Translations under genes and position numbers: made by a program | Origin: Rotaria socialis | Taxonomy: Eukaryota | Direction of reading: 5' to 3' | Assembly (NCBI GenBank): GCA_905331295.1 | Contig: CAJNYD010000044.1 | Span: 124,001 to 188,000 of the forward strand | Length of the DNA stretch: 64,000 bases | Notes under the pieces: generated by a model | What the model was told of the DNA's origin: nothing | Database searches by the model: none | Seen by the model: only the letters and a program-made list of their open reading frames with translations | Shown here: positions 1-64,000 of the stretch, in pieces | How the letters are laid out: the number at the start of each line of letters is the position of its first letter | How positions within the stretch are numbered: the first letter of the stretch is position 1

Positions 1-946
1 TGCCCACATACAGATGCTATTATTTCTTAATTTGAAATGACTCCGGTTCGTATAGTGATTTAGAATTAAACAATTAGACTTTATGCTTGTATATATTCAT
101 CCATCTAATCATTCTGTTGACAGTATTATCTTTGAAGAAGAATAAAGTATTGTTGGTAAAATATAAAATGATCAAAAATTATTATCGTGATGTCGCACAA
201 CTTCGAAATCCCAAATCATGGAGGTACGACAGGAAGAAATCTGATCTCTGAAAGTTCCCGCCGATTTGAAGTAGTCATCCATGTAAAAAAATAAGGAACA
301 TATTAGATTGAAAAGCGGTTATAATCGAAGAAACAGATACTCTGCTATACTTCATATTTTATATCATAACAATAAAGCAATAAAGTCTAATTTCTTATTT
401 ACTCTTAACGATTGGCGTAAACGATTTCAATCATATGCATAGAGCGGAAAAAAATCACTTTTAAGAATATTCATGTCTTCTGATAGTCGCAACTCAGCAG
501 TGTTTAGATTTCCAAAACAAGGAAGTTACGGAAAATTCAGAAGTTTTGAATCTGATATCTCCGTTATTAGAAAAAATTCAATAATTTCCAAAATTTATGT
601 CCTTCAAATTTCCCGAAAATACTTTTCTTTGACTTTACGTGGTTTTGAAGATAATGGCAATTTCTGTAATTTCCTTTTTCGGAACTCTGAACATACCTCG
701 TTAGAATTATGAATTAAAACCTTGAGAGAGACAGTAACAAAAAACATTCATAATATTAATATTGAACGGTGTACCTTACGAGAAATAATTTCTTTTGGTG
801 AATTCATTTCTTACTTCATATGTCAGTCTTCCACAGTGAAAATCAGCATCAAAGTAATCAAAGGACTAATTATACTACTATATAAGTGTGTGCCTTACGG
901 GAAATAACTTTCTTCGGTGCTTTATTTTCTAATTGCATATTTAAGT

Positions 947-1055
947 CGGGGCTGCCACCTCTTCTGCGTTTAGTAAAAAAATTCTGCTTTTTGAAGGTTT
1001 TTCTGCTTCTTTTCTGTCGTTTCTGATTTTTGAAGATTTTTCTGCTTTTCTTTAT
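947..1055 (+). mobile_element. Decayed DNA-transposon end (hAT-like) with subterminal TTTCTG repeats
   Basis: GGGGCTGCCACC resembles the AGGGTTGCCA type of terminus. About six TTTCTG(C) motifs follow. The partner end is not visible because a gap lies nearby. Confidence 0.35.
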
Positions 1056-1266
1056 ACCGCGTTATTTATATTTTGAACGAGCATTTTTCATCTCAAAGAT
1101 CTTTTTCCATAATTACAAAAGAATCGTGATCACCCTAGTCAACTCTCCCTAGGGATTTCGTTCTTTTATGGGGACTCACTGGGGACTCCCCGGGAAGTTA
1201 TATGACCAAAATCGATGAAATATCTAATTACTAATAAATTCTTCTAAATTTTTTAAAATTTAAAAA

Positions 1267-1366
1267 NNNNNNNNNNNNNNNNNNNNNNNNNNNNNNNNNN
1301 NNNNNNNNNNNNNNNNNNNNNNNNNNNNNNNNNNNNNNNNNNNNNNNNNNNNNNNNNNNNNNNNNN
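1267..1366. other. Assembly gap (100 N)
   Basis: Run of 100 N characters. Confidence 0.99.
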
Positions 1367-3347
1367 TGAGAAAAATATCGATTATAATGCCGCATTTCTT
1401 CGCTGAAATCATAAAGTCAACTATAGCTTTGGGTTTATCGTGAAACAGCCATCAGAACTTTTGGAAAATAATAGTTTGTCTCCAATCGAGAGATTCTTTA
1501 TGTAGTATGCTAAAGACGAAAATTGGAATTAGTTAGAATATTCTCCTTACTAGAGGGATACTGTGGAATTTGCTTTATAAAATGCAATAGTCAGTCCTTG
1601 TTCAAGTGTGACTTCTGAATGAAAGTCCCTGAAAAGTTTATTTTTCCGCAATGGCTCACTCCGTTTTCGTGAATATCTATATATCTATATACGTGTATAT
1701 ATATAGATATTGGATATCGTTGATCAATTCTTTTCATATTTGTATATTATCCACAACTATTGGAACTTATAGCTTCTGCCACTTTGGCTGTTAGACTATT
1801 CAATTATTTTGTGTAATTTTCTGTTTTCAGAAAGATACAGATGCATCAACACCACGATGTATTTTCTGGTCTGCATGGTTATTTATCAAAATTAGCACAC
1901 TGTTCTCGAAAAGGAAAAAATAACGCTACATTAATATAAGAGCTTGGCTTGAGTATAGGGTTCGTTGAAGAAAATTTGTATTAGAGTTTGCACGAGATAT
2001 AATACTCTTGTATGATTGTTATGAGATAATAAACGATACTACGTTAAAGAGAGCGCAGTAAAATAAACATGCAGAATAGCAACAATATAGATTTATCTTC
2101 TAATTAAAAATATTTCAGAAGCAAATCAGTTTTGTTTTCGTGTAAGTATTCATGTTTATTTTTATCCAATCAGAGTCAATCTCGTGAGCTTTTAGTAAGG
2201 CTCATCAGAGAAATCTAAACTATTGCTACGCATTGCAGCGTCACAAGTGGAATATCTATTGACTGGATATGAAGAAAAATTCATACCCATATGTTTGTAA
2301 GCATTATTTCCAAAGAAATCGAGAGTTATGGTAACGATTGACTAGCGCATCTTGCGAAGGTCTGCTCTATTGAACTAATAAAAGAAATATTCTAGCTTAT
2401 GTTAATGGTTCTATCAGCTTTTTTCTATAACTCTCGTCTCTAGAACACAACATGGAGAACCCATGAACCATAAAAAATAAGGCTTCATTTCCCTTAGAAT
2501 GTGATGCAGTTTTTCACAAGAACTCTGAATCTATAGTTGGTTGAATAATTTAAGGTACTCTAAAAATTTTATTTAGCTTATGTATTATCATCGGATTAAG
2601 CCGGTAGGATCCCATGGGAACATCCGAATAACAGTATTTTTCATCTAAACAAACATTTACATTTGTATGCTAATATTTAACCTACCAAAATATATAATAG
2701 AAGAAAAATGTTCGACTTGATTTGAATGATTTTCATATCTCATTGAGTACTGAAATCAAATAAATTTCAATGATTCATTTCCTTGTAATCATTCATTGAA
2801 TACAGACAGTAATTAAACTTCATTCTTGAAGTGAAAAAAATTTGAACGTGATTAGAAAGATTGAAAATACGATGGAAAATAAAGAACGAGCAGTTTTCCT
2901 TCATACAAAAAGGGTATCGAAGTGAATGTTTGTAAGCTTCTTTTATTTACTTTTATTTTAAATAAAACAATCAAATAGAGTATTTTTTTTTCTTTCGCTT
3001 GCTCTTGATTCAATAACTAATGCTTCACTGGTAGCTCACATTTTTTTTAGTATTCTGTTACTTGCTCCTCGAATGACGAACATGTAAATCAGAATCAAAA
3101 AATTATTTTACTAAAACTCGTTGAAACAGCTAATTTTTTACTAAGACATACGTAACTGTTGTTATCTTTTGCTATTCTGACAAAAGCTATGAAAAAAACA
3201 TGCCAAGAAACATTTAATTCTTGTACTGTTCACTTTTCTACGAAGTTGAGTCAATAAATTTTGATTTTTTCATTTCATATGCCTTATCAACAGGAACACG
3301 AATAAGAAGAAAAAAAAACACTGTAACAAAATACAATAAAATACGCA

Positions 3348-5898
3348 ATGGTCGATCGCATCGAAACAAGGTAAATATTATATAGATATGTTTAGAATTC
3401 AATTATTTTCAAAAAATGTCCTGTTCAATTTTTATAGATCATATGCAAACAAGATTGATCTTCGCCTTCAAACATTAATTACATCTCCGTATGCACAACA
3501 ACAATTGCAACTTGCTGGTTTGGTATATAAAATAACCTGATAAAATTTTTAGTTCATTTTTTTCTTGCAGAACTTCAAAAATTATCTTCATACATTTCTT
3601 TTCCAAATATCTATCAAATGTTTTTGCTTCAATATTTAGATAAATCATCGTGGACAAATAGTTGCATCCAATGCCTATATTCGTAGTCTAGCACAACGAA
3701 AATGTCAACAACAAGATCATGAAGCAATAGCGAAAGATATTCTTCTACAGTTTGTTATTTTAATGATTCATTTCTAGTGCTTATTAATATAGATTTTAGA
3801 ACATTAAAAATTGATCAAAATAATCGACGAGGTCGTCGCCATCAGTTTGAAATTGCTACACGACGTGCTGTAAATAGTAATTTTGACGTGAGCTCAATGA
3901 AATCTGCAATATCATGAAGATCGTGCTTTTCTTTTCGTTCATAAAGGCTATTAATAAACACTATCGAAAGCAATCATATGGACGTAAAAAATCCCGTGAA
4001 AAAAGTGCTCCTGGCTATCTTTCGGTGAGAATCAAATATGATTCATTATCACACTCTAATAGACTTATTTCAGAAAGCAGAAAATGAGGTTAAACAACGT
4101 ACACGAGTGACTTCTGCTCACAAAAGAATATTAAAAACAGAGAACGATACAGAAGAATCTTCTGATCAACAAAATCGTATTGAATCAGTAAGTCGCTGAT
4201 ATTATTCGATTTTTATTCAAGGCCGCTTTTCTTCAGTTGGATAAATCATATGTACTTTCTTTGGAACGTCAAACGTGCAATTTAAATATGTCTTATGGAT
4301 TAAAGACGACTAACAAAACTAAACAAATTAACCGTGATGAAATTGTTGTCATGCAACAGCACAGCACTGGCGAAAATGTAGTTGTTTTCAGAGGACTTTT
4401 AAACGAAGGCGGTAACTATATCAATTACACCAATTATTAGACATTGTTTCGTTTTGTCTATAGAATCCTTTTCATTTAAATCACAACGTCGACCAACATC
4501 TCCACTTTCATTGGCTTTCTATGCTAAAGGATTTATTGACAGTTTGGTGAATGATTGTTGTGAATTTAAATATGGTAGAAGAAATCAACACATCAATGAA
4601 CATAGTAAATTTTTTGTTGAACGAGTTCGAAAAGCTAGTCCCTGTGAGAAGTAAGTTGAATACTTGTTAGAAAAGACAAAATTACCTTATAAAAACATGA
4701 TAAATTTTACTAGTTGTCGAAGAAAATATATTCAAAGAGAAATAACACCAACTGCTGATGGTGCACCATCGACTACTGTAAGTATAATCTCTATTATGCG
4801 AAATTCAAAGAACTAATCAAATAAACACATAAATATACGATTCAAGTTAAGTGACCTATTTCGGTAATCGTTTATATTTACAATTTATCTACAATAATTT
4901 TCAAAAAAAGAATATTTGTCTACAATAAGGCTTTTTCATTGTACACATCAACTTTTTTTCCATTTAATTTAAGATACCAAAGGAGCATTCTCCAATTGTA
5001 CTTCAATCTTTGTTAATATCAACATCTGAGCCCATAAGTAAAATCAACACATTCATCCAGATAGAAGAAAAAACGATCTATTCTCATATTTTTCTAGTCG
5101 AAAATCCAAAACTTGATTTAGCTGAAAAATCAAATTTAAACTTTAAAGAACATAATGGGAATAAAAAAGTGAACTATCACGTTTTTCTTGAATGTTAACG
5201 ATCTATCGTGTTTTTTTTATAGGCAACAAAATATAGAAAACACCGTGATACTATTAACAGTACTAATGAGAATGGTAAGCACTCATTTAAACGCCTCAAT
5301 TTTATAAATATTTGATCTTTTGTTACAGATGACAAGGATAAAAAGGTTAAGCAACATCAGTAAATGTAATTTTTTATTTTTCTGATTAAAATAGGCAACA
5401 GATGAACAAACGAATAAGCAACAATTTTCCAAAGTTTCTTCTCACCAACAAATAACTAGAGGTAAAAATCGTTCGCATGAAAAATGCTTGCTCTAAACAT
5501 ATTTTTACAGAAAAAGCAGCATCAGTGGACTTTGGTCTTCTAGCGTATACACTTCTTCAAGAAAGAAAGTCACCATTACCAAAACCAAGAATGGCAAAAA
5601 AACCCAGCAATATATCGATTATCAAAGGAAATTCAACCAGAAAAAAGACGCAACTTATACCCAGTAAGTATTTTTTGGGAAACAAATTGGCTTATCAATA
5701 AAAATATTTATCTATATAGAAGAGAACACATCAGCTACGCCATCACAAGGAAAAGAAATTATGCAAGCATGGGTTAACGAAACAGACTATATTCATTGGG
5801 ATCCACACAATTCACCTCTTAGTGCGAGTACAATCGATGCGGACACTCTTTCTCAAACGTCTGTAACGCATGTACAACAACGTATGTTTCCTAGCTAA
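3348..5898 (+). CDS. Multi-exon gene, uncharacterised hydrophilic protein
   Basis: GT-AG exons join into MVDRIETR|SYANKIDLRLQTLITSPYAQQQLQLA|..NHRGQIVASNAYIRSLAQRKCQQQDHE..|AINKHYRKQSYGRKKSREKSAPGYLS|KAENEVKQR.. and end in ..THVQQRMFPS*. No family recognised. Some internal boundaries are uncertain. Confidence 0.6.
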
Positions 5899-7157
5899 GA
5901 CGATAATAATTATTTTGAGTGTAATTTTTATTGGAAAAAATAATATATTAAAAGAGCACTTTAACTGTATTCGTTCTGTATATTCACGAAGAAAAATATG
6001 TTTGCGACTTACGCTAGTGTCCAGAATCGACTTGAAAACGAAGTAATGTTACACTTCTTATATTACTATACATACATATACTATTAATGAAAGGCAATAA
6101 AAGTGATTTGATAAATTCGAACATCATTTTCGATCCTGTGAAATAGTTCAATGGCATATTGAAAGCACTGCCGTATAAATCTTCCACAGAGCAGAACCCG
6201 ACATACTTTTAAAATTTTCTTTTTTCAACCGACATGTTCATTGCCAATTGGAATCGAAATTCTTGAAAATACCCATAGCTGCTTATCGCACATGTCAAAC
6301 GAGAATTTGAATGTAGAAATACTAATTTTACAACCCATGCCCAATGATACCGTATAAAATAAGACTTATTGAATATATACATGAAATTGCACTTGAATCT
6401 TTTCCATTACCGATGTCATGCTAGATATAGAAGAAAATTTGCTCTCAAAAAAAGTTGTGAACAACGAAACCATACATTCCATTATGGATGAAATATTTCA
6501 TGATCTTGATAGTTTTTATGCTGAGCAAGAAGAAAAAAAATTGTACACTCGAGCAATTTCAAAAAGCTCTTGAAGTCTATCCAGGGACGTCCATGAAACA
6601 AAATTAAAAGTAACATCACTAATAAATGTACTATTTCATAACTGATTCCTATTCTTTTTTTTAGAGTACAGCAACACAATAAGTGACTGAAGATACACGA
6701 AAACTCAAATGTTATCAATAGTTAAGTTCCATTCATAACAATAAAGATTATATTCATTATTGAAAAACAGAGTTAACAAAATTCATGATGCCTAATTTTA
6801 TGTAGGAAGCATCAATACACATTTCATATCGTTGTTCATATCGATGCTTAATAAAATATTTGTCAGAATTTTAGCTGTTTTTATTTCATGGAAAAATATT
6901 GATACTATGTGTTGTCTCGTTAAAATTTTCGCTGTAGCACTCAATCAGTTTATGTATGAAATACATTCATTTGTTGTATTATTAGTATAGATTAGACCGC
7001 ACCATTGATTCGAGATTTTCATTCAAAGACAAATAATAACAAAATTAAATATTATATTTATCAGTAGGATGATGTTTATATTAGAAAATAAGAAGACTTT
7101 TCAAAAAGACATACAACACAAAATGTATATACGGAAAAAGAGACGTATACAAATATA

Positions 7158-9287
7158 TCAAAAGGCACTTTTCACATGTTGAGCTTCGATAATAACTTTA
7201 ACTGGTCGAGCATTTGATAACTGTTTTCCCGCAGACTGACTTCTGTTTAAAGCAAAAGAAATATATTTATTTTTATGTCATTAATAAAAATTAATCATAC
7301 GTACTCCAGTACACGTCTCGATGATAAAATCATTAATGGATTTGTTTGACTCATTATTTCATCATTAACTGAAATACCATCAAGATATTGTTTTAATAAC
7401 ATTTTTAATTGCATATTTTCTGATTGTAAAATACTTCGTTCCTTTTCTAAAGTTAATTTATCTAATGATACTTTACTAAATCGTTTCCAAAACATTTCAA
7501 GCGAATCAAATGTATACATATCCTTAGATAATAAAAAAACACACACACACAAAATAATCCATAAGTTGATGAAGAAAATAAAATCATACTTTTGCTAGTT
7601 CTTCAAATGGCGGTTCATAAAATGCTGTTTCAACTTCAGCACGTTCTTCATCAGACAATGTTGATGAATAGAATGGTAGAATTTTTTCTTCTTCAGCTTC
7701 TAATTTTCGACACATTTCAGAGAATATTAAAATAATTTCAGCTGTTTTAACATGTTTTTCAAGTTTTTTTTCAACTGTATCGCATGCTGTAGCAAGTTTA
7801 ATTAAACGTCGACGTAACTCATCTTGCATGTCCAATAATTGAGACTTTAATTGAAGTAAATACTGTTTCATGCTTTCTTTTTCCTAGGAAAAGAAAAAAA
7901 GAAGCGCTAATAAATTTAAAAAATTAAAACTTCTCTGGTATGTAGTCTACTATATTTATCTTCAAGAGTAGCTGCGTAGGAAATAATGTTCAAAAAGTCA
8001 AGCTTTCAGATTCATGATAAAGAGTAATTTCCTCAGTGTTACTAACAGAGAATTCCTGACAAATAAGAGTTAGATAAATTTCTCTTGAATGTTTCTCGCA
8101 CTACTGTTTTAAAGAGTCATACTTCGATATCTTTATTTTAACTATGAATTTAAAATTCTCATTACTTGTTGCCTACAAAATTACATTTTTAATTAAATTT
8201 ACCTGTGCAACTTTATTCATTCTTGCTTGATGATTGGCTTCGAGAGCTGCGATTTGAGATTTAACGCCATTAATTTTTTCCTAGAATATTTCAATCGTTA
8301 GTTTTTTGTAAGATCATATTTTCTGTTCAGTACTTACAGTTATCTTGTTAATATAAATTGTTGCATCACGAATTTCTTTAGAATTTTTTTCATCTTTCAT
8401 TTTATATTCTTGATATTGTGCTTTACTTTCTCTGGTTCGTTCTTTATAATTATTTGTTATGCTTGTCATTTCATTTTGTAATGACGTTGAACGACTTTCA
8501 ACATTCAATTGATATTGTTGTAGATCTTCTCGATACTTGAAAAGAAGAAAACAAAAATAGCCGATGATAGTCAGAGGAGCGTTATTTTGACTAAAATCTA
8601 CAAACTTTATTACGTAGTTCTTCCATATTCTCTTCGAAATTTCGTTCAGCTAATTTTTCTGCATCAAAAAACGTTTTTTCCATATTATAGATAATATCCT
8701 GCAATTCAGTTTTTGAGATATCATGATCACGAATAATTCTCGCACGTTCTTCACGAAATTCATATTTTATCTGTTCAACATCTTTTTCATATTGTTCAAG
8801 TAGTTTTTCAATGGTTGATGTGTGCATTGCTATGTATGAAATTGAAGGGAAAAAAGCATTTCCATCAAATTTTCACTTACTAATCATTTTTTCAATAGCT
8901 TCAAAAAAACTTCGTAATGACATATTATATTGTTCTTCCGCTTCTTCAATATCTTTCGATGATGCTTTAATGACGGTATCTTTTCGATCAATAATACGTC
9001 CGAATGTTTGTGATAAAATTTCAATTTCTTTTTTTAATTCTTTTGATTTTGCTGCTCTCATTACCATCAGCCATTGCGTATTTAATTTAAATGTATTATT
9101 TTGCGTAAATTTTTCTTCACGTGTTAATTTTTCCTTTAAAAAATTTATGTTTGGAAAGAATTTATATTATTTTATTAGATAAACCTACTCGTAGAAAATT
9201 ATCCATAACAGCTTCTTTGACTTTATTTTGCACCTCTTCTTCGAGGGCCTTTTGCGTAGCAAGAAGATCTTGTTCTGATGTTTCCAT
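7158..9287 (-). CDS. CCDC65: Dynein regulatory complex subunit 2 (CCDC65/DRC2)
   Basis: METSEQDLLATQKALEEE..FLR|EKLTREEKFTQNNTFKLNTQWLMVMRAAKSKELKKEIEILSQTFGRIIDRKDTVIK..DIEEAEEQY, then EMCRKLEAEEEKILPFY, FWKRFSKV.LDKL and LKQYLDGISV match DRC2 hallmark motifs. Stop TGA at 7158-7160. Confidence 0.93.
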
Positions 9288-9360
9288 TTTGTTTTTCTTT
9301 TTTCCTTATCTATAAAATAAAATGGTTAAAATAATAAATATAAAGAATTGATTTATTTAG

Positions 9361-9388
9361 AAATAAAATAAAATAAAATAAAATAAAA
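9361..9388. repeat. (AAAAT)n tandem repeat; U-rich tract on the minus-strand transcript
   Basis: aaataaaataaaataaaataaaataaaa lies in the CFAP68-CCDC65 spacer. Confidence 0.9.
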
Positions 9389-9411
9389 TTTTGCAAAGCT
9401 GTTCTTCTAAT

Positions 9412-10028
9412 CTATTTAGCTCCGGGATTTATTTCCATACAAGCGATACAACGATTTTTAACTGCTGGATCTTGACGATAGTCGACAGTGAGTGTATATG
9501 GTTCAGGTTTTGGATCAACTGTATATGTACGATCTTTACAATGTAAACAAACTTTTGTTGTTGTTGGCCATGCTGGATCATCAGGTGCCAATGCACGCTG
9601 ACAATTGCGGCAATAGCCAGAACGATATTCAGTTAAATAAGTATTAACTGATGTTTTCATTTGAGGAAAATCGAATTCCGGTTGATGACCCGGGAATGCA
9701 TAAGCACGAGGAACTAAGAGGAAGTTTTCATTTCAATAGTCAATTTATCTTCAATAAAAAGACTCACGTTCAAGGTTACGCACTTCAGGTCGTGGTGGAT
9801 CCCCTCGAATAGTACCATAAGCACATTCATATGTTGTACCAAAATGATGATCATTCTTTAAACAAATCAATGTTAAAATGTACAAGAATGAATGAGATAA
9901 CGAGAATCAACCTGAGAAGGAAGAGGTTTTTGTATTCGTTCGTTTTTTACATCAGCTCGTTCTTCTAGCCAATTATTAATTAATGTATGATTGCTGTAGG
10001 GACGACGAACGGATCGTGCTTGGATCAT
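9412..10028 (-). CDS. CFAP68: CFAP68/C11orf1 (UPF0686) ciliary microtubule inner protein, with Cys-rich C-terminal extension
   Basis: Three exons: MIQARSVRRPYSNHTLIINWLEERADVKNERIQKPLPSQ|NDHHFGTTYECAY..|..AYAFPGHQPEFD.. These match the C11orf1 motifs YSNRTLMGNW..ER, KPLPSQ..HYFETTY and FPGHQPELD. Confidence 0.85.
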
Positions 10029-10104
10029 ATTAAAATTAATGTTATAGAATCGACAAATATGTTAACAAATACAAGATGTCATACATAGAAAAATTTTGTT
10101 TTTC

Positions 10105-10117
10105 GTTACTTAGCAAC
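10105..10117. promoter_or_regulatory. RFX X-box
   Basis: GTTACTTAGCAAC (reverse GTTGCTAAGTAAC) fits GTYRCY-N-RGYAAC and lies about 80 bp upstream of the CFAP68 ATG. Confidence 0.75.
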
Positions 10118-10359
10118 GAACAAAACTTCAACGTTTTATCTAATGAGAAGATTTAGTATTTCTTTGCTTTGGAATATATCTGAAATAAAATCTGACGTTT
10201 CTTATAAATCTTTCAAATTCCATCATACGTTGCCTTTATACTAGCGCCCTCTCTTGGTCAGTAATTCATATATTTTAAAACCTTATTTTATTTCATCGCA
10301 AAAGAAAAGTAGAACAAATTTAATAAATGTCTATAGAAGAGTCAATTAGATAAATAGGC

Positions 10360-11038
10360 TTAAAATTTCTTCAGATAAACGAAGATATTGATCATGAAAA
10401 ATGCATATGGAACATATGACCAAACCAATCTTTCAGTTCCACTAATAGTGCTAACGGTTGGGCATGGTGGACCTGTTGCTGTGGACGTATTCGCTACAGT
10501 GCCATTCGCGTCGAGAATACTAGTTATATTCACATATTCTGTGCAAGGAACTGTTTGATAAACGGTTCTTTCTCCTACAATAAATAAACTTGAGATTTGA
10601 AAGAAAACTGATTAATTGAAAGAAAAAGCATACGAGCAAGAAAACCAAGTTCGACCGCTAGCGCTGCAAGAAGCAACGTAAGAAGAAGTCCTATGAGTAA
10701 ATAAGCCCAACAAGGACATAAACATGAACGACATAATGATGATGCGCATGGTGGACAACAGCATTGACATCGACTTATATTCGTCTATTGGTCAAGCAAT
10801 AAAACAATTTGAGAAACGTTTTAATGAACAATTTTATCTTACACTGAGAAGTTTTGTATTTCGAACACGTTGTTTTATCGGTGGTGTGATTTGAGTTTCA
10901 GTGACATAATGAGTTTCACCAATTAAATTACCTGGTTGAAGACCGATTGAAGCCTAAGTTGAAAAATGCTTTTAGCACAAGACAATTCCCTAGTCATCTT
11001 ACGGCTTGTCGTGTTGTATAAGTCGCGGGAGCAGCCAT
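10360..11038 (-). CDS. Small Cys-rich membrane protein with one TM helix and a hydrophobic C-terminus
   Basis: Four exons: MAAPATYTTRQA|ASIGLQPGNLIGETHYVTETQITPPIKQRVRNTKLLS|TNISRCQCCCPPCASSLCRSCLCPCWAYLLIGLLLTLLLAALAVELGFLA|RERTVYQTVPCTEYVNITSILDANGTVANTSTATGPPCPTVSTISGTERLVWSYVPYAFFMINIFVYLKKF*. Splice phases are consistent. Confidence 0.75.
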
Positions 11039-11487
11039 GATGATTCTTCTTGATTAATTCTTGAAATGATCAGAAATTCGACTTCATTCTTATTTAATGA
11101 AAAGTGAGCATAAAGTATTTATCTTGAAATAGAATCTTTTCGTTGAAATTTTATTTTTTTAGCAGCAAAGAGAGAGAGAGAGAGAGGGGGAGACCGATGA
11201 ATTTCAAGAACAAATGGTTAAAAAAATGTATACTTGAACTTAATATCATTTTTTACCATGCTTTTGTTTTGTACGCAGCAAATTTTTATTATGAAATCAA
11301 TTATTGGTATTGAATATTGATTTATCGATCTTCAATTATTAAAATGCTTTTCTCATGTTATTTCGTTATCTGACCTTAGAAATTAATAATATTCAATGAT
11401 TCCCATTTGATTCAGAAAGTGTTCTGTTTTCTTTTTCAAACTTCAATTTCTATTATTTTTAATCAGGTTACTCATTCAATTTACCAT

Positions 11488-11660
11488 GAACGGTTACCAT
11501 GAACAAAAAGAACAACGAGATCATTTTTTACTTGACTTCTGTATTTAAACAGCAAACTGATATCTTTCTAACGGTTCTGTTCTATTTGAATGCGTAACGG
11601 TTACTTTGTTCGCCGTTAGTTCTTAATTGAAGTGTAACGGTCACGGATCTATATAAAAGG
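11488..11660 (+). promoter_or_regulatory. Promoter with clustered Myb-type YAACGG sites and a TATA box
   Basis: TAACGG at 11569, 11595 and 11635, CCGTTA at 11613, GAACGG at 11488. TATATAAAA at 11650-11658 lies about 50 bp before the ATG. Confidence 0.6.
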
Positions 11661-11708
11661 AATGTGTTCTGTTCAATTTTTTCTCATTATCTATAATCTA
11701 AAACAACA

Positions 11709-12367
11709 ATGTTCCGTCATCAACAATCAGCCAAACCATGTCCAAATATTTGTTCGCCTGTACAAGTAAGTTAGCTGTTTCACTTCGAAGTTCTTGTATG
11801 GAAACGGATTTTAGAAAATACATTCAACGCCAATGCGTCTTTGGATTTCAAACATTCCATATTATTGGTCAACCATTGAACTTGAAAATATATTTTCAGT
11901 AGGTTTATTTTTGATGCTACATTAGTTTTGCTTTAATTGTAATTTTTTTCTCATAATGTATAGACATTTGGTCAAGTCTATGATGTTGAAATACCATTAA
12001 AAAATGGCCAATCAAGAGGCTACGGATTTGTAACATTTGAAAAGTATAAGCATTTGATGAACAATCAAAATAAAGAAAATATGATTTGATCTATATTTCA
12101 GACAAGCTGATGCAATACGAGCTATTCAAGCTATGGATGGACAAACAATTAATGGTCGTAGTATGCAAGTAAGTAGTTGAACGAAACAATACTTAACTAT
12201 TCATTTACTTTCTCAAGGTATATCAAGCACATGTAAAACAAAAATCTTTATTGAAATCTTATTTTGTGATTCAATCACTCGATCGGCCGTTATTTGGTGG
12301 ATGCTATTGCTGTAAATCGAACAAAATAAATCGTATGAATTATGGTCAAGCACATCAATGTCAATGA
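11709..12367 (+). CDS. Single-RRM RNA-binding protein, RBFOX/Fox-1-like
   Basis: Five exons: PMRLWISNIPYYWSTIELENIFS|TFGQVYDVEIPLKNGQSRGYGFVTFEK|QADAIRAIQAMDGQTINGRSMQ|VYQA. RNP1 is RGYGFVTF. The sequence aligns with the Fox RRM (PKRLHVSNIPF..DVEI..KGFGFVTFE). Confidence 0.85.
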
Positions 12368-13989
12368 TGAGACATATTGTTTGTAAATATTTATTAGTTG
12401 TTTTGCTTTTTTTCCTGTCGTTTGTTATTGGTTTATTGTACAGTGAACATAGTCTGTTTTGTTTTTCGATAGTTGTGAAGACGTAAGAAGATTTATCTTA
12501 AAGTTGCTATTGCATGTGAACTAGGATGAAAGTTTGTTTTTATTTATCTCGTTGTTATTGTTGCTATATGGAGAAAAAACTATTGCTTGAAGAAAAATAA
12601 ACAAGATGATTAAGAAGAAGAAGATATTGTAATTCTAGTTTTTGATGAATAAATATTCTTTCGAACACGCATCTGTATGGATATTTAAATCTATCAGTGA
12701 GAAATGACTGTATGAAACCGAGTTTTATTCTTTTCTAGTTTTTAATATGATCGAATAATACTTTTTTAGTATTTACTTCAAACTTGATATTCGAGTAAAT
12801 GTCCTTGAGGATTATTAATGTTGTGATTTTACCAGTCAGTTTTATATAAAATACATAAATGAGTTGTTTAGTGTCGATTTATCTTGTAAACGAGAAAATA
12901 CAATTCAAATATTACAATGGTTAATAATAATCGAACCATATCCAATTTTGTTAAATTGATTCTTGTCGACTTTGGAAACAAATTGAATAGTTCCATTCAT
13001 AATTTTAGATTCCTATTACACAGAGAATGTAGAATTGATGATTAACATTTGAATAAATATGCAACATATCATGTGAACATCTGTCTCATTCAATTTTTCA
13101 CGATCACAAAGTGTATTTCAATGATTTCTTATCGATGAATAACTCCATTATTCTTTTTATATATTTAATGCCCAACGAGTATAGGATTTTTACAGTGAAC
13201 TATACGCATAAATTGTTAAATAGCGCAATGAACTCACTGAAAAAAAGACTTTTGAAATTTAGAAATTGATTAAGACATATAAATATAATCAAATAAAACT
13301 TAATCTACTGGATAAGTACGCCGATATTTTTATCCATAGAACAATTGTATTTAAACCAGAGTAATCATGAGATTTTAGAATTCTTACGTTCTTATTTTTC
13401 TTATCATCTCTGCAGGAAAAAAGTGGATAATATTTACTATACAAGTTTTGTCAGATAATATTCGATAATATCTTATTTTATTTTATAGGATAAATATTGT
13501 ATTTTTGTAATGACAGAATTACATTTGCATTTTTTACTTGCAAATAGCTTTTAGTTTCTATCATGTGCGAACTTTGCAAATCCATTGAAAATTTTGTTAG
13601 TAAACTAATAAAAATCGAATATTTTCATACGAAACGTTTTTTGTTTTATTGTAGAATAATCGAGCTGAGGAGAAATAAATAATTTTACGAACAAAATCGA
13701 ATATTGGTAACTGTTCGACAACATGATAGCTTAGAGTGGCGAAGAGAGAGAATATTGAAATGAGACTTCACTGATATAGATGCACTCTACCAACAGTATC
13801 ATAGACTATTATTCTTCTCTAGAATATAATCAAGTTCAATAAAGTCATGATAGATCATGGAAAACACATACATCTAAATTTCAGAGAATTTCGTATCAAA
13901 AAATAAGAAATTCTGAAATCATTTTAGAAATAAAAGAGTTCTCTTCGTATCATATTGATTTTAAAAAATCTAGTGTATTTTATTTGAAT

Positions 13990-16154
13990 ATGACTGGCAA
14001 ATACACTAAGAGTTCAGTCGATATTTCGAATCCTTCCGAAGAAACAATTGAACTATCAAAAATGATTAATCTAATCGACGAGAATGAGAATATACCACTT
14101 CTTTCCTTGGACGAAGCGATCAATCCACTTCGTGTCGTTGTTCCAGAGCTTGAACAGATGGTTTTGATAGTGAGAAAAGTTAATAATACATCACCAAATA
14201 TTTTTAAAATTGATGAATCACATTCCATCTTATTATGTACGATGAAATCGACGCCCATAGATACATCGTTTCGTGTGATTCTCAACAATATCTTACAAAC
14301 AAGAAATCTAACACTATTGAAACCATGGTTGTATGATATCAAACTATTAATGACAGCTTTAAGTAAACTTACAACGAATTTCTCTCGTATTACTGTTTAT
14401 CGTGCTGTAAAATTGAATTGAATTACACAATATTCTGAAGGGTGAGTATTGATTTGGTGGAACGTTGCATCATGTACAAGTTCTCTTAATATTCTTAACA
14501 ACGGAGATGTTTTCGGTCAGAATGGAGAACGAACATTATTTATTATTGTTAGTAAATCTGGTAAAAGCATTCGCCAACATTCACTTTATCCTAATTAAGA
14601 AGATATATTACTCCCTGCTGCTTGTCAACTTCAAGTAACGGATTCAATTCGACGCTGGTCATGAGCTGCATTTAATTCATTTGAAGGGAATTCGATCAAC
14701 ACAAAAAACACGTAATAGTTTCGCCAGAAAAATATAAACTTCAGATGATCGATCTTTCACAGCGATCATCTATATCTTCGTCATTCCAAAACACTGGCAA
14801 AGCCCATTCATCAAGCAGACTGATCATTAGAAAAACCATTTAACAGTCATCAATTGACTCTACGATGCCGAAACATATTAGTCAATTGCTGAAACGTACC
14901 GATCCCAAGGTTAAAAAGTGTATTGAAAGCTTATATACGAATCCGGTAATTCTTTTTGATATACGTAGTATATCCTAACAATTTTGATTAACAAAAAGAC
15001 CTATATATGATTCCTGTAGAATTCATATCATCAGTCTATAAATGATATCATTAGTTTTGTTTTGATATAGACATTGGTCACTCTAGAGATTACATGGAAT
15101 GAAATTGGTGATGATGAAGCCAAAGCGATTGCCTATTCAATTCAACAAAATAAAGTGATGTCAAACCTGTTATCTCTTCTTTATTTTTCATTTTTTGTGC
15201 ATGTAATTTAGATGATTACTACATTAGATCTTCAACATAATCTGATTGGACCCCAAGGAGCACAACATCTCGCTAAAGTTTTACAAAAAGAAAACATGAT
15301 AAATCTATTTATTTTTTTGTTTACGTTAGTATTTGCGGATTATGCTAGATATTGACGGCAATCAATCTCGAAAATAATCATATTGGAGATGAAGGAGCAC
15401 AATATTTTGCTAACGCTTTACGGCTAAATAAAGTAACTTGATTATTGCTTCACCTCTTTTCCACATTATATTATCATTTGTTTATTTATTATATTAGAAG
15501 TTAACCTAACTAAATCTTCGTACGAATCAAATTAGATCACAAGGAATTCAACATCTTTTCATGGCATTAGAACAAAATCAAGTAATGTTACTTCCGCTAG
15601 TTCTATGATTTCGCTGATGTGTCACATATTTCAGACGCTCACTAAACGTTACCTTCGATCCAATCCGATCGATAACTTAGGAGCCAGTTATCTAGCAAAT
15701 GTTCTACAAAAAAATCAAGTGATCTAACGTTTTATATCGCTTCTTTGTTATTATTTTATTTACTCATTATCCTAGACTCTCACAGCACTAAGCCTCGCCA
15801 ATAATCGAATAACAACAAAGAGAGCTCAACACTTTGTCAATGCTCTACAGATAAACAAAGTAACGATTTTTTTTTCTGACGTACATGTCTTCCCGGGTTC
15901 ATTGTTCTAGACTCTCACAACACTTGATCTTCAGAGCAATGAAATTGGACCTATTGAAGGACAATATCTTGCTAATGCTCTGGAAGCAAACAAAGTAACC
16001 GAAATTCTTCTTCTACTTCTATCATTCCATTCGTCATTGGCTATTTTAGATGCTCAAAATTCTAAATTTAAAAAATAACCAAATCGGTATTGAAGCAACA
16101 CGACGCATCACAGAGAGCATACAACATAATTTTACTCTGCATACCATCATATAA
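13990..16154 (+). pseudogene. ADP-ribosyltransferase (R-S-E type) fused to 8 RI/NLRC3-type LRR exons; disabled
   Basis: ART motifs TVYRAV, WWNVASCTS, RTLFII..GKSIRQHS.YP..EDILL. In-frame stops at 14419, 14443, 14596 and 15507. Frameshift near 14650. Donor GT changed to AT at 15296. LRR exons read like TLTTLDLQSNEIGPIEGQYLANALEANK. Confidence 0.85.
15071..16154 (+). repeat. Tandem array of 84-nt phase-0 LRR exons
   Basis: Seven 84-nt exons (e.g. 15071-15154, 15212-15295) plus a terminal exon. Each encodes one 28-aa LxxLxLxxNxIG repeat and they are separated by short introns. Confidence 0.9.
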
Positions 16155-16753
16155 ACAATCTCTATCGAACGAGTACTAAATAAAAGAACAGCACTCCTGA
16201 AAGAATGAATTTTGTAAAACAAATGATTCACAATGCTTATTTTGCTATCAAAGATGAATCTCATAATCACATGAAAAGTTTTCTATCTATAAATGATCAC
16301 TTGCATTTCGTTTTATTAAACAATTGAAAAATATTTCCATTGAAAATATCCATTACTATTCTTGATTTTAAATTCGTCTCTATAAATCAAGTTTACCATG
16401 GTGAAACAAAAACATTTATTCTAAAAAATTAAAGAAAAAAACGATATCCATAAAAACAAAACAAAAAGGAAACCATAAGCGTTTGTCAAGGCCAACATAA
16501 ATTAAGATTTTTGAGCTATATTAAAAGTAAAACAGGAAATGCAACAGCAACACGAAAATACTTGCTTGTGGATATTGAAAACAATGAGAAAAAGAAAGAT
16601 TTGAAAAAAATTAACATGAATGGAATGTACGACTAAATAGGATTAAGCGAATACATTTTCCTGATGTTAGATCGATCTAACCGAAATATTTATTTCTATT
16701 AGCTACTAAATTTCTACTTTTTTTCATATTGAATTAGTAATGTAAGTAATTTG

Positions 16754-19700
16754 TTAGTGGTAGTCGGTCACCAGTCTACAATGAAAAACACAAAAGTGAA
16801 AGACTAATATCTACATAGAATCTCTTCGTCGTTCTATAAGAGGAACAGTATTTTTATCGATTAAAACATTACGTACACAATCAGCACGCTGTTCGCTCAC
16901 TCGTTCATTAAATGACATAGAAAATTCATCCACATTTGGCTCTTCTGTTGACATAGATCGTTCATTACGAATTCTTTGATTAGAAGATTGTTTTCGATTC
17001 AGATGTTGGTGACAACGTTTAACAATAAATGCCATCACCTTATTTGATAGAAAATAAATAAAATTGCTTTTCAACGAAAAATTTCACTTACGCCTGCGAA
17101 AATACCGATGATTATAAATAAAAAGAGCATAGTATTCGATGGGCTATATCGATAGTTTTTTCGTTGCTCTGCTGCCTGAGAAATCTGATAACTGTTTAAT
17201 AATGTTTGTGGTGAATTTTTTACAGTTGACTTCGTTGTTGACGTTATTACTGCAGTTGCTGTTATACTTTCATCAATAGATAAACAGCTTATATCTGTTG
17301 CATTGATTTGTAAACAAAGTTGATTTTTACAATTTGTTGTTCCCTGCTTCATACAGAGATTTAGTATTTCAGTTTGCTGATTATTGATGAGAAAAAACGA
17401 ACGAATATGTTCTTGTGTTAATGTTATCAAATGATTAGAAAAACGATCATTTCCATAGAGTTGAATTATTCTTAAAGATTTTTCGGATGTGATCGAATAG
17501 AGTAAACCATCCTAAATTATAAATTCAAACACAAAATGATTTCCTTCCAATAAAATATACATACATTGAAAAATGCGAATAACCATGCAGACGTTAGCCG
17601 TATTGAGGTATCATGACATTGTTTAAAATTACTATCGCATGTATAAACAGAGAACTGTTTATCATTTTTCATATTTGATACTGTCCAAAAAAGACGTTTA
17701 AATGATGCATCTAAAATAAAATGTTTGAAACGTTTTCTGTTGCTTTCAAAATGAATGTTTTCTTACCATAAATAAATCTTTGTATTTCACGATCAGTTCT
17801 ATATAAAACTTGTGTTGCATTAGGTTCAGACATATTTGATATCAAAAATTCATACTGAGAAGCAAAAATAATTTGTCTATTAAAAATATCGATTTCAATT
17901 GATTGTATTAAATTTGTGATATTATTTAATTGCCAAGAATGCATATTGATAGTTGAAGGAGTAACACATGTAACCGGTGTATACATACGGAGTGTTTGTG
18001 ATTGATTTTCAATAATAAATAAAGTTTTTCCATTTTCATCATAAGCTAAACTATGAATGCTAACATTGGAAATAAGAATAATAGATTTTAGCGTTATACT
18101 TGATGTACTAGAGGTAAGACATAAGATTATTTATATCAAATCAAAAAATAAACAACTAACCATAGAATATCTTTTAGTATGTGATCATAATGGATTATGA
18201 AATGTTGCTTTGAATCGTATTGAATACGGTCAAAATGCTGGTTTTTCTCAATATTAATTGTATCCAATAGTTTTGATTCGTAAAAATCACCAGTATTAAA
18301 AATACTGTAGAGGATAATGTTTTTATCAAATAATATTAATAAATTAGGTTTTGATTGATCTATGTAAAGATTTATCAAAATAATAAATTTTCGAAAACAA
18401 AACTAAAGCGATCAAACCACTATCAATTTTTCGGCAGGTTCTTCTCTTTTCATCGTGACTGAAACCCGATGGACATGAGCAGTTAAAGTCACCATCTGTA
18501 TTTAAACAATTGAATGAGCAATACATACGCGTAGAATCACTACATTCGTCGAAATCTAATATCATGAACTATTATTTATTTTACACAATAAAGAATTCTA
18601 AAGCTGACCTTGACACGACTGTACTTGATTTTGTGATGAATTCGTCACTAATCGATGACCTTTGTTCGTACATCGACAGAGACTATCCACTATTCGATGT
18701 TGAATACAAGTCACGTCAGACTTTGACTTACACATGGATTGTAAAGGACATTTATCGGTACATTCATGCTCATCGTCACCCATAGGACAATCTTTACTGT
18801 TAAAATTAATCATTAACGATTTCCAAAATAAAATGCGAACACTCTACACTTACTATCCATCACAGAAACGATCTTTCGATATACAGGTGGGATGTATAAG
18901 TGATGATGATGATGATGATAATGATAAACAAGTGTAGCTATTTGATGATGGCGAACATGAATCTGGTACTGAAAATATATATGAAGATAAAATACTGAAT
19001 ATTTCCTAGAGAATTAACTTCTTAGTATTCCTTTTAGGAGTCGCTTCTATCGATTATCGACAGTTGTGACTTGAAGTTGCGGCAATAGTCCTATTTTCTA
19101 ATCGATTTACTAGGAAAAATTATTTCTGATAGAACAATTCAATCGGTTGTCGATCTATTATTTCTCTTATAGATTCTAATGTTTTACCGTCTAAACTAAC
19201 AAATGCCGTCACATTAGCTTATAAAAATCTTGAATTTTTTGTCGCTAAAAAACTTCGACAGAAACCTGATTTTAACAAATTTATTTTTCATTGGAAAAGG
19301 ATAAGTTTTAATAAAACTTTAGATAGCGAAATGAAAGATTTGATTGTAAAATAAGAATATTACACTAAACTGCTAACAAAAGTGTATCTAGGAATATTCC
19401 AAAGAGACAAATGATGCATTCGCGCTTTTTCTAAACCTGAAGTTAAATACTAAGCGACCCGTTCTCGACGACAGGAAATCCTGAAGGAAATGAACTTTCT
19501 CAGAATCTGCTTACTTGCTGATGTCAAATGAGTACAGTTTTGTTCATCATATCCATCTGAACAATGTGAAATGCCATCACACATCTACAAAAAGAAGTAC
19601 AGAATTTCAATCATCAAACATATGAAATATTTTCTTTTACTTTTGACTGATGAATACATTCACCAGTTGGACAATGAATTTTATCTGATGCACATAAATT

Positions 19701-20307
19701 ATTATGACAGATAGCACCTTCATCACTCCCATCTGGACAATTATGTACTGTATCACATATGCGAGTTTTTTCAATACATTTCCTGCCAGTCGTACATGGC
19801 CAAAATCCCGACTGACATTTTGTTGTACCTAGCATTAGAAATAGACTATTTCAAAGTTCATATATTTAACTGACCACATGAATTTTCATCTTCATTATTA
19901 ACACAATCTTTTGTACCATCACATATTTGTGAAGGCGATAAACATTCAAATACAGGATAAGATTCGTCATGAGTCGTTACACAGGCCAACGATTCAGTTT
20001 CATCTTTTGGACAATAATGACCTACAGAACAATATTCAAGCGCGATCTCTTAGAAACAAAAACAAAACTATACGAACAAACGTTTTGACCATGTTCATTA
20101 ACGCAATCATGATAATCGACGCAAAATTCCTCAATATCTACACAATGTGTTTTATTTAAACAAGGTACTAAACTATCAGGACAACCGAAGTGTCCTTGTG
20201 AAACTACAAAAGAAAAGAATAGTTTTTCAAAAAAATCAATTCTTTTATTTACCGTTTACAATCATCAAAAGTATAACAAATAAAAAAGCAGTCCATCTGA
20301 CAATCAT
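16754..20307 (-). CDS. LDL-receptor/LRP-like type I membrane protein
   Basis: Signal peptide MIVRWTAFLFVILLMIVN. About five LDLa repeats (CDTVHNCPDGSDE, CDGISHCSDGYDE, CDGTKDCVNNEDE). EGF and Ca-EGF (DFDEC..CLNTDGDFNCSCPSGF). Degenerate propeller region, Thr-rich stalk, TM helix MLFLFIIIGIFAGVMAFIV. Start could be 20337 and stop could be 16811. Confidence 0.85.
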
Positions 20308-21312
20308 TTCTTGCGAAACTAAAATTAAAAATGCCATTGAATATTTTCATTTGTTCTTGTATTGATTATCAAGTATGTTTTACAATCTAAAAACAACCAA
20401 CCAATATGCGTGTTATTTCATTCCTCTAATATACATGATAAAATTTTTCTATCGAAACATACTATTTGCATTTTGTCAGATCCGATAATTTGACTTATTA
20501 TATGATTGATTGTATTGTATCAGCTATTTTTTGCAAGGTGGCCATCATAAAATGTGTGAATAAAATGTCTAAAATGAAAAAAAGGTAATGCTAATGTTCG
20601 ATATCTCATTAATTTCTATGATGAAGTATAATGTGTTGCAAAAACTACTTTGATGTTTATTTTATTATGTACACAGTTACAATGATGAAAATAGTAAAGA
20701 AGAAAAATAACAAATGTGATGTCACTACATACCTCCTACTGTACAACTACAGCTCATCAAAGGATAAGGTTAACCGGCGTGATTATGAAATACTGCTATA
20801 AAGTTATCAATATCGACCTTGCCTTTTACTGTTCATGATTAGAACAACAAAAGTTGATAAATGTCTTTCGGTGCACATGTATGAAGAAATATATTTTATT
20901 TCATATAGGTACGTGCATACTGAACAGTTATCTACATTTACAACTATTACGCATGTTCTTTATCGTTGAGAACCGATTCACGTTTTAATTAGTTGATTGA
21001 TGGGACGTATTTTGTCTACTGGTTCAGAAAAGAAGACATTTAGCAAAGACTGTTAAATTAAAATTACCCATCTACACTATTAATCATTCGGTTTATTCAT
21101 GCACTCTTTAAAAACGGAAATTCGGCAACTTCACTCGCCATTTTCTTTGCGGACAGCGAAGAAAAGTATTTAAAATAGATATCTAGCAGATAAAAAGATG
21201 TTTCATGCATTTCTACATCAGTTCATTTTCGAAATGAACTCCTTTTAAATTCATTAATCAAACATAGAAATTCGTACACATAAAACAAAAACAATGAACA
21301 TTATTTTTCTGT

Positions 21313-21948
21313 TTATTTTCTTTTTACTTCTACAAGTGTTGTTTTTATATCAAGAATTTTGTCAACAACATCACATTCAATTATTTCAAGTAGAACAGGT
21401 TGTCCTAATTTGAATACAAAATTATGATAAACAGGTGGTATTGTATCACGATGAAATGATGCATTGAAACGACTGTGAATTAGACAAGCTAAAAAATACT
21501 CAATAGAAAATCTTTTTTTTTGTCAAAATGAAGAAACCTTTACCTATATGTTTCTTTCCAAGTTTTGATACAATCGCGCGAACGCGTCTCCCACGCTCAG
21601 GTACAAATAACACAAAACTAAGTTTCACAGGCACCCATAATGTTGGTTCATCTTGAAATGTTTGTCCGACATTGGACAATAGATGAATCTTACCAATGGC
21701 CAGTAGAAAACCATTTAATCTTGAAAATAATTAAATTGTAATAAAAAAAAAATTTTTACATAATATTTAAAAACGTACTTTTTTGTTATTTCATTTGAAC
21801 TTTCTTCAAGTATTCGTTTAATACTTGATTTTACTTTTCCTATTTGACTTGGTGGTACTGGCACAAGAACTTTTTCACATTTATGTTCTAAACATGATTC
21901 TTTATCATTAATAAGCGGAAGAATGTCACTAATTTTACATAAATTCAT
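21313..21948 (-). CDS. POLR1F: RNA polymerase I subunit RPA43
   Basis: Three exons: LINDKESCL..VPPSQIGKVKSSIKRIL..|LNGFLLAIGKIHLL..DEPTLWVPVKLSFVLFVPERGRRVRAIVSKLGKKHI|ACLIHSRFNASF, matching RPA43 (FVIFCP..G....G.V.K....HIGCLVHGCFNASI). Confidence 0.85.
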
Positions 21949-22071
21949 TTCGTAGATTTTATCTATAAAAGAAACTTCAATAAGAATATTTTATTTTTTC
22001 AGCAAAGTTTCAGAAGAGAAAAGACGATGAAATTTATTTAACAATAGAAATTCTCGTTTATTTATTTTTCT

Positions 22072-22347
22072 TTAATGTGTTGTTACACGTTGAAAACCAA
22101 TGAGTTTATCCGGATCTTGATAAAGCCAGGCATCGGCTGATAATGATTGAATATTTTCGCGTATTTTTTGTAAATGTTGAGTATGTAATTCTTTTTCTGT
22201 TTCTGAGCGATAAAATTGTGTTGCATTTTCTAATTCAATGGTATTTAATATCATCGCATTATTATTCGTTGTAGTCGTTGTTGCCATTGTTGGCTCGACC
22301 GTAGGAACATGTGGAGATTGAAATAATGCTTTGCGACTGGCATCCAT
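22072..22347 (-). CDS. ANAPC16: Anaphase-promoting complex subunit 16
   Basis: MDASRKALFQ...HTQHLQKIRENIQSLSADAWLYQDPDKLIGF matches APC16 RKALF and LEADEWRFKPIEQLLGF. The ATG directly follows a tttttcAG acceptor. Confidence 0.8.
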   Translation of the reverse strand: MDASRKALFQSPHVPTVEPTMATTTTTNNNAMILNTIELENATQFYRSETEKELHTQHLQKIRENIQSLSADAWLYQDPDKLIGFQRVTTH

Positions 22348-23214
22348 CTGAAAAATCAAGAAATATTATTTTGAAAAATAAACGATTCAAAAGCCCCTTG
22401 TTCTTGCAAAGTCCAGTAAACTTTTTAAGAATAGATAAATAGTGACTTTACAATTCATTCTTTAGATTTACAAAGATCAACCGGTATAATATAATGGTTC
22501 AAAATGTGTAAATACCTTTCCTTTCGTTATGTCTAATGAGTCATGACGGCTTAGTGAAACCAATGAACAATCAATAGATGTCCTCCTAACATAATCAAAT
22601 TATATTTATTCCTACAGTTGATCAAATACTTTAAGAACTCATGATTTCAAACAAATAGTCTAACAGCATCAAAATACTGAAGAGTTTTTTTTTAGAAAAT
22701 TCAATGATATATATTTATATTCGACATCGAATTTGAAAAGAAAAACCGCAAGTAAGACAAGGCTCGTCAATAGAGAATAATACTTCTGGGAAAGAGAGCA
22801 TCGTGTATTGGATGAAGCTGCATCAATTATGCATCTTTCTACTTTTTCAGTGAAAACCTTTTTGAAAAAATATTTAGGGAACGATTATTTTGATGGATGA
22901 ATACAACATTTGATTAAATCTTAAGCAGTATAACTCGTCAACACGTTGAGAAACTCCATGTATTGCGTAAAATAAGGAAGAATCACTTTAGTTCCACGTT
23001 TAATCTGTTTAGATAATAGAACGTATCTGAATCATTTCCTCATTTACATCTTAGTTCAATTCAATAAAATGTTTCTTTTATCGTTAAATCTCAAAAACAA
23101 AACCATTGGTCTTACTAGTAGAATAATCTGTCTAACAACAGAAAAAAAAACGAACGAACAATAAAAAAAACAAAAAAACGATAAACACAAGAGAAAGTTC
23201 AGTTTCGAGAATGT

Positions 23215-23980
23215 TCAAGCAAGAATTTTCGACCGTTCACGATATGCAGTCCACCAAATAAGTCCAAATACGATAACAGCAAAAAATTCACTCGGCAGCC
23301 ATGGACCATAACTTGCTCCCTATAAATAAATAAATTTCTTAAAAATCACAACATTTTTTGTCTCATACCGGATGGCTTAATTCAACTTGACCAAATGGTT
23401 TAACTGCTTTGATAGCATCATCCGTTCGAGCCTACGAATAGATATTCACGATTTTAATCGATTTATTATTCTACAAATAACTTACTTTACGTAAAGTTGA
23501 ATAAGCTTCATCATCATATAATTTAACTATTGTAGAACCTTTCGCTAAGTGTTTATGAGTTGAAGTCGCTACACTAACCTAAAAAATGAATAAAGAAGGC
23601 TGATTTCTGTTTTGTTTTATCGATTCGCTTCATACATAATATTTTCCAGGCGATGAAACTGATTGAGCACAAGGAATAACATGTCCATTAATATCAGCAT
23701 ACAGAGTGCCTGGCTAAAAAAGATGTAGGACTTGTTGTTTTGAAAACGAAAAAATAATCACAAACTTGTTTTCCATTTTTGCATTTAACACTTATTTCAA
23801 GTTGAGCAGCTGATTCAGCTGTAAGACGAGCATCTTTCGTTGAATATGAATTAACTGTGAATTGTGGAGATTCACAATTTTCACCTGAAACAAAATAAAT
23901 TATCGAATAAATAAAGTAACCTTCTTTTTACCTCTGGCAACGGTGAATAGCACGAAAACGGCAAAAATAATTGACTTCAT
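23215..23980 (-). CDS. SSR4: Translocon-associated protein subunit delta (TRAP-delta)
   Basis: Six exons: signal peptide, ENCESP..SYSTKDA, LYADINGH, LYDDEAYSTLRKA, HPGASYGPWLPSEFFAVIVFGLIWWTAYRERSKILA*. Confidence 0.93.
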
Positions 23981-24314
23981 GGAAAAATATTGAATCAGCT
24001 TGTGAAAAAATACCAGCTACTGTTTGTTTGATGTGGCAAATATCGATGATAAAGCACATACAGTATTTCATTGGAGCATGTCTACTTATCAAAAATCAAA
24101 ATCGATTTTTACGATAGATGGCTTTGATTTGATCTCTTGTATTTTATTTGAAAAAAAATAATTAAAAAAGAAAGATTATTTTATTTAATTTTTAGTTGAA
24201 TCACAAGTGAGGACGGAGAAATAATTTTGAATGATCGATTTGCATGAACCAATCGATGATTTCCACAATAGAAGTACCTTTGCTTTCTATTTTTTTGTAC
24301 ATGACAGTCTAATA

Positions 24315-25496
24315 ATGTCGAACATGAGAATCGTTATTCAATGTTCAATTTTTATCTTTTTATTCCATTTTGCATCAAGTAACAAAGATGCTGTCACATG
24401 TGGCTCATCATTTAAATTGGTTAATCAGCAATCTGGAGATCGACTTCATTCGCATGATGTTAAATATGGTTCCGGCAGTGGGCAACAAGTAAGTTATTAT
24501 TATTATTTCAATTAGTTTAGCTTCAAAAATTTGCCATTTAGTCTGTTACTGGTACACCTAATGCTGATGATGTGAATAGTTATTGGCAAGTTCGTGGTGA
24601 TATAAGAAGTGATTGTGAACGAGGGTAAATAATAATTTCACAAGATTTCTTTTATTTGCTAACTAAGTTCTTTTTATATTTAATTCAGAGCTCCGATCAA
24701 ATGTGATACTGTCATACGTTTATATCATGTTACTACTCATCGAAATTTACATAGTCACAATTATCCTTCGCCATTATCAAACAATCAAGAAGTATCAGCT
24801 TATGGCGAAGAGGGTGTTGGAGACGAAGGCGATCGATGGAAAGCTGTTTGCACCACTAAAAATGATTATTGGTTAAGAAAAGATCCTATTCGATTACAAC
24901 ATGTTGTTACTGGAAAGTAAGAAAACATAGATTCAAATTTTAGTTATAACTGTTCCTCCTAAATTCATAACGACGGTTTTCTATCAGCTGCGGAGAATAG
25001 ATAAAAGTGAAAAGTTTTCCTCACGCATAGCTAAGTTCAATGCACAACGTGGAACAATACCTTTCGATTGATGAACTAAAACATCTTTCCCAATTCTCTT
25101 TCTGAGTGTACTGCGATTGGTTTCGATATTGAATACTATTTTACTACTCGAACACTCGGATATCCCCTTGAGGAAACTCTGTTCTACTATAATACTATTC
25201 GTAATTATTAGATATTTAAATCACAGATATCACCGGTTAGGCTTCGAGAAAGGATGGATAGATTTAAAATTCTAAAGTATTTGTTTAGATATCTTCATTT
25301 GAGTGGTGATACATATGGTCGACCCATTCATGGTCAAAAAGAAATCAGTTGTTATGCATATGCCAATAGTCAAAATCTTTGGAAAGTTGATGCCGGTGTT
25401 TATGTACGACAATCATCGGAACCATTGTCATCAACACGTGATGAGAACTACAACGCACAATCATCAAAAAATGATCATTTCGATGATGAACTTTGA
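24315..25496 (+). CDS. SDF2: Stromal cell-derived factor 2 (MIR-domain ER protein)
   Basis: VTCGSSFKL..RLHSHDVKYGSGSGQQ|SVTG..DDVNSYW, RNLHSHNYPSPLSNNQEVSAYGEEGVGDEGD, YGRPIHGQKEI. Ends in DDEL*. Confidence 0.95.
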
Positions 25497-25908
25497 ATAA
25501 AAACTGCTTAACTATTTGATAGGTTCTGTCGTTTTTCTTTCTCTCAGATCATGATGGTGTGATGACGCTTTTTCTATGTTTTGGTTTTGTTAATTCTTAG
25601 CTTTATTTATTTTTCAGTTTGACATAAAAGAACAAGATGAAAAAGAAGGATCGATGTGAAACAGCGAGCGCAAGCATCTCTTCTTTTAAATAGATACTTG
25701 ATGTGTTTGTTTTTCTCAATCGTTAACATGTTTGATAACATTCCTCGATGTTGAAACCTAGAATTATGGTTTCATTAAGATATTATCTATGTATTTGATG
25801 CACTTTAACTGATAAATCTTGTTGTATTTCCTTTTATGTTAAACAAATAAACAAGCATGAAGTCATTGACGTGGTTTTAATTGTTCTTCTATGTTTAAAA
25901 GTATAAAT

Positions 25909-25968
25909 GTGCCATCCATTGAGTGATTCAAGGGGAGGCAGCGGCTCCTGATGGATTCTAGAATCCAC
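25909..25968 (+). mobile_element. Decayed transposon end, related to 32650-32751 in inverted orientation
   Basis: TGCCAT..TTCAAGGGG..GCGGCT.CTG..TGGATT is shared with the reverse complement of 32700-32751. Confidence 0.45.
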
Positions 25969-26376
25969 TATGATACATTTTAATTAATGATTTTATATCA
26001 ATATTTTAAACAATTTGCAGTTGCTAAAGTGAACAACGAGACTCGTATATGTAGAATCTATGACTTTGATCAAGTTTTGAAAAAATTACGAAGGTGACCA
26101 TGCATTTTTTCACAGATTTAAATGCTTAGAAAAAAAAACTTGCAGATTTTATTGTACACAAAAAGAGAAGAACCGAAGAATTCATTTTTCATATTATTCT
26201 ATGACTGAGAATGTGTTACAATAGCCCTGAAAAAATTATTTAGCCTTTTTGTAATATAGACGATACTGTTGAAAAGAAGAATATTATTTTGTTTCTACCG
26301 ATGACTTTGCCTGTGTATTAACTAACTCTTCATATTCAATTGCAAAGTTCTAACAAGTACATCAATATGACTTGGT

Positions 26377-26863
26377 GAGGGTTGGGCACTAAATTCATCC
26401 GTGACAAAAATGCTTCTATGCAGCGGAAAAATTCTCCTCGGTCAAAAATGATCCAACACCAATGTGTGATCTTTAGTTAGATTATATATCTATTCGCGAG
26501 CGGGAAAATGGGGAAAATGATTTCAGTGCATAAATTCTAGGAAAAATGCTTTATATTACAGGGATGAAAGTCTTGATATAATCGCTCTAGTTTAATGTAA
26601 AATAACAAGAGAAGAATTGAATGAATGAGTGGTGCGTTGGCTAACAGGAAAAGTAATTTCAAGTGATACATTCATTCTGTTGAATGGCAGGAGAGCTGGA
26701 TGCATAGTTCATATGCAAGTGCTTGAATATCAATGCACACATATGTATACAGTCGGTTGTCATCTATATGAAGAACGGAAAGAAAATTCATTTTTGACCT
26801 GAGCGACATTTTTCTGCTTGACAAGGGCTTTTATCTCACGGATCGATTCATTGCCCACTGCTG
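26377..26863. mobile_element. MITE with about 70 bp degenerate terminal inverted repeats (hAT-like)
   Basis: Left TGGGCACTAAATTCATCCGTGACAAAAATGC..GGTCAAAAATGA versus right reverse complement TGGGCAATGAATCGATCCGTGAGATAAAAGC..GGTCAAAAATGA. Confidence 0.7.
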
Positions 26864-27339
26864 ATATGCAACGTACTGTAAATAATTTCATCATATACTA
26901 AAAACTTTCTATCTAATCGTCTCGAAATCATATAGTGCAGAGCTCTAAATGGGTCGACCTGCCCAACCGATTCTTATATGTTTTTCTTTGTTTTTACTAT
27001 TGAATTTGCTCTTTTTTAAATTAGGCATCTTCAAAAATGTTAAGGGAAGAAAAACAAATGTGGGTTTCATGTCCGCTTAATCTAATAAACAGTTGACGTT
27101 GCTTGAACTCATCTTTTCTATCGTTGACACGCAATATTCTATAACACATAAACTGTGTTAAATAGGGCGAGAAAGTAATTAACAAAAATAATGTGTCGAA
27201 CATATACTGTTATCGATAGTTGAAGGTGTAAATAAACACTATATATCGAATTCTTCAACTTTTATTAAAGAGGAATTTCACGGGGAGTATATCAGTTACT
27301 GAAAAAAGGCAACATTCGGAATTCTGAGCTGCTTTTCTA

Positions 27340-27591
27340 AGCGAAGTTTTTCTCGATTTTGGTCATAAACCTATTTGAACGAAATCTGATTTTTTTTTTA
27401 CTTTTAAATTGTCTGCAGGAGAGCGTACTTTCAAAAAATGGAAGAAAATGCGAAAAAAACGTTTCAAATTTTGAGGCAGGGTAGGCGATTTTTTCTGAAG
27501 TTTTTATAAATTTTTCAAAAATCGGTGAGCAAAAAAACGAAAATTTTCAAAGCAGGGGTACTCCGCCCCCCCCCCTGAGCGCACGCCCTTG
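27340..27591 (-). mobile_element. DNA-transposon end fragment
   Basis: GC-rich terminus reading CAAGGGCGTGCGCTCAG(G)nCGGAG on the minus strand, with A/T-tract subterminal sequence. Inner boundary is approximate. Confidence 0.4.
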
Positions 27592-28099
27592 ATTGTCTGA
27601 CTATTGTGGTTGCACGATTTTTGCTCTCCTTTTCATCTACAACAAAAAATTTCTTTAAAAATCATTCGTTGAAATTTTATTTCATGTAAAAACAAATAAA
27701 ATAAGACATTACGTTTAATATGAATTTTTCTAGTAACTGAAATATTTAAGCAATAAATAACAGACTACTCGAAAGTGCACATTTTTGACATGCACAGACC
27801 TCATGATTTGTCCATATAAGAGTTTCTTTCCGTAGTAAAACGTTTGCATGAGTTATGTGCACATTTAAAGTAACTTGTGCGCTGAACGCATGAAATGAAA
27901 ATTGCATCAAATGGGCATCGTTGGAACGATCAACTAGAATAAAATAACAACAACTTCCTCGCCATTCAGGCTGTCTGATGCACGTTACTCATATAGATTT
28001 CTTTTTTGAAGTTCATGTTAACATGTATATTATTTAAACTATGAGCTTTTATTAGAAATCGGATCGTTCTTGAACATACATTTGAAGAAGCAAAAGGAT

Positions 28100-28463
28100 G
28101 CGAGTGTGGGTGGAGCTGGAAGTGGTGGTTCGACTCTTATCTACATATCCACACTAACTGCCACACCTACACTCACGGTAGATTTTTCATCAGAAAAATG
28201 TTACAGATTGCTGAAATATCATTCTGTTAAAAGAATACTTATAGAATCTCAGTTGTGATGATTTTCAATTTGTGGCTATCGAAATCACCTTTAGATTAAC
28301 TGATTAATTTGATTTACTTTTCTTCGAATACTCAAAAGTCTACGAATGTTTTCTGAAAGTCTCAAAGTTATAGCATGCACTGAACTGGCAGTACAATGAT
28401 ATTATGGGTAGGTGTTGGTGTAAGTGTGGGAAAATAATCTCTAAAGCTTCATCCACACCCTCA
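28100..28463. mobile_element. MITE-like element with GGGTGT/ACACCC-rich inverted ends
   Basis: Left GAGTGTGGGTGGAGCT..CCACACTAACTGCCACACCTACAC versus right reverse complement GAGGGTGTGGATGAAGCT..CCCACACTTACACCAACACCTACCC. Confidence 0.5.
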
Positions 28464-29961
28464 ATAAACTTTCAGTAAAAAGCAAATTTAATGTGGCCCT
28501 AATGTGATCGATACATTTCAACAAGATTATGAATATACACTTCCTTAAACACCTGATGATTATGTAAAACATTGGTTATGAATAGTTCTCATATTATTGT
28601 CTTCATATACCAAAATCGAATATACCGAGTGGTGCTCGCTATTGGTACGTAATATTTTATATTTTGTTAGTTTGGTGGTAAGAGTGATAATTTGACCCGA
28701 ATATGGTCAATGCTCTTGTGTATCAATATAAAAGCTTTCACTGTTAGCTTGGAAAGAATATAGAATTCTGGATGTGGATGTGATCCTTTCGTTTTAGATG
28801 CACACCCATGCCATATGAATCTTTCCTACACCCCACACTCTTGATAAAATTACGTGAATAATTTTGAGCAGGATCAATAACTGTATTTAAACGATTATTT
28901 GATGAATAAGAATTTTCTATTTCATTTGCATGGTCAACAAGTCCTTTTAAAGATTTTCAGCTTGTTTTTTTATATTTGTATGAAGTTCCGTAAATAAGTT
29001 TTCCTTTTTATCAATATCCATAGATTCATTTGACTTTTTTTTCTTTGCAATATGAACACAAGAACAAATGAGTATTTAGATAGAGCGTCAGTTTTCATGT
29101 TTTCATTGAATTATTTGTGGTATTTCACTTTGAAATTATATTTCATAACATTCAAGTGTACTTAAATTGAGAGCAATACATGAATTTGACTCAGCAAAAT
29201 ATGGAATACAGATAAGACGAACTTGAATACCATTTGGTCCTAGAAACAAAATTCGAATATTATATTAAGAAATATTCCGGATGGTTAAACTTTTCAAAAG
29301 GATTCAAGTCTTGTAAATAACGTCGCCAATCGATTGTCTAGTTACTTTTTAAAAACCAATTAAGTTTTAAAAGATGAAATTAGAATCGCGTCTACCTTTA
29401 TTTTTCTCTAAGGATAAAGTCATCTGACGTTCTCAAATATTACTTTGGAGAAAATTGTAAATGTAAACTTTCGCATTCAATGAGTACACTTACAAATTAG
29501 TTTCATATTGTCTATATATCTATGGAACACAATCATTCGTATACTTTAAAATGGTCTTCATAAGTAAAAAATCGAAATAAACTAAACGCTTAAGTTTACC
29601 GGTGGAAATGTGATTATGTAATGAATAAATTCAAACTAAAGTATTTTCTAGCAATTTAATTAATCGAGGACGACAAGTTTTAATTAAATGAGCAAAAATC
29701 TCATCTGTGCATTTCCACAAACGAATTAATTCTTATGGAAATCAGTATTGGCAAAAAGGCAATCACTGTTTGAAAAACTACATTTTATAATGCGAAGGTT
29801 AAAAATCTGTCATGCAAAAGCAAAATAGAAAATTAATCAAAATAGTGCTTAGTACAATCACTCTTTTCGACATTTTGATTCTGAACACATATTCGGAATG
29901 AGCGAAAAACGTTTCAGTCTAACCAGTGATCGAAAAACTAGTAAATATTATGCGTCAAGAC

Positions 29962-30025
29962 TAGAGAAGCGCGAGATCAACTTTGTTTGGTCCCGGTAAC
30001 ATTTTCTCGGTCTCGCGCATCTCTA
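29962..30025. mobile_element. 64 bp minimal hAT-type element / hairpin
   Basis: TAGAGAAGCGCGAGATC versus reverse complement TAGAGATGCGCGAGACC. Flanks GTCAAGAC and GTCAATAG match at 6 of 8 positions. Confidence 0.65.
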
Positions 30026-30125
30026 GTCAATAGTGTATTTTGAATGATGAACTTTATAAAGAAAAAACTGATTTATTGTTCTCATTTTAGGGTTTTCAAC
30101 AAGAGTAAATAGATAATGATCATAC

Positions 30126-31780
30126 CTTGAACCAGACATATGGATAGCAACCTACAATATCATAACTACTTTTATTGTTAAAGAACTATTTTATTATAAT
30201 TAATGTATTAGGACGTGTTGGTGCAATAGCACTCCATTTAAGACAATCTTCAAGTATCTGAACACGACTCTCAATAGTTGATTGAAGATCAATATCATCT
30301 AAATCCTGCCCTGATGTGCCAGGAAAACTATAAATCTTATGTAAAATATGAACAGAGACATAAAAAAAAACTTCTCTCAGTAAATATCACCAATTTGAAA
30401 ATCATATGCATGTGACAAAACAATGAAAAGCAAATATTAAGAAAAAGCCTTTTCTTTAAAATTTACCTTGGATCATTCACGCCGGGCATGATATCAATAT
30501 CAGTTATTGCCTAAGAAATCAAAGTTTCCAGAAAAATACAACATACAGCAGTTTTATCAAATAATTCACCAATAGTATTCATTGCTTCAACACTACTTGC
30601 TGTCATTTTTCGTGTTAAATATTTCGCCTTAAAATAGCTCAATGATTATTATTTATGATAGAAGAAAATATAACTAACTTGATTTGTTGAATCTTTAAAT
30701 CAATCTGAACTTTCAGTTGAATTACCAGCAACAAAAAATCGAACAATATTACGTAAAATTAATTTTATTTGTTCACATTGAAGATTTGTTGGTCGAGTCA
30801 ATGAATTAATAAGATATTCAAGTTGATTAAAGATTATTGAGGTTTCAAATAAAATATATCTATAAGATATATATGTTCAAAATTTTATCCTAATACATAT
30901 AATTCTTACTTATCCTCCGTTGGAGGTGATAATGTTTTTGGTATTGAAAGATCTTTACAACAATAAACTGTAACAATAAATACACCTTCGTCATTTTCAT
31001 AACCATGTACCGCCATAACAATACCTATTCAGAATAAAAATATGGATTTTAACAAAAGATGCAATCGAACATTGGTTACTGAAGTGCCAATAATAGATCA
31101 AGCCTTTTCGTGCAAAACAAGTAATGCTTCATTCATTCATTTGTTTCCTGCCGTTGGATCGGTCATGAAATTTTGTCCACGCATCTATAGGCTGTATACT
31201 CATTAGAAACACTCCCAAATATTGATCTAGAACGAATTTATCCTTGATAAGATATTTACTTCAAAGAAAAAACATATGTTTTGAGCTTTGTTTCAAAAAA
31301 ATAATTTCGATACAAATATGTATGTCATACCCCAAACTTCTGGAATTCTTCTTGTGACTATCAAGGAGAACATTTTTGTTCGAAATCTTATTAATCAGGT
31401 TTTTAGTTTATGTTCGAAAATCGAGTCAAATGCCAACAAGCAAGCCAAAATAAAAACTTTTACTACTGTTCCTGACCAATCGAATAGTAATAGTCTCAAG
31501 CGAAGAGCAAATGGACAGTTGGAAATGCTCTTATGAACTGTTCTGCTATTAGCCTCGAGTTACTCAGACACTACCTTTGGTTCGAAGACCAGGGACTTTC
31601 GTAATATCTAGTTCTAAGCTTATTCATTATCAATATCAGGTATTTAGTTGTTTTAAGGTCAATAGATGAATGATATTATTTAGATGATACGCATTGCCAA
31701 TAATATACAAATCGGAATATTGTCTGGAAACTTGTGTACTTCGAAGTTCATTAATGAAGTCTGACTAGTCATTTGCTTTT
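30126..31780 (-). pseudogene. POLD2: DNA polymerase delta subunit 2 pseudogene (intron-containing)
   Basis: RQYSDLY/LLAMR (frameshifted), GIVMAVHGYENDEGVFIV, IVRFFVAGNS, AKYLTRKMTASSVEAM, DIDIMPGVNDP, GTSGQDLDDI..IAPTRPNTL, CYPY. There is an in-frame TGA in SSD*FKD, the PQQPLHPC exon core is deleted, a donor is lost, and no C-terminus is visible. Confidence 0.88.
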
Positions 31781-31880
31781 AGTGTTCAATTTGTAGAACC
31801 GTAGATTACTCGCCTGCTGCTTTAATTTGACCATTATGGAAAAAAAGAATCAAAATAAAATCTGTATGATCAATTGTGAA

Positions 31881-32102
31881 TAGGGAACTGCGGGACCGCC
31901 TTTTTTCGTTCCTCCCCGTTATGGTTCTAATTCTATTTAAATTTTCTATAGCTTCCTGTTCCTGATTATTTAACAACAAGCACCTTTCGCAAGATTAAGG
32001 CTGAGTTTTTATATGTGTTTTTAATAAAAATATGTGTCAGGATCAGCTTCAAAAATTATAGCTCTCGATCCCACAGAACCGGGCCCACTTTGCAGTTTCC
32101 TA
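31881..32102. mobile_element. 222 bp hAT-type MITE with 8 bp target-site duplication
   Basis: Ends TAGGGAACTGC and reverse complement TAGGAAACTGC. Flanks ATTGTGAA (31873-31880) and ATTGTGAG (32103-32110). Confidence 0.8.
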
Positions 32103-32649
32103 ATTGTGAGAGTCGCTCTATATGATTTAATTACCCGTAATCAATTGATTAATATCAATTTTTCCAGCAAGTACAATTTTTTGTGTTTCTTCTTCAAGAA
32201 TTAATGTATCAGTGGGATCAACATAACGTGTGCGAGCTGGTTGTAAATCGAAACCGTTGTAACAACAACAGAAAAGAACGTTTATTTTTCGATTTATCAA
32301 AAAAAGAAGATAAATTATTTACTTCAGTTGTTAATTGTTTAACAATACTTGGCTTCGAAACCATTTGTTTAAATAAAATTTTAATAGGAATACATCTTCG
32401 CCTAATAGGAGATCATCCTTTTTTTTTAATTGGTACTTTTTAATCTAAAATTTTCGAATGAGTTAAAGTGGTTTGATCGTTTTTTTTTAAACTAATTAAA
32501 CCAACCGCAGCGATCTATCAGCTGCTTCTGAAACCAATTTTTGCATCGCTCCAAGGTACTCGGATAAGTTCTTATATTCGACTAAAACAAAGCAAGCGAC
32601 AGCGATAAGGAGCTCATACTGATCTTCACATATCTTCAAACATTCACGA

Positions 32650-32751
32650 AGACCCATAAAATCCACTAGAATCCACCAAAATCCATGAGGAACCGTCAAA
32701 ATCCAAGGAACCAGCAGCCGCTTTTCCCCCTTGAAGTGATTACATATGGCA
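32650..32751 (-). mobile_element. Decayed transposon end with AATCCA subterminal repeats
   Basis: Four AATCCA motifs, then CAGCAGCCGCTTTTCCCCCTTGAA..ATGGCAG. Related to 25909-25968. Confidence 0.5.
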
Positions 32752-35700
32752 GTTAGAGAAATTCACGTTAGAATACTATATTAATTGATAAAGAAACGAT
32801 GTGTTCGTGACCCGAATCGATAGCGTCATGCAATAGTATATTGAGAACATTGAATGAACTAGATACGCTAGTCAAAAAGACACACTAAAAGCAATTACCG
32901 ATAACATGAGGCAAACATAAAAGTAAAAATATTGAGTTGCAACTATGCTTTACACGCTATTAGAAAAGAAACAAAAAACTATTAGTTTTTCGAGGATGAA
33001 TCCAAATTGACTCGTAGATCTTTGTAGCAAATTTCAAATAATCTAAGTGAAGGATGATAGATAAAATTATTTGATCAGTTACAATACTGCTTGTCTCATG
33101 CAGCAATACGAATAGAATTTATTTGGATACAAAGAATAAAAACATAATGGTTTTGATTTTGTTGCATCGGCAAACCAAAAGAACCTTTTATTTGCCACTT
33201 CTATTCTTTGTATTGATTGAAAACAGAACACACTTTCATTTCTTATTTGTCTTTATATGCAGTGTATTACGTAATTGATTGATACTCGAGTAGTGGAAAT
33301 CATGAATGAAAGAAGATCTTTAAATTCTATTGGCACGATTTCGATATCAAACCGTTTCATAGAGGACCGAAGGATTCTTATATATCGATTAAAAATCGAG
33401 CTAATTCCATTTGTCTAAAAATGACATACAAGTAACCAGGACGAATATAGTTTTGTTACATTAGTTTTTACATGTTTCACATCCATCATTGTACGGCACG
33501 GTGAACTATTATATAGATGAAAGTTATGAGTAGATTACTCGCAGAAAAGGCTATCCTTACTGTAATATGTAACTGGTGCATCCCTAAATGGCACAATTAA
33601 TTGAATGAAAAAAAAGTTGAATAGAAATGAACTTCGTGCGTGACTATGGTAAATTTTTCTTCACAATACATCTATTTCTTTTGGATAGACATCCATTATA
33701 ATGTTTAACCATCATCCCAAAATATAGATCTTGATGCTGAAAATTTTGAATCAAGTGAAATTTTCAAGACATGACTAACCTGCAGGCGATGGATCAGATA
33801 AAATATCCATCTGATAGTGGTTAAGATAAGAAGTTATTTGACATTCATAATCTCTTTTTAAGTTTTAATTATATTCATTTCTTTTTATTTTTGAGTCTTG
33901 ACAGAATACAATACATGGCATATTCACGTTTTCATAGATGCTTAGATAGTACCGAGAGAAGAGCGATGAAAAGTGTAACATTTTGAAGAAATGTCAAAAA
34001 CAAATGCCACTCAAATTATTAAAATAGTAATAATCAAATAATACTCAGACATACTTTCGTAAGCAAAGAAGTCATTAACTACAATGAAACTTTTTCGAAG
34101 ATACAGCGGTGCACAACCAATAAAACATCATCAAAACTCATATCCTTTATAAAAGACGAAACTTGAAATTTTCTTCCGTTCATAAATTGGCTATTTTTCA
34201 GGCAGTCTAATACTATCATTTGAACCACCTATACAAGATAGACGATAGCTAGGAAGTGTTCGTTGAAATCAGTACACTAATATTGGTCTATATGATGATA
34301 GTTGTATTCGATCGATTTCAATTAGTTAAACTCTGTTGCATATTAAAGTTATTTTTCTAAACTATCATGTTCTCCTTGTCAATTTTGTATGATACGGAAG
34401 ATAGTTCAACTTCATGGCCGTAAATCAATATTTCATACATCGGGGAAAAGAAAGTCAAATAGACTATCGAACGAATTTTCCTGTTTTTTTCAGTGAATTT
34501 TATATTGAATATTTTAAGAAAGAGTTGAGTTCCAAAGCGATAATGTCGCAGTTGTTGTTTTCTTGGATTAGGTTGAATTCGACTATTGTCTGTTGACATT
34601 TCACTTCTAGACTTTTGATACCCTTCTAACTAGTCTCGACGAATGCACAACTAGATTTTCTACTACTTAACACTGCTTAGATTGAAGAGTACAAGTGAGT
34701 TTTTTTGCACGATATTTAATGTAATAGTTATCTAGAATAACACAGCTTACACAAATCCTCACTGGAATTACAGATTAATTTAATGCTTTAAACATCATGT
34801 ATATTAGATTTAACTCTACGTAACTAACTTCTGTACAACGAAAAATTCACCAGGCACTAACACTCTATTGAAGAACACTATCGTTTTTTTGCTTATTAAT
34901 AGCAACCTAAAATACTAATTGATGTATAAATATTTATTAAAGCTTCGACAGAGATAAGAATTTCGATTAGCGATTAAACTACAACCTAATAGGATAGTAA
35001 TGCATGACAACATTTATGTCATCGAAGACATTCATCGTATTTGACTTTATATCTCTATGTAGGATGGTAGTAATCTTCGTTTTATTTTTCTTTTATTGAC
35101 AACAAATATTGGTAATTATGTTAGAATCGAATTAGAATTTATTCGTAGATTAATTGATCTGCATACGTATGTCAAGATTATGAGGAGAAATATATAGTTA
35201 AATTATATTTTTGAATTTCTATGCTCTGTAATTGAGCCGATTTGGATGACTAACCAAAAATAAAACGAAGGATTAATTGCGGCTGATCAGAGAATTTCAG
35301 CATGGGTACGATGCACCGGGCTATTTCCACGCACCGTTTAGCAATAACAATTGAGATATAACTATTGTTGCATTAGAAAAGAAGACTATTCTTTATTTAT
35401 TATTTAAGACTTATGAAAGTAACGCATGAATTTTGCTTCTTTCTCATGAGAATTTTTCATCGCTGCCATGCATGAAGAGGATTGTGTAACTGATGAAACA
35501 ATCGTACTTCAACAGTCAATCATCAAGATTAAGTCTTGTCATCATAGATGTCACAAGCAAAAAACCACAATATTCTGTCTAAATAAAAAATAAGCGATTT
35601 TCCCACCATGTTAATCACATGAGTGATAACATATAGAAATGATTCAAGTTGTTATTCTAGATTAATAAGATTTTTGACTAAATCGCTATAGTGTGTTCTG

Positions 35701-38700
35701 AATGATGTTTGACTTTTTTAATATTTCAATTCAAAGTAAGAAAATCTAGTTCTTATTTAATTTTAGTTTTCATCTTATAGCAAGTAAATATGTACCTGAA
35801 ACTAAAAAATAATGACTTTAACCATAAATAGAATTTTGTGTACATAGCTGGCAGAAAGAATAATAAAGAAAAATGAACTCTTTCAGTTTAAGAGAAGAAT
35901 TTATTTAGATTTACATAGATCATCGCCATCAATTAAGATAAATATCCAGTTTGTCATTGTCGATTCATAATCTTGTCAAACGATAAGAATCATAGATTTA
36001 CACCGCGATTAGAAAAAGTAATTAACACACAAATTCAATTTATCAAGGTATTTTCTGTACGAAGATTGTTTTACTCTTTTACGCGCTTACTTTTAAATCA
36101 TTTTTAAGCTTCCATGGTAAACAAAATTTTCTCATCTTTATCTTCAAGTGAGCTATTTGAGTAGCCGTTTATTAATACATATTCTAAAAACAAAATGAAC
36201 ACAAATTGTTGATTCTATCTGCTAGAATTTATTCAATAAACATTCAAAGTATTTTTGTTTTTACTTGTGAAAATAATTTTTGTGCACGCACATCTAAGTA
36301 CTTTGTAAAAAAATAACATTGAAAAGTCATTCTAGCTGACTTGTACCCAAGCAAGACCAATGGAAAATTAGAAATGAATTTCAATGTTATCCATGGGCTA
36401 TTCACGGTTCAATAATAAACACAACAAATTAATAAAAAAATATACAGACGACCTATAGGATGTCATGAGAGTTTTCCGTTTCTTGTTATTCTTTTATTTA
36501 ATTTTAGAAACGACTTTTCTTTTAATTTCAGTATAGGTTGATGTGCTAAATGTGCATCTCAACCACTTACCGGCAAGAGTGCCCTTCAAGACTATTATCA
36601 TGCATTGAAATATAAATGCATACCACTTATTTTATATTTAAAATAACATTATACAATGATTAGTTTTTAATTGCTTCGTTATGTCGGATAATATTCTAAT
36701 GATTATTTTTCTACATCGCTGGATAAATACAAATGCTCTACTTGTTTTATTCGAAAAAATCCGCTTACTGTTCTGAGCTCCACAACACTAAAAATTGGCT
36801 CAATTTCATAATGACCTAAAGATTAGTCAAAAAGAAAATTTACCAGTCATACACTTAAGTTTCTTCGATGTGATTTTCTAGAGTAAAAATAGAATTACGA
36901 AAAAAAAATCATTTTCCCGTAAACTATGACATTTTCACAATACTCTAAGGGTACCCATCAATATTGAATCAATAAGTTTAATAATCAACAGTTCAGACGA
37001 AATAGATTGCCTTCATGAGTTTCAAGACTACTGAAATTTATAAAATTGAATTTCTTTTTGTAGGAATTTCATCAAAAAAGAAATTTCTATAAAACTAAAT
37101 ACTAAAGAGTAAAATGATGAGAATTACTGTCATTTTTTTCCATCGTGGCTAAAGATCATAGGTTTGAAGAATACATTTGAAGCTTTCTTTTATAACAAGA
37201 AATAAGATACCGAGTCGATAAAGTCAATGCGTACAGCAAAAATATAAGAGATAACCTTTGCAAACGAACTTTCCGGACGTCTTTTTTGATTGCAAGTACT
37301 TCATAACAATGTCTAATGGCTATTTTAATTCGATATTTGATTGATGTTATTCAATATTTTTCTCTTTTCTTTTGACAGAAGCCTCCATAGCGCATTGTTA
37401 TTGTTAGATGCGAATAAAATACCAAAGAGAGAGAAAATTAGAGTAAAATCATATCTTCTATCTTTTTACATAAAAAAATAGAACGCCTATATTATAGAAA
37501 AATATGGCTGACATTAATTTTTGCCATTTTCCCATCAGACGAATAATGAGCAAAATATATACTTGTAGAAATCATGGTAACATTGTCTTGCTATTAATGT
37601 ATTCTTTTTTCTTACTTCATTGAATGCTGTAAATGAAAGTCAATTTAAGAGCAGGATTTTCAGCTAATAGAACTTGAATGATTTTAATCAAGACGACACG
37701 ACCATAATTATCAAATGAACAAAAGAAAATATATGCAGCAAATATTCTCATGATTATTGGCCTTCTGAGTATTACATATATAAATATGTGAAGACAGACA
37801 ATAAGAGTTTTATTCCACTGATTACGTTTCTCTGAGAAACAACAAAATCGCGAATGACTTTTGCCTAGAGAACAGCTGATTGTCTTCCTTCCGATTGTGA
37901 AGGTCGAAAATGGAAATATTTTCTTGACCTGAATCACTATTTCCTTCAGATAATGGGAATACAATTCCATCACAGAAATAACTATTAAAAGGGCATCTGT
38001 ACCGAATACTTTTTGGCAACTAATAAAATACCGATGTGGTGTGATACTTACTTCTACCATAAGAGGAACAAATCCAGCTGGTCTAACTAATCAGTCTACG
38101 CTAAAAAATGACGAGTCAAAACGTAGGAAGAAAATGTTTCGTAACACAATCATCAATCATTCAATAATGTGCTGCTTCAATCGTTGTATGTATAATATGA
38201 TAGGAAAACGACAAAATCAGGGCGTTATACATAGTTTAAGAAGATTTATTTAAAATATTAAACCTCATTAAAAATCTTAAGATCAGCGGCGTGAGTTGAT
38301 CGTATTCAACACAAACGCTCACGTAATTATATCTGATTATATTTCTCTATGTAGCATTGTCTTTTAAAAGCTTAGTATTAATAGTATATTGTCGAAAGTT
38401 AAATCAAATTCTTCTAATCCTTTATTTGCTTCTGCTAGATTCGATAAAAGATAATGATTAAGACAAATTAGTCATTCTTTTATCCAATAAAAATAAATTA
38501 TAATAATAACATATTACTGATCTTCTTTTTTTTGTGCTATGATAACCACGCGTAAAGGTATATAAATCGTTAATCGATAAAAAATAAACACCAATGAGCA
38601 AACATCAGGAAACAAGTCATATGCAATGAAAATCACATTCATTTAGCTCTCTCATATTATTACCTGTACAAATTTAATGGCGAAAGAAAAAAAATCAGGT

Positions 38701-40480
38701 ATTCACAAATTGACAATAATCATTAATAAATGTATATAACTATACATAACCAAATGTCGAACCGTAGACTTAACGCAATCCATCATTTTCGATAGAAAAT
38801 GGCTGTCTTGTCAACAAAAAGAAATATATATATATATATATACATCTAACCACGATAATTAAACTTATGGCTGATATCAAAGATCTTTAAAAAATACAGG
38901 TCACACGAGTGCACCGAGAAAAACTACAATAATGGTTAAATCACGCGCATCCTCCTTCTGCACTCTAGGGTCGATATAAGAAGCAACAAAGATAGACATG
39001 TGTTGACATCGCGCCATATCTCTGACTAACGTTGAATATCTATTATACATACATATATATATATATATATATATCGCCGCCCATCTTATTTCTACTTACA
39101 CTACTGTAGAAAGAAGTATCTGTCTATCAACAACAAGACAAAATGATGATAGACATGCATATCTGATTTGTCGCTTATAGAATATACACACTTGAAAAGA
39201 ACAAAATATATTGAACAAAGACGGATCAATGTAGATGATATTTATTGACCTAATAAAATAATTGTGACATGCGTTAGACTTAATAGAACAATACTAAATT
39301 TTTTTCATTTTTCACCTAAAAGATAGTTTTATATTGTCTTTTTCTTTGCCATAAAAACTAAGTCCATTAAAAAACTCTACGACGTAAACGTATCTGCACA
39401 TGTATCAAGCACCTATTTGTTTGTAAGCAAGGTATTGAATCAAGAAAACGATAAATAAATAAAATTGATAAGATTAATATTTCTTTTGTCTAGAAACAAA
39501 TTGTTCGAGCCATTTAGTTGTATGTTCTCAATTGTGTACCGAAAATTTGTCTGATGGACTTTTTTACCGACGGACATACTTCACCTCGACAGCGAATTCT
39601 TTCTTTCTCGCAATTCATAACTATGCTCTTATTCACTTCTATATTTCTTTGACTAGTTCAATTTTACTTATGGTCATCAAGCAAAATCCCTGAAACAAAC
39701 TTACGATTCAATACATTCCCAAAGGCAATAAGACCGTATGGGTTCGATGTACCAGTGATTGTTCATGTATGTGCAATTTTATATTACATCAAGTCAAATA
39801 ATGAAACAAAATGCTTTTCTTTTGTTCTGATTCTTTTCTTGTTGAAATCATTTTGACACATAGTCAAACAGTCGAATGAATGAACGAATAATGAAGAAAA
39901 AGAAGACCGATTTTTATTATCATCATCATCATCCCAAATACACACACACTGGTTATTTTCTGTCAAACGCAATGTGCAGGAAATCAAAAAAAACGATCTC
40001 ACTGTGCAACAAACCACAGACACACACAAGAAAGAAAATTTTGCACAAGAGAAAAAAAACAAACATCGAGGTCGACAGTACAATGTGTACATACAACTTT
40101 TCAGTGAAACAAGAAGGAAAAAAGTACTTGTATATATATACTACCCATCTCCCTTGAACAATAACGCAACTGTTACATTGTATTCAGTAGAACGAGGGAC
40201 AAGAGAAAGAAAATAAAGGATACATATTAAAAATAAAGCGAGAGAGAGTGAGCGACAGTCGAACGAATGCGCAGTTGATCTGTACAAATAATGTTAGTTG
40301 ATTTCTTTTTCTTGGTATAAGCGAGTTTGTGAATTAAAGTAAAAGATGTACATGGTTGAATTGTGCATATGTAGATGATGCACATCATTTGCATAGAAAC
40401 CAAAGAAAAAAATCATTGAACAAAAACGACAGACGGAGAAAAACAAAGATAAGAGGGAAAGAAAAAAAGAAACGTTAAAA

Positions 40481-42400
40481 CTACAATGAATTACCACGAG
40501 AGGTAAGACAACCTGCTGTCGATTTCGACAATGAATGTAAGTCTTTTAATTGATTATTACTATGTCCACCACGACGACGTGGAACTAATGATAAACATAA
40601 GTCTCTCGATGAAGGGAACTTTAACCATGAAGATTGTAAACATTGATCTAATGAAGGTCTTTCTGATGATCTTATTGATAAACATTGTTCAATTAGTTGT
40701 ATACATTCTAAAATGAATTCGTAAATATATAATTAACAATGTTTCATTAGTATAACATTTAGGGCGATATGCTCGTTTATGATGTTACATAGCGTGACAA
40801 GTCGTTTTTTTCCTTCTTCTTCTTTTAATACATTATACATTCATAAGAAAGCCCATAGGAAAAAAAGAAAATATTTCTTTTCACAAAACGAAACATTTCC
40901 ATTGATTAGATCGTGTTATTTTAAATAGTTGAAGTAGTATTTTTTCTCCTTAACAACAAGAATACTGATATATAATTTGTGTTCTACATTTTGACTATCA
41001 TCACTAACTACTATTTTGTCAATTGAGTACTATGTTTTGTTAATAGTTTAATATTTTACCTGGCGAAAGATGACTTGGAAATGGTGGTTGGCATTTAATT
41101 ATAGCTAAATCGTCCGAAAATGGAATATCACCACATACTAAATCGTATAAAAGTATTCCTAATGACCAGACTGTTTGTGGTAAACCAAAGTATCGTCGAC
41201 ATGTAACCCATTCCGGAGCTGCATAACAAGATGTCCCTTCGAAATCAGTATAAATTCCATCTTGTAATAGAGCACCAGAACCAAAATCAATTAAATACAA
41301 CTGTCCACTACGCATATCAACAAGAAAATTTTCATCTTTAATATCTCGATGAAGAACCTTTACAAATAAAAGAAAAAAATTCGTTTAGAATATTAAAAAT
41401 TGTTAACTAGTTAATTTTTCTTCTTTTTTACTTACTCCACATGCATGTACATCTTTTAGAATTTGTATAATTTGCTTAAAGAAATCGCGTGCTAAACGCT
41501 CATCAAGACCGCCTGGACGTTCAGATATAAAATCATATAAATCACAACAACGATCAGGCCGTTCAAGGACAATAACAAGTTGATCATTGTGAATAAAATA
41601 TTCTAACATATGTATAACATTTTTTACTTTAGCTACACGACGTAATAAAACAACTTCAAGTGGTAATTTTCCGTCAGCCTAAAACAAAACAAATGATGAA
41701 GTTTAATTAATTTCGTTACTTAACTATCTATTGATATCTTACTGAATTTGTTTCACGCATTCGTTTTTTTGCTACAACTTTAATTGCTACTTGCATACCA
41801 TCTTTTTTTCTTACGCCGGCATACACATCTCCAAAACCACCTGATGCCAGTTTATGGGCTATTAAATATCGTGCATGGAGAGGATCAACAACAGCTTAAA
41901 TAAACACAGAAATTAATATATATCGAAAAAAAAAGTTAAAAATCAACTAATATTTCTATCAATTCATTTTTATCTCCATTTTAGAAAATATACAGTCAAC
42001 GAAGACACATTATAGAAAATATTCTTTCTACCATATTCACCTCAGTGAATTATACTGTCTTATTGTATGACGACAAGAAATAGAACCTATTGTACATTAA
42101 CCATATATTTCTGGTATATATCATCATCGATTATACCAATGACAAGCTTTCAAACAAAAGAGATGAGTGAACGTAATAACCAATATTTTTACTATCTTCA
42201 ATATTTATACTCTTTCACCTATAGATGATAAGATAATCGTAAACAATTTGATTGAACTTACTTGATCGAGCTTTGTTTGTTGATGTTGTACTAGTTTCTG
42301 GCCGTTGTTGATGAACTGTTGTGTCTTGTTGTTGTGGATGATGATTATTATTATGATGATGCTGTTGCTGAGAAGAAGGAGGAAGAACAAGGGTAGTCAT
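40481..42400 (-). CDS. PIM: Pim-family Ser/Thr kinase
   Basis: Five coding exons: [25 protein letters not shown], hinge [59 protein letters not shown]. Ends ..SRGNSL*. Confidence 0.95.
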
Positions 42401-44863
42401 AATGATAAAAGACGATCGTTTTATTGATCTTGATATTAGAAATTTGTTGTCTTTCAGTAAATGTCGATTATTGTAGAATAAGAATAGTAGAAATTTTGAC
42501 TAGTAAAATGCTTATCTAAAATATCAAATATGAAAATATTTGTTTCATTGACAACAAAATGATTGCGAACTACTGTGCATACGTGTATGCGTGAGTGTGT
42601 TGCGATAATGGGAGAAAAAAATTGCAAAATGAATTGTCTTTTCTTTTTCTTTCTTTTTTTTCTTTCTCATTTTCTTTTGTCTCGCTTTATTGTATGCGCA
42701 ATTCAAGGGATATTCTCATCGTCAGAAAGCGAGAGAGACACAGAGAAGGAAAAAAAAGAGGAAGAAAACGATATGTCTATCCAACAAAAACACAATGACG
42801 ACGATGCTGCTTCTGTTTACTGCTTGCCAACCGACATGACCCGTTCTATCATTACTGGCGAACGAAAAAGAAAAGGAAGAAAAAAAGAAAAGAAATACAA
42901 ATATGCGCGCGAGTGCGTCCATGAATGAGTTGTGCGCAAACAAGCACGGCCGAATAAAAAAAAATGTAGGTGAAAGAAGCCAATCCTTTGCATTGGCTAA
43001 CATCCAAAATAAATAGTTGAATGAAACAAGCGCACATTAGAGGTTTCTTTTTTTCTTGCCGCTCTCATGCTCGTACTTGGCTGGTAACCAAAAAAAATAG
43101 CCGAATAGCATGCTGTTCTTTATTTTGCGACAGACATAAACGTAGGAGGGCAAAGCGGAGGAGGAAATATTATAGTGCCGAGTACGCACGACGTCATCAG
43201 AAGTAGACGAAGGAGAAGAATCCTATTCAAACAATTGGTTTAATTAAAACAAAAGAAAGATAACGAACGATGGATCAAGCAAATGTCTTTGCCATCATTA
43301 GACTAATTCGATGGTGATATAGACGAATGCGTAGGACATAATAAACAATCATTTCTAGTTGTGATAGAAGAAGCAAAGGATGTAAATATATAGCTATATG
43401 AATAAAGAGAGACAGACGACTGTAGTGATGATGAAGAAGAGAAGGAGGAGGAGGACGATCTTGCCTTTTTCGTCTATTCCAAATAAATAATAACAAACAG
43501 AATGAAAAGGACACGTTGTTCAAATCGAAGTTCAAATCAGACAAACAAAGAACTGTCTGTCAACTAACTGATTAAATGCATATATATTTTATTCGTCTAC
43601 GAAAGAGAAAAAAACGTTATTCTCAATTAGTTTAAAATGAAAAAAGAAATTCTTTACATACCTGGTGAAAATAAAAAAATATTTACTTGAAAACGTACAT
43701 TAAACAGACGAAAGAGAAGGATAGAGGGAAACGACCCAAACCTGTCTTTATTTTCACGATATTCATACGGTAATATAGAAATAATTATATCAAACGGAAT
43801 TTTTTTTTCTTCTTTTGAATAGAACTAGTAAATTGTCAAGTAACATTATATTCAAAACAAAATTACTGATATTCAAAAGTTTACTAGATTATTCTTGTCT
43901 ATTCATGCTAGAAAAGAAAAAGCCTACACGTACTAATTCTACCTGTATTTGGTTAAGAATATGTTTGTGATTTTTGAAATCATTGATATAGTATAGGAAG
44001 AGAAAAATAAAACGGAAGTACCTATAACTGATACCTCTATTTTATTTTTTCATTAAAAATATCACGTCTATTTAGTTACTATAAAGTGTCGGTTAGTGTA
44101 GACGTTTGCATTCGTCTTGCCCTATTCGAGTAATTGAAAAGAAGAAAAAGAGCAGAATATTCTAGATGGTAAGTTTTTAAATGAAATTTTCGGGGAAAAT
44201 CGTCACCATCGCAAATCTCGAAGCTCCGTACATGTAAAGTTCGAGCAAACATACATTCATACGCACATCTACGTTTTTTTGGTTCATGAGTAATCAATAG
44301 TGTATTGGCGTTCGTTTTGTTGCTTCCTTCGGTTGCCATTTTCTTCCATGTACTATTTCATGTTGTTGCGAAAGTTTTCATAAATTATATACGTCAATAA
44401 TGACTCAGTACATACTCCTGCATGCATAGGAACTAAGAGATACGATTTTCTAGTTTCTGACATGTTGAATACATATCGATGAAATAAAATTTAAAAAAAA
44501 AATTTAAAACAAGACGGCAATTATTCAATTGTAACATGTTGAATTAATAGAATATTCGTCAGCAGGCGTCTTTTTTATCTCAGATAAATCATACAGATGC
44601 AAAATAGAAAAATACGCCATATGATGCCAAATGACTATGCCCTTAAAATCTGTACGAAATGCTACATTTATATGCGTCTTAAAATGCTGTTATTATTGTC
44701 GGGTGATGTGAGAGTGACCTCGACATGAATGAATGTGCATCAGGATATTTACAAGATGCTTCTATGATAGATAGAAATAAAAAGAATCAAACTCGAGTAG
44801 TATGAGTGCAAACGTTTCAAAGGAATTGGCATACTTTCGTATGTAAGTGACTATTACTCATCG

Positions 44864-44865
<2 letters not shown>

Positions 44866-44897
<32 letters not shown>
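44866..44897. repeat. (TA)n microsatellite
   Basis: About 16 TA units. Confidence 0.95.
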
Positions 44898-44900
<3 letters not shown>

Positions 44901-46004
44901 CGCTATATATGATGATTACTAACCTGAGTATTTTCTTCTACGTATATACATATTTAATAATGGCAAATAATAGAGTACGAGCTTATTTATTTAATTATTC
45001 GAAGGAAGAAGAAGAAAAATATATGTAAATGGTGTCAATACTAATATTCCTATAAGCAAATATATATATAAATCAATCTATGAGTAGGATGATGTCGTCA
45101 CTTACAGTATCGAAAAATATATATTTGTCATGTTTTGTTTTTCTCTCTGGTACTATTCCCACGTTTCACACACGATTAACACATAGGTGGGATCAAGTAT
45201 ATAACTGAATGGGAATTACATAAACGCCCAGAATATCTCATGAAAATGCGAAATATAGAACATCTAAAAATAGCAACAAGTGTCTGCTCAGATAACTTTG
45301 AGGATAAACAATGTATATATGTTTATGTAAATAACATTGATTTAAAGATAATCGAATGTCTATCCGATTGCGTTACAAGCATATATAAAAAGAAAAATGT
45401 GCTAACATGAAATTTAATCTGGTCTTCTGAAGATAGATATGTGACTGACAGACAGCAGATGAGGAAAAAATAGAGCTCGGCGTCCGACATTGAAAACGAA
45501 CATGTCACTGATCAATTTGTCTATGTTATTTGATCTTTATAGTATATATGTATATGTTATCTATGTCTGATTTTTAAGTTGAAAAAAGTAGACATAAAAT
45601 TTATTTTGTTTCTCTAATACATCGTAATGCCATTTTTATACAAAGAAACAATAACAACAACAACACTGAAAGTGAATCTATGACAACAGTTATTATATAA
45701 GAAACTTTCATTGAGAAATTATTTATGCATGTATGAATTTAGTTTGTTCGACTGGAAAAAGTGCAAGTAGAGCCACAACGTTCTGACTGTTTTTTTTTCA
45801 TTAGTAAATTAATTCACGGAGAATAGAGAAAGCATAACAACCTGTCATGAATGGATTCATTTATGATATTTAAATGCTAATTTCATATGAAGCATAAAAA
45901 AGAAGACTACCTTTTTTCTCCATTAGAAGATTAGATTGAGAAATTATGAATCAATTACAGTTATTTGATTTTTTATTTACAGAATAGACAAGAAATACAA
46001 GTAA

Positions 46005-47342
46005 TTAATCATCTCCATCAAATCCACTTTCATCCATAAATGAAAGCAATTGTGTTTTAGTCTTTTTAGGTTCATTCACATGTTGATGATGATGACTTTC
46101 TTTTTCTGTAGTTGTTGATGCTGTTGTATGTTTTCGTTTATTTGTTTTATTTGATGCCATTTCAACAATATCAGATTTACTTGCTGTAGTTGTAGTGTCG
46201 CTTTCATCTGATTTTTCTTTCGGCTTCCGAAACAATAAACGCCCAGTCGAGTCAATGCAATTTTTTTCTTCCTCAGCTTAAAATAATAATAAAAAATTTC
46301 CATGAAAATTTTCAATACAAAAAGAAAACATTTAAATAATTTATTGAACTGATCTATATGTAAATAAGTTTGAAAAATATGGCATTTATTTACAACAGAA
46401 GTTTGCAATTTTATGTTAAATATAGTTGCTCACAGCCTTGACCTCAACTGGATACATTACTAAATTTCATGTACTTTTAAAATGAAAACAAATCTATCAT
46501 TTTAATATTAATATTAATGCGTCTAAAGCGTAATTTGTTTTCAAATGCAATATAGAAAAAAAATGATACAATCATATCTATTTTTGGAACAGCTGTATTT
46601 GATGAGACTAAAAACAAGCGTCTCAATAATCATTCTGAATATTAAATTTAGAAAATATTTCACTGTATCATATAGATAGAAACAATTGTTTTGTCCGTCA
46701 TAACAGAAAACACTATTTTATTTTGTAATAGGAGTGTTATGATGGAAAACCGAATCCTCGCTTTGATTAATAGCCTGTTTTTGCGACCTCGAGACAATTC
46801 AAGGTGAAAAACACAGATAGCTTTTCTTTCTGAACTTGAAAACTTGGAAATAAATAATTTACCTTCTTTTACTTTTGCTATTTCAATGTCAACTTCTTCT
46901 TTACTTAAATCGGTGACACCTAATTGAACTATTTGAGGTTTTTCATCATCTTTTCTATAATCTCCATCGCGTGGTCCTTCATCATTGTCACTGGTATCAT
47001 TCATAAGTGTTCTACGCTAATATTCAAATATAATAAAAATCATCAGAATGAAGGATTCAAAATATTAAAAGAAAATTCTACTTTATCATCAGTTGTTGCT
47101 GGTGCTTTGTATCCAGTACGTTCTTTAAATTGTCTTATAAATGCAGGTTCTTCGCCTGAATTATACGAAAGTTTTCCTAGTTTAGTACTACCACCGCCAC
47201 CACCTCTTCCACCGCCTCTTCCACCCCCTCTTCCGCCGCCTCCGCCGCCTCCGCCGCTTCCACCACCACCACCTCCTCTGCCACCACCTCCGGACCCACC
47301 AGAGGACCTATTTTGTCGTCCACCATGTCTCTGTTTAGTCAT
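46005..47342 (-). CDS. KIAA1143: KIAA1143 (DUF4604) homologue with Gly/RGG-rich N-terminus
   Basis: Three exons: LSYNSGEEPAFIRQFKERTGYK, DEKPQIVQL...DLSKEEV, GRLLFRKP, LLSFMDE. These match DUF4604 motifs EPAFL.RFK...GY, EQPQVV, GRI.FRKP and LLSF. Confidence 0.88.
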
Positions 47343-49685
47343 TATTTACAATCTACAAATAAAGAAAACAAAAGTATTTCTTCATTTTTCAAACGAAGAG
47401 ATAACATAGAAACAATGTTGTTTTTTTGTTCATGTTCTTCAATTTTATTATTTGTTCTTTTTTTATTATTTATTTTAGGACATTCATGTTTCTTTAAATA
47501 TCAGTATTAGTTTATTTTAAAACATAGTAGGATTCCTTTCTGATAATACATTTCAATCATATTTATAACAAGGACAATATAAAATAATAGAATTGTCTTA
47601 ATAATAAATATTGAAGTCGTAGATATTTTGATTGAATCGAAAAATTCAAGGATATCGTTCTTTCTTCTTCTTTGTACATAACAATATAATTAAAAATTGA
47701 AAGACTAAAATTAATATGTCACTTGACCTAAAAATCAATCGAATTTTTTCATATTTTACATTGAAATTATTTCATTAAACTAATCTTACTAGTTTTATAT
47801 AACAAAGAAATAAAGGTAGTCATAAGAGTCATTCAATAGACGAGTTAAAGTAATTCACACTGAAACGTACGGATACGATGCTTGATAAGGGTAACGATGT
47901 AAATATGTTTTTCTATAGAATACAATGGTTCTAATAATAGCTTTTTGTTATTCAATCGTTTCTAGATTATTTTCAAGTCGTTAATAACACAATAGATTGA
48001 TGACGATAAGATTCACTACACGTTATTTTTCACGTGTGATTGCTGAGTGTGTTAATTACGATTCTACAGTAAAAGCAAACCATGAGATTGCTCATATAAA
48101 ACTTAGACAAGAATATAAAATGCGCAAAATGCAAACTTAAAGCAGAAACCTTTTTTCTTTTCGATTTAAATGTATGTTAAGATAAAGTGTGGCAAACTCA
48201 TTAACAATATGTGCATTGTGAATTTTTTTTCAATCATGTTTTAAACTGAAAATTGAAGTGCTTTTAGATGACTTAATTTTATTTAAAAGCAGGTCAACAA
48301 TTGTTAACTGATAAGGCTTTTTTAATTTTCTTATATGTGAATAACGTCAAACTGTTCGCATTTTTTGGATTAAACGTAAAAATAACATGATTCTAATTCG
48401 ATCATCTTGTCAATCAGTTTTTTGGATTTTGTTTCGAACATAAACGCAAATACGACAATTGAAATTTAAATATTCTTCATCAATTTGTAACGCTCTATCT
48501 AATAATAAATGACAAGATAAAACTAAATTTTGTTTTTACATTTACCGGCATCTTAAAAAAATTTTTTTTCCTATTCTCTTGAAATTATTGAGATCGAATC
48601 GACTGAGAAATTCAGCAACTCTGATGGTATCTAAGATATTGAATAGCCATACTAAATTGATTCTCTGACAAACTCAAAGGATAATAAATTCTATTGATTA
48701 CACGGAAGTGCACCATTCAAAGAAAAACAATTGCAAGAGTATACAAAAAACTTTCCTATTCAAAAGAAGTTTTGCGGAAACTGAATCATTGAGTAACTAC
48801 AAAAAAAAGAAAGAAACAATAGAGAAATACTTTCGTAAGATTTTGTTTTTCATTTGAATTCACATGCGCAAGAACAATTTCAACACTAATATTTTCTCAT
48901 AATATGTGATAACTATTGAATAAAACTTTTCATCATTCGTAGACTCATTAGAAAGATTCGTAGAAACAAGCACGCTCTCAAGATAATTTCATAGTTATTC
49001 CAAGAAAATCGAGTTTTGTTATTTTTTACATGTCGATCAGACAAAAGTAATCCGAAGGTAATTTTTTCACTGAAGTCGTACTAAAAGGGTTACACGTCAT
49101 TGTCTCGTATAAATTGATAATATTCATTTTGTTTTTCAAAAGAAAATATCATATTTCTAATTTTATGAAAAATGCTCTTTCCCGATTAAGAAAAAAAAAG
49201 AATCCATATCAATTACTTTTTCGTATCACATATCCTTGAATGTTGATCACGCATTGTATATAATCATCCATATTTTCGTCTAGGATAACAAGAAAATAAA
49301 CATCGAATAAACATAATACAATTGAAAAAAATAAACCAACCTTCTTTTTTACCCGATGGCAAGCGACTCTTTAAACAAAAAAGAAAGATTAAATTCGAAT
49401 ATCACTTGTTTATATTTGCAATACGAATAGAAGTTTCTGCTACATATGTTGAGTGAGATTTCTTTCCACGAAAAAAAACCAATGAAAGTTTTACAGTTGT
49501 TTTTTTCCAATATACATGATCCATAGACAAACAAAAACATACAGACATTAAAAAAAACTGTTTGTACATGCAATGGAGATGACTACATATGGTGTTTTTT
49601 CTTATCTAATATGAAACTCATCGGTGAACAAAAACGATGAAATTCTGGAAGAAAAATAAAAATGGATAATTTATTTGCATTTTTT

Positions 49686-51520
49686 TTATCGTCTCATAGG
49701 TCGTTTAGATGGAATTGGTCCATCGTCATCATCATATCTTGAACCGGAACGTTTTAGAATTGGACGATCTCGATGAGATGAACGATTGCCATGATCTCGA
49801 GGATTTCGAAATGAACTTTCTTGAGGATCCATCAATGATGAATAATTCGTACGTGACGAGGACGATGATGTAGTTCCATAATCTCTTGGCTGGGACATTG
49901 GACGATAGTTAAAATCTTGTACATATTGTTCACGTGGAATGTACGATGATGATGAAGATGGTGATGACATCGAAACATTTGATGAACTTCTATACAAGTC
50001 ATTGCGATAACTAGACGATGATACAGGCACCATTGGATAATCACGTGATGATGTATTATTTCGATTTGCTACAAAGTAAAGGATTCATTTTTTTTTCTTT
50101 TTGATTGTTGACAAAGTTTTAAGAAAATATGTATGTACAACTTTCGAATATTTTTCTGAGATCTACATATTAGAGAGGTGATATTTTGCTGGTTTCTCTT
50201 TCAAATTATGATTAGTTTTATATTTTGAATAATTATTTTGTTGTTACGATTGAATACAATTGAATTGAAATACGGCCATGATAGATTTTCTCTGATCCAT
50301 GTACATAGAATATCAATCATTATAAATAAAGATATGAGTACGCATGTCTGAGGAATTAATCATTATGATAATGAATGATTTATATCTGCTTGTTGAATAT
50401 GATCAAACGGAGGGAAAAGAAACAGGATATTGTTTTGTTATGTTTAGTTAAATTAACCGAAACCTTAATGAATTGTATACAAATGAAATAGGAACAAACG
50501 ATCATTTTTCAATGAGCGATAAAAGGAGAAAGGAACATGATGATCGTGTTAACAGCAGTGGATTAATTGAAAAACAATTGGCCTACATTATTACTTACAT
50601 GGTATATCGTACCGGTCAGAACGTGGAGGATAATCATTTGCTCGATACATTTCACCATATGGATCGTCACGCATGGATAGAGGAGCTAAAGATGGAGGCG
50701 TGGCAGATCTGCATTCATTACTCATGTATATATCATTATTGATATTTCGAGATCCATAATCCATTGATCGTTCATTTCGATAGGATGCTACAGGTGGTGG
50801 AGGACTATTTCGTCTGAAAATATTTTGTAAATGATGAAAATATTTAATTAGAATCTAGAAAAACAAAACTTACCGATAATTTGTTGGTATATATCGACTA
50901 CGGTCTGAATCAATATGTTGCGATGACAACGGTACTGATGATGATCCACGATCACGTAGACGTGGCGACATTGACTGAGAAGAAGCATAGTATAGAGATG
51001 TTGGAGGTAATGAAACATTGGAAAGAACCAGGTGTTCATTTGCGGATGATCGATATGTATCACAATGATTTGATGGTCGATCAAATCTTGATGGAGGTGA
51101 ATGGTTATCATAATAATTTGTTTGAACATTGTTTGCTCGATTAGATGATGAAGAAGAGGAAGAAAAATGCGATGGGGCTTGAAAATCATCATCTTGCTGA
51201 TAACGATTATGTTTCGGTAGACCATTTCGTGATGAAATAGGCCGAGAATTAACTGAACTACGTGACGTACGATAATTAAAATTTTCATTTTCTGAGCCTC
51301 GTGATGAAAAATTACCATTATGATCATTTTCACTACCACGCGAAAATCGTCCACTGAAACAAAAAAAATTTCTTTTAATTGTATAGATTGAAAAAATATA
51401 ATGTTTTTTTTACCGAGAATTTCTGCTTGTCGATCGTTCAGTATAATTATTCCGATTCGTAGAAAAGTTATTATGTCGATCACGATATCGACCACGATAA
51501 CCGTCACGTGAACTCTCCAT
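49686..51520 (-). CDS. Arg/Asp/Ser/Tyr-rich low-complexity protein (hnRNP G/RBMX tail-like)
   Basis: Four exons join in frame: MESSRDGYRGRYRDRHNN..|..YPSANEHLVLSN..|RNSPPPPVASYRNERSMDY..|SNRNNTSSRDYP..PRDY..GPIPSKRPMRR*. No folded domain recognised. Confidence 0.75.
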
Positions 51521-53160
51521 ATCTATATCTATATATATATATATATATATGACTAGTATAAATAACAAACCGATCACGAAATACGACAAATAATCAGTAT
51601 ACGAGTGTATATATTCTAATGAATGTCTGGAACAAATGTATATGAGAAACAAGACCTTTCACTCTTCTCTTTCTATTATATTGAACGGGAGCGGAAAAGA
51701 AAACACATGGACAAAAGTATCGAACAAAATACAGATACAATGATCATTGTTTTTTTCCTCTTTATGTTGATTTTATACGAAACAGACAAATGGATCATAT
51801 CAGTGCAGAGAGAGAAAGCATTGATCTCATCGAACGTATTCAGGCTATCCTCTTAGGAACTACATAGTAAATGTTTTATTCTATGATTCATTTATATTGA
51901 CCAACGGCAAAAATACTTTCGAATCAAAATATACAGTTAAGATCAATTCACAATAGAACCATTTTGTTAAATATTTTTGATACATTATTAAACGATAGGA
52001 TCTGCTATCGATTGTATTATCGAATTTAGAAAATTGCATTTAAGATTTTGTATTTTATAAGGTTCTCTATTCACTAATTAACATTAATAGAAAAAAGGTT
52101 AGAACTCTGATATTGCGTACTTAGTGAGGGAATTCATCGAATCAACCATGAAATGACTTATTAGCTAATGTTATTCAAGAATATAATGAGGTTCTACTTT
52201 GAATCTCATGAACAATTTATAATATATACTCGAAATATGGTTAAGTGATATTCCAGCAAACAATATTTTGTAAATAATTGATTATGTAAACCATAATTCT
52301 CTATAGACCTTTATGTAGTAGATCTAGATTCTTATTTCATTAGAAATAACATGTCAAACTGTAGCGCCCGTTTTCTTTTTAATCAATTTACACTTTTTGT
52401 CCTAATGAAAAGACTAAGGAGTACACACTACAATGAACAATAATCAAAACGTTCTTCTCTCTGTTCTTCTGTTATAATAGCCAAGAGGCATAATTACAAA
52501 AAAATCAGACATTATGGTTCAACATATTTTCCACATCCACACCCAAAAAAAGTCATTCGATATAATGAAGGGCGATCGGGAATACCGACGCTTGTGTTCA
52601 GAAAAATCATTTCGGACTATTCTTCTGATCAGAAAACCAGGTATCGGGAGGCTTGAAAAGGCAATGCAATAGGTGTTTTATTTGTATATAATTTCGATTC
52701 GAAAGCATTTTATTCATTTCCTTTTTATAATAATATGAACATAGACAGATGAGTTAATTCTATAAAAAGCAACCACTAACATATTTCCTTCTAAATGTGC
52801 GGGTCGATGAATTCAGTCCCGGAAATTATAAAACTAAAGAATCAAATACTTGTCTCTGTCAATCTTCACAGGAAAAAGTTAGACATCTTTGATTGCCGTT
52901 TTTAAGATTCAAATGAGAGAGAGAGAAAAAAAATAAAACAAAATAAAACAAAACAAAACAGATGAGTGTGTTTTCTACACACGCCTTGCTCGAAGTTTTT
53001 TTTTAATGCTAATATATTTTTTTCTCAGTAAAAGGACAAGAAATACACGATAGATTAGATAGTGAACCAAAGAAAAAAAGGACAAAAAAAAAAGAAAATG
53101 ACATTCTGTTTTAATTAGTTGTTCGCATTTCAAAGTGAAAATAGAATGAACAAAAGACGT

Positions 53161-53197
53161 ACACACACGCGCACACACACACACACACACACACACA
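53161..53197. repeat. (CA)n microsatellite in the presumed striatin 3' UTR
   Basis: acacacacgcgcacacacacacacacacacacacaca. Confidence 0.9.
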
Positions 53198-53431
53198 TGT
53201 TGATGTTTTTATGTACACCAAAAAAAAAAACGAGGAAAAAAAGAATAAATTTGCATGTAAAGAAATTTGTGTTTTTTATAAAAACAGAATTCGTGTGACA
53301 AAATTACAGATGATGGTTTTTGTTTTATATCTGGTACACCAAGGAGACAGAAAAGAAATGATAAAGATGACAACACAAAACTAGAGACTCTGCATGCTAA
53401 AAAGAAGAAGAGACATCAAGATTTTTATTAT

Positions 53432-55806
53432 TTAAGCATAAATTTTCGCTATTGAATCTGCTCCAACACTAGCCATATAGGGTTTGGATAAATGAAATGC
53501 AACGTCATGTATAGACTCGTCATCCTTCTTTTGATGAGCTGTGAATTCTTGTATACAATTTTTCGTTTCGAAATTCCATAAACGTATTGAACGGTCATGA
53601 CCTTAAAAAAAAAAGAACAAGTTGTCTTTTGTATATCAAATAGATAATCGTTTTTTTTCTTTCTTACTGCCAGATAGCAGACATGTCTGTTGTGGATCGA
53701 TTGCTAATGCAGTAACAGTTTCTAGATGAGCTACCATTGAATGTATCATTCGTCCTGTAAAGAAGAAAACCCCATCATTTAGACAATGTCAAAAAACTAA
53801 ATAAATTATAGGTTCTTGATTACCAGAATTACTATCGAAATATCGTATCTTTTTATCATCGTGTGCAGTTATGATAATTGGTTGCGATGGATGGCTTATT
53901 ACTCTATTTACTCGATAATTTGCATCTGCTGTTGAATTATCGTTAGCTAATTGCGTTACAACTTTTCCAGTTTCTGCGTCGAAAATCATTGTTTTCAATG
54001 AATCATACGTGGCAACAAATTGATTTGTATCTTGCATTATCCAATCGATAGACAATGGAATGCCATCGTCTATTAAAATTATTTTTAGAAAACCATTGCT
54101 TCATTGATGAAAATAACTCACTAGTAAATGTTGATTGTAATGATTGACTCAAATTTGAATCCCATAATCGTACAGATCCATCCGATGAACATGATAATAA
54201 TTTTTGACCGGATATTGCTAATTGCCAAACAGCATCTGTATGACCCTCCAAGACTTTGCATAGAACATTTGAATCTTAAAAACGAAAAACAAAATTAATT
54301 ATTCATATAGAAACTTTTTTAAATTATGAATTCACCATAGGCATCATAAGGATCAACATCTGAATTCGGAATATTCCATACAGATATAATTGAATCAAGA
54401 CCACCACTATAAAACTGTTCTCCGGACGGATTCATTGCCACGCACAAGACAGGACCTCTATATCAATTTAAATTAATTCGATTAGCTCACGTCATTTTTC
54501 ATTTATTAAGCTTACGTATGCCGCCGGAAAGTATAGATGGGTTCGAGATCTTGTGTTGTCGATGCTGATCTAAATTAGAAAGAATAGATTTGACATTTCA
54601 GGGAAATTTTCTTCTTACTTTCTTAGAACAGCAGCTTTTTCAAGATTCCATAATTTAAGTGTACGATCTTCAGATCCAGTTATAACAACTGATTCAACTG
54701 GATGAAATGTAACGCAATGTATACCATCCAAATGGCTAAATAAAATATTTTTAATTTGGTTTCAAATTATAGAAATTATAGAAAAAAAATCAAAATACCT
54801 TCGTAAGACGTATTTAACATTCCATGTCTTTCGAAAATCAGATGAATCTGTTGCTGTTGTCTAATAGAGGAAAAGAAATGATAGAATGAATTGTCAGCAA
54901 AAGAAAAGATCAAGTCATACATCATCTTGTGGTTCATTATCATTCAAAACTGTAACACGTGCTAATTCATCAAGACCATCCATAGCATTATCGCCCATGA
55001 AATTTTTACTATTTCGAAACATGATTGTGTCAACCATGCCACGATTAACTATTAAACCGAAAAATATGAAAGTTCATCTCATGTTTTTTTTTCTTCTAAT
55101 AAGTAATGAACAAACTTTGTTCATCTGTTGAAAATGCTCGCGGATCAGAAGATGTATCGTCATTTCCATTATCGAATAAATTATTTCGAATCGATGATGA
55201 ATTACTTGTATGATGTTGATGTTGTTTACCGTAACGTTCACGTTTATATTCTTCTTTCAATCGATTTAATCGAGATTGATCAACATCCCAATCAGCACTA
55301 TTATTTTCTAATGAAAACAATAAAAATATATTAGATGCGTAAAATTATATTATTATTTATTTACCATTGGGTTTCATTTGATTTACATTTGAAGAAGCAG
55401 CTGATTCGCCAGAAAGAAAATCGAATTCATGTAGAGCTACTTCTTCACCGTCGAGATCATTAAGTGTGTCAAGACCTGAATTATGATTCGTTGTATTACC
55501 ATTATTCGATTTAATCATGATGCGGCTAGAATCAATATCATCATCACTAGGAAAAACAAAACAAATATTTTTCTTTCGTATTTCATGATTGAATAAATTT
55601 ACCTTGAATCTTCATCAGGCTGATCTTCTTTGAGAAAGACAAGTGATGCGAGAACTGATTTACTTAAATCGCTTGTGGCATTTTTAACAATATTTGGAAT
55701 GATTCTTTTAGTAAAGGAGAATATTTTGTAAATTAATAAATTCGCCTAGATTTTTCTTTTTACCTTTTTGATTCGTTTGACGGTTTAATGTCACCATTTA
55801 AACTGA

Positions 55807-55839
<33 letters not shown>

Positions 55840-56703
55840 TTGCATTGAAATTCGTTTCACTTTTAATTCCAAGTAGTTTCTTAACAGCTGTCGAACGTAT
55901 ATCAATTATTGTATCAACATAACCAATTTCTTTCAAATATCTAATAAGAGGAAAAAAGAGAAAGCCATTTTGTTTTGGAATTGAATTTACTAAATAACAT
56001 ACTGCCGAAGTAATTGACGGCCTTGTTTAAATGATACGCTATTATCACCATAACCTAAATTTGCACCATCTTTATTTTCATCTAAAACAAAATCAATTAA
56101 ATTCAACAAAATTTCTAAAACAAAAAATTTTACCATCATCATAATGTGGTGCATCATTCGATGTTGATTTATGATCTTCTACTGGAGCGTTTTCACTTCC
56201 ATATTTTAGTTTATTGAATTTTAATCTAAATAATTAAAATTACATGAGACAATGTGTATGTTTTTTCTCTCATGAGGCGAATATATATCCTTTGAGAATT
56301 ATCAAACAGAAAAAGAGTCGTCATTATTCTTAATTATTTTTCTTTTAGAATTTTTTACCTTTCTTGTTTTAATGCATATTCAAGCATTTTAATGCGTCTA
56401 ACAAGTGCATTCTTTAGATTTTCTTGTCCTTGTCGTTCACCTTGTAGAAAAGCAATACGTGCCTATAAAAAAAGCAAAATGAAAAATATGCGTTTCCAAG
56501 TGTAGATTTTATTTTACTTGAAATTCAGCTCGTTCCGTTTCCCACTGTTGTCGTTCTATTTCAAATCTAGTCCATTCGTGTTGAAGAAAATGAAGGATAC
56601 CAGGCACTGTATATAATGGACGTTGGGCATCGACATTGGCCATTGCCGATGCTGCTGCTTGAGAATCTGTCTGATAGGATATTTGCGTTTCACTACCGTC
56701 CAT
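53432..56703 (-). CDS. STRN: Striatin (STRIPAK scaffold, WD40 C-terminus)
   Basis: YTVPGILHFLQHEWTRFEIERQQWETERAEFQ|ARIAFLQGERQGQENLK..LVRRIKMLEYALKQER, GRQLLRQYLKEIGY, RKTWNVKYVLRSHLDG, GHTDAVW, ..ASVGADSIAKIYA*. Confidence 0.97.
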
Positions 56704-56802
56704 TCGATTTCATATCGATGTAGGAAAAAAAACGAAAAAAGGAAAAAAATAAATCTGAAATAATAAAAATGATAAACAATATTTAGCTTTACAACAATTT
56801 AT

Positions 56803-57334
56803 TTAACATTGAAAACTTCGATAGGTTTGAATTTCATCAACAATTTTCTGACATTCATCATCATCTAGTTTACTATCTAAAGATGGAATTAATGTTTTAG
56901 CTTCCACGGCTTGTTGTGGACAAAGATTAGCAAGTAATGCAGCTTCAAATTTATGTAAACCCGACGATGGATTTGTTGATCCCATGCCATTAGGTTGATC
57001 TTTTGGAAAAAGTAAATTTCGAACAGCACCGATGGCTTCTTTTGTTTTAAATTTACTGAATCGTTCACAATAAGCAACTGTATCATTAAATGCTTCTGAT
57101 GATGTTATTTCATCATCGTCATCATCAAGACCATTCGCATTGGAATTTTGCTGTCGACGTTGCTCAAGCATAAGTAATACTTCTGATATCATCATTGGTT
57201 CAGCTTTATCGAATTCTTTTGGAAATTTAAGTTGTGCAGCATCTTCATCATCCTAGTTAATTAAAAGAATGACATGAAACATAGGATCTTTCTTTTTAAT
57301 GAGCTGATAGACATACTTGATTTGCAAGTGCCAT
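56803..57334 (-). CDS. POLR2D: RNA polymerase II subunit RPB4
   Basis: Two exons: MALANQ|DDEDAAQLKFPKEFDKAEPMMISEVLLMLEQR..RFSKFK..LHKFEAALLANLCP...EAKTLIPSL..IQTYRSFQC*. Confidence 0.96.
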
Positions 57335-59862
57335 TGTTACCTAGTAGGTTGAAATTGAAAGTGAGACTTAAATAGGCAACAATAAACAAAATAAACAATA
57401 AATGTGTAACAAGAGAAAGGAAAGGGAAACCAATTCTTGCTTACAGCATATTGGTATTATTTGGATAGACAATGACTGACAAGCAATCAAAATGTAAATA
57501 CAAAGATTTTAAATTTAATTGAAGTGTTTCAAAGAGAAAAATATTTATTTCTAGAAAAAATAAGTTTATTTTCTTTCAAATACATGTCGTGCGACATCTT
57601 TTTATTAAGAATAGTACACTACAAAATTGGTGTTGAGCGACATCTTGAGCTTGTCAGAATAGAATAGTAGGATGTGATCTGTGTAATTATGTATGATCGA
57701 TATAGAACATTTTGCGTACGAAACTGAACGACATTAGGGTATGATTGAATCAGGATATATTTCGAGTTCTTCTCGGTAAACTTCTATATATATATATATA
57801 TATATATACATAACACAAGGACATGGTTAATGGGGAGAAATTTCTAAGTTGTTTACTTACTTATACCCGAAAAAATAACATTTTAACCCCTCTGAATCCG
57901 AACGACCTGAGAGCATTTTTTCCTTCAATATATCAATTGAATTTTAGTGTGTCGTTTCCTCAATCTTTTACTTCGATTTATTCTATTAAAAATGCAAAAT
58001 CTAGACATATCATTATTTGCTTGGCACTTCAACGCATACAAGAAAAAAAAACAAGAACATAATCTTATTATTATTATTATGATAATCATTATTTTTGTTT
58101 TCATGTGATATTACCCACCAATTTTACTTGTTTGTTCAAAGAAGTAATTGAAGTCAAACATTGTTAACACATCGTTGTTCATAATCTATTTGATGAATAG
58201 AGAATGTATTTTTGAAAGAAAAATATATTTCTATAGTTTTTCTTTAATTGAAAACCAATATAAATAATTAATTTGATAGATACCAGATTAGAATATATCG
58301 ATGGAAAATGGCGCAGCTAAACGATTGAACTACATTAACGTACATAGTAGTACCAGAAAAATGATTCGAGTGCGTTAATCTCGTGTTGAAGTTATTCTAA
58401 ACTACATTCAAGTAGCGACGTAAATCGTATCAGGTTTTGATAGACTGAGCCTTGAAACACAACATTCATAATGGCGATTCCATTATTGCTGCGTAACAGA
58501 TGAAAAAGAATATTCTAGTCCTAATGTATAGGTTACAATTTCACAATTGTATTAGTAACATTATATGTAGCACAAAATGGCGTAGAATAGTTCGAAATGA
58601 CCTCAATTAATAAAAAAACATGTCGCTACTCCTTAGTGATTTACACTGCATTTGTTTAGATGTTATTATAAACAGTCGTTCAATGATTCTCGTTAGAATA
58701 GAATAGAGAACAGATATTTAATTTATTGTGGTGTTTGGCACTTAAGCAGTGAACGTTTTTTCTTATCAGTATTAATAACACAATGATATTATTATAGATA
58801 GATTTTTATTCGATGCATTTTTTTTCATTAAAATTCTAGCAATGTGAAGCTCTATGCTAAAAAAACAGATGATAGATAAAAATCGATAAATTCCTTTGTT
58901 TCTTTTCTCTGTCACTGTTTAATCAAAATAGAACCATTCAATTATCAAACATGTTGCTTAAATTGATATGGTCTATGTAACTCATTATTCTAAATTGATA
59001 ATTAAAGATATGTTTTTCTTTTTATTAGAAAATCCTATAGTTAATAATACTTTAGATGGCAATCTTTGTTCAGCTCACATTCTTTAAACAGTTTAATTAT
59101 TTTTGTTGAAAATATATTCACTTTATTCTGTTTCTGACGCGCATGCGCTCTCTTTTGCAGAGTTAAAGAAACGAACGAAAGCAAGGAAAGAAGAAAAAAA
59201 AACGAAAGGAAATACAACTGAAGTAGTAGTGGTGATAAACACATAATAACGAGAAAGAAGAGAGCCACAGGTGAGATAGGTCAACAACATGGTCATGATC
59301 GTCAAAATACTCTTCATGTAATTGGCCTATTTATGAATCTTACAAACAAGAACGAACATAGATTTACACAAGAGAAACATCGAAGCATACACACACGTAC
59401 AGAAACAGAGAAGAAAAGAAACACGAGTTTTATGAGAAGAGAAATAAAGGAAAACTTGACTCTGTGCATATTCTTGATTTTGGCTGATATAGTTTTTTTT
59501 TCAAAGTTACAAGTCAAAGAAGAAGAAGAAGAAGAAAATAAAAGTAGAAAAATGAACATACATATTTTTACAGCACAGAAATAAATAATAATAAGACATG
59601 ATCTGTTGTTTTATATGATGCGTTTGCTTTCTAAAAACTTTCTACTCTGCACATATAGATACGAGAATAGTTAGACTTTGTCCGGCTATCAAAATGTCTT
59701 CTGCCAAGCAGCTAATAATATACGGGGAAAGTATTTGTACTAACCAGATCAGAATTCTAGATCATCAACCGGCCTGATTTACTCTCGAAAAGGAAACAAA
59801 AAGAAGGCACACGCACACACTGTTAAAACAGAACATCGAGCGAAAATGTTGCAAGATCTATT

Positions 59863-62800
59863 TTATGATCGAGGATGATGATGATGCATAGTTTTATTTT
59901 GTTGTATTGGTGTTGTTGGCGCTGGTGAAATTCGTTGATTTGATCCACTATTAACAATGGATGGAGAATTTGGTCGTCGTGGTATTGGAGTCATTTTTGA
60001 TGAAATATTACTAGCTACATTTTTTATAACAACATTAGGAGATATATTTTCCATTGGTTCATCTTCTTCAAGATCATCACTATTTGAACCAACATCATCA
60101 TTTTCCTACGAATAGAAAAGTTTATTTTATATGCTTATGAATTTAAAAATTATAATAAATTATAATTACCATTTCTGGATACAATTCAACGGCTTTATCA
60201 AGTAGCGATCGAGCACTTTGAGTTCTTTCAATAAAATAACTACGAAAATTAAGAAATTTCGATTGATATGATTAGATCTAAATTTTTAAGTTTTTACCCC
60301 TGTGACATATCATTGCTAGTAACGGGTCCTTGCGATGGATAATATGGATAATTTGACGGTACATTATTATATGATCGCTAAATGAAAGTAAAGAAAGACT
60401 TAGATAAAATAAAAACAAAAAAGCTCTTCATTACTTCTAATTGTTCATGTAACCAACGAACAGCTTGTGACCAACGTTGTTTTATATCAGCATCTGTTTT
60501 TAATATATGATGAGCTTTTGGACAACTAGAATAATCATAAAACTTAAATTATTTTTTTCTTTCAAAAAGCTTAATAATTTTACTTTGAGAATAATTGTAC
60601 AAATGTTTTGATGCAATGATATGCTTTTTTCTGATAAGTTGATTTTGCTTTTGCGAACATATCGAATAAACTTTGAGGGGTGGATTCATATCCACTATTA
60701 GTAGTAGCTGTTGTTGTTGTTGTTGCTGATGTCAATGAATTATTAACATTGGACATGGGAATTCCTTTAATTACATATAATAATCGAATTTCTTGCCAAG
60801 AATCTTCAATGGTAAGTATCATATAGAGTACATCAAGATGTCCACGAAAATCATATGTATGATACATAGCAAGCTAAAACAAAAAAGTGTATATAAAAAA
60901 GAGAAAAAGCAAATTTTCTGTTTTACCAAAGTCATAATTTCATTGAGAACAATGGACGTTATGTCAGGATTTTCCCAAACAAGAAAACGAAGTAGACGAA
61001 GCGATTCTTCGCATGAACCTGAATCTTCAATGATTTTCTTTATAAATACATCTCGTTTAAAGATTATATCAGCCATGTGTTCGGGCATGGAACATATTGG
61101 ACTATTTTCATGTGTATAATATGGATTCGGTAAGAGATCCGTCTCGAGCTAAAATGATCAAAACAAAGTAGTAAAATACTTTTCTTTTTCTTTTTAATTT
61201 GATAATAATTTACTTGACGTGGTTTGCAATAGATGGAAATATCAAAGCAACGAATCAATGTAGAAAGTATAACAAATAATTTAGCGGGTTCTCCATATCG
61301 TGGTAATGTTGAACATGATGATGATGTATTATCATCATTCGCCAAATTAACAAATAGTGTTGGAACGTTCAGACGTATTAATTGTTCACACTGAAACACA
61401 AAATTCAATTACAATCAGTTTTACTTAACGACACCAAAAGGTAGGAACATCATCAAATTCTTGTTTTTTCCTATTTTTCAACAACAAGAGAAAGTCTATG
61501 CATGAATTAGAACTAAGCCAATGAGGAGAGCTATTCAGAAAGTTTCTGTCAGCTTTTCCTTTCTGTTTTTGTTCTAAACTTACCTCATGACGACCTAGTG
61601 ATGAATAATTAACGAAGAATTGAAAATATTGCGTAAGCATTTTAACATTATCTGGCATTTCTTTTTTAAGCAAACGTAAAACATGATTAAGAATAGATTC
61701 TTCAACTGTTAAATAATTCTTAATATCCTCTAAATAAATACAAAGTCGGTGTTAGGCAAACGAACTATGAATAATGAGAATAATTTACCTGTTGGGATAT
61801 TCGTTATTTCTTCGTCTTGACGAGAATGATTGGCAAGAGCAACCAGCATTTTACCAAATGCATTTCGAATCTAATTACATCAAAATAGAAGATAAATATA
61901 AAAACAACTATGAAAGAGTAGTTTACTTCAGCTGATGTACAATCAATAAGATATTCTTGAAAACGAGTTGGATATTTAAATAAAACTTCTTCAGCTAAAT
62001 AATATCGAGCTTTACGTGACCATCGAATACAATGTACGATTAATTCTGTCCAATCAATTGCCGGGCCACTATAAAAAAAACCAAACAAGACATTCTACTA
62101 TGAACAACAAAAGGCGCAAATTTATCAATTGAAACAAACCGTAACGCTTTCTTTGTTCGCCATCCAACAGAAAAAAGAAATTTCGTAGCTATTTGTACAC
62201 TGACTAAAGCTAATTCTTCAATCGTTTCAATCGTCTAGTCAAAGAAAACAAAAACATGAAACTAAATTTTAAACCAAAAAAATAGAAGAGATCTTCATAC
62301 ATTCGTGACCGGTGTTTTATCTCCATGTTGTTGTTGATGGAAACCAATAATAATTTGTATATTACTTTGTATTAGTCGTTTCATAAAATGAAAATATTCA
62401 GGACTGAAATGTATTCGATTGTGGAGAAATTTTATATTTTGTTTTCGAACACTACGTTGAACAGATAATGGCATACGTTGTGTTTGATCATCTATTAAAA
62501 ATAGAATTATGTAGACAACAAAACAAAAACTAAATCGACATACAAAGCTGTAATTGTGTTAAAGCGTTTACAAGACTATTGTCTGGATTAGATTCATCAT
62601 TAGAGATTTTTTCATAGAATAATATATATGCATTCCACCATCGACGTTGTCTACAAACAAAAAAGAATTGGACAATTAATAACAGAAGAAATTAACAAGA
62701 AAATGAATAAATACCGTTTCATAACTGGCTGATCGAATGATTGTGCTGGATAATCTCCACCAAAACATTGCGATCGAAGTTCTTCGTCTTCGTCCATTTT

Positions 62801-64000
62801 ACAATCACTTACATCTGTATCATCGAATTTATACCAATGTGGAAGATCAGGAGAATTTAATTCTTCTCTGAAAAGAGAAAATTTCCATTTTACTCTTTAG
62901 AATAGTTAAAATAAACAAATAAATAACTTACTTATTCTGTACAAATGAATAATAATGGCCGCCATTGGCTTGACCACTGTGTACAATAATTCCTACTAGT
63001 TTATAACGAGTATCACCATTACTATTTGTAGTGGGTAATTTTGGATCGTCATCGGTAGTTTCATCCATGACAGTCATACCTAATTAGAAAAAGATTACAT
63101 GCAGAATATCAAACTATGAGGCTAAGAAAAGAAGTACCTTCAGCTTTCGCAAGACCTTGAACTGTATATGGTTCCATATTTAATTCCCTTGGAAATTCGA
63201 AATAATCATTAAATTTAATTGGTGTTTCACGTTCCCAATCATAATCAAATCGTTTAAGTTGAATAGCAAGAATAGGCGGTAGTTTTTTAAAACACGTTCG
63301 TTTAATTGTATCAACCTTAAGAGAGAGAGAGAGAGAAATGAATTAAACTACAAAAATCTAATAATACAAATATTATACTTTTTTATTGCATTTTTCGCAA
63401 AAATAAGCATTAGGCCCATCGAGTAATTCACCAATAACATACTGTTCAAGAGATTCTTTTAAATTTTGACTATGACGAATATCAACACTTAATAAAGTAA
63501 AATCTTCTTCACGTGAATATCTAAAAAGAATTTTATTTCTACGTAAAGTATTTATTTATGTTTTATTTCTCATATTACCTATGTGGACAATCTTTACAGA
63601 TTTTTTGATCAGCAAATGTTCCACCTAATACTTTCGAACATATCTGAGGTAAATTCAATATTTTTAATGCTTCGTCAACACTATCAACAACTGTATTTAG
63701 AAATTCTACGGCATCATGTTGATCACGTAAATTCACCGGTTCACCTGAAAATCTATGTAAGCAAAAAATAAAAACCGATAGGAATTAATATTATAATTTT
63801 TTGTTTCCAAAACTTACTTGAATATTTTCCAAAATCCTCTTGGAACATAATATTGTAATTTTGATTCAAGTAAATGTCCAAATATTCTTTGTATATGACG
63901 AAATATTTGTATATTATATTCATTTCGTTCATTTGTTGTATCTTTAGGTGATGACTCAATAGTATTATTTAGTTCCTGTTGTTTACTTGGCGATGTTATA
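59863..64000 (-). CDS. USP9X: Ubiquitin-specific protease USP9X/FAF, 3' portion; 5' end lies beyond the window
   Basis: [57 protein letters not shown], His box [49 protein letters not shown]. Confidence 0.96.

Follow-up and report, generated by a model that had tools for sequence, protein, structure and literature searches.

Do two neighbouring ciliary genes of the bdelloid rotifer Rotaria socialis share one promoter and one precursor RNA? CFAP68 and DRC2 lie head-to-tail in the 64,000-nt stretch of DNA analysed here (the window), and a preliminary description of its sequence had proposed that they form an operon driven by an RFX X-box and resolved by polyadenylation plus trans-splicing. A recheck of the coordinates upheld the distance that had motivated this proposal, with 124 nt between the CFAP68 stop codon (TAG, 9414–9412) and the DRC2 ATG (9287). 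So short a spacer could join two cistrons of one transcript or separate two compactly arranged genes, and we weighed these readings against RNA contigs, related loci and published operons.

Three tandem genes on the minus strand

Three spliced genes, g0, CFAP68 and DRC2, follow one another in tandem (Table 1). Exon 1 of CFAP68 scored 26.9 bits against PF06608 (cut-off 24) and matched solved CFAP68 chains at E 2e-5, and exon 3 scored 18.4 bits against the same family, below the cut-off. Exon 2 of DRC2 scored 74.1 bits against PF14772 (NYD-SP28) and exon 7 29.3 bits against PF14775 (NYD-SP28_assoc); a comparison of exon 2 with the PDB gave six matches at E up to 0.1 (best E 4.5e-20), all to DRC2-type chains, five of them named DRC2 and none named DRC1. 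In a shared transcript CFAP68 would be the first cistron and DRC2 the second. The upstream neighbour g0 encodes a protein with a Cys-rich stretch followed by a hydrophobic segment and gave no Pfam match in the two exons scanned; its stop codon lies 331 nt from the CFAP68 ATG, and it is probably a separate transcription unit.

Table 1. Positions of genes and sequence features around the CFAP68–DRC2 pair, numbered from the first base of the window
Feature	Position	Strand	Description and evidence
g0, upstream same-strand neighbour	10360..11038	minus	170 aa, 4 exons; 3 introns as RNA joints; transcript to about 10297
Conserved motif AGAGAGGGCG	10245..10254	minus	between g0 3′ end and X-box; unchanged over 10 columns, the longest such stretch of a 6-sequence alignment
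X-box (predicted RFX site), near-palindrome GTTGCTAAGTAAC	10105..10117	minus	ends 76 nt before CFAP68 ATG; pattern match and conservation
CFAP68 (C11orf1/UPF0686) coding region	9412..10028	minus	168 aa; exons 10028–9912, 9855–9768, 9713–9412; both introns as RNA joints; Pfam and PDB matches
Spacer	9288..9411	minus	124 nt, 86% A+T; CFAP68 3′ UTR, predicted poly(A) signal, acceptor, DRC2 5′ UTR
(TTTTA)5 tract	9361..9388	minus	five copies at about 9388–9364; not conserved in relatives
AATAAA, predicted CFAP68 poly(A) signal	9352..9357	minus	ends 42 nt before leader junction
Trans-splice acceptor AG (9311–9310), leader joined to 9309	9309..9311	minus	loose ends of X9 and X12 contigs match the Rotifera leader (PMC3795323 Table 1)
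DRC2 (CCDC65) coding region	7158..9287	minus	482 aa, 8 exons: 9287–9189, 9133–8881, 8829–8606, 8535–8338, 8280–8203, 7883–7590, 7522–7305, 7242–7158
DRC2 3′ UTR	6977..7157	minus	extent of X9 contig; X12 contig to 6965

The DRC2 mRNA carries the rotifer spliced leader

Four RNA contig sets (X9, X10, X11 and X12) from three studies were examined, out of 24 runs on record for this stretch. They are recorded only as possible RNA, and we accepted them as RNA on the grounds that their contigs show splicing and lack the introns. The 13 joint rows, with GT–AG ends and with two variant duplicates among them, cover both CFAP68 introns, six of the seven DRC2 introns and three introns of g0; the seventh DRC2 intron falls in a repeat masked from the comparison and is crossed by the same contigs. 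Depth was zero in all four runs in a bin inside the 319-nt intron and in the bin 10122–10272.

At the 5′ end of DRC2 the contigs of X9 and X12, which come from two studies and bear two organism labels, both leave the genome sequence. The loose end of the X9 contig at 9311, taken together with the genomic AG, reproduces nucleotides 2–23 of the Rotifera leader at 22 of 22 positions (as printed in Table 1 of PMC3795323), and in X12 the final 13 nt of the leader directly precede DRC2 5′ UTR sequence. Since the contigs of X10 and X11 end short of the DRC2 5′ end, only these two of the four sets are informative on the leader. The leader is encoded neither in the window, where the best match had 7 mismatches, nor in nine related loci (at least 7 mismatches). 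DRC2 is trans-spliced at 9309, the position at which the preliminary description had predicted the leader. Cis-splicing into 9309, which that description had named as the contrary outcome, and a CFAP68–DRC2 fusion were rejected, because none of the 13 joint rows of the four runs leads into 9309 and the leader is present there instead.

No leader was found on CFAP68 in the contigs of X9, X10 and X12. The X12 contig extends as far as 10062 and continues with 24 non-leader letters, which match neither the leader, the window nor the related loci (best 8 mismatches) and are unexplained; that of X10 stops at 10035, and that of X9 at about 10020, short of the ATG, as estimated from binned depth. Towards DRC2, the CFAP68 contigs extend to 9396–9398, leaving 86 nt to the leader junction with the AATAAA within them, and the room for a separate promoter between CFAP68 RNA and the junction is small. 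Because CFAP68 RNA reaches at least 9396, only 86 nt from the junction, any independent start of DRC2 would lie inside the CFAP68 transcript. That no contig of the four runs bridges the spacer is evidence neither way, as the repeat at 9355–9395 was masked from the comparison; no poly(A) end was found near the CFAP68 stop, where the same masking applies, and contigs are incapable of showing start sites. Contig depth, which cannot rank genes, was equal or higher over DRC2 compared with CFAP68.

Related loci, the spacer and the predicted RFX promoter

Nine related loci (L001–L009) were obtained from 114 pattern matches in one metagenome scan; in exon 3, L003, L005 and L006 share one sequence, and L004 is almost the same as L009. 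Four-fold sites of CFAP68 exon 3 differ from those of the window at 9/39 to 20/39 positions. DRC2 follows CFAP68 in all seven loci that continue beyond the CFAP68 stop (four sequence types); L007 and L008 end inside CFAP68 and thus stand outside this count. At this depth conserved gene order is weak evidence, because g0 also adjoins CFAP68 in all seven loci with upstream DNA and a divergent RRM gene is kept as well in L001 and L007. Outside the three genes, the flanks of the L003 type had no match to the window.

The spacers of the relatives measure 73–85 nt (L001, 76; L002, 73; L003 type, L004 and L009, 85 each). The acceptor context TTTTAG/ATAA is kept in them, and apart from the acceptor and AATAAA their alignment revealed nothing conserved. 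In four relatives (L001, L002, L004 and L009) only 23 nt separate the end of the AATAAA from the junction, which suggests that cleavage and trans-splicing would take place almost at one spot, much like the situation in tunicate or chaetognath operons with short spacers; the cleavage site is ambiguous in the relatives, because a second AATAAA lies 50–57 nt up in L002, L004 and L009 and two AGs are candidates in the L003 type.

In the window itself the CFAP68 stop is 102 nt from the leader junction, and the acceptor AG is 22 nt upstream of the DRC2 ATG. The AATAAA, the acceptor AG, the TTTTA tract and the lack of GT in the spacer all proved to be where the preliminary description had put them. 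It had treated the lack of GT and the TTTTA tract as clues, and these two lost that value: the spacers of two of the five relatives compared (L001 and L004) contain GT, and the tract is absent from the relatives' spacers. Of 20,000 mononucleotide shuffles, 0.7% gave a spacer free of GT. As neither property is conserved, both were rejected as functional requirements. A sigma-70 scan of the spacer, inapplicable to a eukaryote, returned 1 match against 1.3 expected.

The putative X-box is kept 62–80 nt before the CFAP68 ATG in all seven loci with upstream DNA (five distinct sequence types). A strict X-box pattern, shaped after the site was known, has its sole match in the 64 kb here (shuffle mean 0.2). 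The published pattern GYTRYY-N1-3-RRHRAC also fits the site and has 6 matches in the window against 5.3 expected; since this pattern alone is not above chance, the weight of the X-box rests on position and conservation. The C. elegans-type pattern GTHNYY-AT-RRNAAC had no match in the window. The sections of PMC2375033 available to us describe an X-box match by itself as not predictive and conserved sequence plus position as a good predictor of RFX targets. The X-box upstream of the first gene is the only conserved one at the locus, with none in the spacer or DRC2. Upstream of CFAP68 the nearest AG falls within the X-box, 80 nt away from the ATG, and the region has no conserved acceptor, so that CFAP68 looks like a first gene. 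RFX control of the CFAP68 promoter is a prediction from these sequence comparisons. The mouse gene 1110032A03Rik we take to be Cfap68. In the part of the PMC7498320 supplement available, this gene is marked down in two columns of a knockout table, taken here without their headers, and Ccdc65 is one of the genes given as close to RFX1 and RFX2 peaks.

Farther upstream, the longest invariant stretch of the alignment, AGAGAGGGCG, may be a boundary or promoter element; the pattern AGAGGGCG[CT]TA occurs once in the window. The stretch resembles the consensus core of a CTCF site. The accessible portion of PMC10658181 did not confirm CTCF in rotifers.

Transcription of the pair and counterparts in other animals

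The working criterion for operons in animals with a single leader is the leader together with short distance; the available text of PMC12460157 gives an operon distance under 250 bp, and operons are called through distance filtering in that of PMC7986045. CFAP68–DRC2 combines the two properties. This combination is not proof of an operon, as the leader is present on more than half of bdelloid transcripts (PMC1925144, PMC4824033, as far as available).

We nevertheless consider it probable that the DRC2 mRNA, leader-capped at 9309, belongs with CFAP68 to one dicistronic operon transcribed from the predicted RFX (X-box) promoter, and we infer that the two genes are co-transcribed. RFX would bind the X-box in ciliated cells, and polymerase would start about 20–40 nt downstream. 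CFAP68 would retain its own capped 5′ end, and cleavage downstream of the AATAAA, no more than about 40 nt from the acceptor, would form its 3′ end; trans-splicing of the single bdelloid leader would then cap the RNA that follows. The outcome would be joint expression of a doublet inner protein (CFAP68) and a nexin-dynein regulatory subunit (DRC2). In such operons, according to the portion of PMC1488885 available, one precursor may give only one of the two mRNAs, so that tight co-regulation of their levels would not be automatic.

Two independent genes are an unlikely explanation of these data. On this reading a DRC2 promoter buried in exon 3 or the 3′ UTR of CFAP68 would produce a short outron that is trans-spliced, and the tight spacing would reflect a compact genome. 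It fits with a leader shared by more than half of bdelloid transcripts, many of them monocistronic, and in six of the nine loci (L001, L002, L004, L007, L008 and L009) CFAP68 exon 3 contains a 12-mer that loosely resembles an X-box with zero spacer. That 12-mer, however, is coding sequence without a central spacer, and it is absent from the window and from L003, L005 and L006. Against a separate promoter also stand the at most 86 nt that it would have between known CFAP68 RNA and the junction, and a spacer that stays at 73–124 nt in all sequence types with nothing else conserved than the signal and the acceptor.

Quite improbable, to a slightly greater degree, is an arrangement in which DRC2 is transcribed from the X-box promoter and additionally from a second, internal promoter. 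Such hybrid operons occur in C. elegans. This arrangement would be compatible with all our observations, and members of Ciona operons accumulate without tight coordination, as reported in the accessible part of PMC1488885; against it, comparisons of the spacer, CFAP68 and DRC2 revealed no conserved internal promoter element. Very unlikely are a longer operon running from g0 through CFAP68 to DRC2, for which the conserved same-strand position of g0 beside CFAP68 speaks and which conflicts with the 331-nt gap, the zero depth within it in four of four runs, the lack of a conserved acceptor and the leaderless CFAP68 contigs, and a CFAP68 promoter driven by something other than RFX, which the chance-level count of the published pattern would allow and which the X-box, with sequence and distance kept in five distinct sequence types in the manner of a good RFX-target predictor (PMC2375033, in part), argues against.

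A dicistronic CFAP68–DRC2 operon may have company in the window, where two more close pairs were found on sequence alone. Between RPB4 and striatin lies a 99-nt spacer, where AATAAA stands at the stop and TTTCAG resembles an acceptor; a 91-aa ORF (22347–22072), which had no significant Pfam or PDB match, precedes an RPA43-like gene by a 123-nt spacer with AATAAA and the context TTTTATAG/ATAA, as at DRC2. The initial interpretation of the locus is supported in part, and its cilia-specific scope is probably too narrow, given two similarly spaced housekeeping pairs. The short-spacer arrangement is probably a general feature of this genome, with the ciliary pair as one case. We put forward tentatively, as a possibility somewhat short of an even chance, that bdelloids may have many undescribed single-leader operons (three candidate pairs in this window) with cleavage and trans-splicing within about 25–40 nt of each other, and that some could be cell-type regulons, represented here by one RFX promoter that would be bounded upstream by a CTCF-like site and would drive two motile-cilium parts. 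The operons of other animals are mostly housekeeping, with which a cell-type regulon would contrast.

In PMC2481426, Table 4 gives operons as "not determined" for rotifers. Among the literature matches listed there was neither a described rotifer operon nor a precedent for an X-box operon; subscription papers, among them the 2005 report of the rotifer leader and perhaps publications on bdelloid genomes with their supplements, lay outside this scope and could mention operons. CFAP68–DRC2 is a likely operon in a phylum for which we found none described. If the operon is real, it provides RNA-backed evidence for rotifer operons. The locus supplies a named gene pair whose leader junction is mapped, and it is relevant to the question of how frequently lineages that acquire trans-splicing also come to have operons. 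The leader is present in bdelloids, and a monogonont EST set, as far as described, was without it; because monogononts appear leader-less, the two groups offer a close comparison with and without trans-splicing. If the X-box drives both genes, the operon serves a cell-type programme. Annotators should be alert to possible shared promoters where bdelloid genes are separated by about 100 nt.

The leader at DRC2 agrees with that of the bdelloids Adineta ricciae and Philodina, with identity over the 22 nt compared here, and points to a bdelloid as the source of the DNA. Published accounts describe bdelloid trans-splicing as replacing the 5′ ends of more than half of mRNAs. The spacer resembles those of C. 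elegans SL2 operons in its stop-to-ATG distance (about 100 nt there), AATAAA, U-rich stretch and acceptor. SL2 operons, in contrast, use an operon-specific second leader, whereas the leader here is the single general rotifer leader, the one form given for rotifers in the accessible part of PMC2481426, and the pair does not qualify as SL2-type. The gap from the predicted poly(A) site to the acceptor also differs, at under about 40 nt here compared with about 100 nt in SL2 operons. The minor SL1-type operons of C. elegans, as PMC1488885 describes them in the part available, keep AATAAA and have little or no intercistronic DNA.

Human TMEM138–TMEM216 (RFX4) likewise combines two unrelated ciliary genes head-to-tail with one RFX element (PMC3631122, in the portion available). 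Its RFX site lies between the genes and the account there involves no leader trans-splicing, whereas here the predicted X-box precedes the first gene, and trans-splicing acts on the second.

Tunicates and chaetognaths belong to other phyla than rotifers, and their operons differ from the pair in several respects. Most upstream cistrons of Ciona and Oikopleura have no canonical AATAAA, unlike CFAP68 (PMC1488885, in part); chaetognath operons favour metabolic genes of low cell-type specificity, in contrast to the cell-type-specific ciliary genes here (PMC12460157, likewise in part); and dicistronic cDNA is known for Ciona operons 41 and 43, unlike the present pair. In the available descriptions, the tunicates Oikopleura dioica and Ciona intestinalis and the chaetognaths Spadella and Paraspadella share with the window the use of one leader for monocistronic and downstream genes alike, head-to-tail order, and an upstream gene that need not be trans-spliced. 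The distance from the 3′ end to the acceptor is very short in these animals (23–30 nt in Oikopleura, mostly none in Ciona and 3 nt in Spadella) and is predicted to be short here too, where the 42 nt from AATAAA to the junction, which measure the position of the signal and not of the cleavage site, fall within the tunicate cut-offs of 60–84 bp.

Sequences adjoining and within CFAP68

The protein of g0, the gene adjoining CFAP68, has a stretch rich in Cys followed by a hydrophobic segment and gave no Pfam match in the two exons scanned. Transcript contigs showed expression of g0, and its position beside CFAP68 was kept in bdelloid loci. Farther towards CFAP68, the window and most of the related bdelloid loci from the metagenome scan shared the invariant motif AGAGAGGGCG, which was located 202-235 nt upstream of the CFAP68 ATG and was usually followed by YTAG. 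This motif is similar to the CTCF core; no confirmation of CTCF in rotifers was found in the literature searched.

Rotifer CFAP68 extended ~70 aa beyond the end of the Pfam profile (9415-9620, minus strand), and this C-terminal extension, possibly zinc-binding, has three CxxC motifs kept in 6 of 6 loci compared. The 24 letters at the start of the CFAP68 contig (10062) in X12, one of the RNA-like contig sets, matched neither the published Rotifera spliced leader nor the window or the loci.

Features in the window
Feature	Position	Strand	Remark
g0	10360-11038	minus	170-aa protein; adjoins CFAP68
AGAGAGGGCG	10245-10254	minus	common to window, L001-L003 and L005-L008
RPB4	57334-56803	minus	upstream member of close pair
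striatin	from 56703 downwards	minus	downstream member, after RPB4
91-aa ORF	22347-22072	minus	upstream member of close pair
RPA43-like gene	21948-21313	minus	PDB match, E 9e-4

Other genes in the window

At about 29100-32400 on the minus strand lay a gene resembling DNA polymerase delta subunit 2 (PF18018). A long insert and stop codons seemingly broke up its exons, and it may represent a pseudogene or an insertion. TRAP-delta (minus strand) and a MIR-domain SDF2-like gene (plus strand), both with ER functions, lay head-to-head ~350 nt apart (23214-25500) and might share a common bidirectional promoter.

Further candidate operons

RPB4 and striatin were separated by a 99-nt spacer, with AATAAA overlapping the RPB4 stop and an acceptor-like TTTCAG 51 nt upstream of the striatin ATG. 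Judged from sequence, this pair is the second candidate operon in the window, with housekeeping content. The third candidate would comprise the RPA43-like gene and the 91-aa ORF, which had no significant match in Pfam or PDB and whose C-terminus is reminiscent of APC16. Their 123-nt spacer contained AATAAA and a TTTTATAG|ATAA context identical to that of DRC2.

What the first reader, a model, noticed from the sequence alone, without database searches (positions are those of the whole stretch)
7158..57334. Recurrent spacer grammar suggests a genome-wide operon system
Three junctions (124, 123 and 99 bp), plus a possible fourth, share one layout: stop codon, poly(A) signal and U-rich tract, AG, short UTR, ATG. 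Other intergenic distances in the window are hundreds to thousands of bp. Up to 7 of about 16 intact genes would be operonic. I am not aware of a systematic description of operons in rotifers, but I cannot check the literature.
Basis: inference. Interest (0 to 1): 0.8.

Follow-up and report, generated by a model that had tools for sequence, protein, structure and literature searches.

The report
Operons in a bdelloid rotifer
Three pairs of genes in this bdelloid rotifer sit head-to-tail only 99-124 bases apart, and for one pair the short gap is kept in other bdelloids and one intron-free assembled sequence carries both genes, so these pairs are likely operons, transcribed together and probably cut apart by the rotifer's spliced-leader system, which I found described in no rotifer paper.

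Summary
The three spacers are real: CFAP68-DRC2 124 bp, APC16-RPA43 123 bp, RPB4-striatin 99 bp. The other 8 tandem gaps are 331-3604 bp. The organism is a bdelloid, Rotaria socialis or very close. Each spacer has AATAAA and a strong acceptor AG with no good donor at intron distance.

That motif 'grammar' is weak evidence: 3 of 11 control post-stop regions share it.

The strong evidence is for RPB4-striatin. All 7 related loci that reach past the RPB4 stop (5 distinct sequences) keep a 70-108 nt spacer and the AG, while neighbouring gaps vary 2-10-fold. One contig (L007) lacks all 17 introns yet holds both full ORFs and the spacer, although a 95%-identical relative keeps the RPB4 intron. It is mRNA-like evidence of transcription across the junction.

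Best reading: dicistronic operons resolved by the bdelloid 23-nt SL, with a predicted intercistronic piece of about 0-30 nt (Oikopleura/Ciona-like). This scan noted a similar candidate in Adineta steineri before, without RNA evidence.

The parts
7158..9287 (-). DRC2/CCDC65-like gene (482 aa, 7 introns), downstream gene of junction J1
   Evidence: model; Pfam NYD-SP28 E 3e-22 and NYD-SP28_assoc E 9e-7
9288..9411 (-). J1 spacer, 124 bp: AATAAA 9357-9352, acceptor AG 9311-9310, 22 nt to ATG; no GT dinucleotide in the spacer before the AG
9412..10028 (-). CFAP68-like gene (168 aa, 2 introns), upstream gene of J1
   Evidence: model; Pfam CFAP68 E 6e-6
21313..21948 (-). RPA43/POLR1F-like gene (173 aa, 2 introns), downstream gene of J2
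   Evidence: model; exon 2 matches human RPA43 E 9e-4; homologues hit RPA43_OB and SHS2 below curated cut-off
21949..22071 (-). J2 spacer, 123 bp: four AATAAA (22066, 22062, 22038, 21995), acceptor AG 21964-21963, 14 nt to ATG
22072..22347 (-). APC16/ANAPC16-like single-exon gene (91 aa), upstream gene of J2
   Evidence: indirect: 5 of its 8 representative hits match Pfam ANAPC16, 2 above cut-off; direct PDB match to APC16 only E 1.1
53432..56703 (-). Striatin gene (750 aa, 16 introns), downstream gene of J3
   Evidence: spliced alignment to P0064; Pfam Striatin E 5e-12
56704..56802 (-). J3 spacer, 99 bp: AATAAA overlapping the RPB4 stop (56803-56798), acceptor AG 56756-56755, 51-nt U-rich stretch, out-of-frame upstream ATG at 56713
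   Evidence: conserved in 7 of 7 related loci that reach it
56803..57334 (-). RPB4/POLR2D gene (155 aa, 1 intron), upstream gene of J3
   Evidence: Pfam RNA_pol_Rpb4 E 2e-26; exon 2 100% identical to R. socialis P0001
57335..57500 (-). Conserved non-coding block upstream of RPB4, likely 5' UTR and promoter of the pair; no conserved AG next to the RPB4 ATG
   Evidence: 72-81% identity to related loci over 150 nt vs 55-56% shuffled; L007 begins inside it; promoter role inferred

Best explanation
These are three tightly spaced head-to-tail gene pairs that likely form dicistronic operons, each probably transcribed from the upstream gene's promoter and resolved into two mRNAs by 3'-end cleavage near the AAUAAA and trans-splicing of the single 23-nt bdelloid spliced leader onto the spacer AG. 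Shown: the spacing, the motifs, the absence of a good cis-donor at intron distance, conservation of the RPB4-striatin spacer and AG, and an intron-free contig holding both ORFs. Inferred: a single promoter, use of the AATAAA, SL addition at the AG, and the same status for J1 and J2. The hexamer lies 24-43 nt before the AG (nearest hexamer in J2), so with cleavage 10-30 nt after the hexamer (textbook value, recalled) the discarded intercistronic piece would be about 0-30 nt, and the two processing events would compete or be coupled.
For: (1) 7 of 10 metagenome loci reach past the RPB4 stop; all 7 (5 distinct sequences, RPB4 72-88% identical) have striatin's ATG 70-108 nt later, all 7 keep a YAG|AT acceptor 29-37 nt after the stop, and 6 keep AATAAA on the stop. 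(2) In L005 this gap is 99 as in the window, while striatin-RS-rich is 926 vs 1911 and RS-rich-KIAA1143 223 vs 2343. (3) Spacer identity to the window is 0.69-0.89 vs 0.62-0.75 for flanking introns (modest margin). (4) L007 (3452 nt) has RPB4 (156 aa), a 108-nt spacer and striatin (762 aa) with none of the 17 introns. P0012, 95% identical to its RPB4, reads through a 20-residue insert at the intron site, so that lineage has the intron and L007 is mRNA-like. Its spacer AG is retained, so it was not used as a cis-acceptor in that RNA. (5) No GT 41-80 nt upstream of the AGs scores above 2.9, against a 5th percentile of 3.0 for true donors. (6) A strong acceptor within 100 nt of the ATG in 3 of 3 downstream genes vs 1 of 10 others (P 0.014, threshold chosen afterwards). 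(7) Adjacent in A. vaga (tags 030179/030178) and by accession numbers in 24 of 24 cases in six other species. (8) Bdelloids have an SL on over 50% of transcripts (PMC1925144, passage).
Against: No SL sequence in the window or the 10 loci, and no SL-derived peptide in 204 proteins, so trans-splicing at these AGs is not observed. L007 is one assembled contig from another bdelloid: overlapping UTRs or read-through from two promoters could be merged by an assembler, and its spacer lacks AATAAA and has only moderate acceptor scores (4.6, 3.3). The motif layout occurs in 3 of 11 control regions. Gene order is conserved across the whole region (A. vaga RPA43 030170 to RPB4 030179), so order alone says nothing about operons. 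Fused gene models also occur across the 867-bp SSR4-APC16 gap (P0179). Distance statistics on 11 gaps are borderline (P 0.07-0.08). Donors scoring 5.3-5.7 exist 98-243 nt upstream of the J1 and J3 AGs inside the upstream coding region. A second striatin copy is apparently expressed or retained without an RPB4 neighbour.
Confidence: 0.68

Rival explanations
1. Independent monocistronic genes packed closely: the downstream gene has its own promoter inside the upstream gene's last exon or the spacer, may be SL trans-spliced at the AG like half of all bdelloid genes, and L007 is an assembly merge of overlapping UTRs or read-through.
For: Motif layout is common in control regions (3 of 11). KIAA1143 has a stronger unpaired AG (10.5) after a 2343-bp gap. 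Whole-region synteny explains order. A divergent pair shares only 334 bp, so promoters can be compact. The RS-rich-KIAA1143 gap changes from 223 to 2343 bp between species.
Against: The J3 gap stays 70-108 nt in 5 distinct relatives while neighbours vary 2-10-fold. The conserved non-coding block sits only upstream of RPB4 and has no clear match elsewhere in the window (best other hit E 0.097). An outron with branch point upstream of the AG would put the start site at or inside the upstream gene's 3' end, so the transcripts would overlap anyway.
Confidence: 0.2
2. A stable dicistronic mRNA that is not resolved by trans-splicing, the second ORF being translated by reinitiation or leaky scanning, as reported for green algae and some Drosophila loci.
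For: L007 is fully spliced yet holds both ORFs, has no AATAAA in its spacer and no SL. An upstream ATG close to the striatin start is conserved in all 7 loci and the window, which points to translational control.
Against: A conserved unpaired acceptor and AATAAA in 6 of 7 loci are hard to explain without processing in the spacer. Bdelloids have an SL system. Unresolved spliced dicistronic cDNAs also occur at SL-resolved operons in Ciona (PMC1488885, passages).
Confidence: 0.09
3. Chance: three short gaps in the tail of a broad distribution, with motifs produced by AT-richness, and no shared mechanism across the three junctions.
For: P 0.07-0.08 for 3 of 11 gaps at or below 125 bp; J1's acceptor score is reached by 57% of shuffles.
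Against: J3 conservation and L007 are not explained by chance; the three values lie within 99-124 bp with nothing until 331 (post hoc P 0.004).
Confidence: 0.03

Closest known systems
Oikopleura dioica and Ciona intestinalis SL-resolved operons (PMC1488885 and PMC7986045, passages read)
   Same: Mostly two-gene units of unrelated housekeeping genes, one SL used for both monocistronic and downstream genes, very short intercistronic DNA (23-30 nt in Oikopleura, none in Ciona), unresolved dicistronic cDNAs as evidence.
   Different: Different phylum and a different SL. Here a canonical AATAAA lies 24-43 nt before the AG in most spacers. Poly(A) sites and SL junctions are not mapped here.
Caenorhabditis elegans operons, SL2-type and SL1-type (as described in PMC1488885, PMC7986045, PMC12582326, passages)
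   Same: AAUAAA, U-rich sequence and a trans-splice acceptor between co-oriented genes. SL1-type operons have AATAAA close to the acceptor, as here.
   Different: The ~100 nt in SL2-type operons is poly(A) site to acceptor; here ~100 bp is stop to ATG. No second SL is reported for bdelloids in what I read (one 23-nt SL in PMC3795323 Table 1).
Chaetognath (Paraspadella gotoi) operons (PMC12460157, passages)
   Same: Nearest relative with mapped operons (Gnathifera): 18% of genes, called by gaps under 250 bp plus SL reads, no operon-specific SL, enriched for housekeeping functions.
   Different: Three SLs. That paper names rotifers among lineages with 'trans-splicing and operonic transcription' but the passages I read give no rotifer operon data. 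Brachionus ESTs showed no SL (PMC1925144), which suggests separate origins or loss.
Unresolved polycistronic mRNAs of green algae and Drosophila (PMC7896298, PMC11291117, PMC4528330; search listing only)
   Same: Two ORFs on one spliced RNA with a short spacer, as in L007.
   Different: No SL step; would not need the conserved acceptor.

Membership tests
SL-resolved eukaryotic operon | Co-oriented, closely spaced genes | tested here: met
   99-124 bp vs 331-3604 bp for the other 8 tandem gaps
SL-resolved eukaryotic operon | Lineage has SL trans-splicing | not tested
   From literature only: PMC1925144 passage (23-nt SL on over 50% of transcripts in two bdelloid species) and PMC3795323 Table 1; no SL gene in the window
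SL-resolved eukaryotic operon | Unpaired 3' splice acceptor ahead of the downstream ATG | tested here: met
   Scores 8.4-9.6, no donor above 2.9 at 41-80 nt; conserved at J3 in 7 of 7 loci. Not specific to operons
SL-resolved eukaryotic operon | Poly(A) signal of the upstream gene before the acceptor | tested here: inconclusive
   AATAAA present in 3 of 3 spacers and 6 of 7 relatives, absent in L007; use not shown; striatin has AATAAA at +3 although its conserved 3' UTR runs about 500 nt
SL-resolved eukaryotic operon | One transcript spans both cistrons | tested here: inconclusive
   L007 is an intron-free contig with both ORFs, for J3 only, in another bdelloid; a contig cannot prove single molecules
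SL-resolved eukaryotic operon | Downstream mRNA carries the SL at the acceptor | not testable with these tools
SL-resolved eukaryotic operon | No separate promoter for the downstream gene | not testable with these tools
   Needs CAGE/ATAC; the conserved upstream block occurs only before RPB4
SL-resolved eukaryotic operon | Genome-wide short-distance mode for tandem genes | not testable with these tools
   No genome held; 11 gaps only
C. elegans SL2-type operon | About 100 nt between poly(A) site and acceptor | tested here: not met
   At J1 and J3 the hexamer-to-AG distance is 24-43 nt, too short for a 100-nt intercistronic region; J2's most distant hexamer is 98 nt away
C. elegans SL2-type operon | Dedicated second SL for downstream genes | not testable with these tools
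   Only one rotifer SL is listed in PMC3795323 Table 1

The most novel reading that the evidence does not exclude
Bdelloid rotifers have an undescribed genome-wide operon system, old enough to predate the split of Rotaria, Adineta and Didymodactylos, in which a poly(A) signal (sometimes fused to the stop codon) sits only 24-43 nt before a trans-splice acceptor and one SL resolves the transcript. It would be absent from SL-less monogononts. It would offer a way for new or horizontally acquired genes to be expressed without a promoter, and the duplicated genome would give natural tests of operon break-up (one striatin copy kept RPB4, the other lost it).
Probability: 0.5. Interest if true: 0.72.

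Novelty: new member of a known kind. Interest (0 to 1): 0.6.

Why it matters
SL trans-splicing has been known in bdelloids since 2005, but nine literature searches found no description of rotifer operons, and the A. vaga chromosome-level genome paper never mentions them. If real, bdelloids join nematodes, tunicates, flatworms and chaetognaths, and the bdelloid/monogonont contrast becomes a close-range test of whether operons follow the gain of an SL. It would affect annotation (fused gene models), knockdown and CRISPR design in A. vaga, and ideas on how promoter-less foreign genes become expressed in an animal rich in horizontal transfer. The test is cheap: existing RNA-seq and assemblies run through an SL/operon caller.

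Tried and rejected
No whole genome is held, so the genome-wide distance plot was not done. No sequencing reads were obtained, so SL junctions and poly(A) sites were not mapped. The 23-nt SL was not found in the window or loci L001-L010 at up to 4 mismatches, and SL-derived peptides were not found in 204 proteins. Rfam found nothing in the window. Rejected as evidence: the motif grammar alone (3 of 11 controls); conserved gene order alone (whole region syntenic); fused gene models (also across an 867-bp gap); in-frame spacers at J2 and J3 (stop codons intervene at J2; relatives' J3 spacers of 70 and 86 nt are out of frame). Rejected: that L007 comes from an intron-less lineage (P0012 keeps the intron), and that its 21-residue insert is a retained intron (Thr/Ser-rich coding repeat). 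Fourth junction: TM-CFAP68 (331 bp) has no strong AG near the ATG; the SSR4-APC16 AG has a possible donor 168 nt upstream (4.5); RPA43-LRP's nearer AG has a good donor (7.6 at 76 nt); RS-rich-KIAA1143 has an unpaired AG and nearby AATAAA but a 2343-bp gap. Pouchkina-Stantcheva and Tunnacliffe 2005 is not held.
Full report
Organism and genes. The window is 30% G+C with short introns (46-78 nt for 53 short introns, median 57). RPB4 exon 2 and striatin exon 1 are 100% identical to proteins named Rotaria socialis, so it is a bdelloid rotifer. No whole genome is held. I modelled 13 complete genes; an RRM gene, an LRR gene and a partial USP bring the count to about 16. The three pairs are CFAP68 then DRC2/CCDC65 (both ciliary by family name), APC16-like then RPA43-like, and RPB4 then striatin. 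The APC16 name is indirect: 5 of its 8 representative hits match Pfam ANAPC16, while the rotifer proteins themselves do not.

The observation. The spacers are 124, 123 and 99 bp, with AATAAA, a strong AG and a 22-, 14- or 51-nt stretch to the ATG. The other 8 tandem gaps are 331-3604 bp; a degraded gene near 30-31 kb was left out, and adding its gap changes P to 0.03-0.09. Three of 11 at or below 125 bp is borderline (P 0.07-0.08); the tight cluster is rarer (P 0.004) but that test is post hoc. The acceptors score 8.4-9.6, above 98% of 3589 intergenic AGs, and 3 of 3 downstream genes have one within 100 nt of the ATG against 1 of 10 other genes (P 0.014, threshold post hoc). No donor at normal intron distance pairs with them; weaker-placed donors lie 98-243 nt upstream in coding sequence at J1 and J3.

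The 125 nt after the stop of 11 genes with no close neighbour contain an AG scoring 8 or more in 5 cases and the full AATAAA-then-AG layout in 3 (striatin, SDF2, RS-rich). J1's AG score is matched by 57% of shuffles of its own sequence. The grammar is therefore common in U-rich 3' regions here. Also, over half of bdelloid transcripts are reported to carry the SL (PMC1925144, passages), so an unpaired AG does not mark an operon.

Conservation of RPB4-striatin. One scan of metagenome contigs confirmed 10 loci among 129 candidates. Three end inside RPB4. The other 7 (5 distinct sequences, as L004-L006 are near-identical) all have the striatin ATG 70-108 nt after the RPB4 stop and a YAG|AT acceptor 29-37 nt after it; 6 keep AATAAA on the stop. 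Acceptor scores in relatives are 4.6-8.2, and no donor above 2.9 lies 41-80 nt upstream. In the 20-kb locus L005 this gap is 99 bp as in the window, while striatin-RS-rich is 926 vs 1911 bp and RS-rich-KIAA1143 223 vs 2343 bp, and a GPCR gene upstream of RPB4 is present there but absent from the window. Spacer identity (0.69-0.89) exceeds that of neighbouring introns (0.62-0.75) by a modest margin. A 150-nt block upstream of RPB4 is 72-81% conserved and lacks a conserved AG next to the ATG, as expected of the promoter end of the unit (inference).

Gene order. A. vaga tags are consecutive (030179, 030178). In six other species, 24 of 24 listed RPB4 accession numbers have a striatin number within 2-20, which I read as adjacency (inference from the numbering stride). 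A. steineri and Rotaria sp. Silwood2 could not be scored because the matching striatin copy was not looked up. For J2, 4 of 4 listed A. steineri APC16 numbers lie 18-20 from RPA43 numbers and one model fuses the two. But A. vaga RPA43 is tag 030170, so the whole region is syntenic and order alone is not evidence; a fused model also spans the 867-bp SSR4-APC16 gap. J1 was not examined outside the window.

Transcript-like evidence. L007 (3452 nt) holds an unbroken RPB4 ORF (79-549), a 108-nt spacer and an unbroken striatin ORF (658-2946), with 78 nt before and about 500 nt after. None of the 17 intron positions carries an insert; its one 21-residue insert is a Thr/Ser-rich coding repeat. P0012 is 95% identical to its RPB4 and has a 20-residue insert at the intron site, so the lineage has the intron and L007 derives from spliced RNA (or a retrocopy of one). 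Its striatin groups with the RPB4-linked copies (91/87 support, long branch). The spacer AG is retained, so it was not used in cis. Limits: one contig, another species, no AATAAA in its spacer, and an assembler can merge overlapping transcripts. In Ciona, unresolved dicistronic cDNAs were one of three lines of proof for SL-resolved operons (PMC1488885, passages).

Mechanism. Most likely Pol II starts upstream of gene 1 and reads through both genes. The gene 1 mRNA is ended near the AAUAAA, and the SL is spliced onto the AG, giving gene 2 a capped 5' end and a 14-78-nt genomic UTR. The hexamer ends 42 (J1), 27-98 (J2), 43 (J3) and 24-32 nt (relatives) before the end of the AG. With cleavage 10-30 nt after the hexamer (recalled textbook value) the intercistronic piece is about 0-30 nt. 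This resembles Oikopleura (23-30 nt), Ciona (none) and SL1-type C. elegans operons more than SL2-type ones (about 100 nt; PMC1488885, PMC7986045, PMC12582326, passages). Single promoter, poly(A) site use and SL addition are inferred, not shown: no reads were available, and the SL was not found in the loci or fetched proteins. Rivals: independent compact genes (0.2), an unresolved dicistronic mRNA (0.09), chance (0.03).

Literature. Nine searches listed no paper describing rotifer operons. The A. vaga chromosome paper has no occurrence of operon, trans-splicing or polycistron in its main text (PMC8494291, term search). The chaetognath genome paper reports operons for 18% of genes and names rotifers among lineages with patchy 'trans-splicing and operonic transcription', without rotifer data in the passages read (PMC12460157). 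Brachionus ESTs showed no SL (PMC1925144). The SL sequence came from PMC3795323 Table 1. The 2005 primary paper is not held; subscription papers and supplements were not seen and could hold an earlier mention. The scan's own note e1-2593265 proposed a three-gene operon in A. steineri without RNA data; I did not test it.

Verdict. A real feature and a likely new member of a known kind. One junction has good comparative and transcript-like support, one has adjacency support, one rests on the window alone. The genome-wide claim is open at about even odds. Interest 0.6.

Noticed in passing
window 56713-56711 (-); L001, L002, L004-L008: An upstream ATG 10 nt before the striatin start (13 nt in L007), out of frame and overlapping it, is conserved in all 7 related loci; it may limit striatin translation by leaky scanning.
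   Followed up: partly
window 49685-47343 (-); L005 15775-15998: The RS-rich to KIAA1143 gap is 2343 bp in the window but about 223 bp in L005; both have AATAAA shortly before an unpaired AG near the KIAA1143 ATG. Possibly an operon junction behind a long 3' UTR, or one that has expanded.
   Followed up: partly
window 59860-57335; L003 2880-3923; L005 about 8400-9404: A single-exon rhodopsin-family GPCR gene lies upstream of RPB4 in L003, L005 and an A. steineri fused model (P0056), but no remnant was found in the window.
   Followed up: partly
proteins P0075-P0083, P0141: A second striatin clade has no RPB4 hit beside it; in A. vaga it is on another chromosome, while in R. socialis accession numbers put it about 14-22 genes from the first copy on the same contig.
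   Followed up: no
window 57335-57500 (-): Strongly conserved 150-200-nt non-coding block upstream of RPB4, with a repeated TTGTTTA-type motif also at the 5' end of L007.
   Followed up: partly
window 53431-52940 and 59860-59100 (-): The 3' UTRs of striatin and the USP gene stay alignable with relatives for about 500 and 770 nt; striatin has AATAAA just after its stop that is apparently not the main end.
   Followed up: no
window 23980 (-) and 24315 (+): SSR4 (TRAP-delta) and an SDF2-like MIR-domain gene, both ER proteins by family, are divergent with only 334 bp between start codons: candidate bidirectional promoter.
   Followed up: no
window 13990-16050 (+) and 31200-30100 (-): An LRR gene that looks partly degenerate, and a degraded gene remnant with no Pfam match; neither was modelled.
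   Followed up: no
window 1267-1366: Assembly gap of 100 N, outside the finding.
   Followed up: no

Follow-up and report, generated by a model that had tools for sequence, protein, structure and literature searches.

A probable spliced-leader-resolved operon of SSR4, ANAPC16 and POLR1F in the bdelloid rotifer Rotaria socialis

Introduction

In operons resolved by spliced-leader (SL) trans-splicing, the first gene is described as lacking a leader and the downstream genes as carrying one (PMC1488885). For operons of the tunicate Ciona intestinalis, the same source places the upstream poly(A) site at the G of the acceptor AG or, in a minority of cases, 2–6 nt earlier. Coupling or competition of 3′-end formation and trans-splicing has been proposed for Ciona and for the SL1-type operons of Caenorhabditis elegans. 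Where one SL serves single genes and operons alike, the leader alone is no proof of an operon (PMC7986045); by analogy, this caution would extend to rotifers, for which one SL of 23 nt has been described (PMC3795323, Table 1). The nearest relatives with reported operons are the chaetognaths, likewise Gnathifera (PMC12460157). As at the locus described here, these operons contain housekeeping genes and use no operon-specific leader, but they were defined by a gene distance under 250 bp together with SL reads, and the SL sequences are different ones. Rotifer operons are unreported according to a 2021 paper, and our literature search, which left subscription journals and the supplements of genome papers mostly outside, found no paper on them.

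Here we analyze a stretch of 64,000 nt from Rotaria socialis (the window; all coordinates are positions in it) in which SSR4, ANAPC16 and POLR1F, all on the minus strand, probably form one SL-resolved operon. Such an operon would apparently be new for the phylum, within a mechanism class that is already known: judged by the descriptions in PMC1488885, PMC9258526 and PMC12582326, the locus appears to work in the manner of tunicate operons with a single SL and of Caenorhabditis operons of the SL1 type.

Results

Gene layout, identities and expression

The window has a GC content of 30% and contains an assembly gap of 100 N at 1267–1366. SSR4, ANAPC16 and POLR1F are arranged head to tail, and an SDF2-like gene on the plus strand faces SSR4. 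The SSR4 (TRAP-delta) coding sequence (23215–23980) comprises six exons and five introns of 47–57 nt and encodes 168 amino acids, with a Pfam TRAP-delta match at E 2.5e-9 on a single exon. The ANAPC16-like gene (22072–22347) is one exon encoding 91 amino acids. POLR1F (RPA43; coding sequence 21313–21948) has three exons and encodes 173 amino acids; within its 3′ UTR (21208–21312), T-tail loose ends of contigs in run X1 mark poly(A) addition at 21297 and at 21208. The seven introns of SSR4 and POLR1F measure 47–59 nt. The SDF2-like gene, which encodes a MIR domain (Pfam E 2.6e-9), occupies 24324–25700, where 25700 is the edge of the examined stretch, and starts at an ATG at 24324 or 24315; one of its introns is 372 nt long, and its three GT–AG joints were found in all four RNA runs X1–X4. 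The SDF2 and SSR4 start codons lie 343 nt apart, head to head. A bidirectional promoter would fit into the interval 24045–24290, between the furthest RNA 5′ ends on either side (24044 for SSR4 contigs, 24291 for SDF2). A motif containing ATTGG at 24255–24246 is conserved in the alignment of the window with two of the metagenome loci described below (L002 and L006).

The ANAPC16-like protein is 97% identical to a protein of Rotaria sp. Silwood1 and 64% identical to one of Didymodactylos, which marks the DNA as bdelloid. By Pfam, 4 of the 22 family members match ANAPC16, the best at E 0.05, below the cut-off, and a comparison with PDB sequences gave no match. A profile of the 22 rotifer ANAPC16 sequences retrieved 19 further animal or unnamed proteins (best E 4.8e-8), five of them with PF17256, which was confirmed for P0087. 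For POLR1F, the Rotaria homolog P0026 matches RPA43 of human (E 2.4e-6) and rpa43 of fission yeast (0.0023). The R. socialis protein has 173 residues against 338 in the human PDB chain; the N-terminal SHS2 part is kept and the OB part is short.

RNA evidence came from the assembled contigs of eight of the ten runs matching the stretch; X8 and X9 (shares 0.07 and 0.06) were left out. Results for X5, X6, X7 and X10 refer to the loose ends and contig pieces listed for these runs. Contigs show presence, not absence, and the empty cover of 22350–23000 and 21965–22047 carries no weight. X1 is closest to the window, with 0–3 differences per contig piece among those listed, and X5 represents a close relative that is about 97–98% alike. 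Runs X1–X4 all show the joints of the five SSR4 introns and of the two POLR1F introns, and the POLR1F pair appears in six of eight runs overall; the underlying RNAs are therefore spliced transcripts. ANAPC16 contigs came from seven of eight runs. All three genes are real and expressed.

Partial matches with coding-like loose ends reveal a further SSR4 transcript, diverged from the first, at 23214–23819 in X5, X6 and X10, and a second SDF2 transcript at 24447–24794 in X2–X4. Bdelloid genomes are degenerate tetraploids in which paralogs are expected. The second transcripts may be such paralogs, or they may come from other species in the runs.

One spliced leader on both downstream genes

At the ANAPC16 acceptor (AG, 22349–22348), which directly abuts the start codon at 22347, SL loose ends of 20 nt (X1) and 21 nt (X5) were found, that is, in two of eight runs. 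At the POLR1F acceptor (AG, 21964–21963), 14 nt before the start codon and 109 nt behind the ANAPC16 stop, X5 shows a 19-nt SL loose end, in one of eight runs and in the close relative; a leader here, at 21962, had been anticipated from the sequence-only reading of this DNA. When reversed, all three loose ends equal the published rotifer SL up to its last AG, which in the alignment is supplied by the genomic acceptor. The original rotifer SL paper is reportedly that of Pouchkina-Stantcheva and Tunnacliffe in 2005. Both downstream genes thus carry the identical sequence, that of the only SL known from rotifers, in each of the three leader reads. In the window, the best match to the leader covers 16 of its 23 positions and no copy was found; the leader is therefore not encoded nearby.

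Several contig ends fall at or near the same acceptors. The ANAPC16 contigs of X2 and X3 begin at 22348. For POLR1F, the alignment of the X3 contig stops at 21964 with 7 letters left over, and contigs start at 21962 (X6), 21961 (X2) and 21954 (X1). Among the loose ends listed for the eight runs, none places a leader on the 5′ end of SSR4. The locus shows two of the marks by which an SL-resolved operon is recognized, a close co-oriented array and an SL on the downstream cistrons.

The ANAPC16–POLR1F junction

The ANAPC16 stop codon ends at 22072 and the POLR1F start codon lies at 21948, leaving a gap of 123 nt. The 3′ UTR or junction segment (21965–22071) contains four AATAAA motifs, at 22066, 22062, 22038 and 21995, of which the copy at 21995–21990 is conserved. 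An ANAPC16 contig of X5 (409 nt) runs from the SL at 22349 to 21965 and ends one base before the POLR1F AG. Other ANAPC16 contigs end at 22048 (X1) and 22053 (X2 and X7), in three studies and shortly behind the AATAAA copies at 22066 and 22062, or at 22077 (X3) and 22079 (X6). No poly(A) tail was seen on ANAPC16 contigs in the eight runs; since the X5 contig has no visible tail, we infer the poly(A) nucleotide of the distal end. The X5 end would fit a zero-spacer junction of the Ciona or SL1 type, and the ends of X1, X2 and X7 give a weak hint of a proximal 3′ end near 22050, which would leave a U-rich spacer of about 85 nt. With either 3′ end, the POLR1F acceptor needs a precursor that starts in or upstream of ANAPC16; the argument is the same as for Ciona.

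We compared the window with 11 loci (L001–L011) obtained from 337 pattern matches in a metagenome scan. They represent seven distinct sequences: L006–L008 share one spacer, and L003 and L004 nearly do so. POLR1F follows ANAPC16 in 10 of the 11 loci, and the eleventh ends 25 nt past the stop codon. The gap between the two genes is 86–119 nt in all ten informative loci, and 86–123 nt in 11 of 11 sequences if the window is included, while its letters have diverged. The earlier proposal of an operon-sized junction here is thus borne out across bdelloids. In all ten loci, a pyrimidine-rich AG stands 7–20 nt before the POLR1F start codon. An AATAAA ends 14–40 nt before this AG in the window and in nine of ten loci (six of seven distinct ones), L011 having AATAGA instead; a proximal AATAAA, 80–98 nt before the AG, is found in the window and in four of the seven distinct loci. 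Of 415 acceptor-like sites in the window, 26 have the same AATAAA–AG spacing, but the 14–40-nt range was set with the data in view and the loci are related; the spacing is therefore a sign of conservation and does not yield a p-value.

These observations bear on the reading that no operon exists and that three tightly packed genes have separate promoters, with a POLR1F promoter and outron inside ANAPC16 and the SL merely trimming outrons. Contigs bridging SSR4 and ANAPC16, or ANAPC16 and POLR1F, were found in none of the eight runs (assembled contigs, with some records filtered out), the SL is also placed on single genes in tunicates (PMC7986045) and the genome is compact, with introns of 47–59 nt. 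Against this reading, only 109 nt separate the POLR1F acceptor from the ANAPC16 stop, ANAPC16 RNA extends up to one base before that acceptor, the distance between the genes stays at 86–123 nt in 11 of 11 sequences despite diverged letters, and the promoter would need to sit within a 276-nt coding exon in every lineage. We therefore regard separate promoters for all three genes as very unlikely, and co-transcription of ANAPC16 and POLR1F as an operon as highly probable.

The second junction resembles several described systems. As in Ciona, functionally unrelated housekeeping genes are grouped and one SL is placed on the downstream cistrons; the end of the ANAPC16 contig in X5 lies 2 nt ahead of the junction, as compared with upstream 3′ ends at the junction or 2–6 nt before it in Ciona (PMC1488885). 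Unlike in Ciona, where 16 of 18 cases have no AATAAA within 40 nt, the rotifer AATAAA is conserved and ends 25 nt before the AG; also, the Ciona cases were backed by dicistronic cDNAs and by 3′ ends next to poly(A) (PMC1488885), neither of which was seen in the rotifer. The SL1-type operons of C. elegans and C. briggsae (Williams et al. 1999, as described in PMC1488885 and PMC9258526) have no or almost no intercistronic sequence, as the distal ANAPC16 end would imply for the rotifer, and are similar in having a canonical upstream AATAAA and a general SL. They differ in that rotifers have one described SL (PMC3795323) and no SL1/SL2 split, and in that both phylum and SL sequence are unrelated. 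If ANAPC16 ended near 22050, the remaining U-rich stretch of about 85 nt would instead be comparable to the spacers of SL2-type nematode operons (about 100 nt) and of Oikopleura (23–30 nt), as given in PMC1488885 and PMC7986045; unlike SL2-type nematode operons, the rotifer locus has no dedicated second leader and uses the same SL on both downstream genes.

The SSR4 3′ end and a proposed mini-exon

The sequence-only reading proposed that the large gap between SSR4 and ANAPC16 hides an operon-sized spacer, because the SL would be added at 23131 to a 16-nt mini-exon, which would then be cis-spliced from 23115 to 22348 to form the ANAPC16 5′ UTR. All motifs and distances on which that reading was built are present (the 123-nt gap, the four AATAAA motifs, the AGs, the U tract and the GTAAGA). 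The SSR4 stop codon ends at 23215, an AG at 23133–23132 follows 81 nt on, and GTAAGA stands at 23115. Seven regions of the window contain 42 T or more in a 65-nt stretch, and the U-rich tract, with 46 of 65, is the richest of them.

The RNA gives these motifs a different role. SSR4 contigs pass the U tract, the AG and the GTAAGA, reaching 23081 (X1), 23090 (X2), 23097 (X4) and 23054 (X10), and one X1 contig has a loose end of T10 at 23055; a GATAAA lies 22 nt ahead of this site, and no run of A follows it in the genome. Because SSR4 contigs run through them, all three elements belong to the SSR4 3′ UTR (23055–23214, minus strand), which extends to a poly(A) site at 23055 and hence beyond 23100. 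A 3′ UTR passing 23100 is one half of what the sequence-only reading named as evidence against itself, the other half being a separate ANAPC16 start site. A joint from 23116 to 22347 appears in none of the eight runs among the joints listed, and none of the loose ends listed for these runs carries an SL at 23131 or 23127. Instead, the SL is joined directly at 22348 in X1 and X5, in agreement with the X2 and X3 contigs that begin at 22348. The donor fares no better in relatives: X5 keeps the AG of the proposed mini-exon while its donor letters differ, and the GTAAGA is missing from the aligned spacers of L002, L004 and L005. The intron required, of 767 nt, would be about 14 times as long as the 47–59 nt of the seven SSR4 and POLR1F introns, SDF2 having one of 372 nt. 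Since rare forms are lost from contigs, the mini-exon is conceivable in a minor isoform. As the main route we consider it extremely improbable and reject it; in the main isoform, the mini-exon is almost certainly unused. The gap between SSR4 and ANAPC16 is real, with poly(A) site and acceptor 706 nt apart.

A long spacer between SSR4 and ANAPC16

From the SSR4 stop to the ANAPC16 start codon, the window has 867 nt, as compared with 140 nt in L002, 146 nt in L004 and 227 nt in L005. Measured from the 3′-end motif to the acceptor, the distance is 713 nt in the window versus 31 nt (L003 and L004), 36 nt (L002) and 112 nt (L005). The spacer proper (22350–23054), counted as 706 nt from the poly(A) site to the acceptor G, means that no zero-spacer junction exists here. 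Since the relatives have short spacers, the 867-nt gap is probably best read as a lineage-specific expansion or as the long end of an elastic spacer. The 706 nt could be a long intercistronic region, or an outron with its own promoter.

We found no sign that the spacer contains a transposon or a hidden gene, and this candidate was dropped. Terminal repeats in the 706 nt were limited to chance-level pairs, Rfam gave no match at E 1 in 20500–26000, nothing in the window or the 11 loci was similar to the spacer at better than E 0.016 over 22 nt, and the longest stop-to-stop frame is 71 amino acids. Contigs of X2 and X4 show short partial matches at 22610 and 22685 that continue into unrelated sequence.

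DNA upstream of ANAPC16 is available in eight loci, and SSR4 is present in three of them (L002, L004 and L005). L001 has no SSR4 within its 148 nt upstream, which is too little DNA. L006–L008 (one sequence, approximately 3677–4001) lack SSR4, and about 320 nt lie between SDF2 and the ANAPC16 gene that it faces; the promoter motifs found ahead of SSR4 in the window stand directly before ANAPC16, an arrangement that may indirectly favor one promoter for the unit. A protein tree of ANAPC16 gave no supported branch (0 of 12) on SSR4 loss versus gain in L006–L008. In L003 (1–410), the last 55 nt or so before the ANAPC16 start codon are common with L004 and are preceded by about 400 nt of more GC-rich DNA unrelated to SSR4, which may be an insertion, a rearrangement or a chimeric contig.

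The alternative to be weighed at this junction is a dicistronic unit, in which ANAPC16 and POLR1F are driven in this species by a promoter of their own in the 706-nt spacer (acting as outron), or by this promoter and the upstream one together in a hybrid operon, with SSR4 separate. The spacer is 5–20 times longer than in four relatives and long enough for a promoter, it contains one TGACTCA motif (at 22543; a weak point), no contig crosses it in any of the eight runs, SSR4 can be missing from the locus, as in L006–L008, and the spacer tolerates foreign DNA, as seen in the roughly 400 nt of L003 unrelated to SSR4. What weighs against a promoter there is that only 31–112 nt separate the SSR4 3′-end motif from the acceptor in L002, L004 and L005, leaving little room for promoter plus outron, and that comparison of the spacer with the SDF2/SSR4 promoter revealed no similarity above chance (best E 0.2). 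We judge a separate dicistronic unit to be unlikely, if clearly less so than three separate promoters. Because SSR4 and ANAPC16 are only 140, 146 and 227 nt apart in three relatives, SSR4 is probably part of the same unit as ANAPC16 and POLR1F in R. socialis; the three-gene unit of the sequence-only reading thus probably stands, while its explanation of the 867-nt gap by a mini-exon falls.

An elastic first junction has parallels. The SL1-type operons may sit within longer operons that have ordinary spacers, and one such junction measures 1 bp in C. briggsae against more than 400 bp in C. elegans (PMC1488885, PMC9258526), which resembles the situation between SSR4 and ANAPC16. The relatives' spacers at this junction, about 25–105 nt by position of the 3′-end motif, are similar to those of SL2-type nematode and Oikopleura operons (PMC1488885, PMC7986045). 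In contrast to the Ciona operons without intercistronic DNA (PMC1488885), the first junction of the rotifer locus has a 706-nt spacer.

Discussion

The three-gene operon that we favor can be pictured as follows. Pol II would start near 24044 at the bidirectional SDF2/SSR4 promoter. SSR4 is cis-spliced and polyadenylated at 23055, as seen in RNA, with no leader observed. The polymerase would then continue across a spacer that presumably grew to 706 nt in this lineage. The 23-nt SL is trans-spliced at 22348, again as seen in RNA, so that leader and ANAPC16 start codon abut with no mini-exon. Addition of the same SL at 21963, found in the close relative and hinted at in X3, would give POLR1F a 14-nt 5′ UTR. 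The ANAPC16 3′ end would lie 0–90 nt ahead of the POLR1F acceptor, at the AG according to one contig and perhaps also at about 22050. Use of the distal end would place the POLR1F pyrimidine tract inside the ANAPC16 3′ UTR; 3′-end formation and trans-splicing would therefore compete or be coupled.

A broader, tentative and on balance doubtful proposal is that SL operons are conserved in bdelloids and combine an elastic first junction (about 25–706 nt, with SSR4 as a removable module behind the bidirectional promoter) with a length-locked second junction at which ANAPC16 has two 3′ ends. If this is true, the proximal end at about 22050 would spare the POLR1F acceptor, and both mRNAs could be made from one precursor; with the distal end at the AG, the two mRNAs would compete, and the choice of poly(A) site would determine how much of an APC/C subunit is made relative to a Pol I subunit.

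The junctions described here are defined at the nucleotide level and backed by RNA in public data, which makes the question of rotifer operons testable genome-wide with existing tools. Together with the chaetognaths, the locus is relevant to the question of ancestral operons in Gnathifera. Its second junction, probably a zero-spacer one with an AATAAA and in a third phylum, also bears on how 3′-end formation and trans-splicing share a site.

The same 64 kb contain a candidate second operon, recognized by gene order. POLR2D/RPB4 (57334–56803, minus strand; Pfam PF03874, E 2e-26) has its stop at 56803, and a striatin gene on the same strand (PF08232, E 1.3e-12) begins at 56703, 99 nt behind POLR2D, across a U-rich gap with an AG near 56755. 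As predicted from sequence, this pair suggests that operons may be common in the R. socialis genome. Downstream of POLR1F, conserved blocks were detected at 20808–20008 on the minus strand (blastn to L001, L004, L009 and L010), and beyond them lies a gene, conceivably a fourth cistron, with LDL-receptor-class-A repeats (Pfam E 8.7e-11) and a possible start codon at 20307.

Follow-up and report, generated by a model that had tools for sequence, protein, structure and literature searches.

The window analysed here, the whole stretch of 64,000 nt, consists of AT-rich DNA of animal type with short introns. On its minus strand, the gene for RPB4 (POLR2D) is followed head to tail by a gene for striatin, with 99 bp between the RPB4 stop codon and the striatin ATG (56802-56704). 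RNA evidence comes from six of the eleven runs covering the stretch (X1, X2, X3, X4, X6 and X7), all in the form of assembled contigs, the pieces of which were listed longest first (the best 32 of 117 for X1-X4, and the best 22 of 55 for X1, X4, X6 and X7). The coding features are as follows.

57334-56803, minus strand: RPB4/POLR2D coding sequence, 155 amino acids, Pfam RNA_pol_Rpb4 with E 2e-26 (ATG at 57334; stop codon TAA at 56805-56803)
57316-57253, minus strand: the sole intron of RPB4, 64 nt, with the RNA joint present in X1, X2 and X4
56754-56704, minus strand: 5' UTR of striatin (51 nt) following the leader, from an X1 contig
56703-53432, minus strand: striatin coding sequence, about 750 amino acids, with numerous short introns, from Pfam and RNA joints

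RPB4 exon 2 encodes a protein sequence with 100% identity to a record from Rotaria socialis; for striatin exon 1, identity is 100% to records of R. socialis and 98% to those of R. magnacalcarata, and the window accordingly belongs to a bdelloid rotifer, probably R. socialis. The striatin product, which starts at ATG 56703, matches the Pfam family Striatin (E 1.2e-12) and contains WD40 repeats. The RNA contigs yield at least 15 intron joints, of 49-133 nt, at least 14 of these in striatin, and since both striatin and RPB4 are found spliced, the contigs behave as RNA.

Upstream of RPB4, some 2.4 kb from it as measured between coding sequences, lies a ubiquitin hydrolase gene that is not proposed to belong to the unit described here. 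In one related locus (L005), a 343-codon ORF resembling a seven-transmembrane receptor (2376-3407, plus strand) is located between these two genes; in the respective interval of the window, no listed frame matches this ORF. Contigs from several runs align partly to window positions 57870-58200, with long unrelated extensions, which suggests a repeat or a mobile-element fragment upstream of RPB4.

The spacer between the two coding sequences contains three elements of interest.

56803-56798, minus strand: polyadenylation signal AATAAA, sharing bases with the stop codon of RPB4
56784-56755, minus strand: U-rich intercistronic stretch, 27-30 nt, with the acceptor at its end
56760-56755, minus strand: TTTCAG trans-splice acceptor (AG at 56756-56755), the leader joining at 56754

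The sequence-only reading of this DNA had placed these elements correctly, namely the 99 bp spacer, the AATAAA on the RPB4 stop, a GTAAAG at 56792 and the TTTCAG ending at 56755. The acceptor is located 48 nt from the RPB4 stop, and the spacer includes only two AG dinucleotides. A TTYAG within 50 nt is present in 3963 of 20000 spacer shuffles, whereas the acceptor together with the stop-overlapping AATAAA appears in 6 of 20000; in the window, TAAATAAA follows 43 of the 3743 TAA triplets. From its sequence, the acceptor is no more than what is expected by chance, and it is the RNA leader joint and the conservation that settle the matter. No notable RNA structure was detected (z of 1.00 for the spacer, -0.23 for the striatin 5' UTR and -1.25 for the RPB4 5' UTR), no Rfam family was found within 52000-60000, and no branch point could be placed in the junction.

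The rotifer spliced leader is joined to striatin at 56754. In two of the six runs examined (X1 and X4), which come from two studies, contigs carry non-genomic loose ends behind 56756, of 15 nt in X1 and 17 nt in X4, and these ends, along with the shared AG, correspond to the 3'-terminal 19 nt of the rotifer leader, 23 nt long, given in Table 1 of PMC3795323. The X1 contig spans 56756-56517 without gaps and without a single letter differing from the window; X1 is identical to the window in the striatin pieces listed, and X4 differs at about 2% of the coding letters. The leader is absent from the window and from the related loci (the best match has 4 mismatches in 17), so that a nearby cis exon is ruled out as its source. 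What is seen on striatin is the general rotifer leader (19 nt, the first 4 nt lying outside the contigs), and no second, operon-dedicated leader was seen at the junction. Among the pieces listed, those of X2, X3, X6 and X7 are uninformative at the junction as regards both leader and poly(A) ends: their contigs end at or near the acceptor or fall short of it (X3 is of low depth), and one X7 contig ends exactly at the AG, which is compatible with either the leader or the genome. Contig depth, a measure unable to rank genes, favours RPB4 over striatin by a wide margin in X1 and X4 and does not do so in X2. Since trans-splicing affects over half of all bdelloid transcripts according to PMC1925144, the leader alone does not imply an operon.

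Two 3' ends of the RPB4 transcripts were found.

56785-56782, minus strand: proximal RPB4 poly(A) site, seen as loose poly(T) ends on the plus strand
56757-56756, minus strand: distal RPB4 poly(A) site, which abuts the acceptor with zero intercistronic distance (X4)

The proximal site follows the AATAAA at 13-16 nt, precedes the acceptor and the first striatin base by 27-30 nt, and is represented by at least three contigs in X4 and at least one in X1, the latter of low depth and with mismatches. The distal end is represented by one 76-nt X4 contig (17 T followed by 56756-56814; contig depth 99.5), in which the tail begins after C56757 or A56756, the G of the AG being missing; none was found among the X1 pieces listed. 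Downstream, the sense strand is rich in U, which means that this end does not stem from internal priming on a run of A in the genome. The AATAAA-linked proximal end thus appears in at least four contigs from two runs, compared with one for the abutting end, counts from which, for contigs, proportions cannot be derived. Poly(A) reads had been anticipated near 56775; the tails do lie in the spacer, with the main site, at 56785-56782, about 10 nt off. The distance from the upstream 3' end to the acceptor, on the same strand, is 0-30 nt, below the 100 nt taken as the limit for eukaryotic operons resolved by a spliced leader. The RPB4 ends at 56785-56782 and at 56756 show transcription extending to the acceptor, and read-through is accordingly required for either product. 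Among the pieces listed for the six runs (the best 32 of 117 and 22 of 55), no contig crosses the acceptor with 31 nt to either side. X1 pieces of 31-42 nt over the U tract, with 3-5 mismatches each, were not counted as bridging.

The tight junction is conserved among bdelloids. A scan of metagenome contigs produced eight loci (L001-L008), one of which (L003) stops within RPB4 and is not part of the junction counts. In all seven informative loci, striatin directly follows RPB4, with 70-108 nt from the stop to the ATG (for L002, whose contig ends soon afterwards, the start of striatin was identified from its pattern) and 29-37 nt from the stop to a YAG acceptor, compared with 48 nt in the window. 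The AATAAA overlaps the stop codon in six of the seven, the exception being L007, and hence in seven of the eight junctions including that of the window; the part of the spacer before the acceptor varies in both length and sequence. L004-L006 represent one lineage and L002 and L008 are 97% alike, so that, together with the window, about five lineages are sampled. The AATAAA in the relatives ends 24-32 nt before the end of the acceptor; cleavage would therefore fall almost on the acceptor itself.

Accession and locus-tag numbers, which say nothing of spacing, point to adjacency of the two genes in seven of nine named bdelloid taxa. In Adineta vaga, the RPB4 and striatin locus tags are consecutive (I4U23_030179/030178), and for 24 of the 38 RPB4 accessions of the CAF series, there is a striatin accession within 20 numbers: four of four in each of R. 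socialis, R. magnacalcarata, R. sordida, Rotaria sp. Silwood1, A. ricciae and D. carnosus, and none of seven in each of A. steineri and Rotaria sp. Silwood2. A tree built from 17 bdelloid striatins sets the Rotaria and Adineta copies linked to RPB4 apart from a second copy; Didymodactylos and L007 form long branches of unsure placement. The striatins retrieved for A. steineri and Silwood2 are the second copy only, so the zero counts for these two taxa are not negatives for the RPB4-linked copy. Synteny across rotifers had been named as a check on the operon, and the RPB4-striatin order holds across bdelloids, both in the metagenome loci and in the named taxa.

The second striatin copy, about 85% identical, is expressed (X1 and X7 contigs aligned on window positions 56517-56645). 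An X1 contig from this copy extends upstream of where the start codon lies by some 200 nt, compared with the 51-nt UTR of the RPB4-linked copy, and in A. vaga, the second copy is located on another chromosome. It offers a natural comparison for the exit of a gene from an operon.

The locus L007 merits separate consideration. This 3452-nt contig is intron-free and encompasses RPB4 (156 amino acids), with the conserved motif of the RPB4 5' UTR, and a complete striatin (762 amino acids); the 108-nt spacer between them is unspliced and contains a TTTCAG acceptor 30 nt past the stop, with no AATAAA. Because mature RPB4 and striatin mRNAs share only the AG, assembly of this contig needed junction-crossing reads. 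The bridge belongs to an assembly from another species, not to a single molecule, and DNA or pre-mRNA reads could be its source.

Upstream of RPB4, two further features bear on the question of where transcription starts.

57492-57432, minus strand: conserved, promoter-like non-coding block, some 60 nt long, found in an alignment of the window with L001-L004
57427-57335, minus strand: RPB4 5' UTR, unspliced, starting in a pyrimidine tract, from X1 and X4 contigs

The 16-nt core of the block occurs once in the window, the next best matches having 3 mismatches, and the block is likely to be the shared promoter of RPB4 and striatin. The X1 and X4 contigs are continuous to 57427 and end in the pyrimidine tract that follows the conserved block (block and tract together, 57410-57492); among the X1 and X4 pieces listed, there is no loose end at 57427 that would indicate a leader on RPB4. 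These contig ends, which cannot prove a start site, give a weak hint that the RPB4 transcript starts near 57427. The pyrimidine tract at the RPB4 5' end presumably resembles a TCT/5'-TOP start, and the 5' UTR carries a strongly conserved, repeat-like motif, TTATTGTT. A TAG at 57343 was considered as an acceptor for RPB4 and rejected, as it is not conserved and the contigs pass through it unspliced.

Taken together, these observations establish leader addition at 56754, two RPB4 3' ends and a conserved tight junction. A leader joined 48 bases past the RPB4 stop, combined with RPB4 ends just before or at the splice site, makes one shared transcript likely, and RPB4 and striatin are, with high probability, co-transcribed from one promoter upstream of RPB4, the precursor being cut in two at the junction. 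The junction itself is real, conserved and resolved by the leader; what we infer from it is the common start of transcription and the sequence of steps. The dicistronic operon that had been proposed on reading the DNA is thus supported by the leader at 56754, by the poly(A) in the spacer and by synteny.

Two routes from the precursor to the mRNAs can be envisaged. In the first, the cleavage and polyadenylation machinery would cut 13-16 nt past the stop-overlapping AATAAA, giving an RPB4 mRNA with a 3' UTR of 18-21 nt and an uncapped downstream piece in which the 27-30 nt before the AG would hold the branch point, the U tract and the AG; this piece would have to be trans-spliced immediately or else be degraded. 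In the second, trans-splicing would come first, on the intact precursor, freeing a capped striatin mRNA and leaving an RPB4 RNA that ends at the acceptor, which would be debranched and polyadenylated there, yielding the distal end, or alternatively re-cut at the proximal site, upstream of the branch. The missing G would fit the 2-nt slip of oligo(dT) described for Ciona. Under such a scheme, striatin output would equal a fraction of RPB4 transcription.

The second route has a competitor that is itself compatible with the operon and concerns this step only, namely that co-transcription is real and the distal RPB4 end results from ordinary cleavage at the CA of the acceptor, a cut by which the acceptor would be lost and either mRNA would exclude the other. 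Cleavage commonly occurs at CA, and the tail does follow C56757 or A56756, with the G of the AG missing. However, the nearest AATAAA is 42 nt from the distal site, with none within 40 nt, an independent cut that happens to coincide with a splice junction is unlikely, and ends 2 nt short, of just this kind, occur in Ciona cDNAs. For the origin of the distal end, ordinary cleavage is accordingly a serious possibility, albeit one that we rather doubt.

A more radical departure from the operon would be a striatin promoter inside RPB4 coding exon 2, with a short outron and ordinary monocistronic trans-splicing, either alone or along with read-through, in a hybrid operon. Such an arrangement is in line with the trans-splicing of most bdelloid mRNAs, with the lack of a bridging contig among the pieces listed for the six runs, with the use of the canonical AATAAA of RPB4 and with a mild bump of synonymous conservation about 150-205 nt before the RPB4 stop. 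A promoter plus outron would, however, need constrained coding sequence in about five lineages, and the bump is not significant: the synonymous sites of RPB4 exon 2 show no significant extra constraint (six sequences, low power), and the synonymous identity of the best 20-codon stretch (0.91) is reached by 332-581 of 3000 shuffles. Nor is there a copy of the upstream promoter block inside the RPB4 coding region, and the indirect sequence checks gave no sign of an independent striatin promoter. Moreover, an internal promoter leaves unexplained both the RPB4 poly(A) at the acceptor and the spliced two-gene contig L007, and is considered improbable. Finally, the 38-nt cis intron from GTAAAG at 56792 to the AG at 56755, which had been raised as a caveat, or any cis joining of RPB4 to striatin, can be dismissed with near certainty: the GTAAAG does exist in the window, but no 38-nt joint is found among the pieces listed for the six runs, a GT[AG] donor before the acceptor is missing in all seven related junctions, the shortest of the at least 15 RNA-supported introns is 49 nt, and the acceptor takes the leader.

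Returning to the shared transcript of RPB4 and striatin, a further conserved element is found at the striatin start.

56713-56693, minus strand: out-of-frame uORF of 6 codons, overlapping the striatin start, conserved

The uORF is kept, in the same frame, in all eight junctions, inside a conserved block that contains ATCGAT; its ATG is at -10 in the window and six loci, and at -13, in the same frame, in L007. A short hairpin is possible at the uORF, no better than in shuffled sequences. The overlapping uORF is predicted to further damp striatin translation.

Comparison with the known operon systems shows that the RPB4-striatin junction is not of the SL2 type and works like those of tunicates and the SL1-type operons of C. 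elegans. The SL2-type operons resemble it in that upstream polyadenylation is followed by downstream trans-splicing, and differ in having about 100 nt of intercistronic sequence and a dedicated leader (PMC7986045), in contrast to the 0-30 nt and the general leader in the rotifer. The SL1-type operons share with it a general leader, an AATAAA, an intercistronic sequence that is short or absent, and possible competition between 3'-end formation and trans-splicing, mutually exclusive mRNAs having been proposed (PMC1488885, PMC12582326); they are, however, a minority class in a nematode that also has the dedicated SL2, whereas no second leader was seen in the rotifer.

The intercistron-less operons of Ciona intestinalis are similar in the use of one general leader, in mostly comprising two genes, in the upstream poly(A) abutting the acceptor and in the existence of spliced dicistronic cDNAs, to which the spliced two-gene contig L007 can be compared (PMC1488885). 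In the account of Satou et al. 2006 (PMC1488885), the abutting ends are sometimes 2-6 nt short, which is ascribed to trimming or to the 2-nt oligo(dT) slip, trans-splicing itself is suggested to make the upstream ends, and read-through to the acceptor is argued to be necessary for either product. The same source gives 16 of 18 Ciona operons as having no signal at 40 nt or less from the poly(A) site, whereas in RPB4-striatin, there is a canonical AATAAA on the stop and a second end 27-30 nt upstream, which is seen in more contigs. In Oikopleura dioica, the intercistronic distance of 23-30 nt is close to the 27-30 nt in the rotifer, there is a single leader, and the upstream gene need not be trans-spliced (PMC1488885, PMC7986045); unlike the rotifer, which keeps the AATAAA in seven of eight junctions, the upstream cistrons are described in these sources as lacking it. 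The junction thus mixes Oikopleura spacing, a Ciona-like abutting end and an SL1-type AATAAA.

The closest relatives of rotifers with described operons are the chaetognaths (Paraspadella gotoi, PMC12460157; Spadella, PMC2481426), in which there is likewise no operon-specific leader and the genes are housekeeping ones, while the operons, unlike the present one, are defined by a distance below 250 bp together with leader reads. In these chaetognath papers, rotifer operons are given as not determined or none described, and a 2021 paper has them as unreported. Our literature search, which covered the main text of openly accessible papers, found no operon of rotifer host genes (cf. PMC12582326, PMC8557442). 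Monogonont rotifers appear to be without the leader (PMC1925144), which, combined with base-level RNA evidence in a bdelloid, makes the origin of operons bracketable within rotifers.

The present junction provides such base-level evidence in a phylum for which no operon was found reported and which is close to the chaetognaths. With regard to mobile elements, two papers on the bdelloid Athena/Terminon retroelements reportedly describe multi-ORF transcripts, possibly with leader splicing. The presence of two upstream 3' ends at one junction opens an old problem to experiment: whether the end of the upstream mRNA is a product of trans-splicing itself, and whether both mRNAs can arise from a single precursor. 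In practical terms, bdelloid gene models, promoter calls and the design of knock-ins and knock-downs must allow for shared transcripts. More speculatively, and with doubts that outweigh our confidence, bdelloids might possess a widespread, undescribed system of operons with ultra-short junctions, in which a single junction gives both Oikopleura-like 3' ends (27-30 nt upstream) and Ciona-like ones made by trans-splicing, the race between the two and the conserved uORF would set the striatin:RPB4 dosage, and the gene pair would have been locked since before the split of Rotaria, Adineta and Didymodactylos.

Two other places in the window deserve mention. Another tight same-strand junction, known from sequence only, is located at 22072-21948 on the minus strand, with a stop codon at 22072, A-rich AATAAA-like runs and, a short distance ahead of an ATG near 21948, a TAG acceptor in a U-rich context; neither of the flanking ORFs has a Pfam match. 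At 23980-24231, a TRAP-delta gene (minus strand; Pfam) and a plus-strand gene are arranged head to head with their starts about 250 bp apart, a configuration that is likely to reflect a bidirectional promoter.
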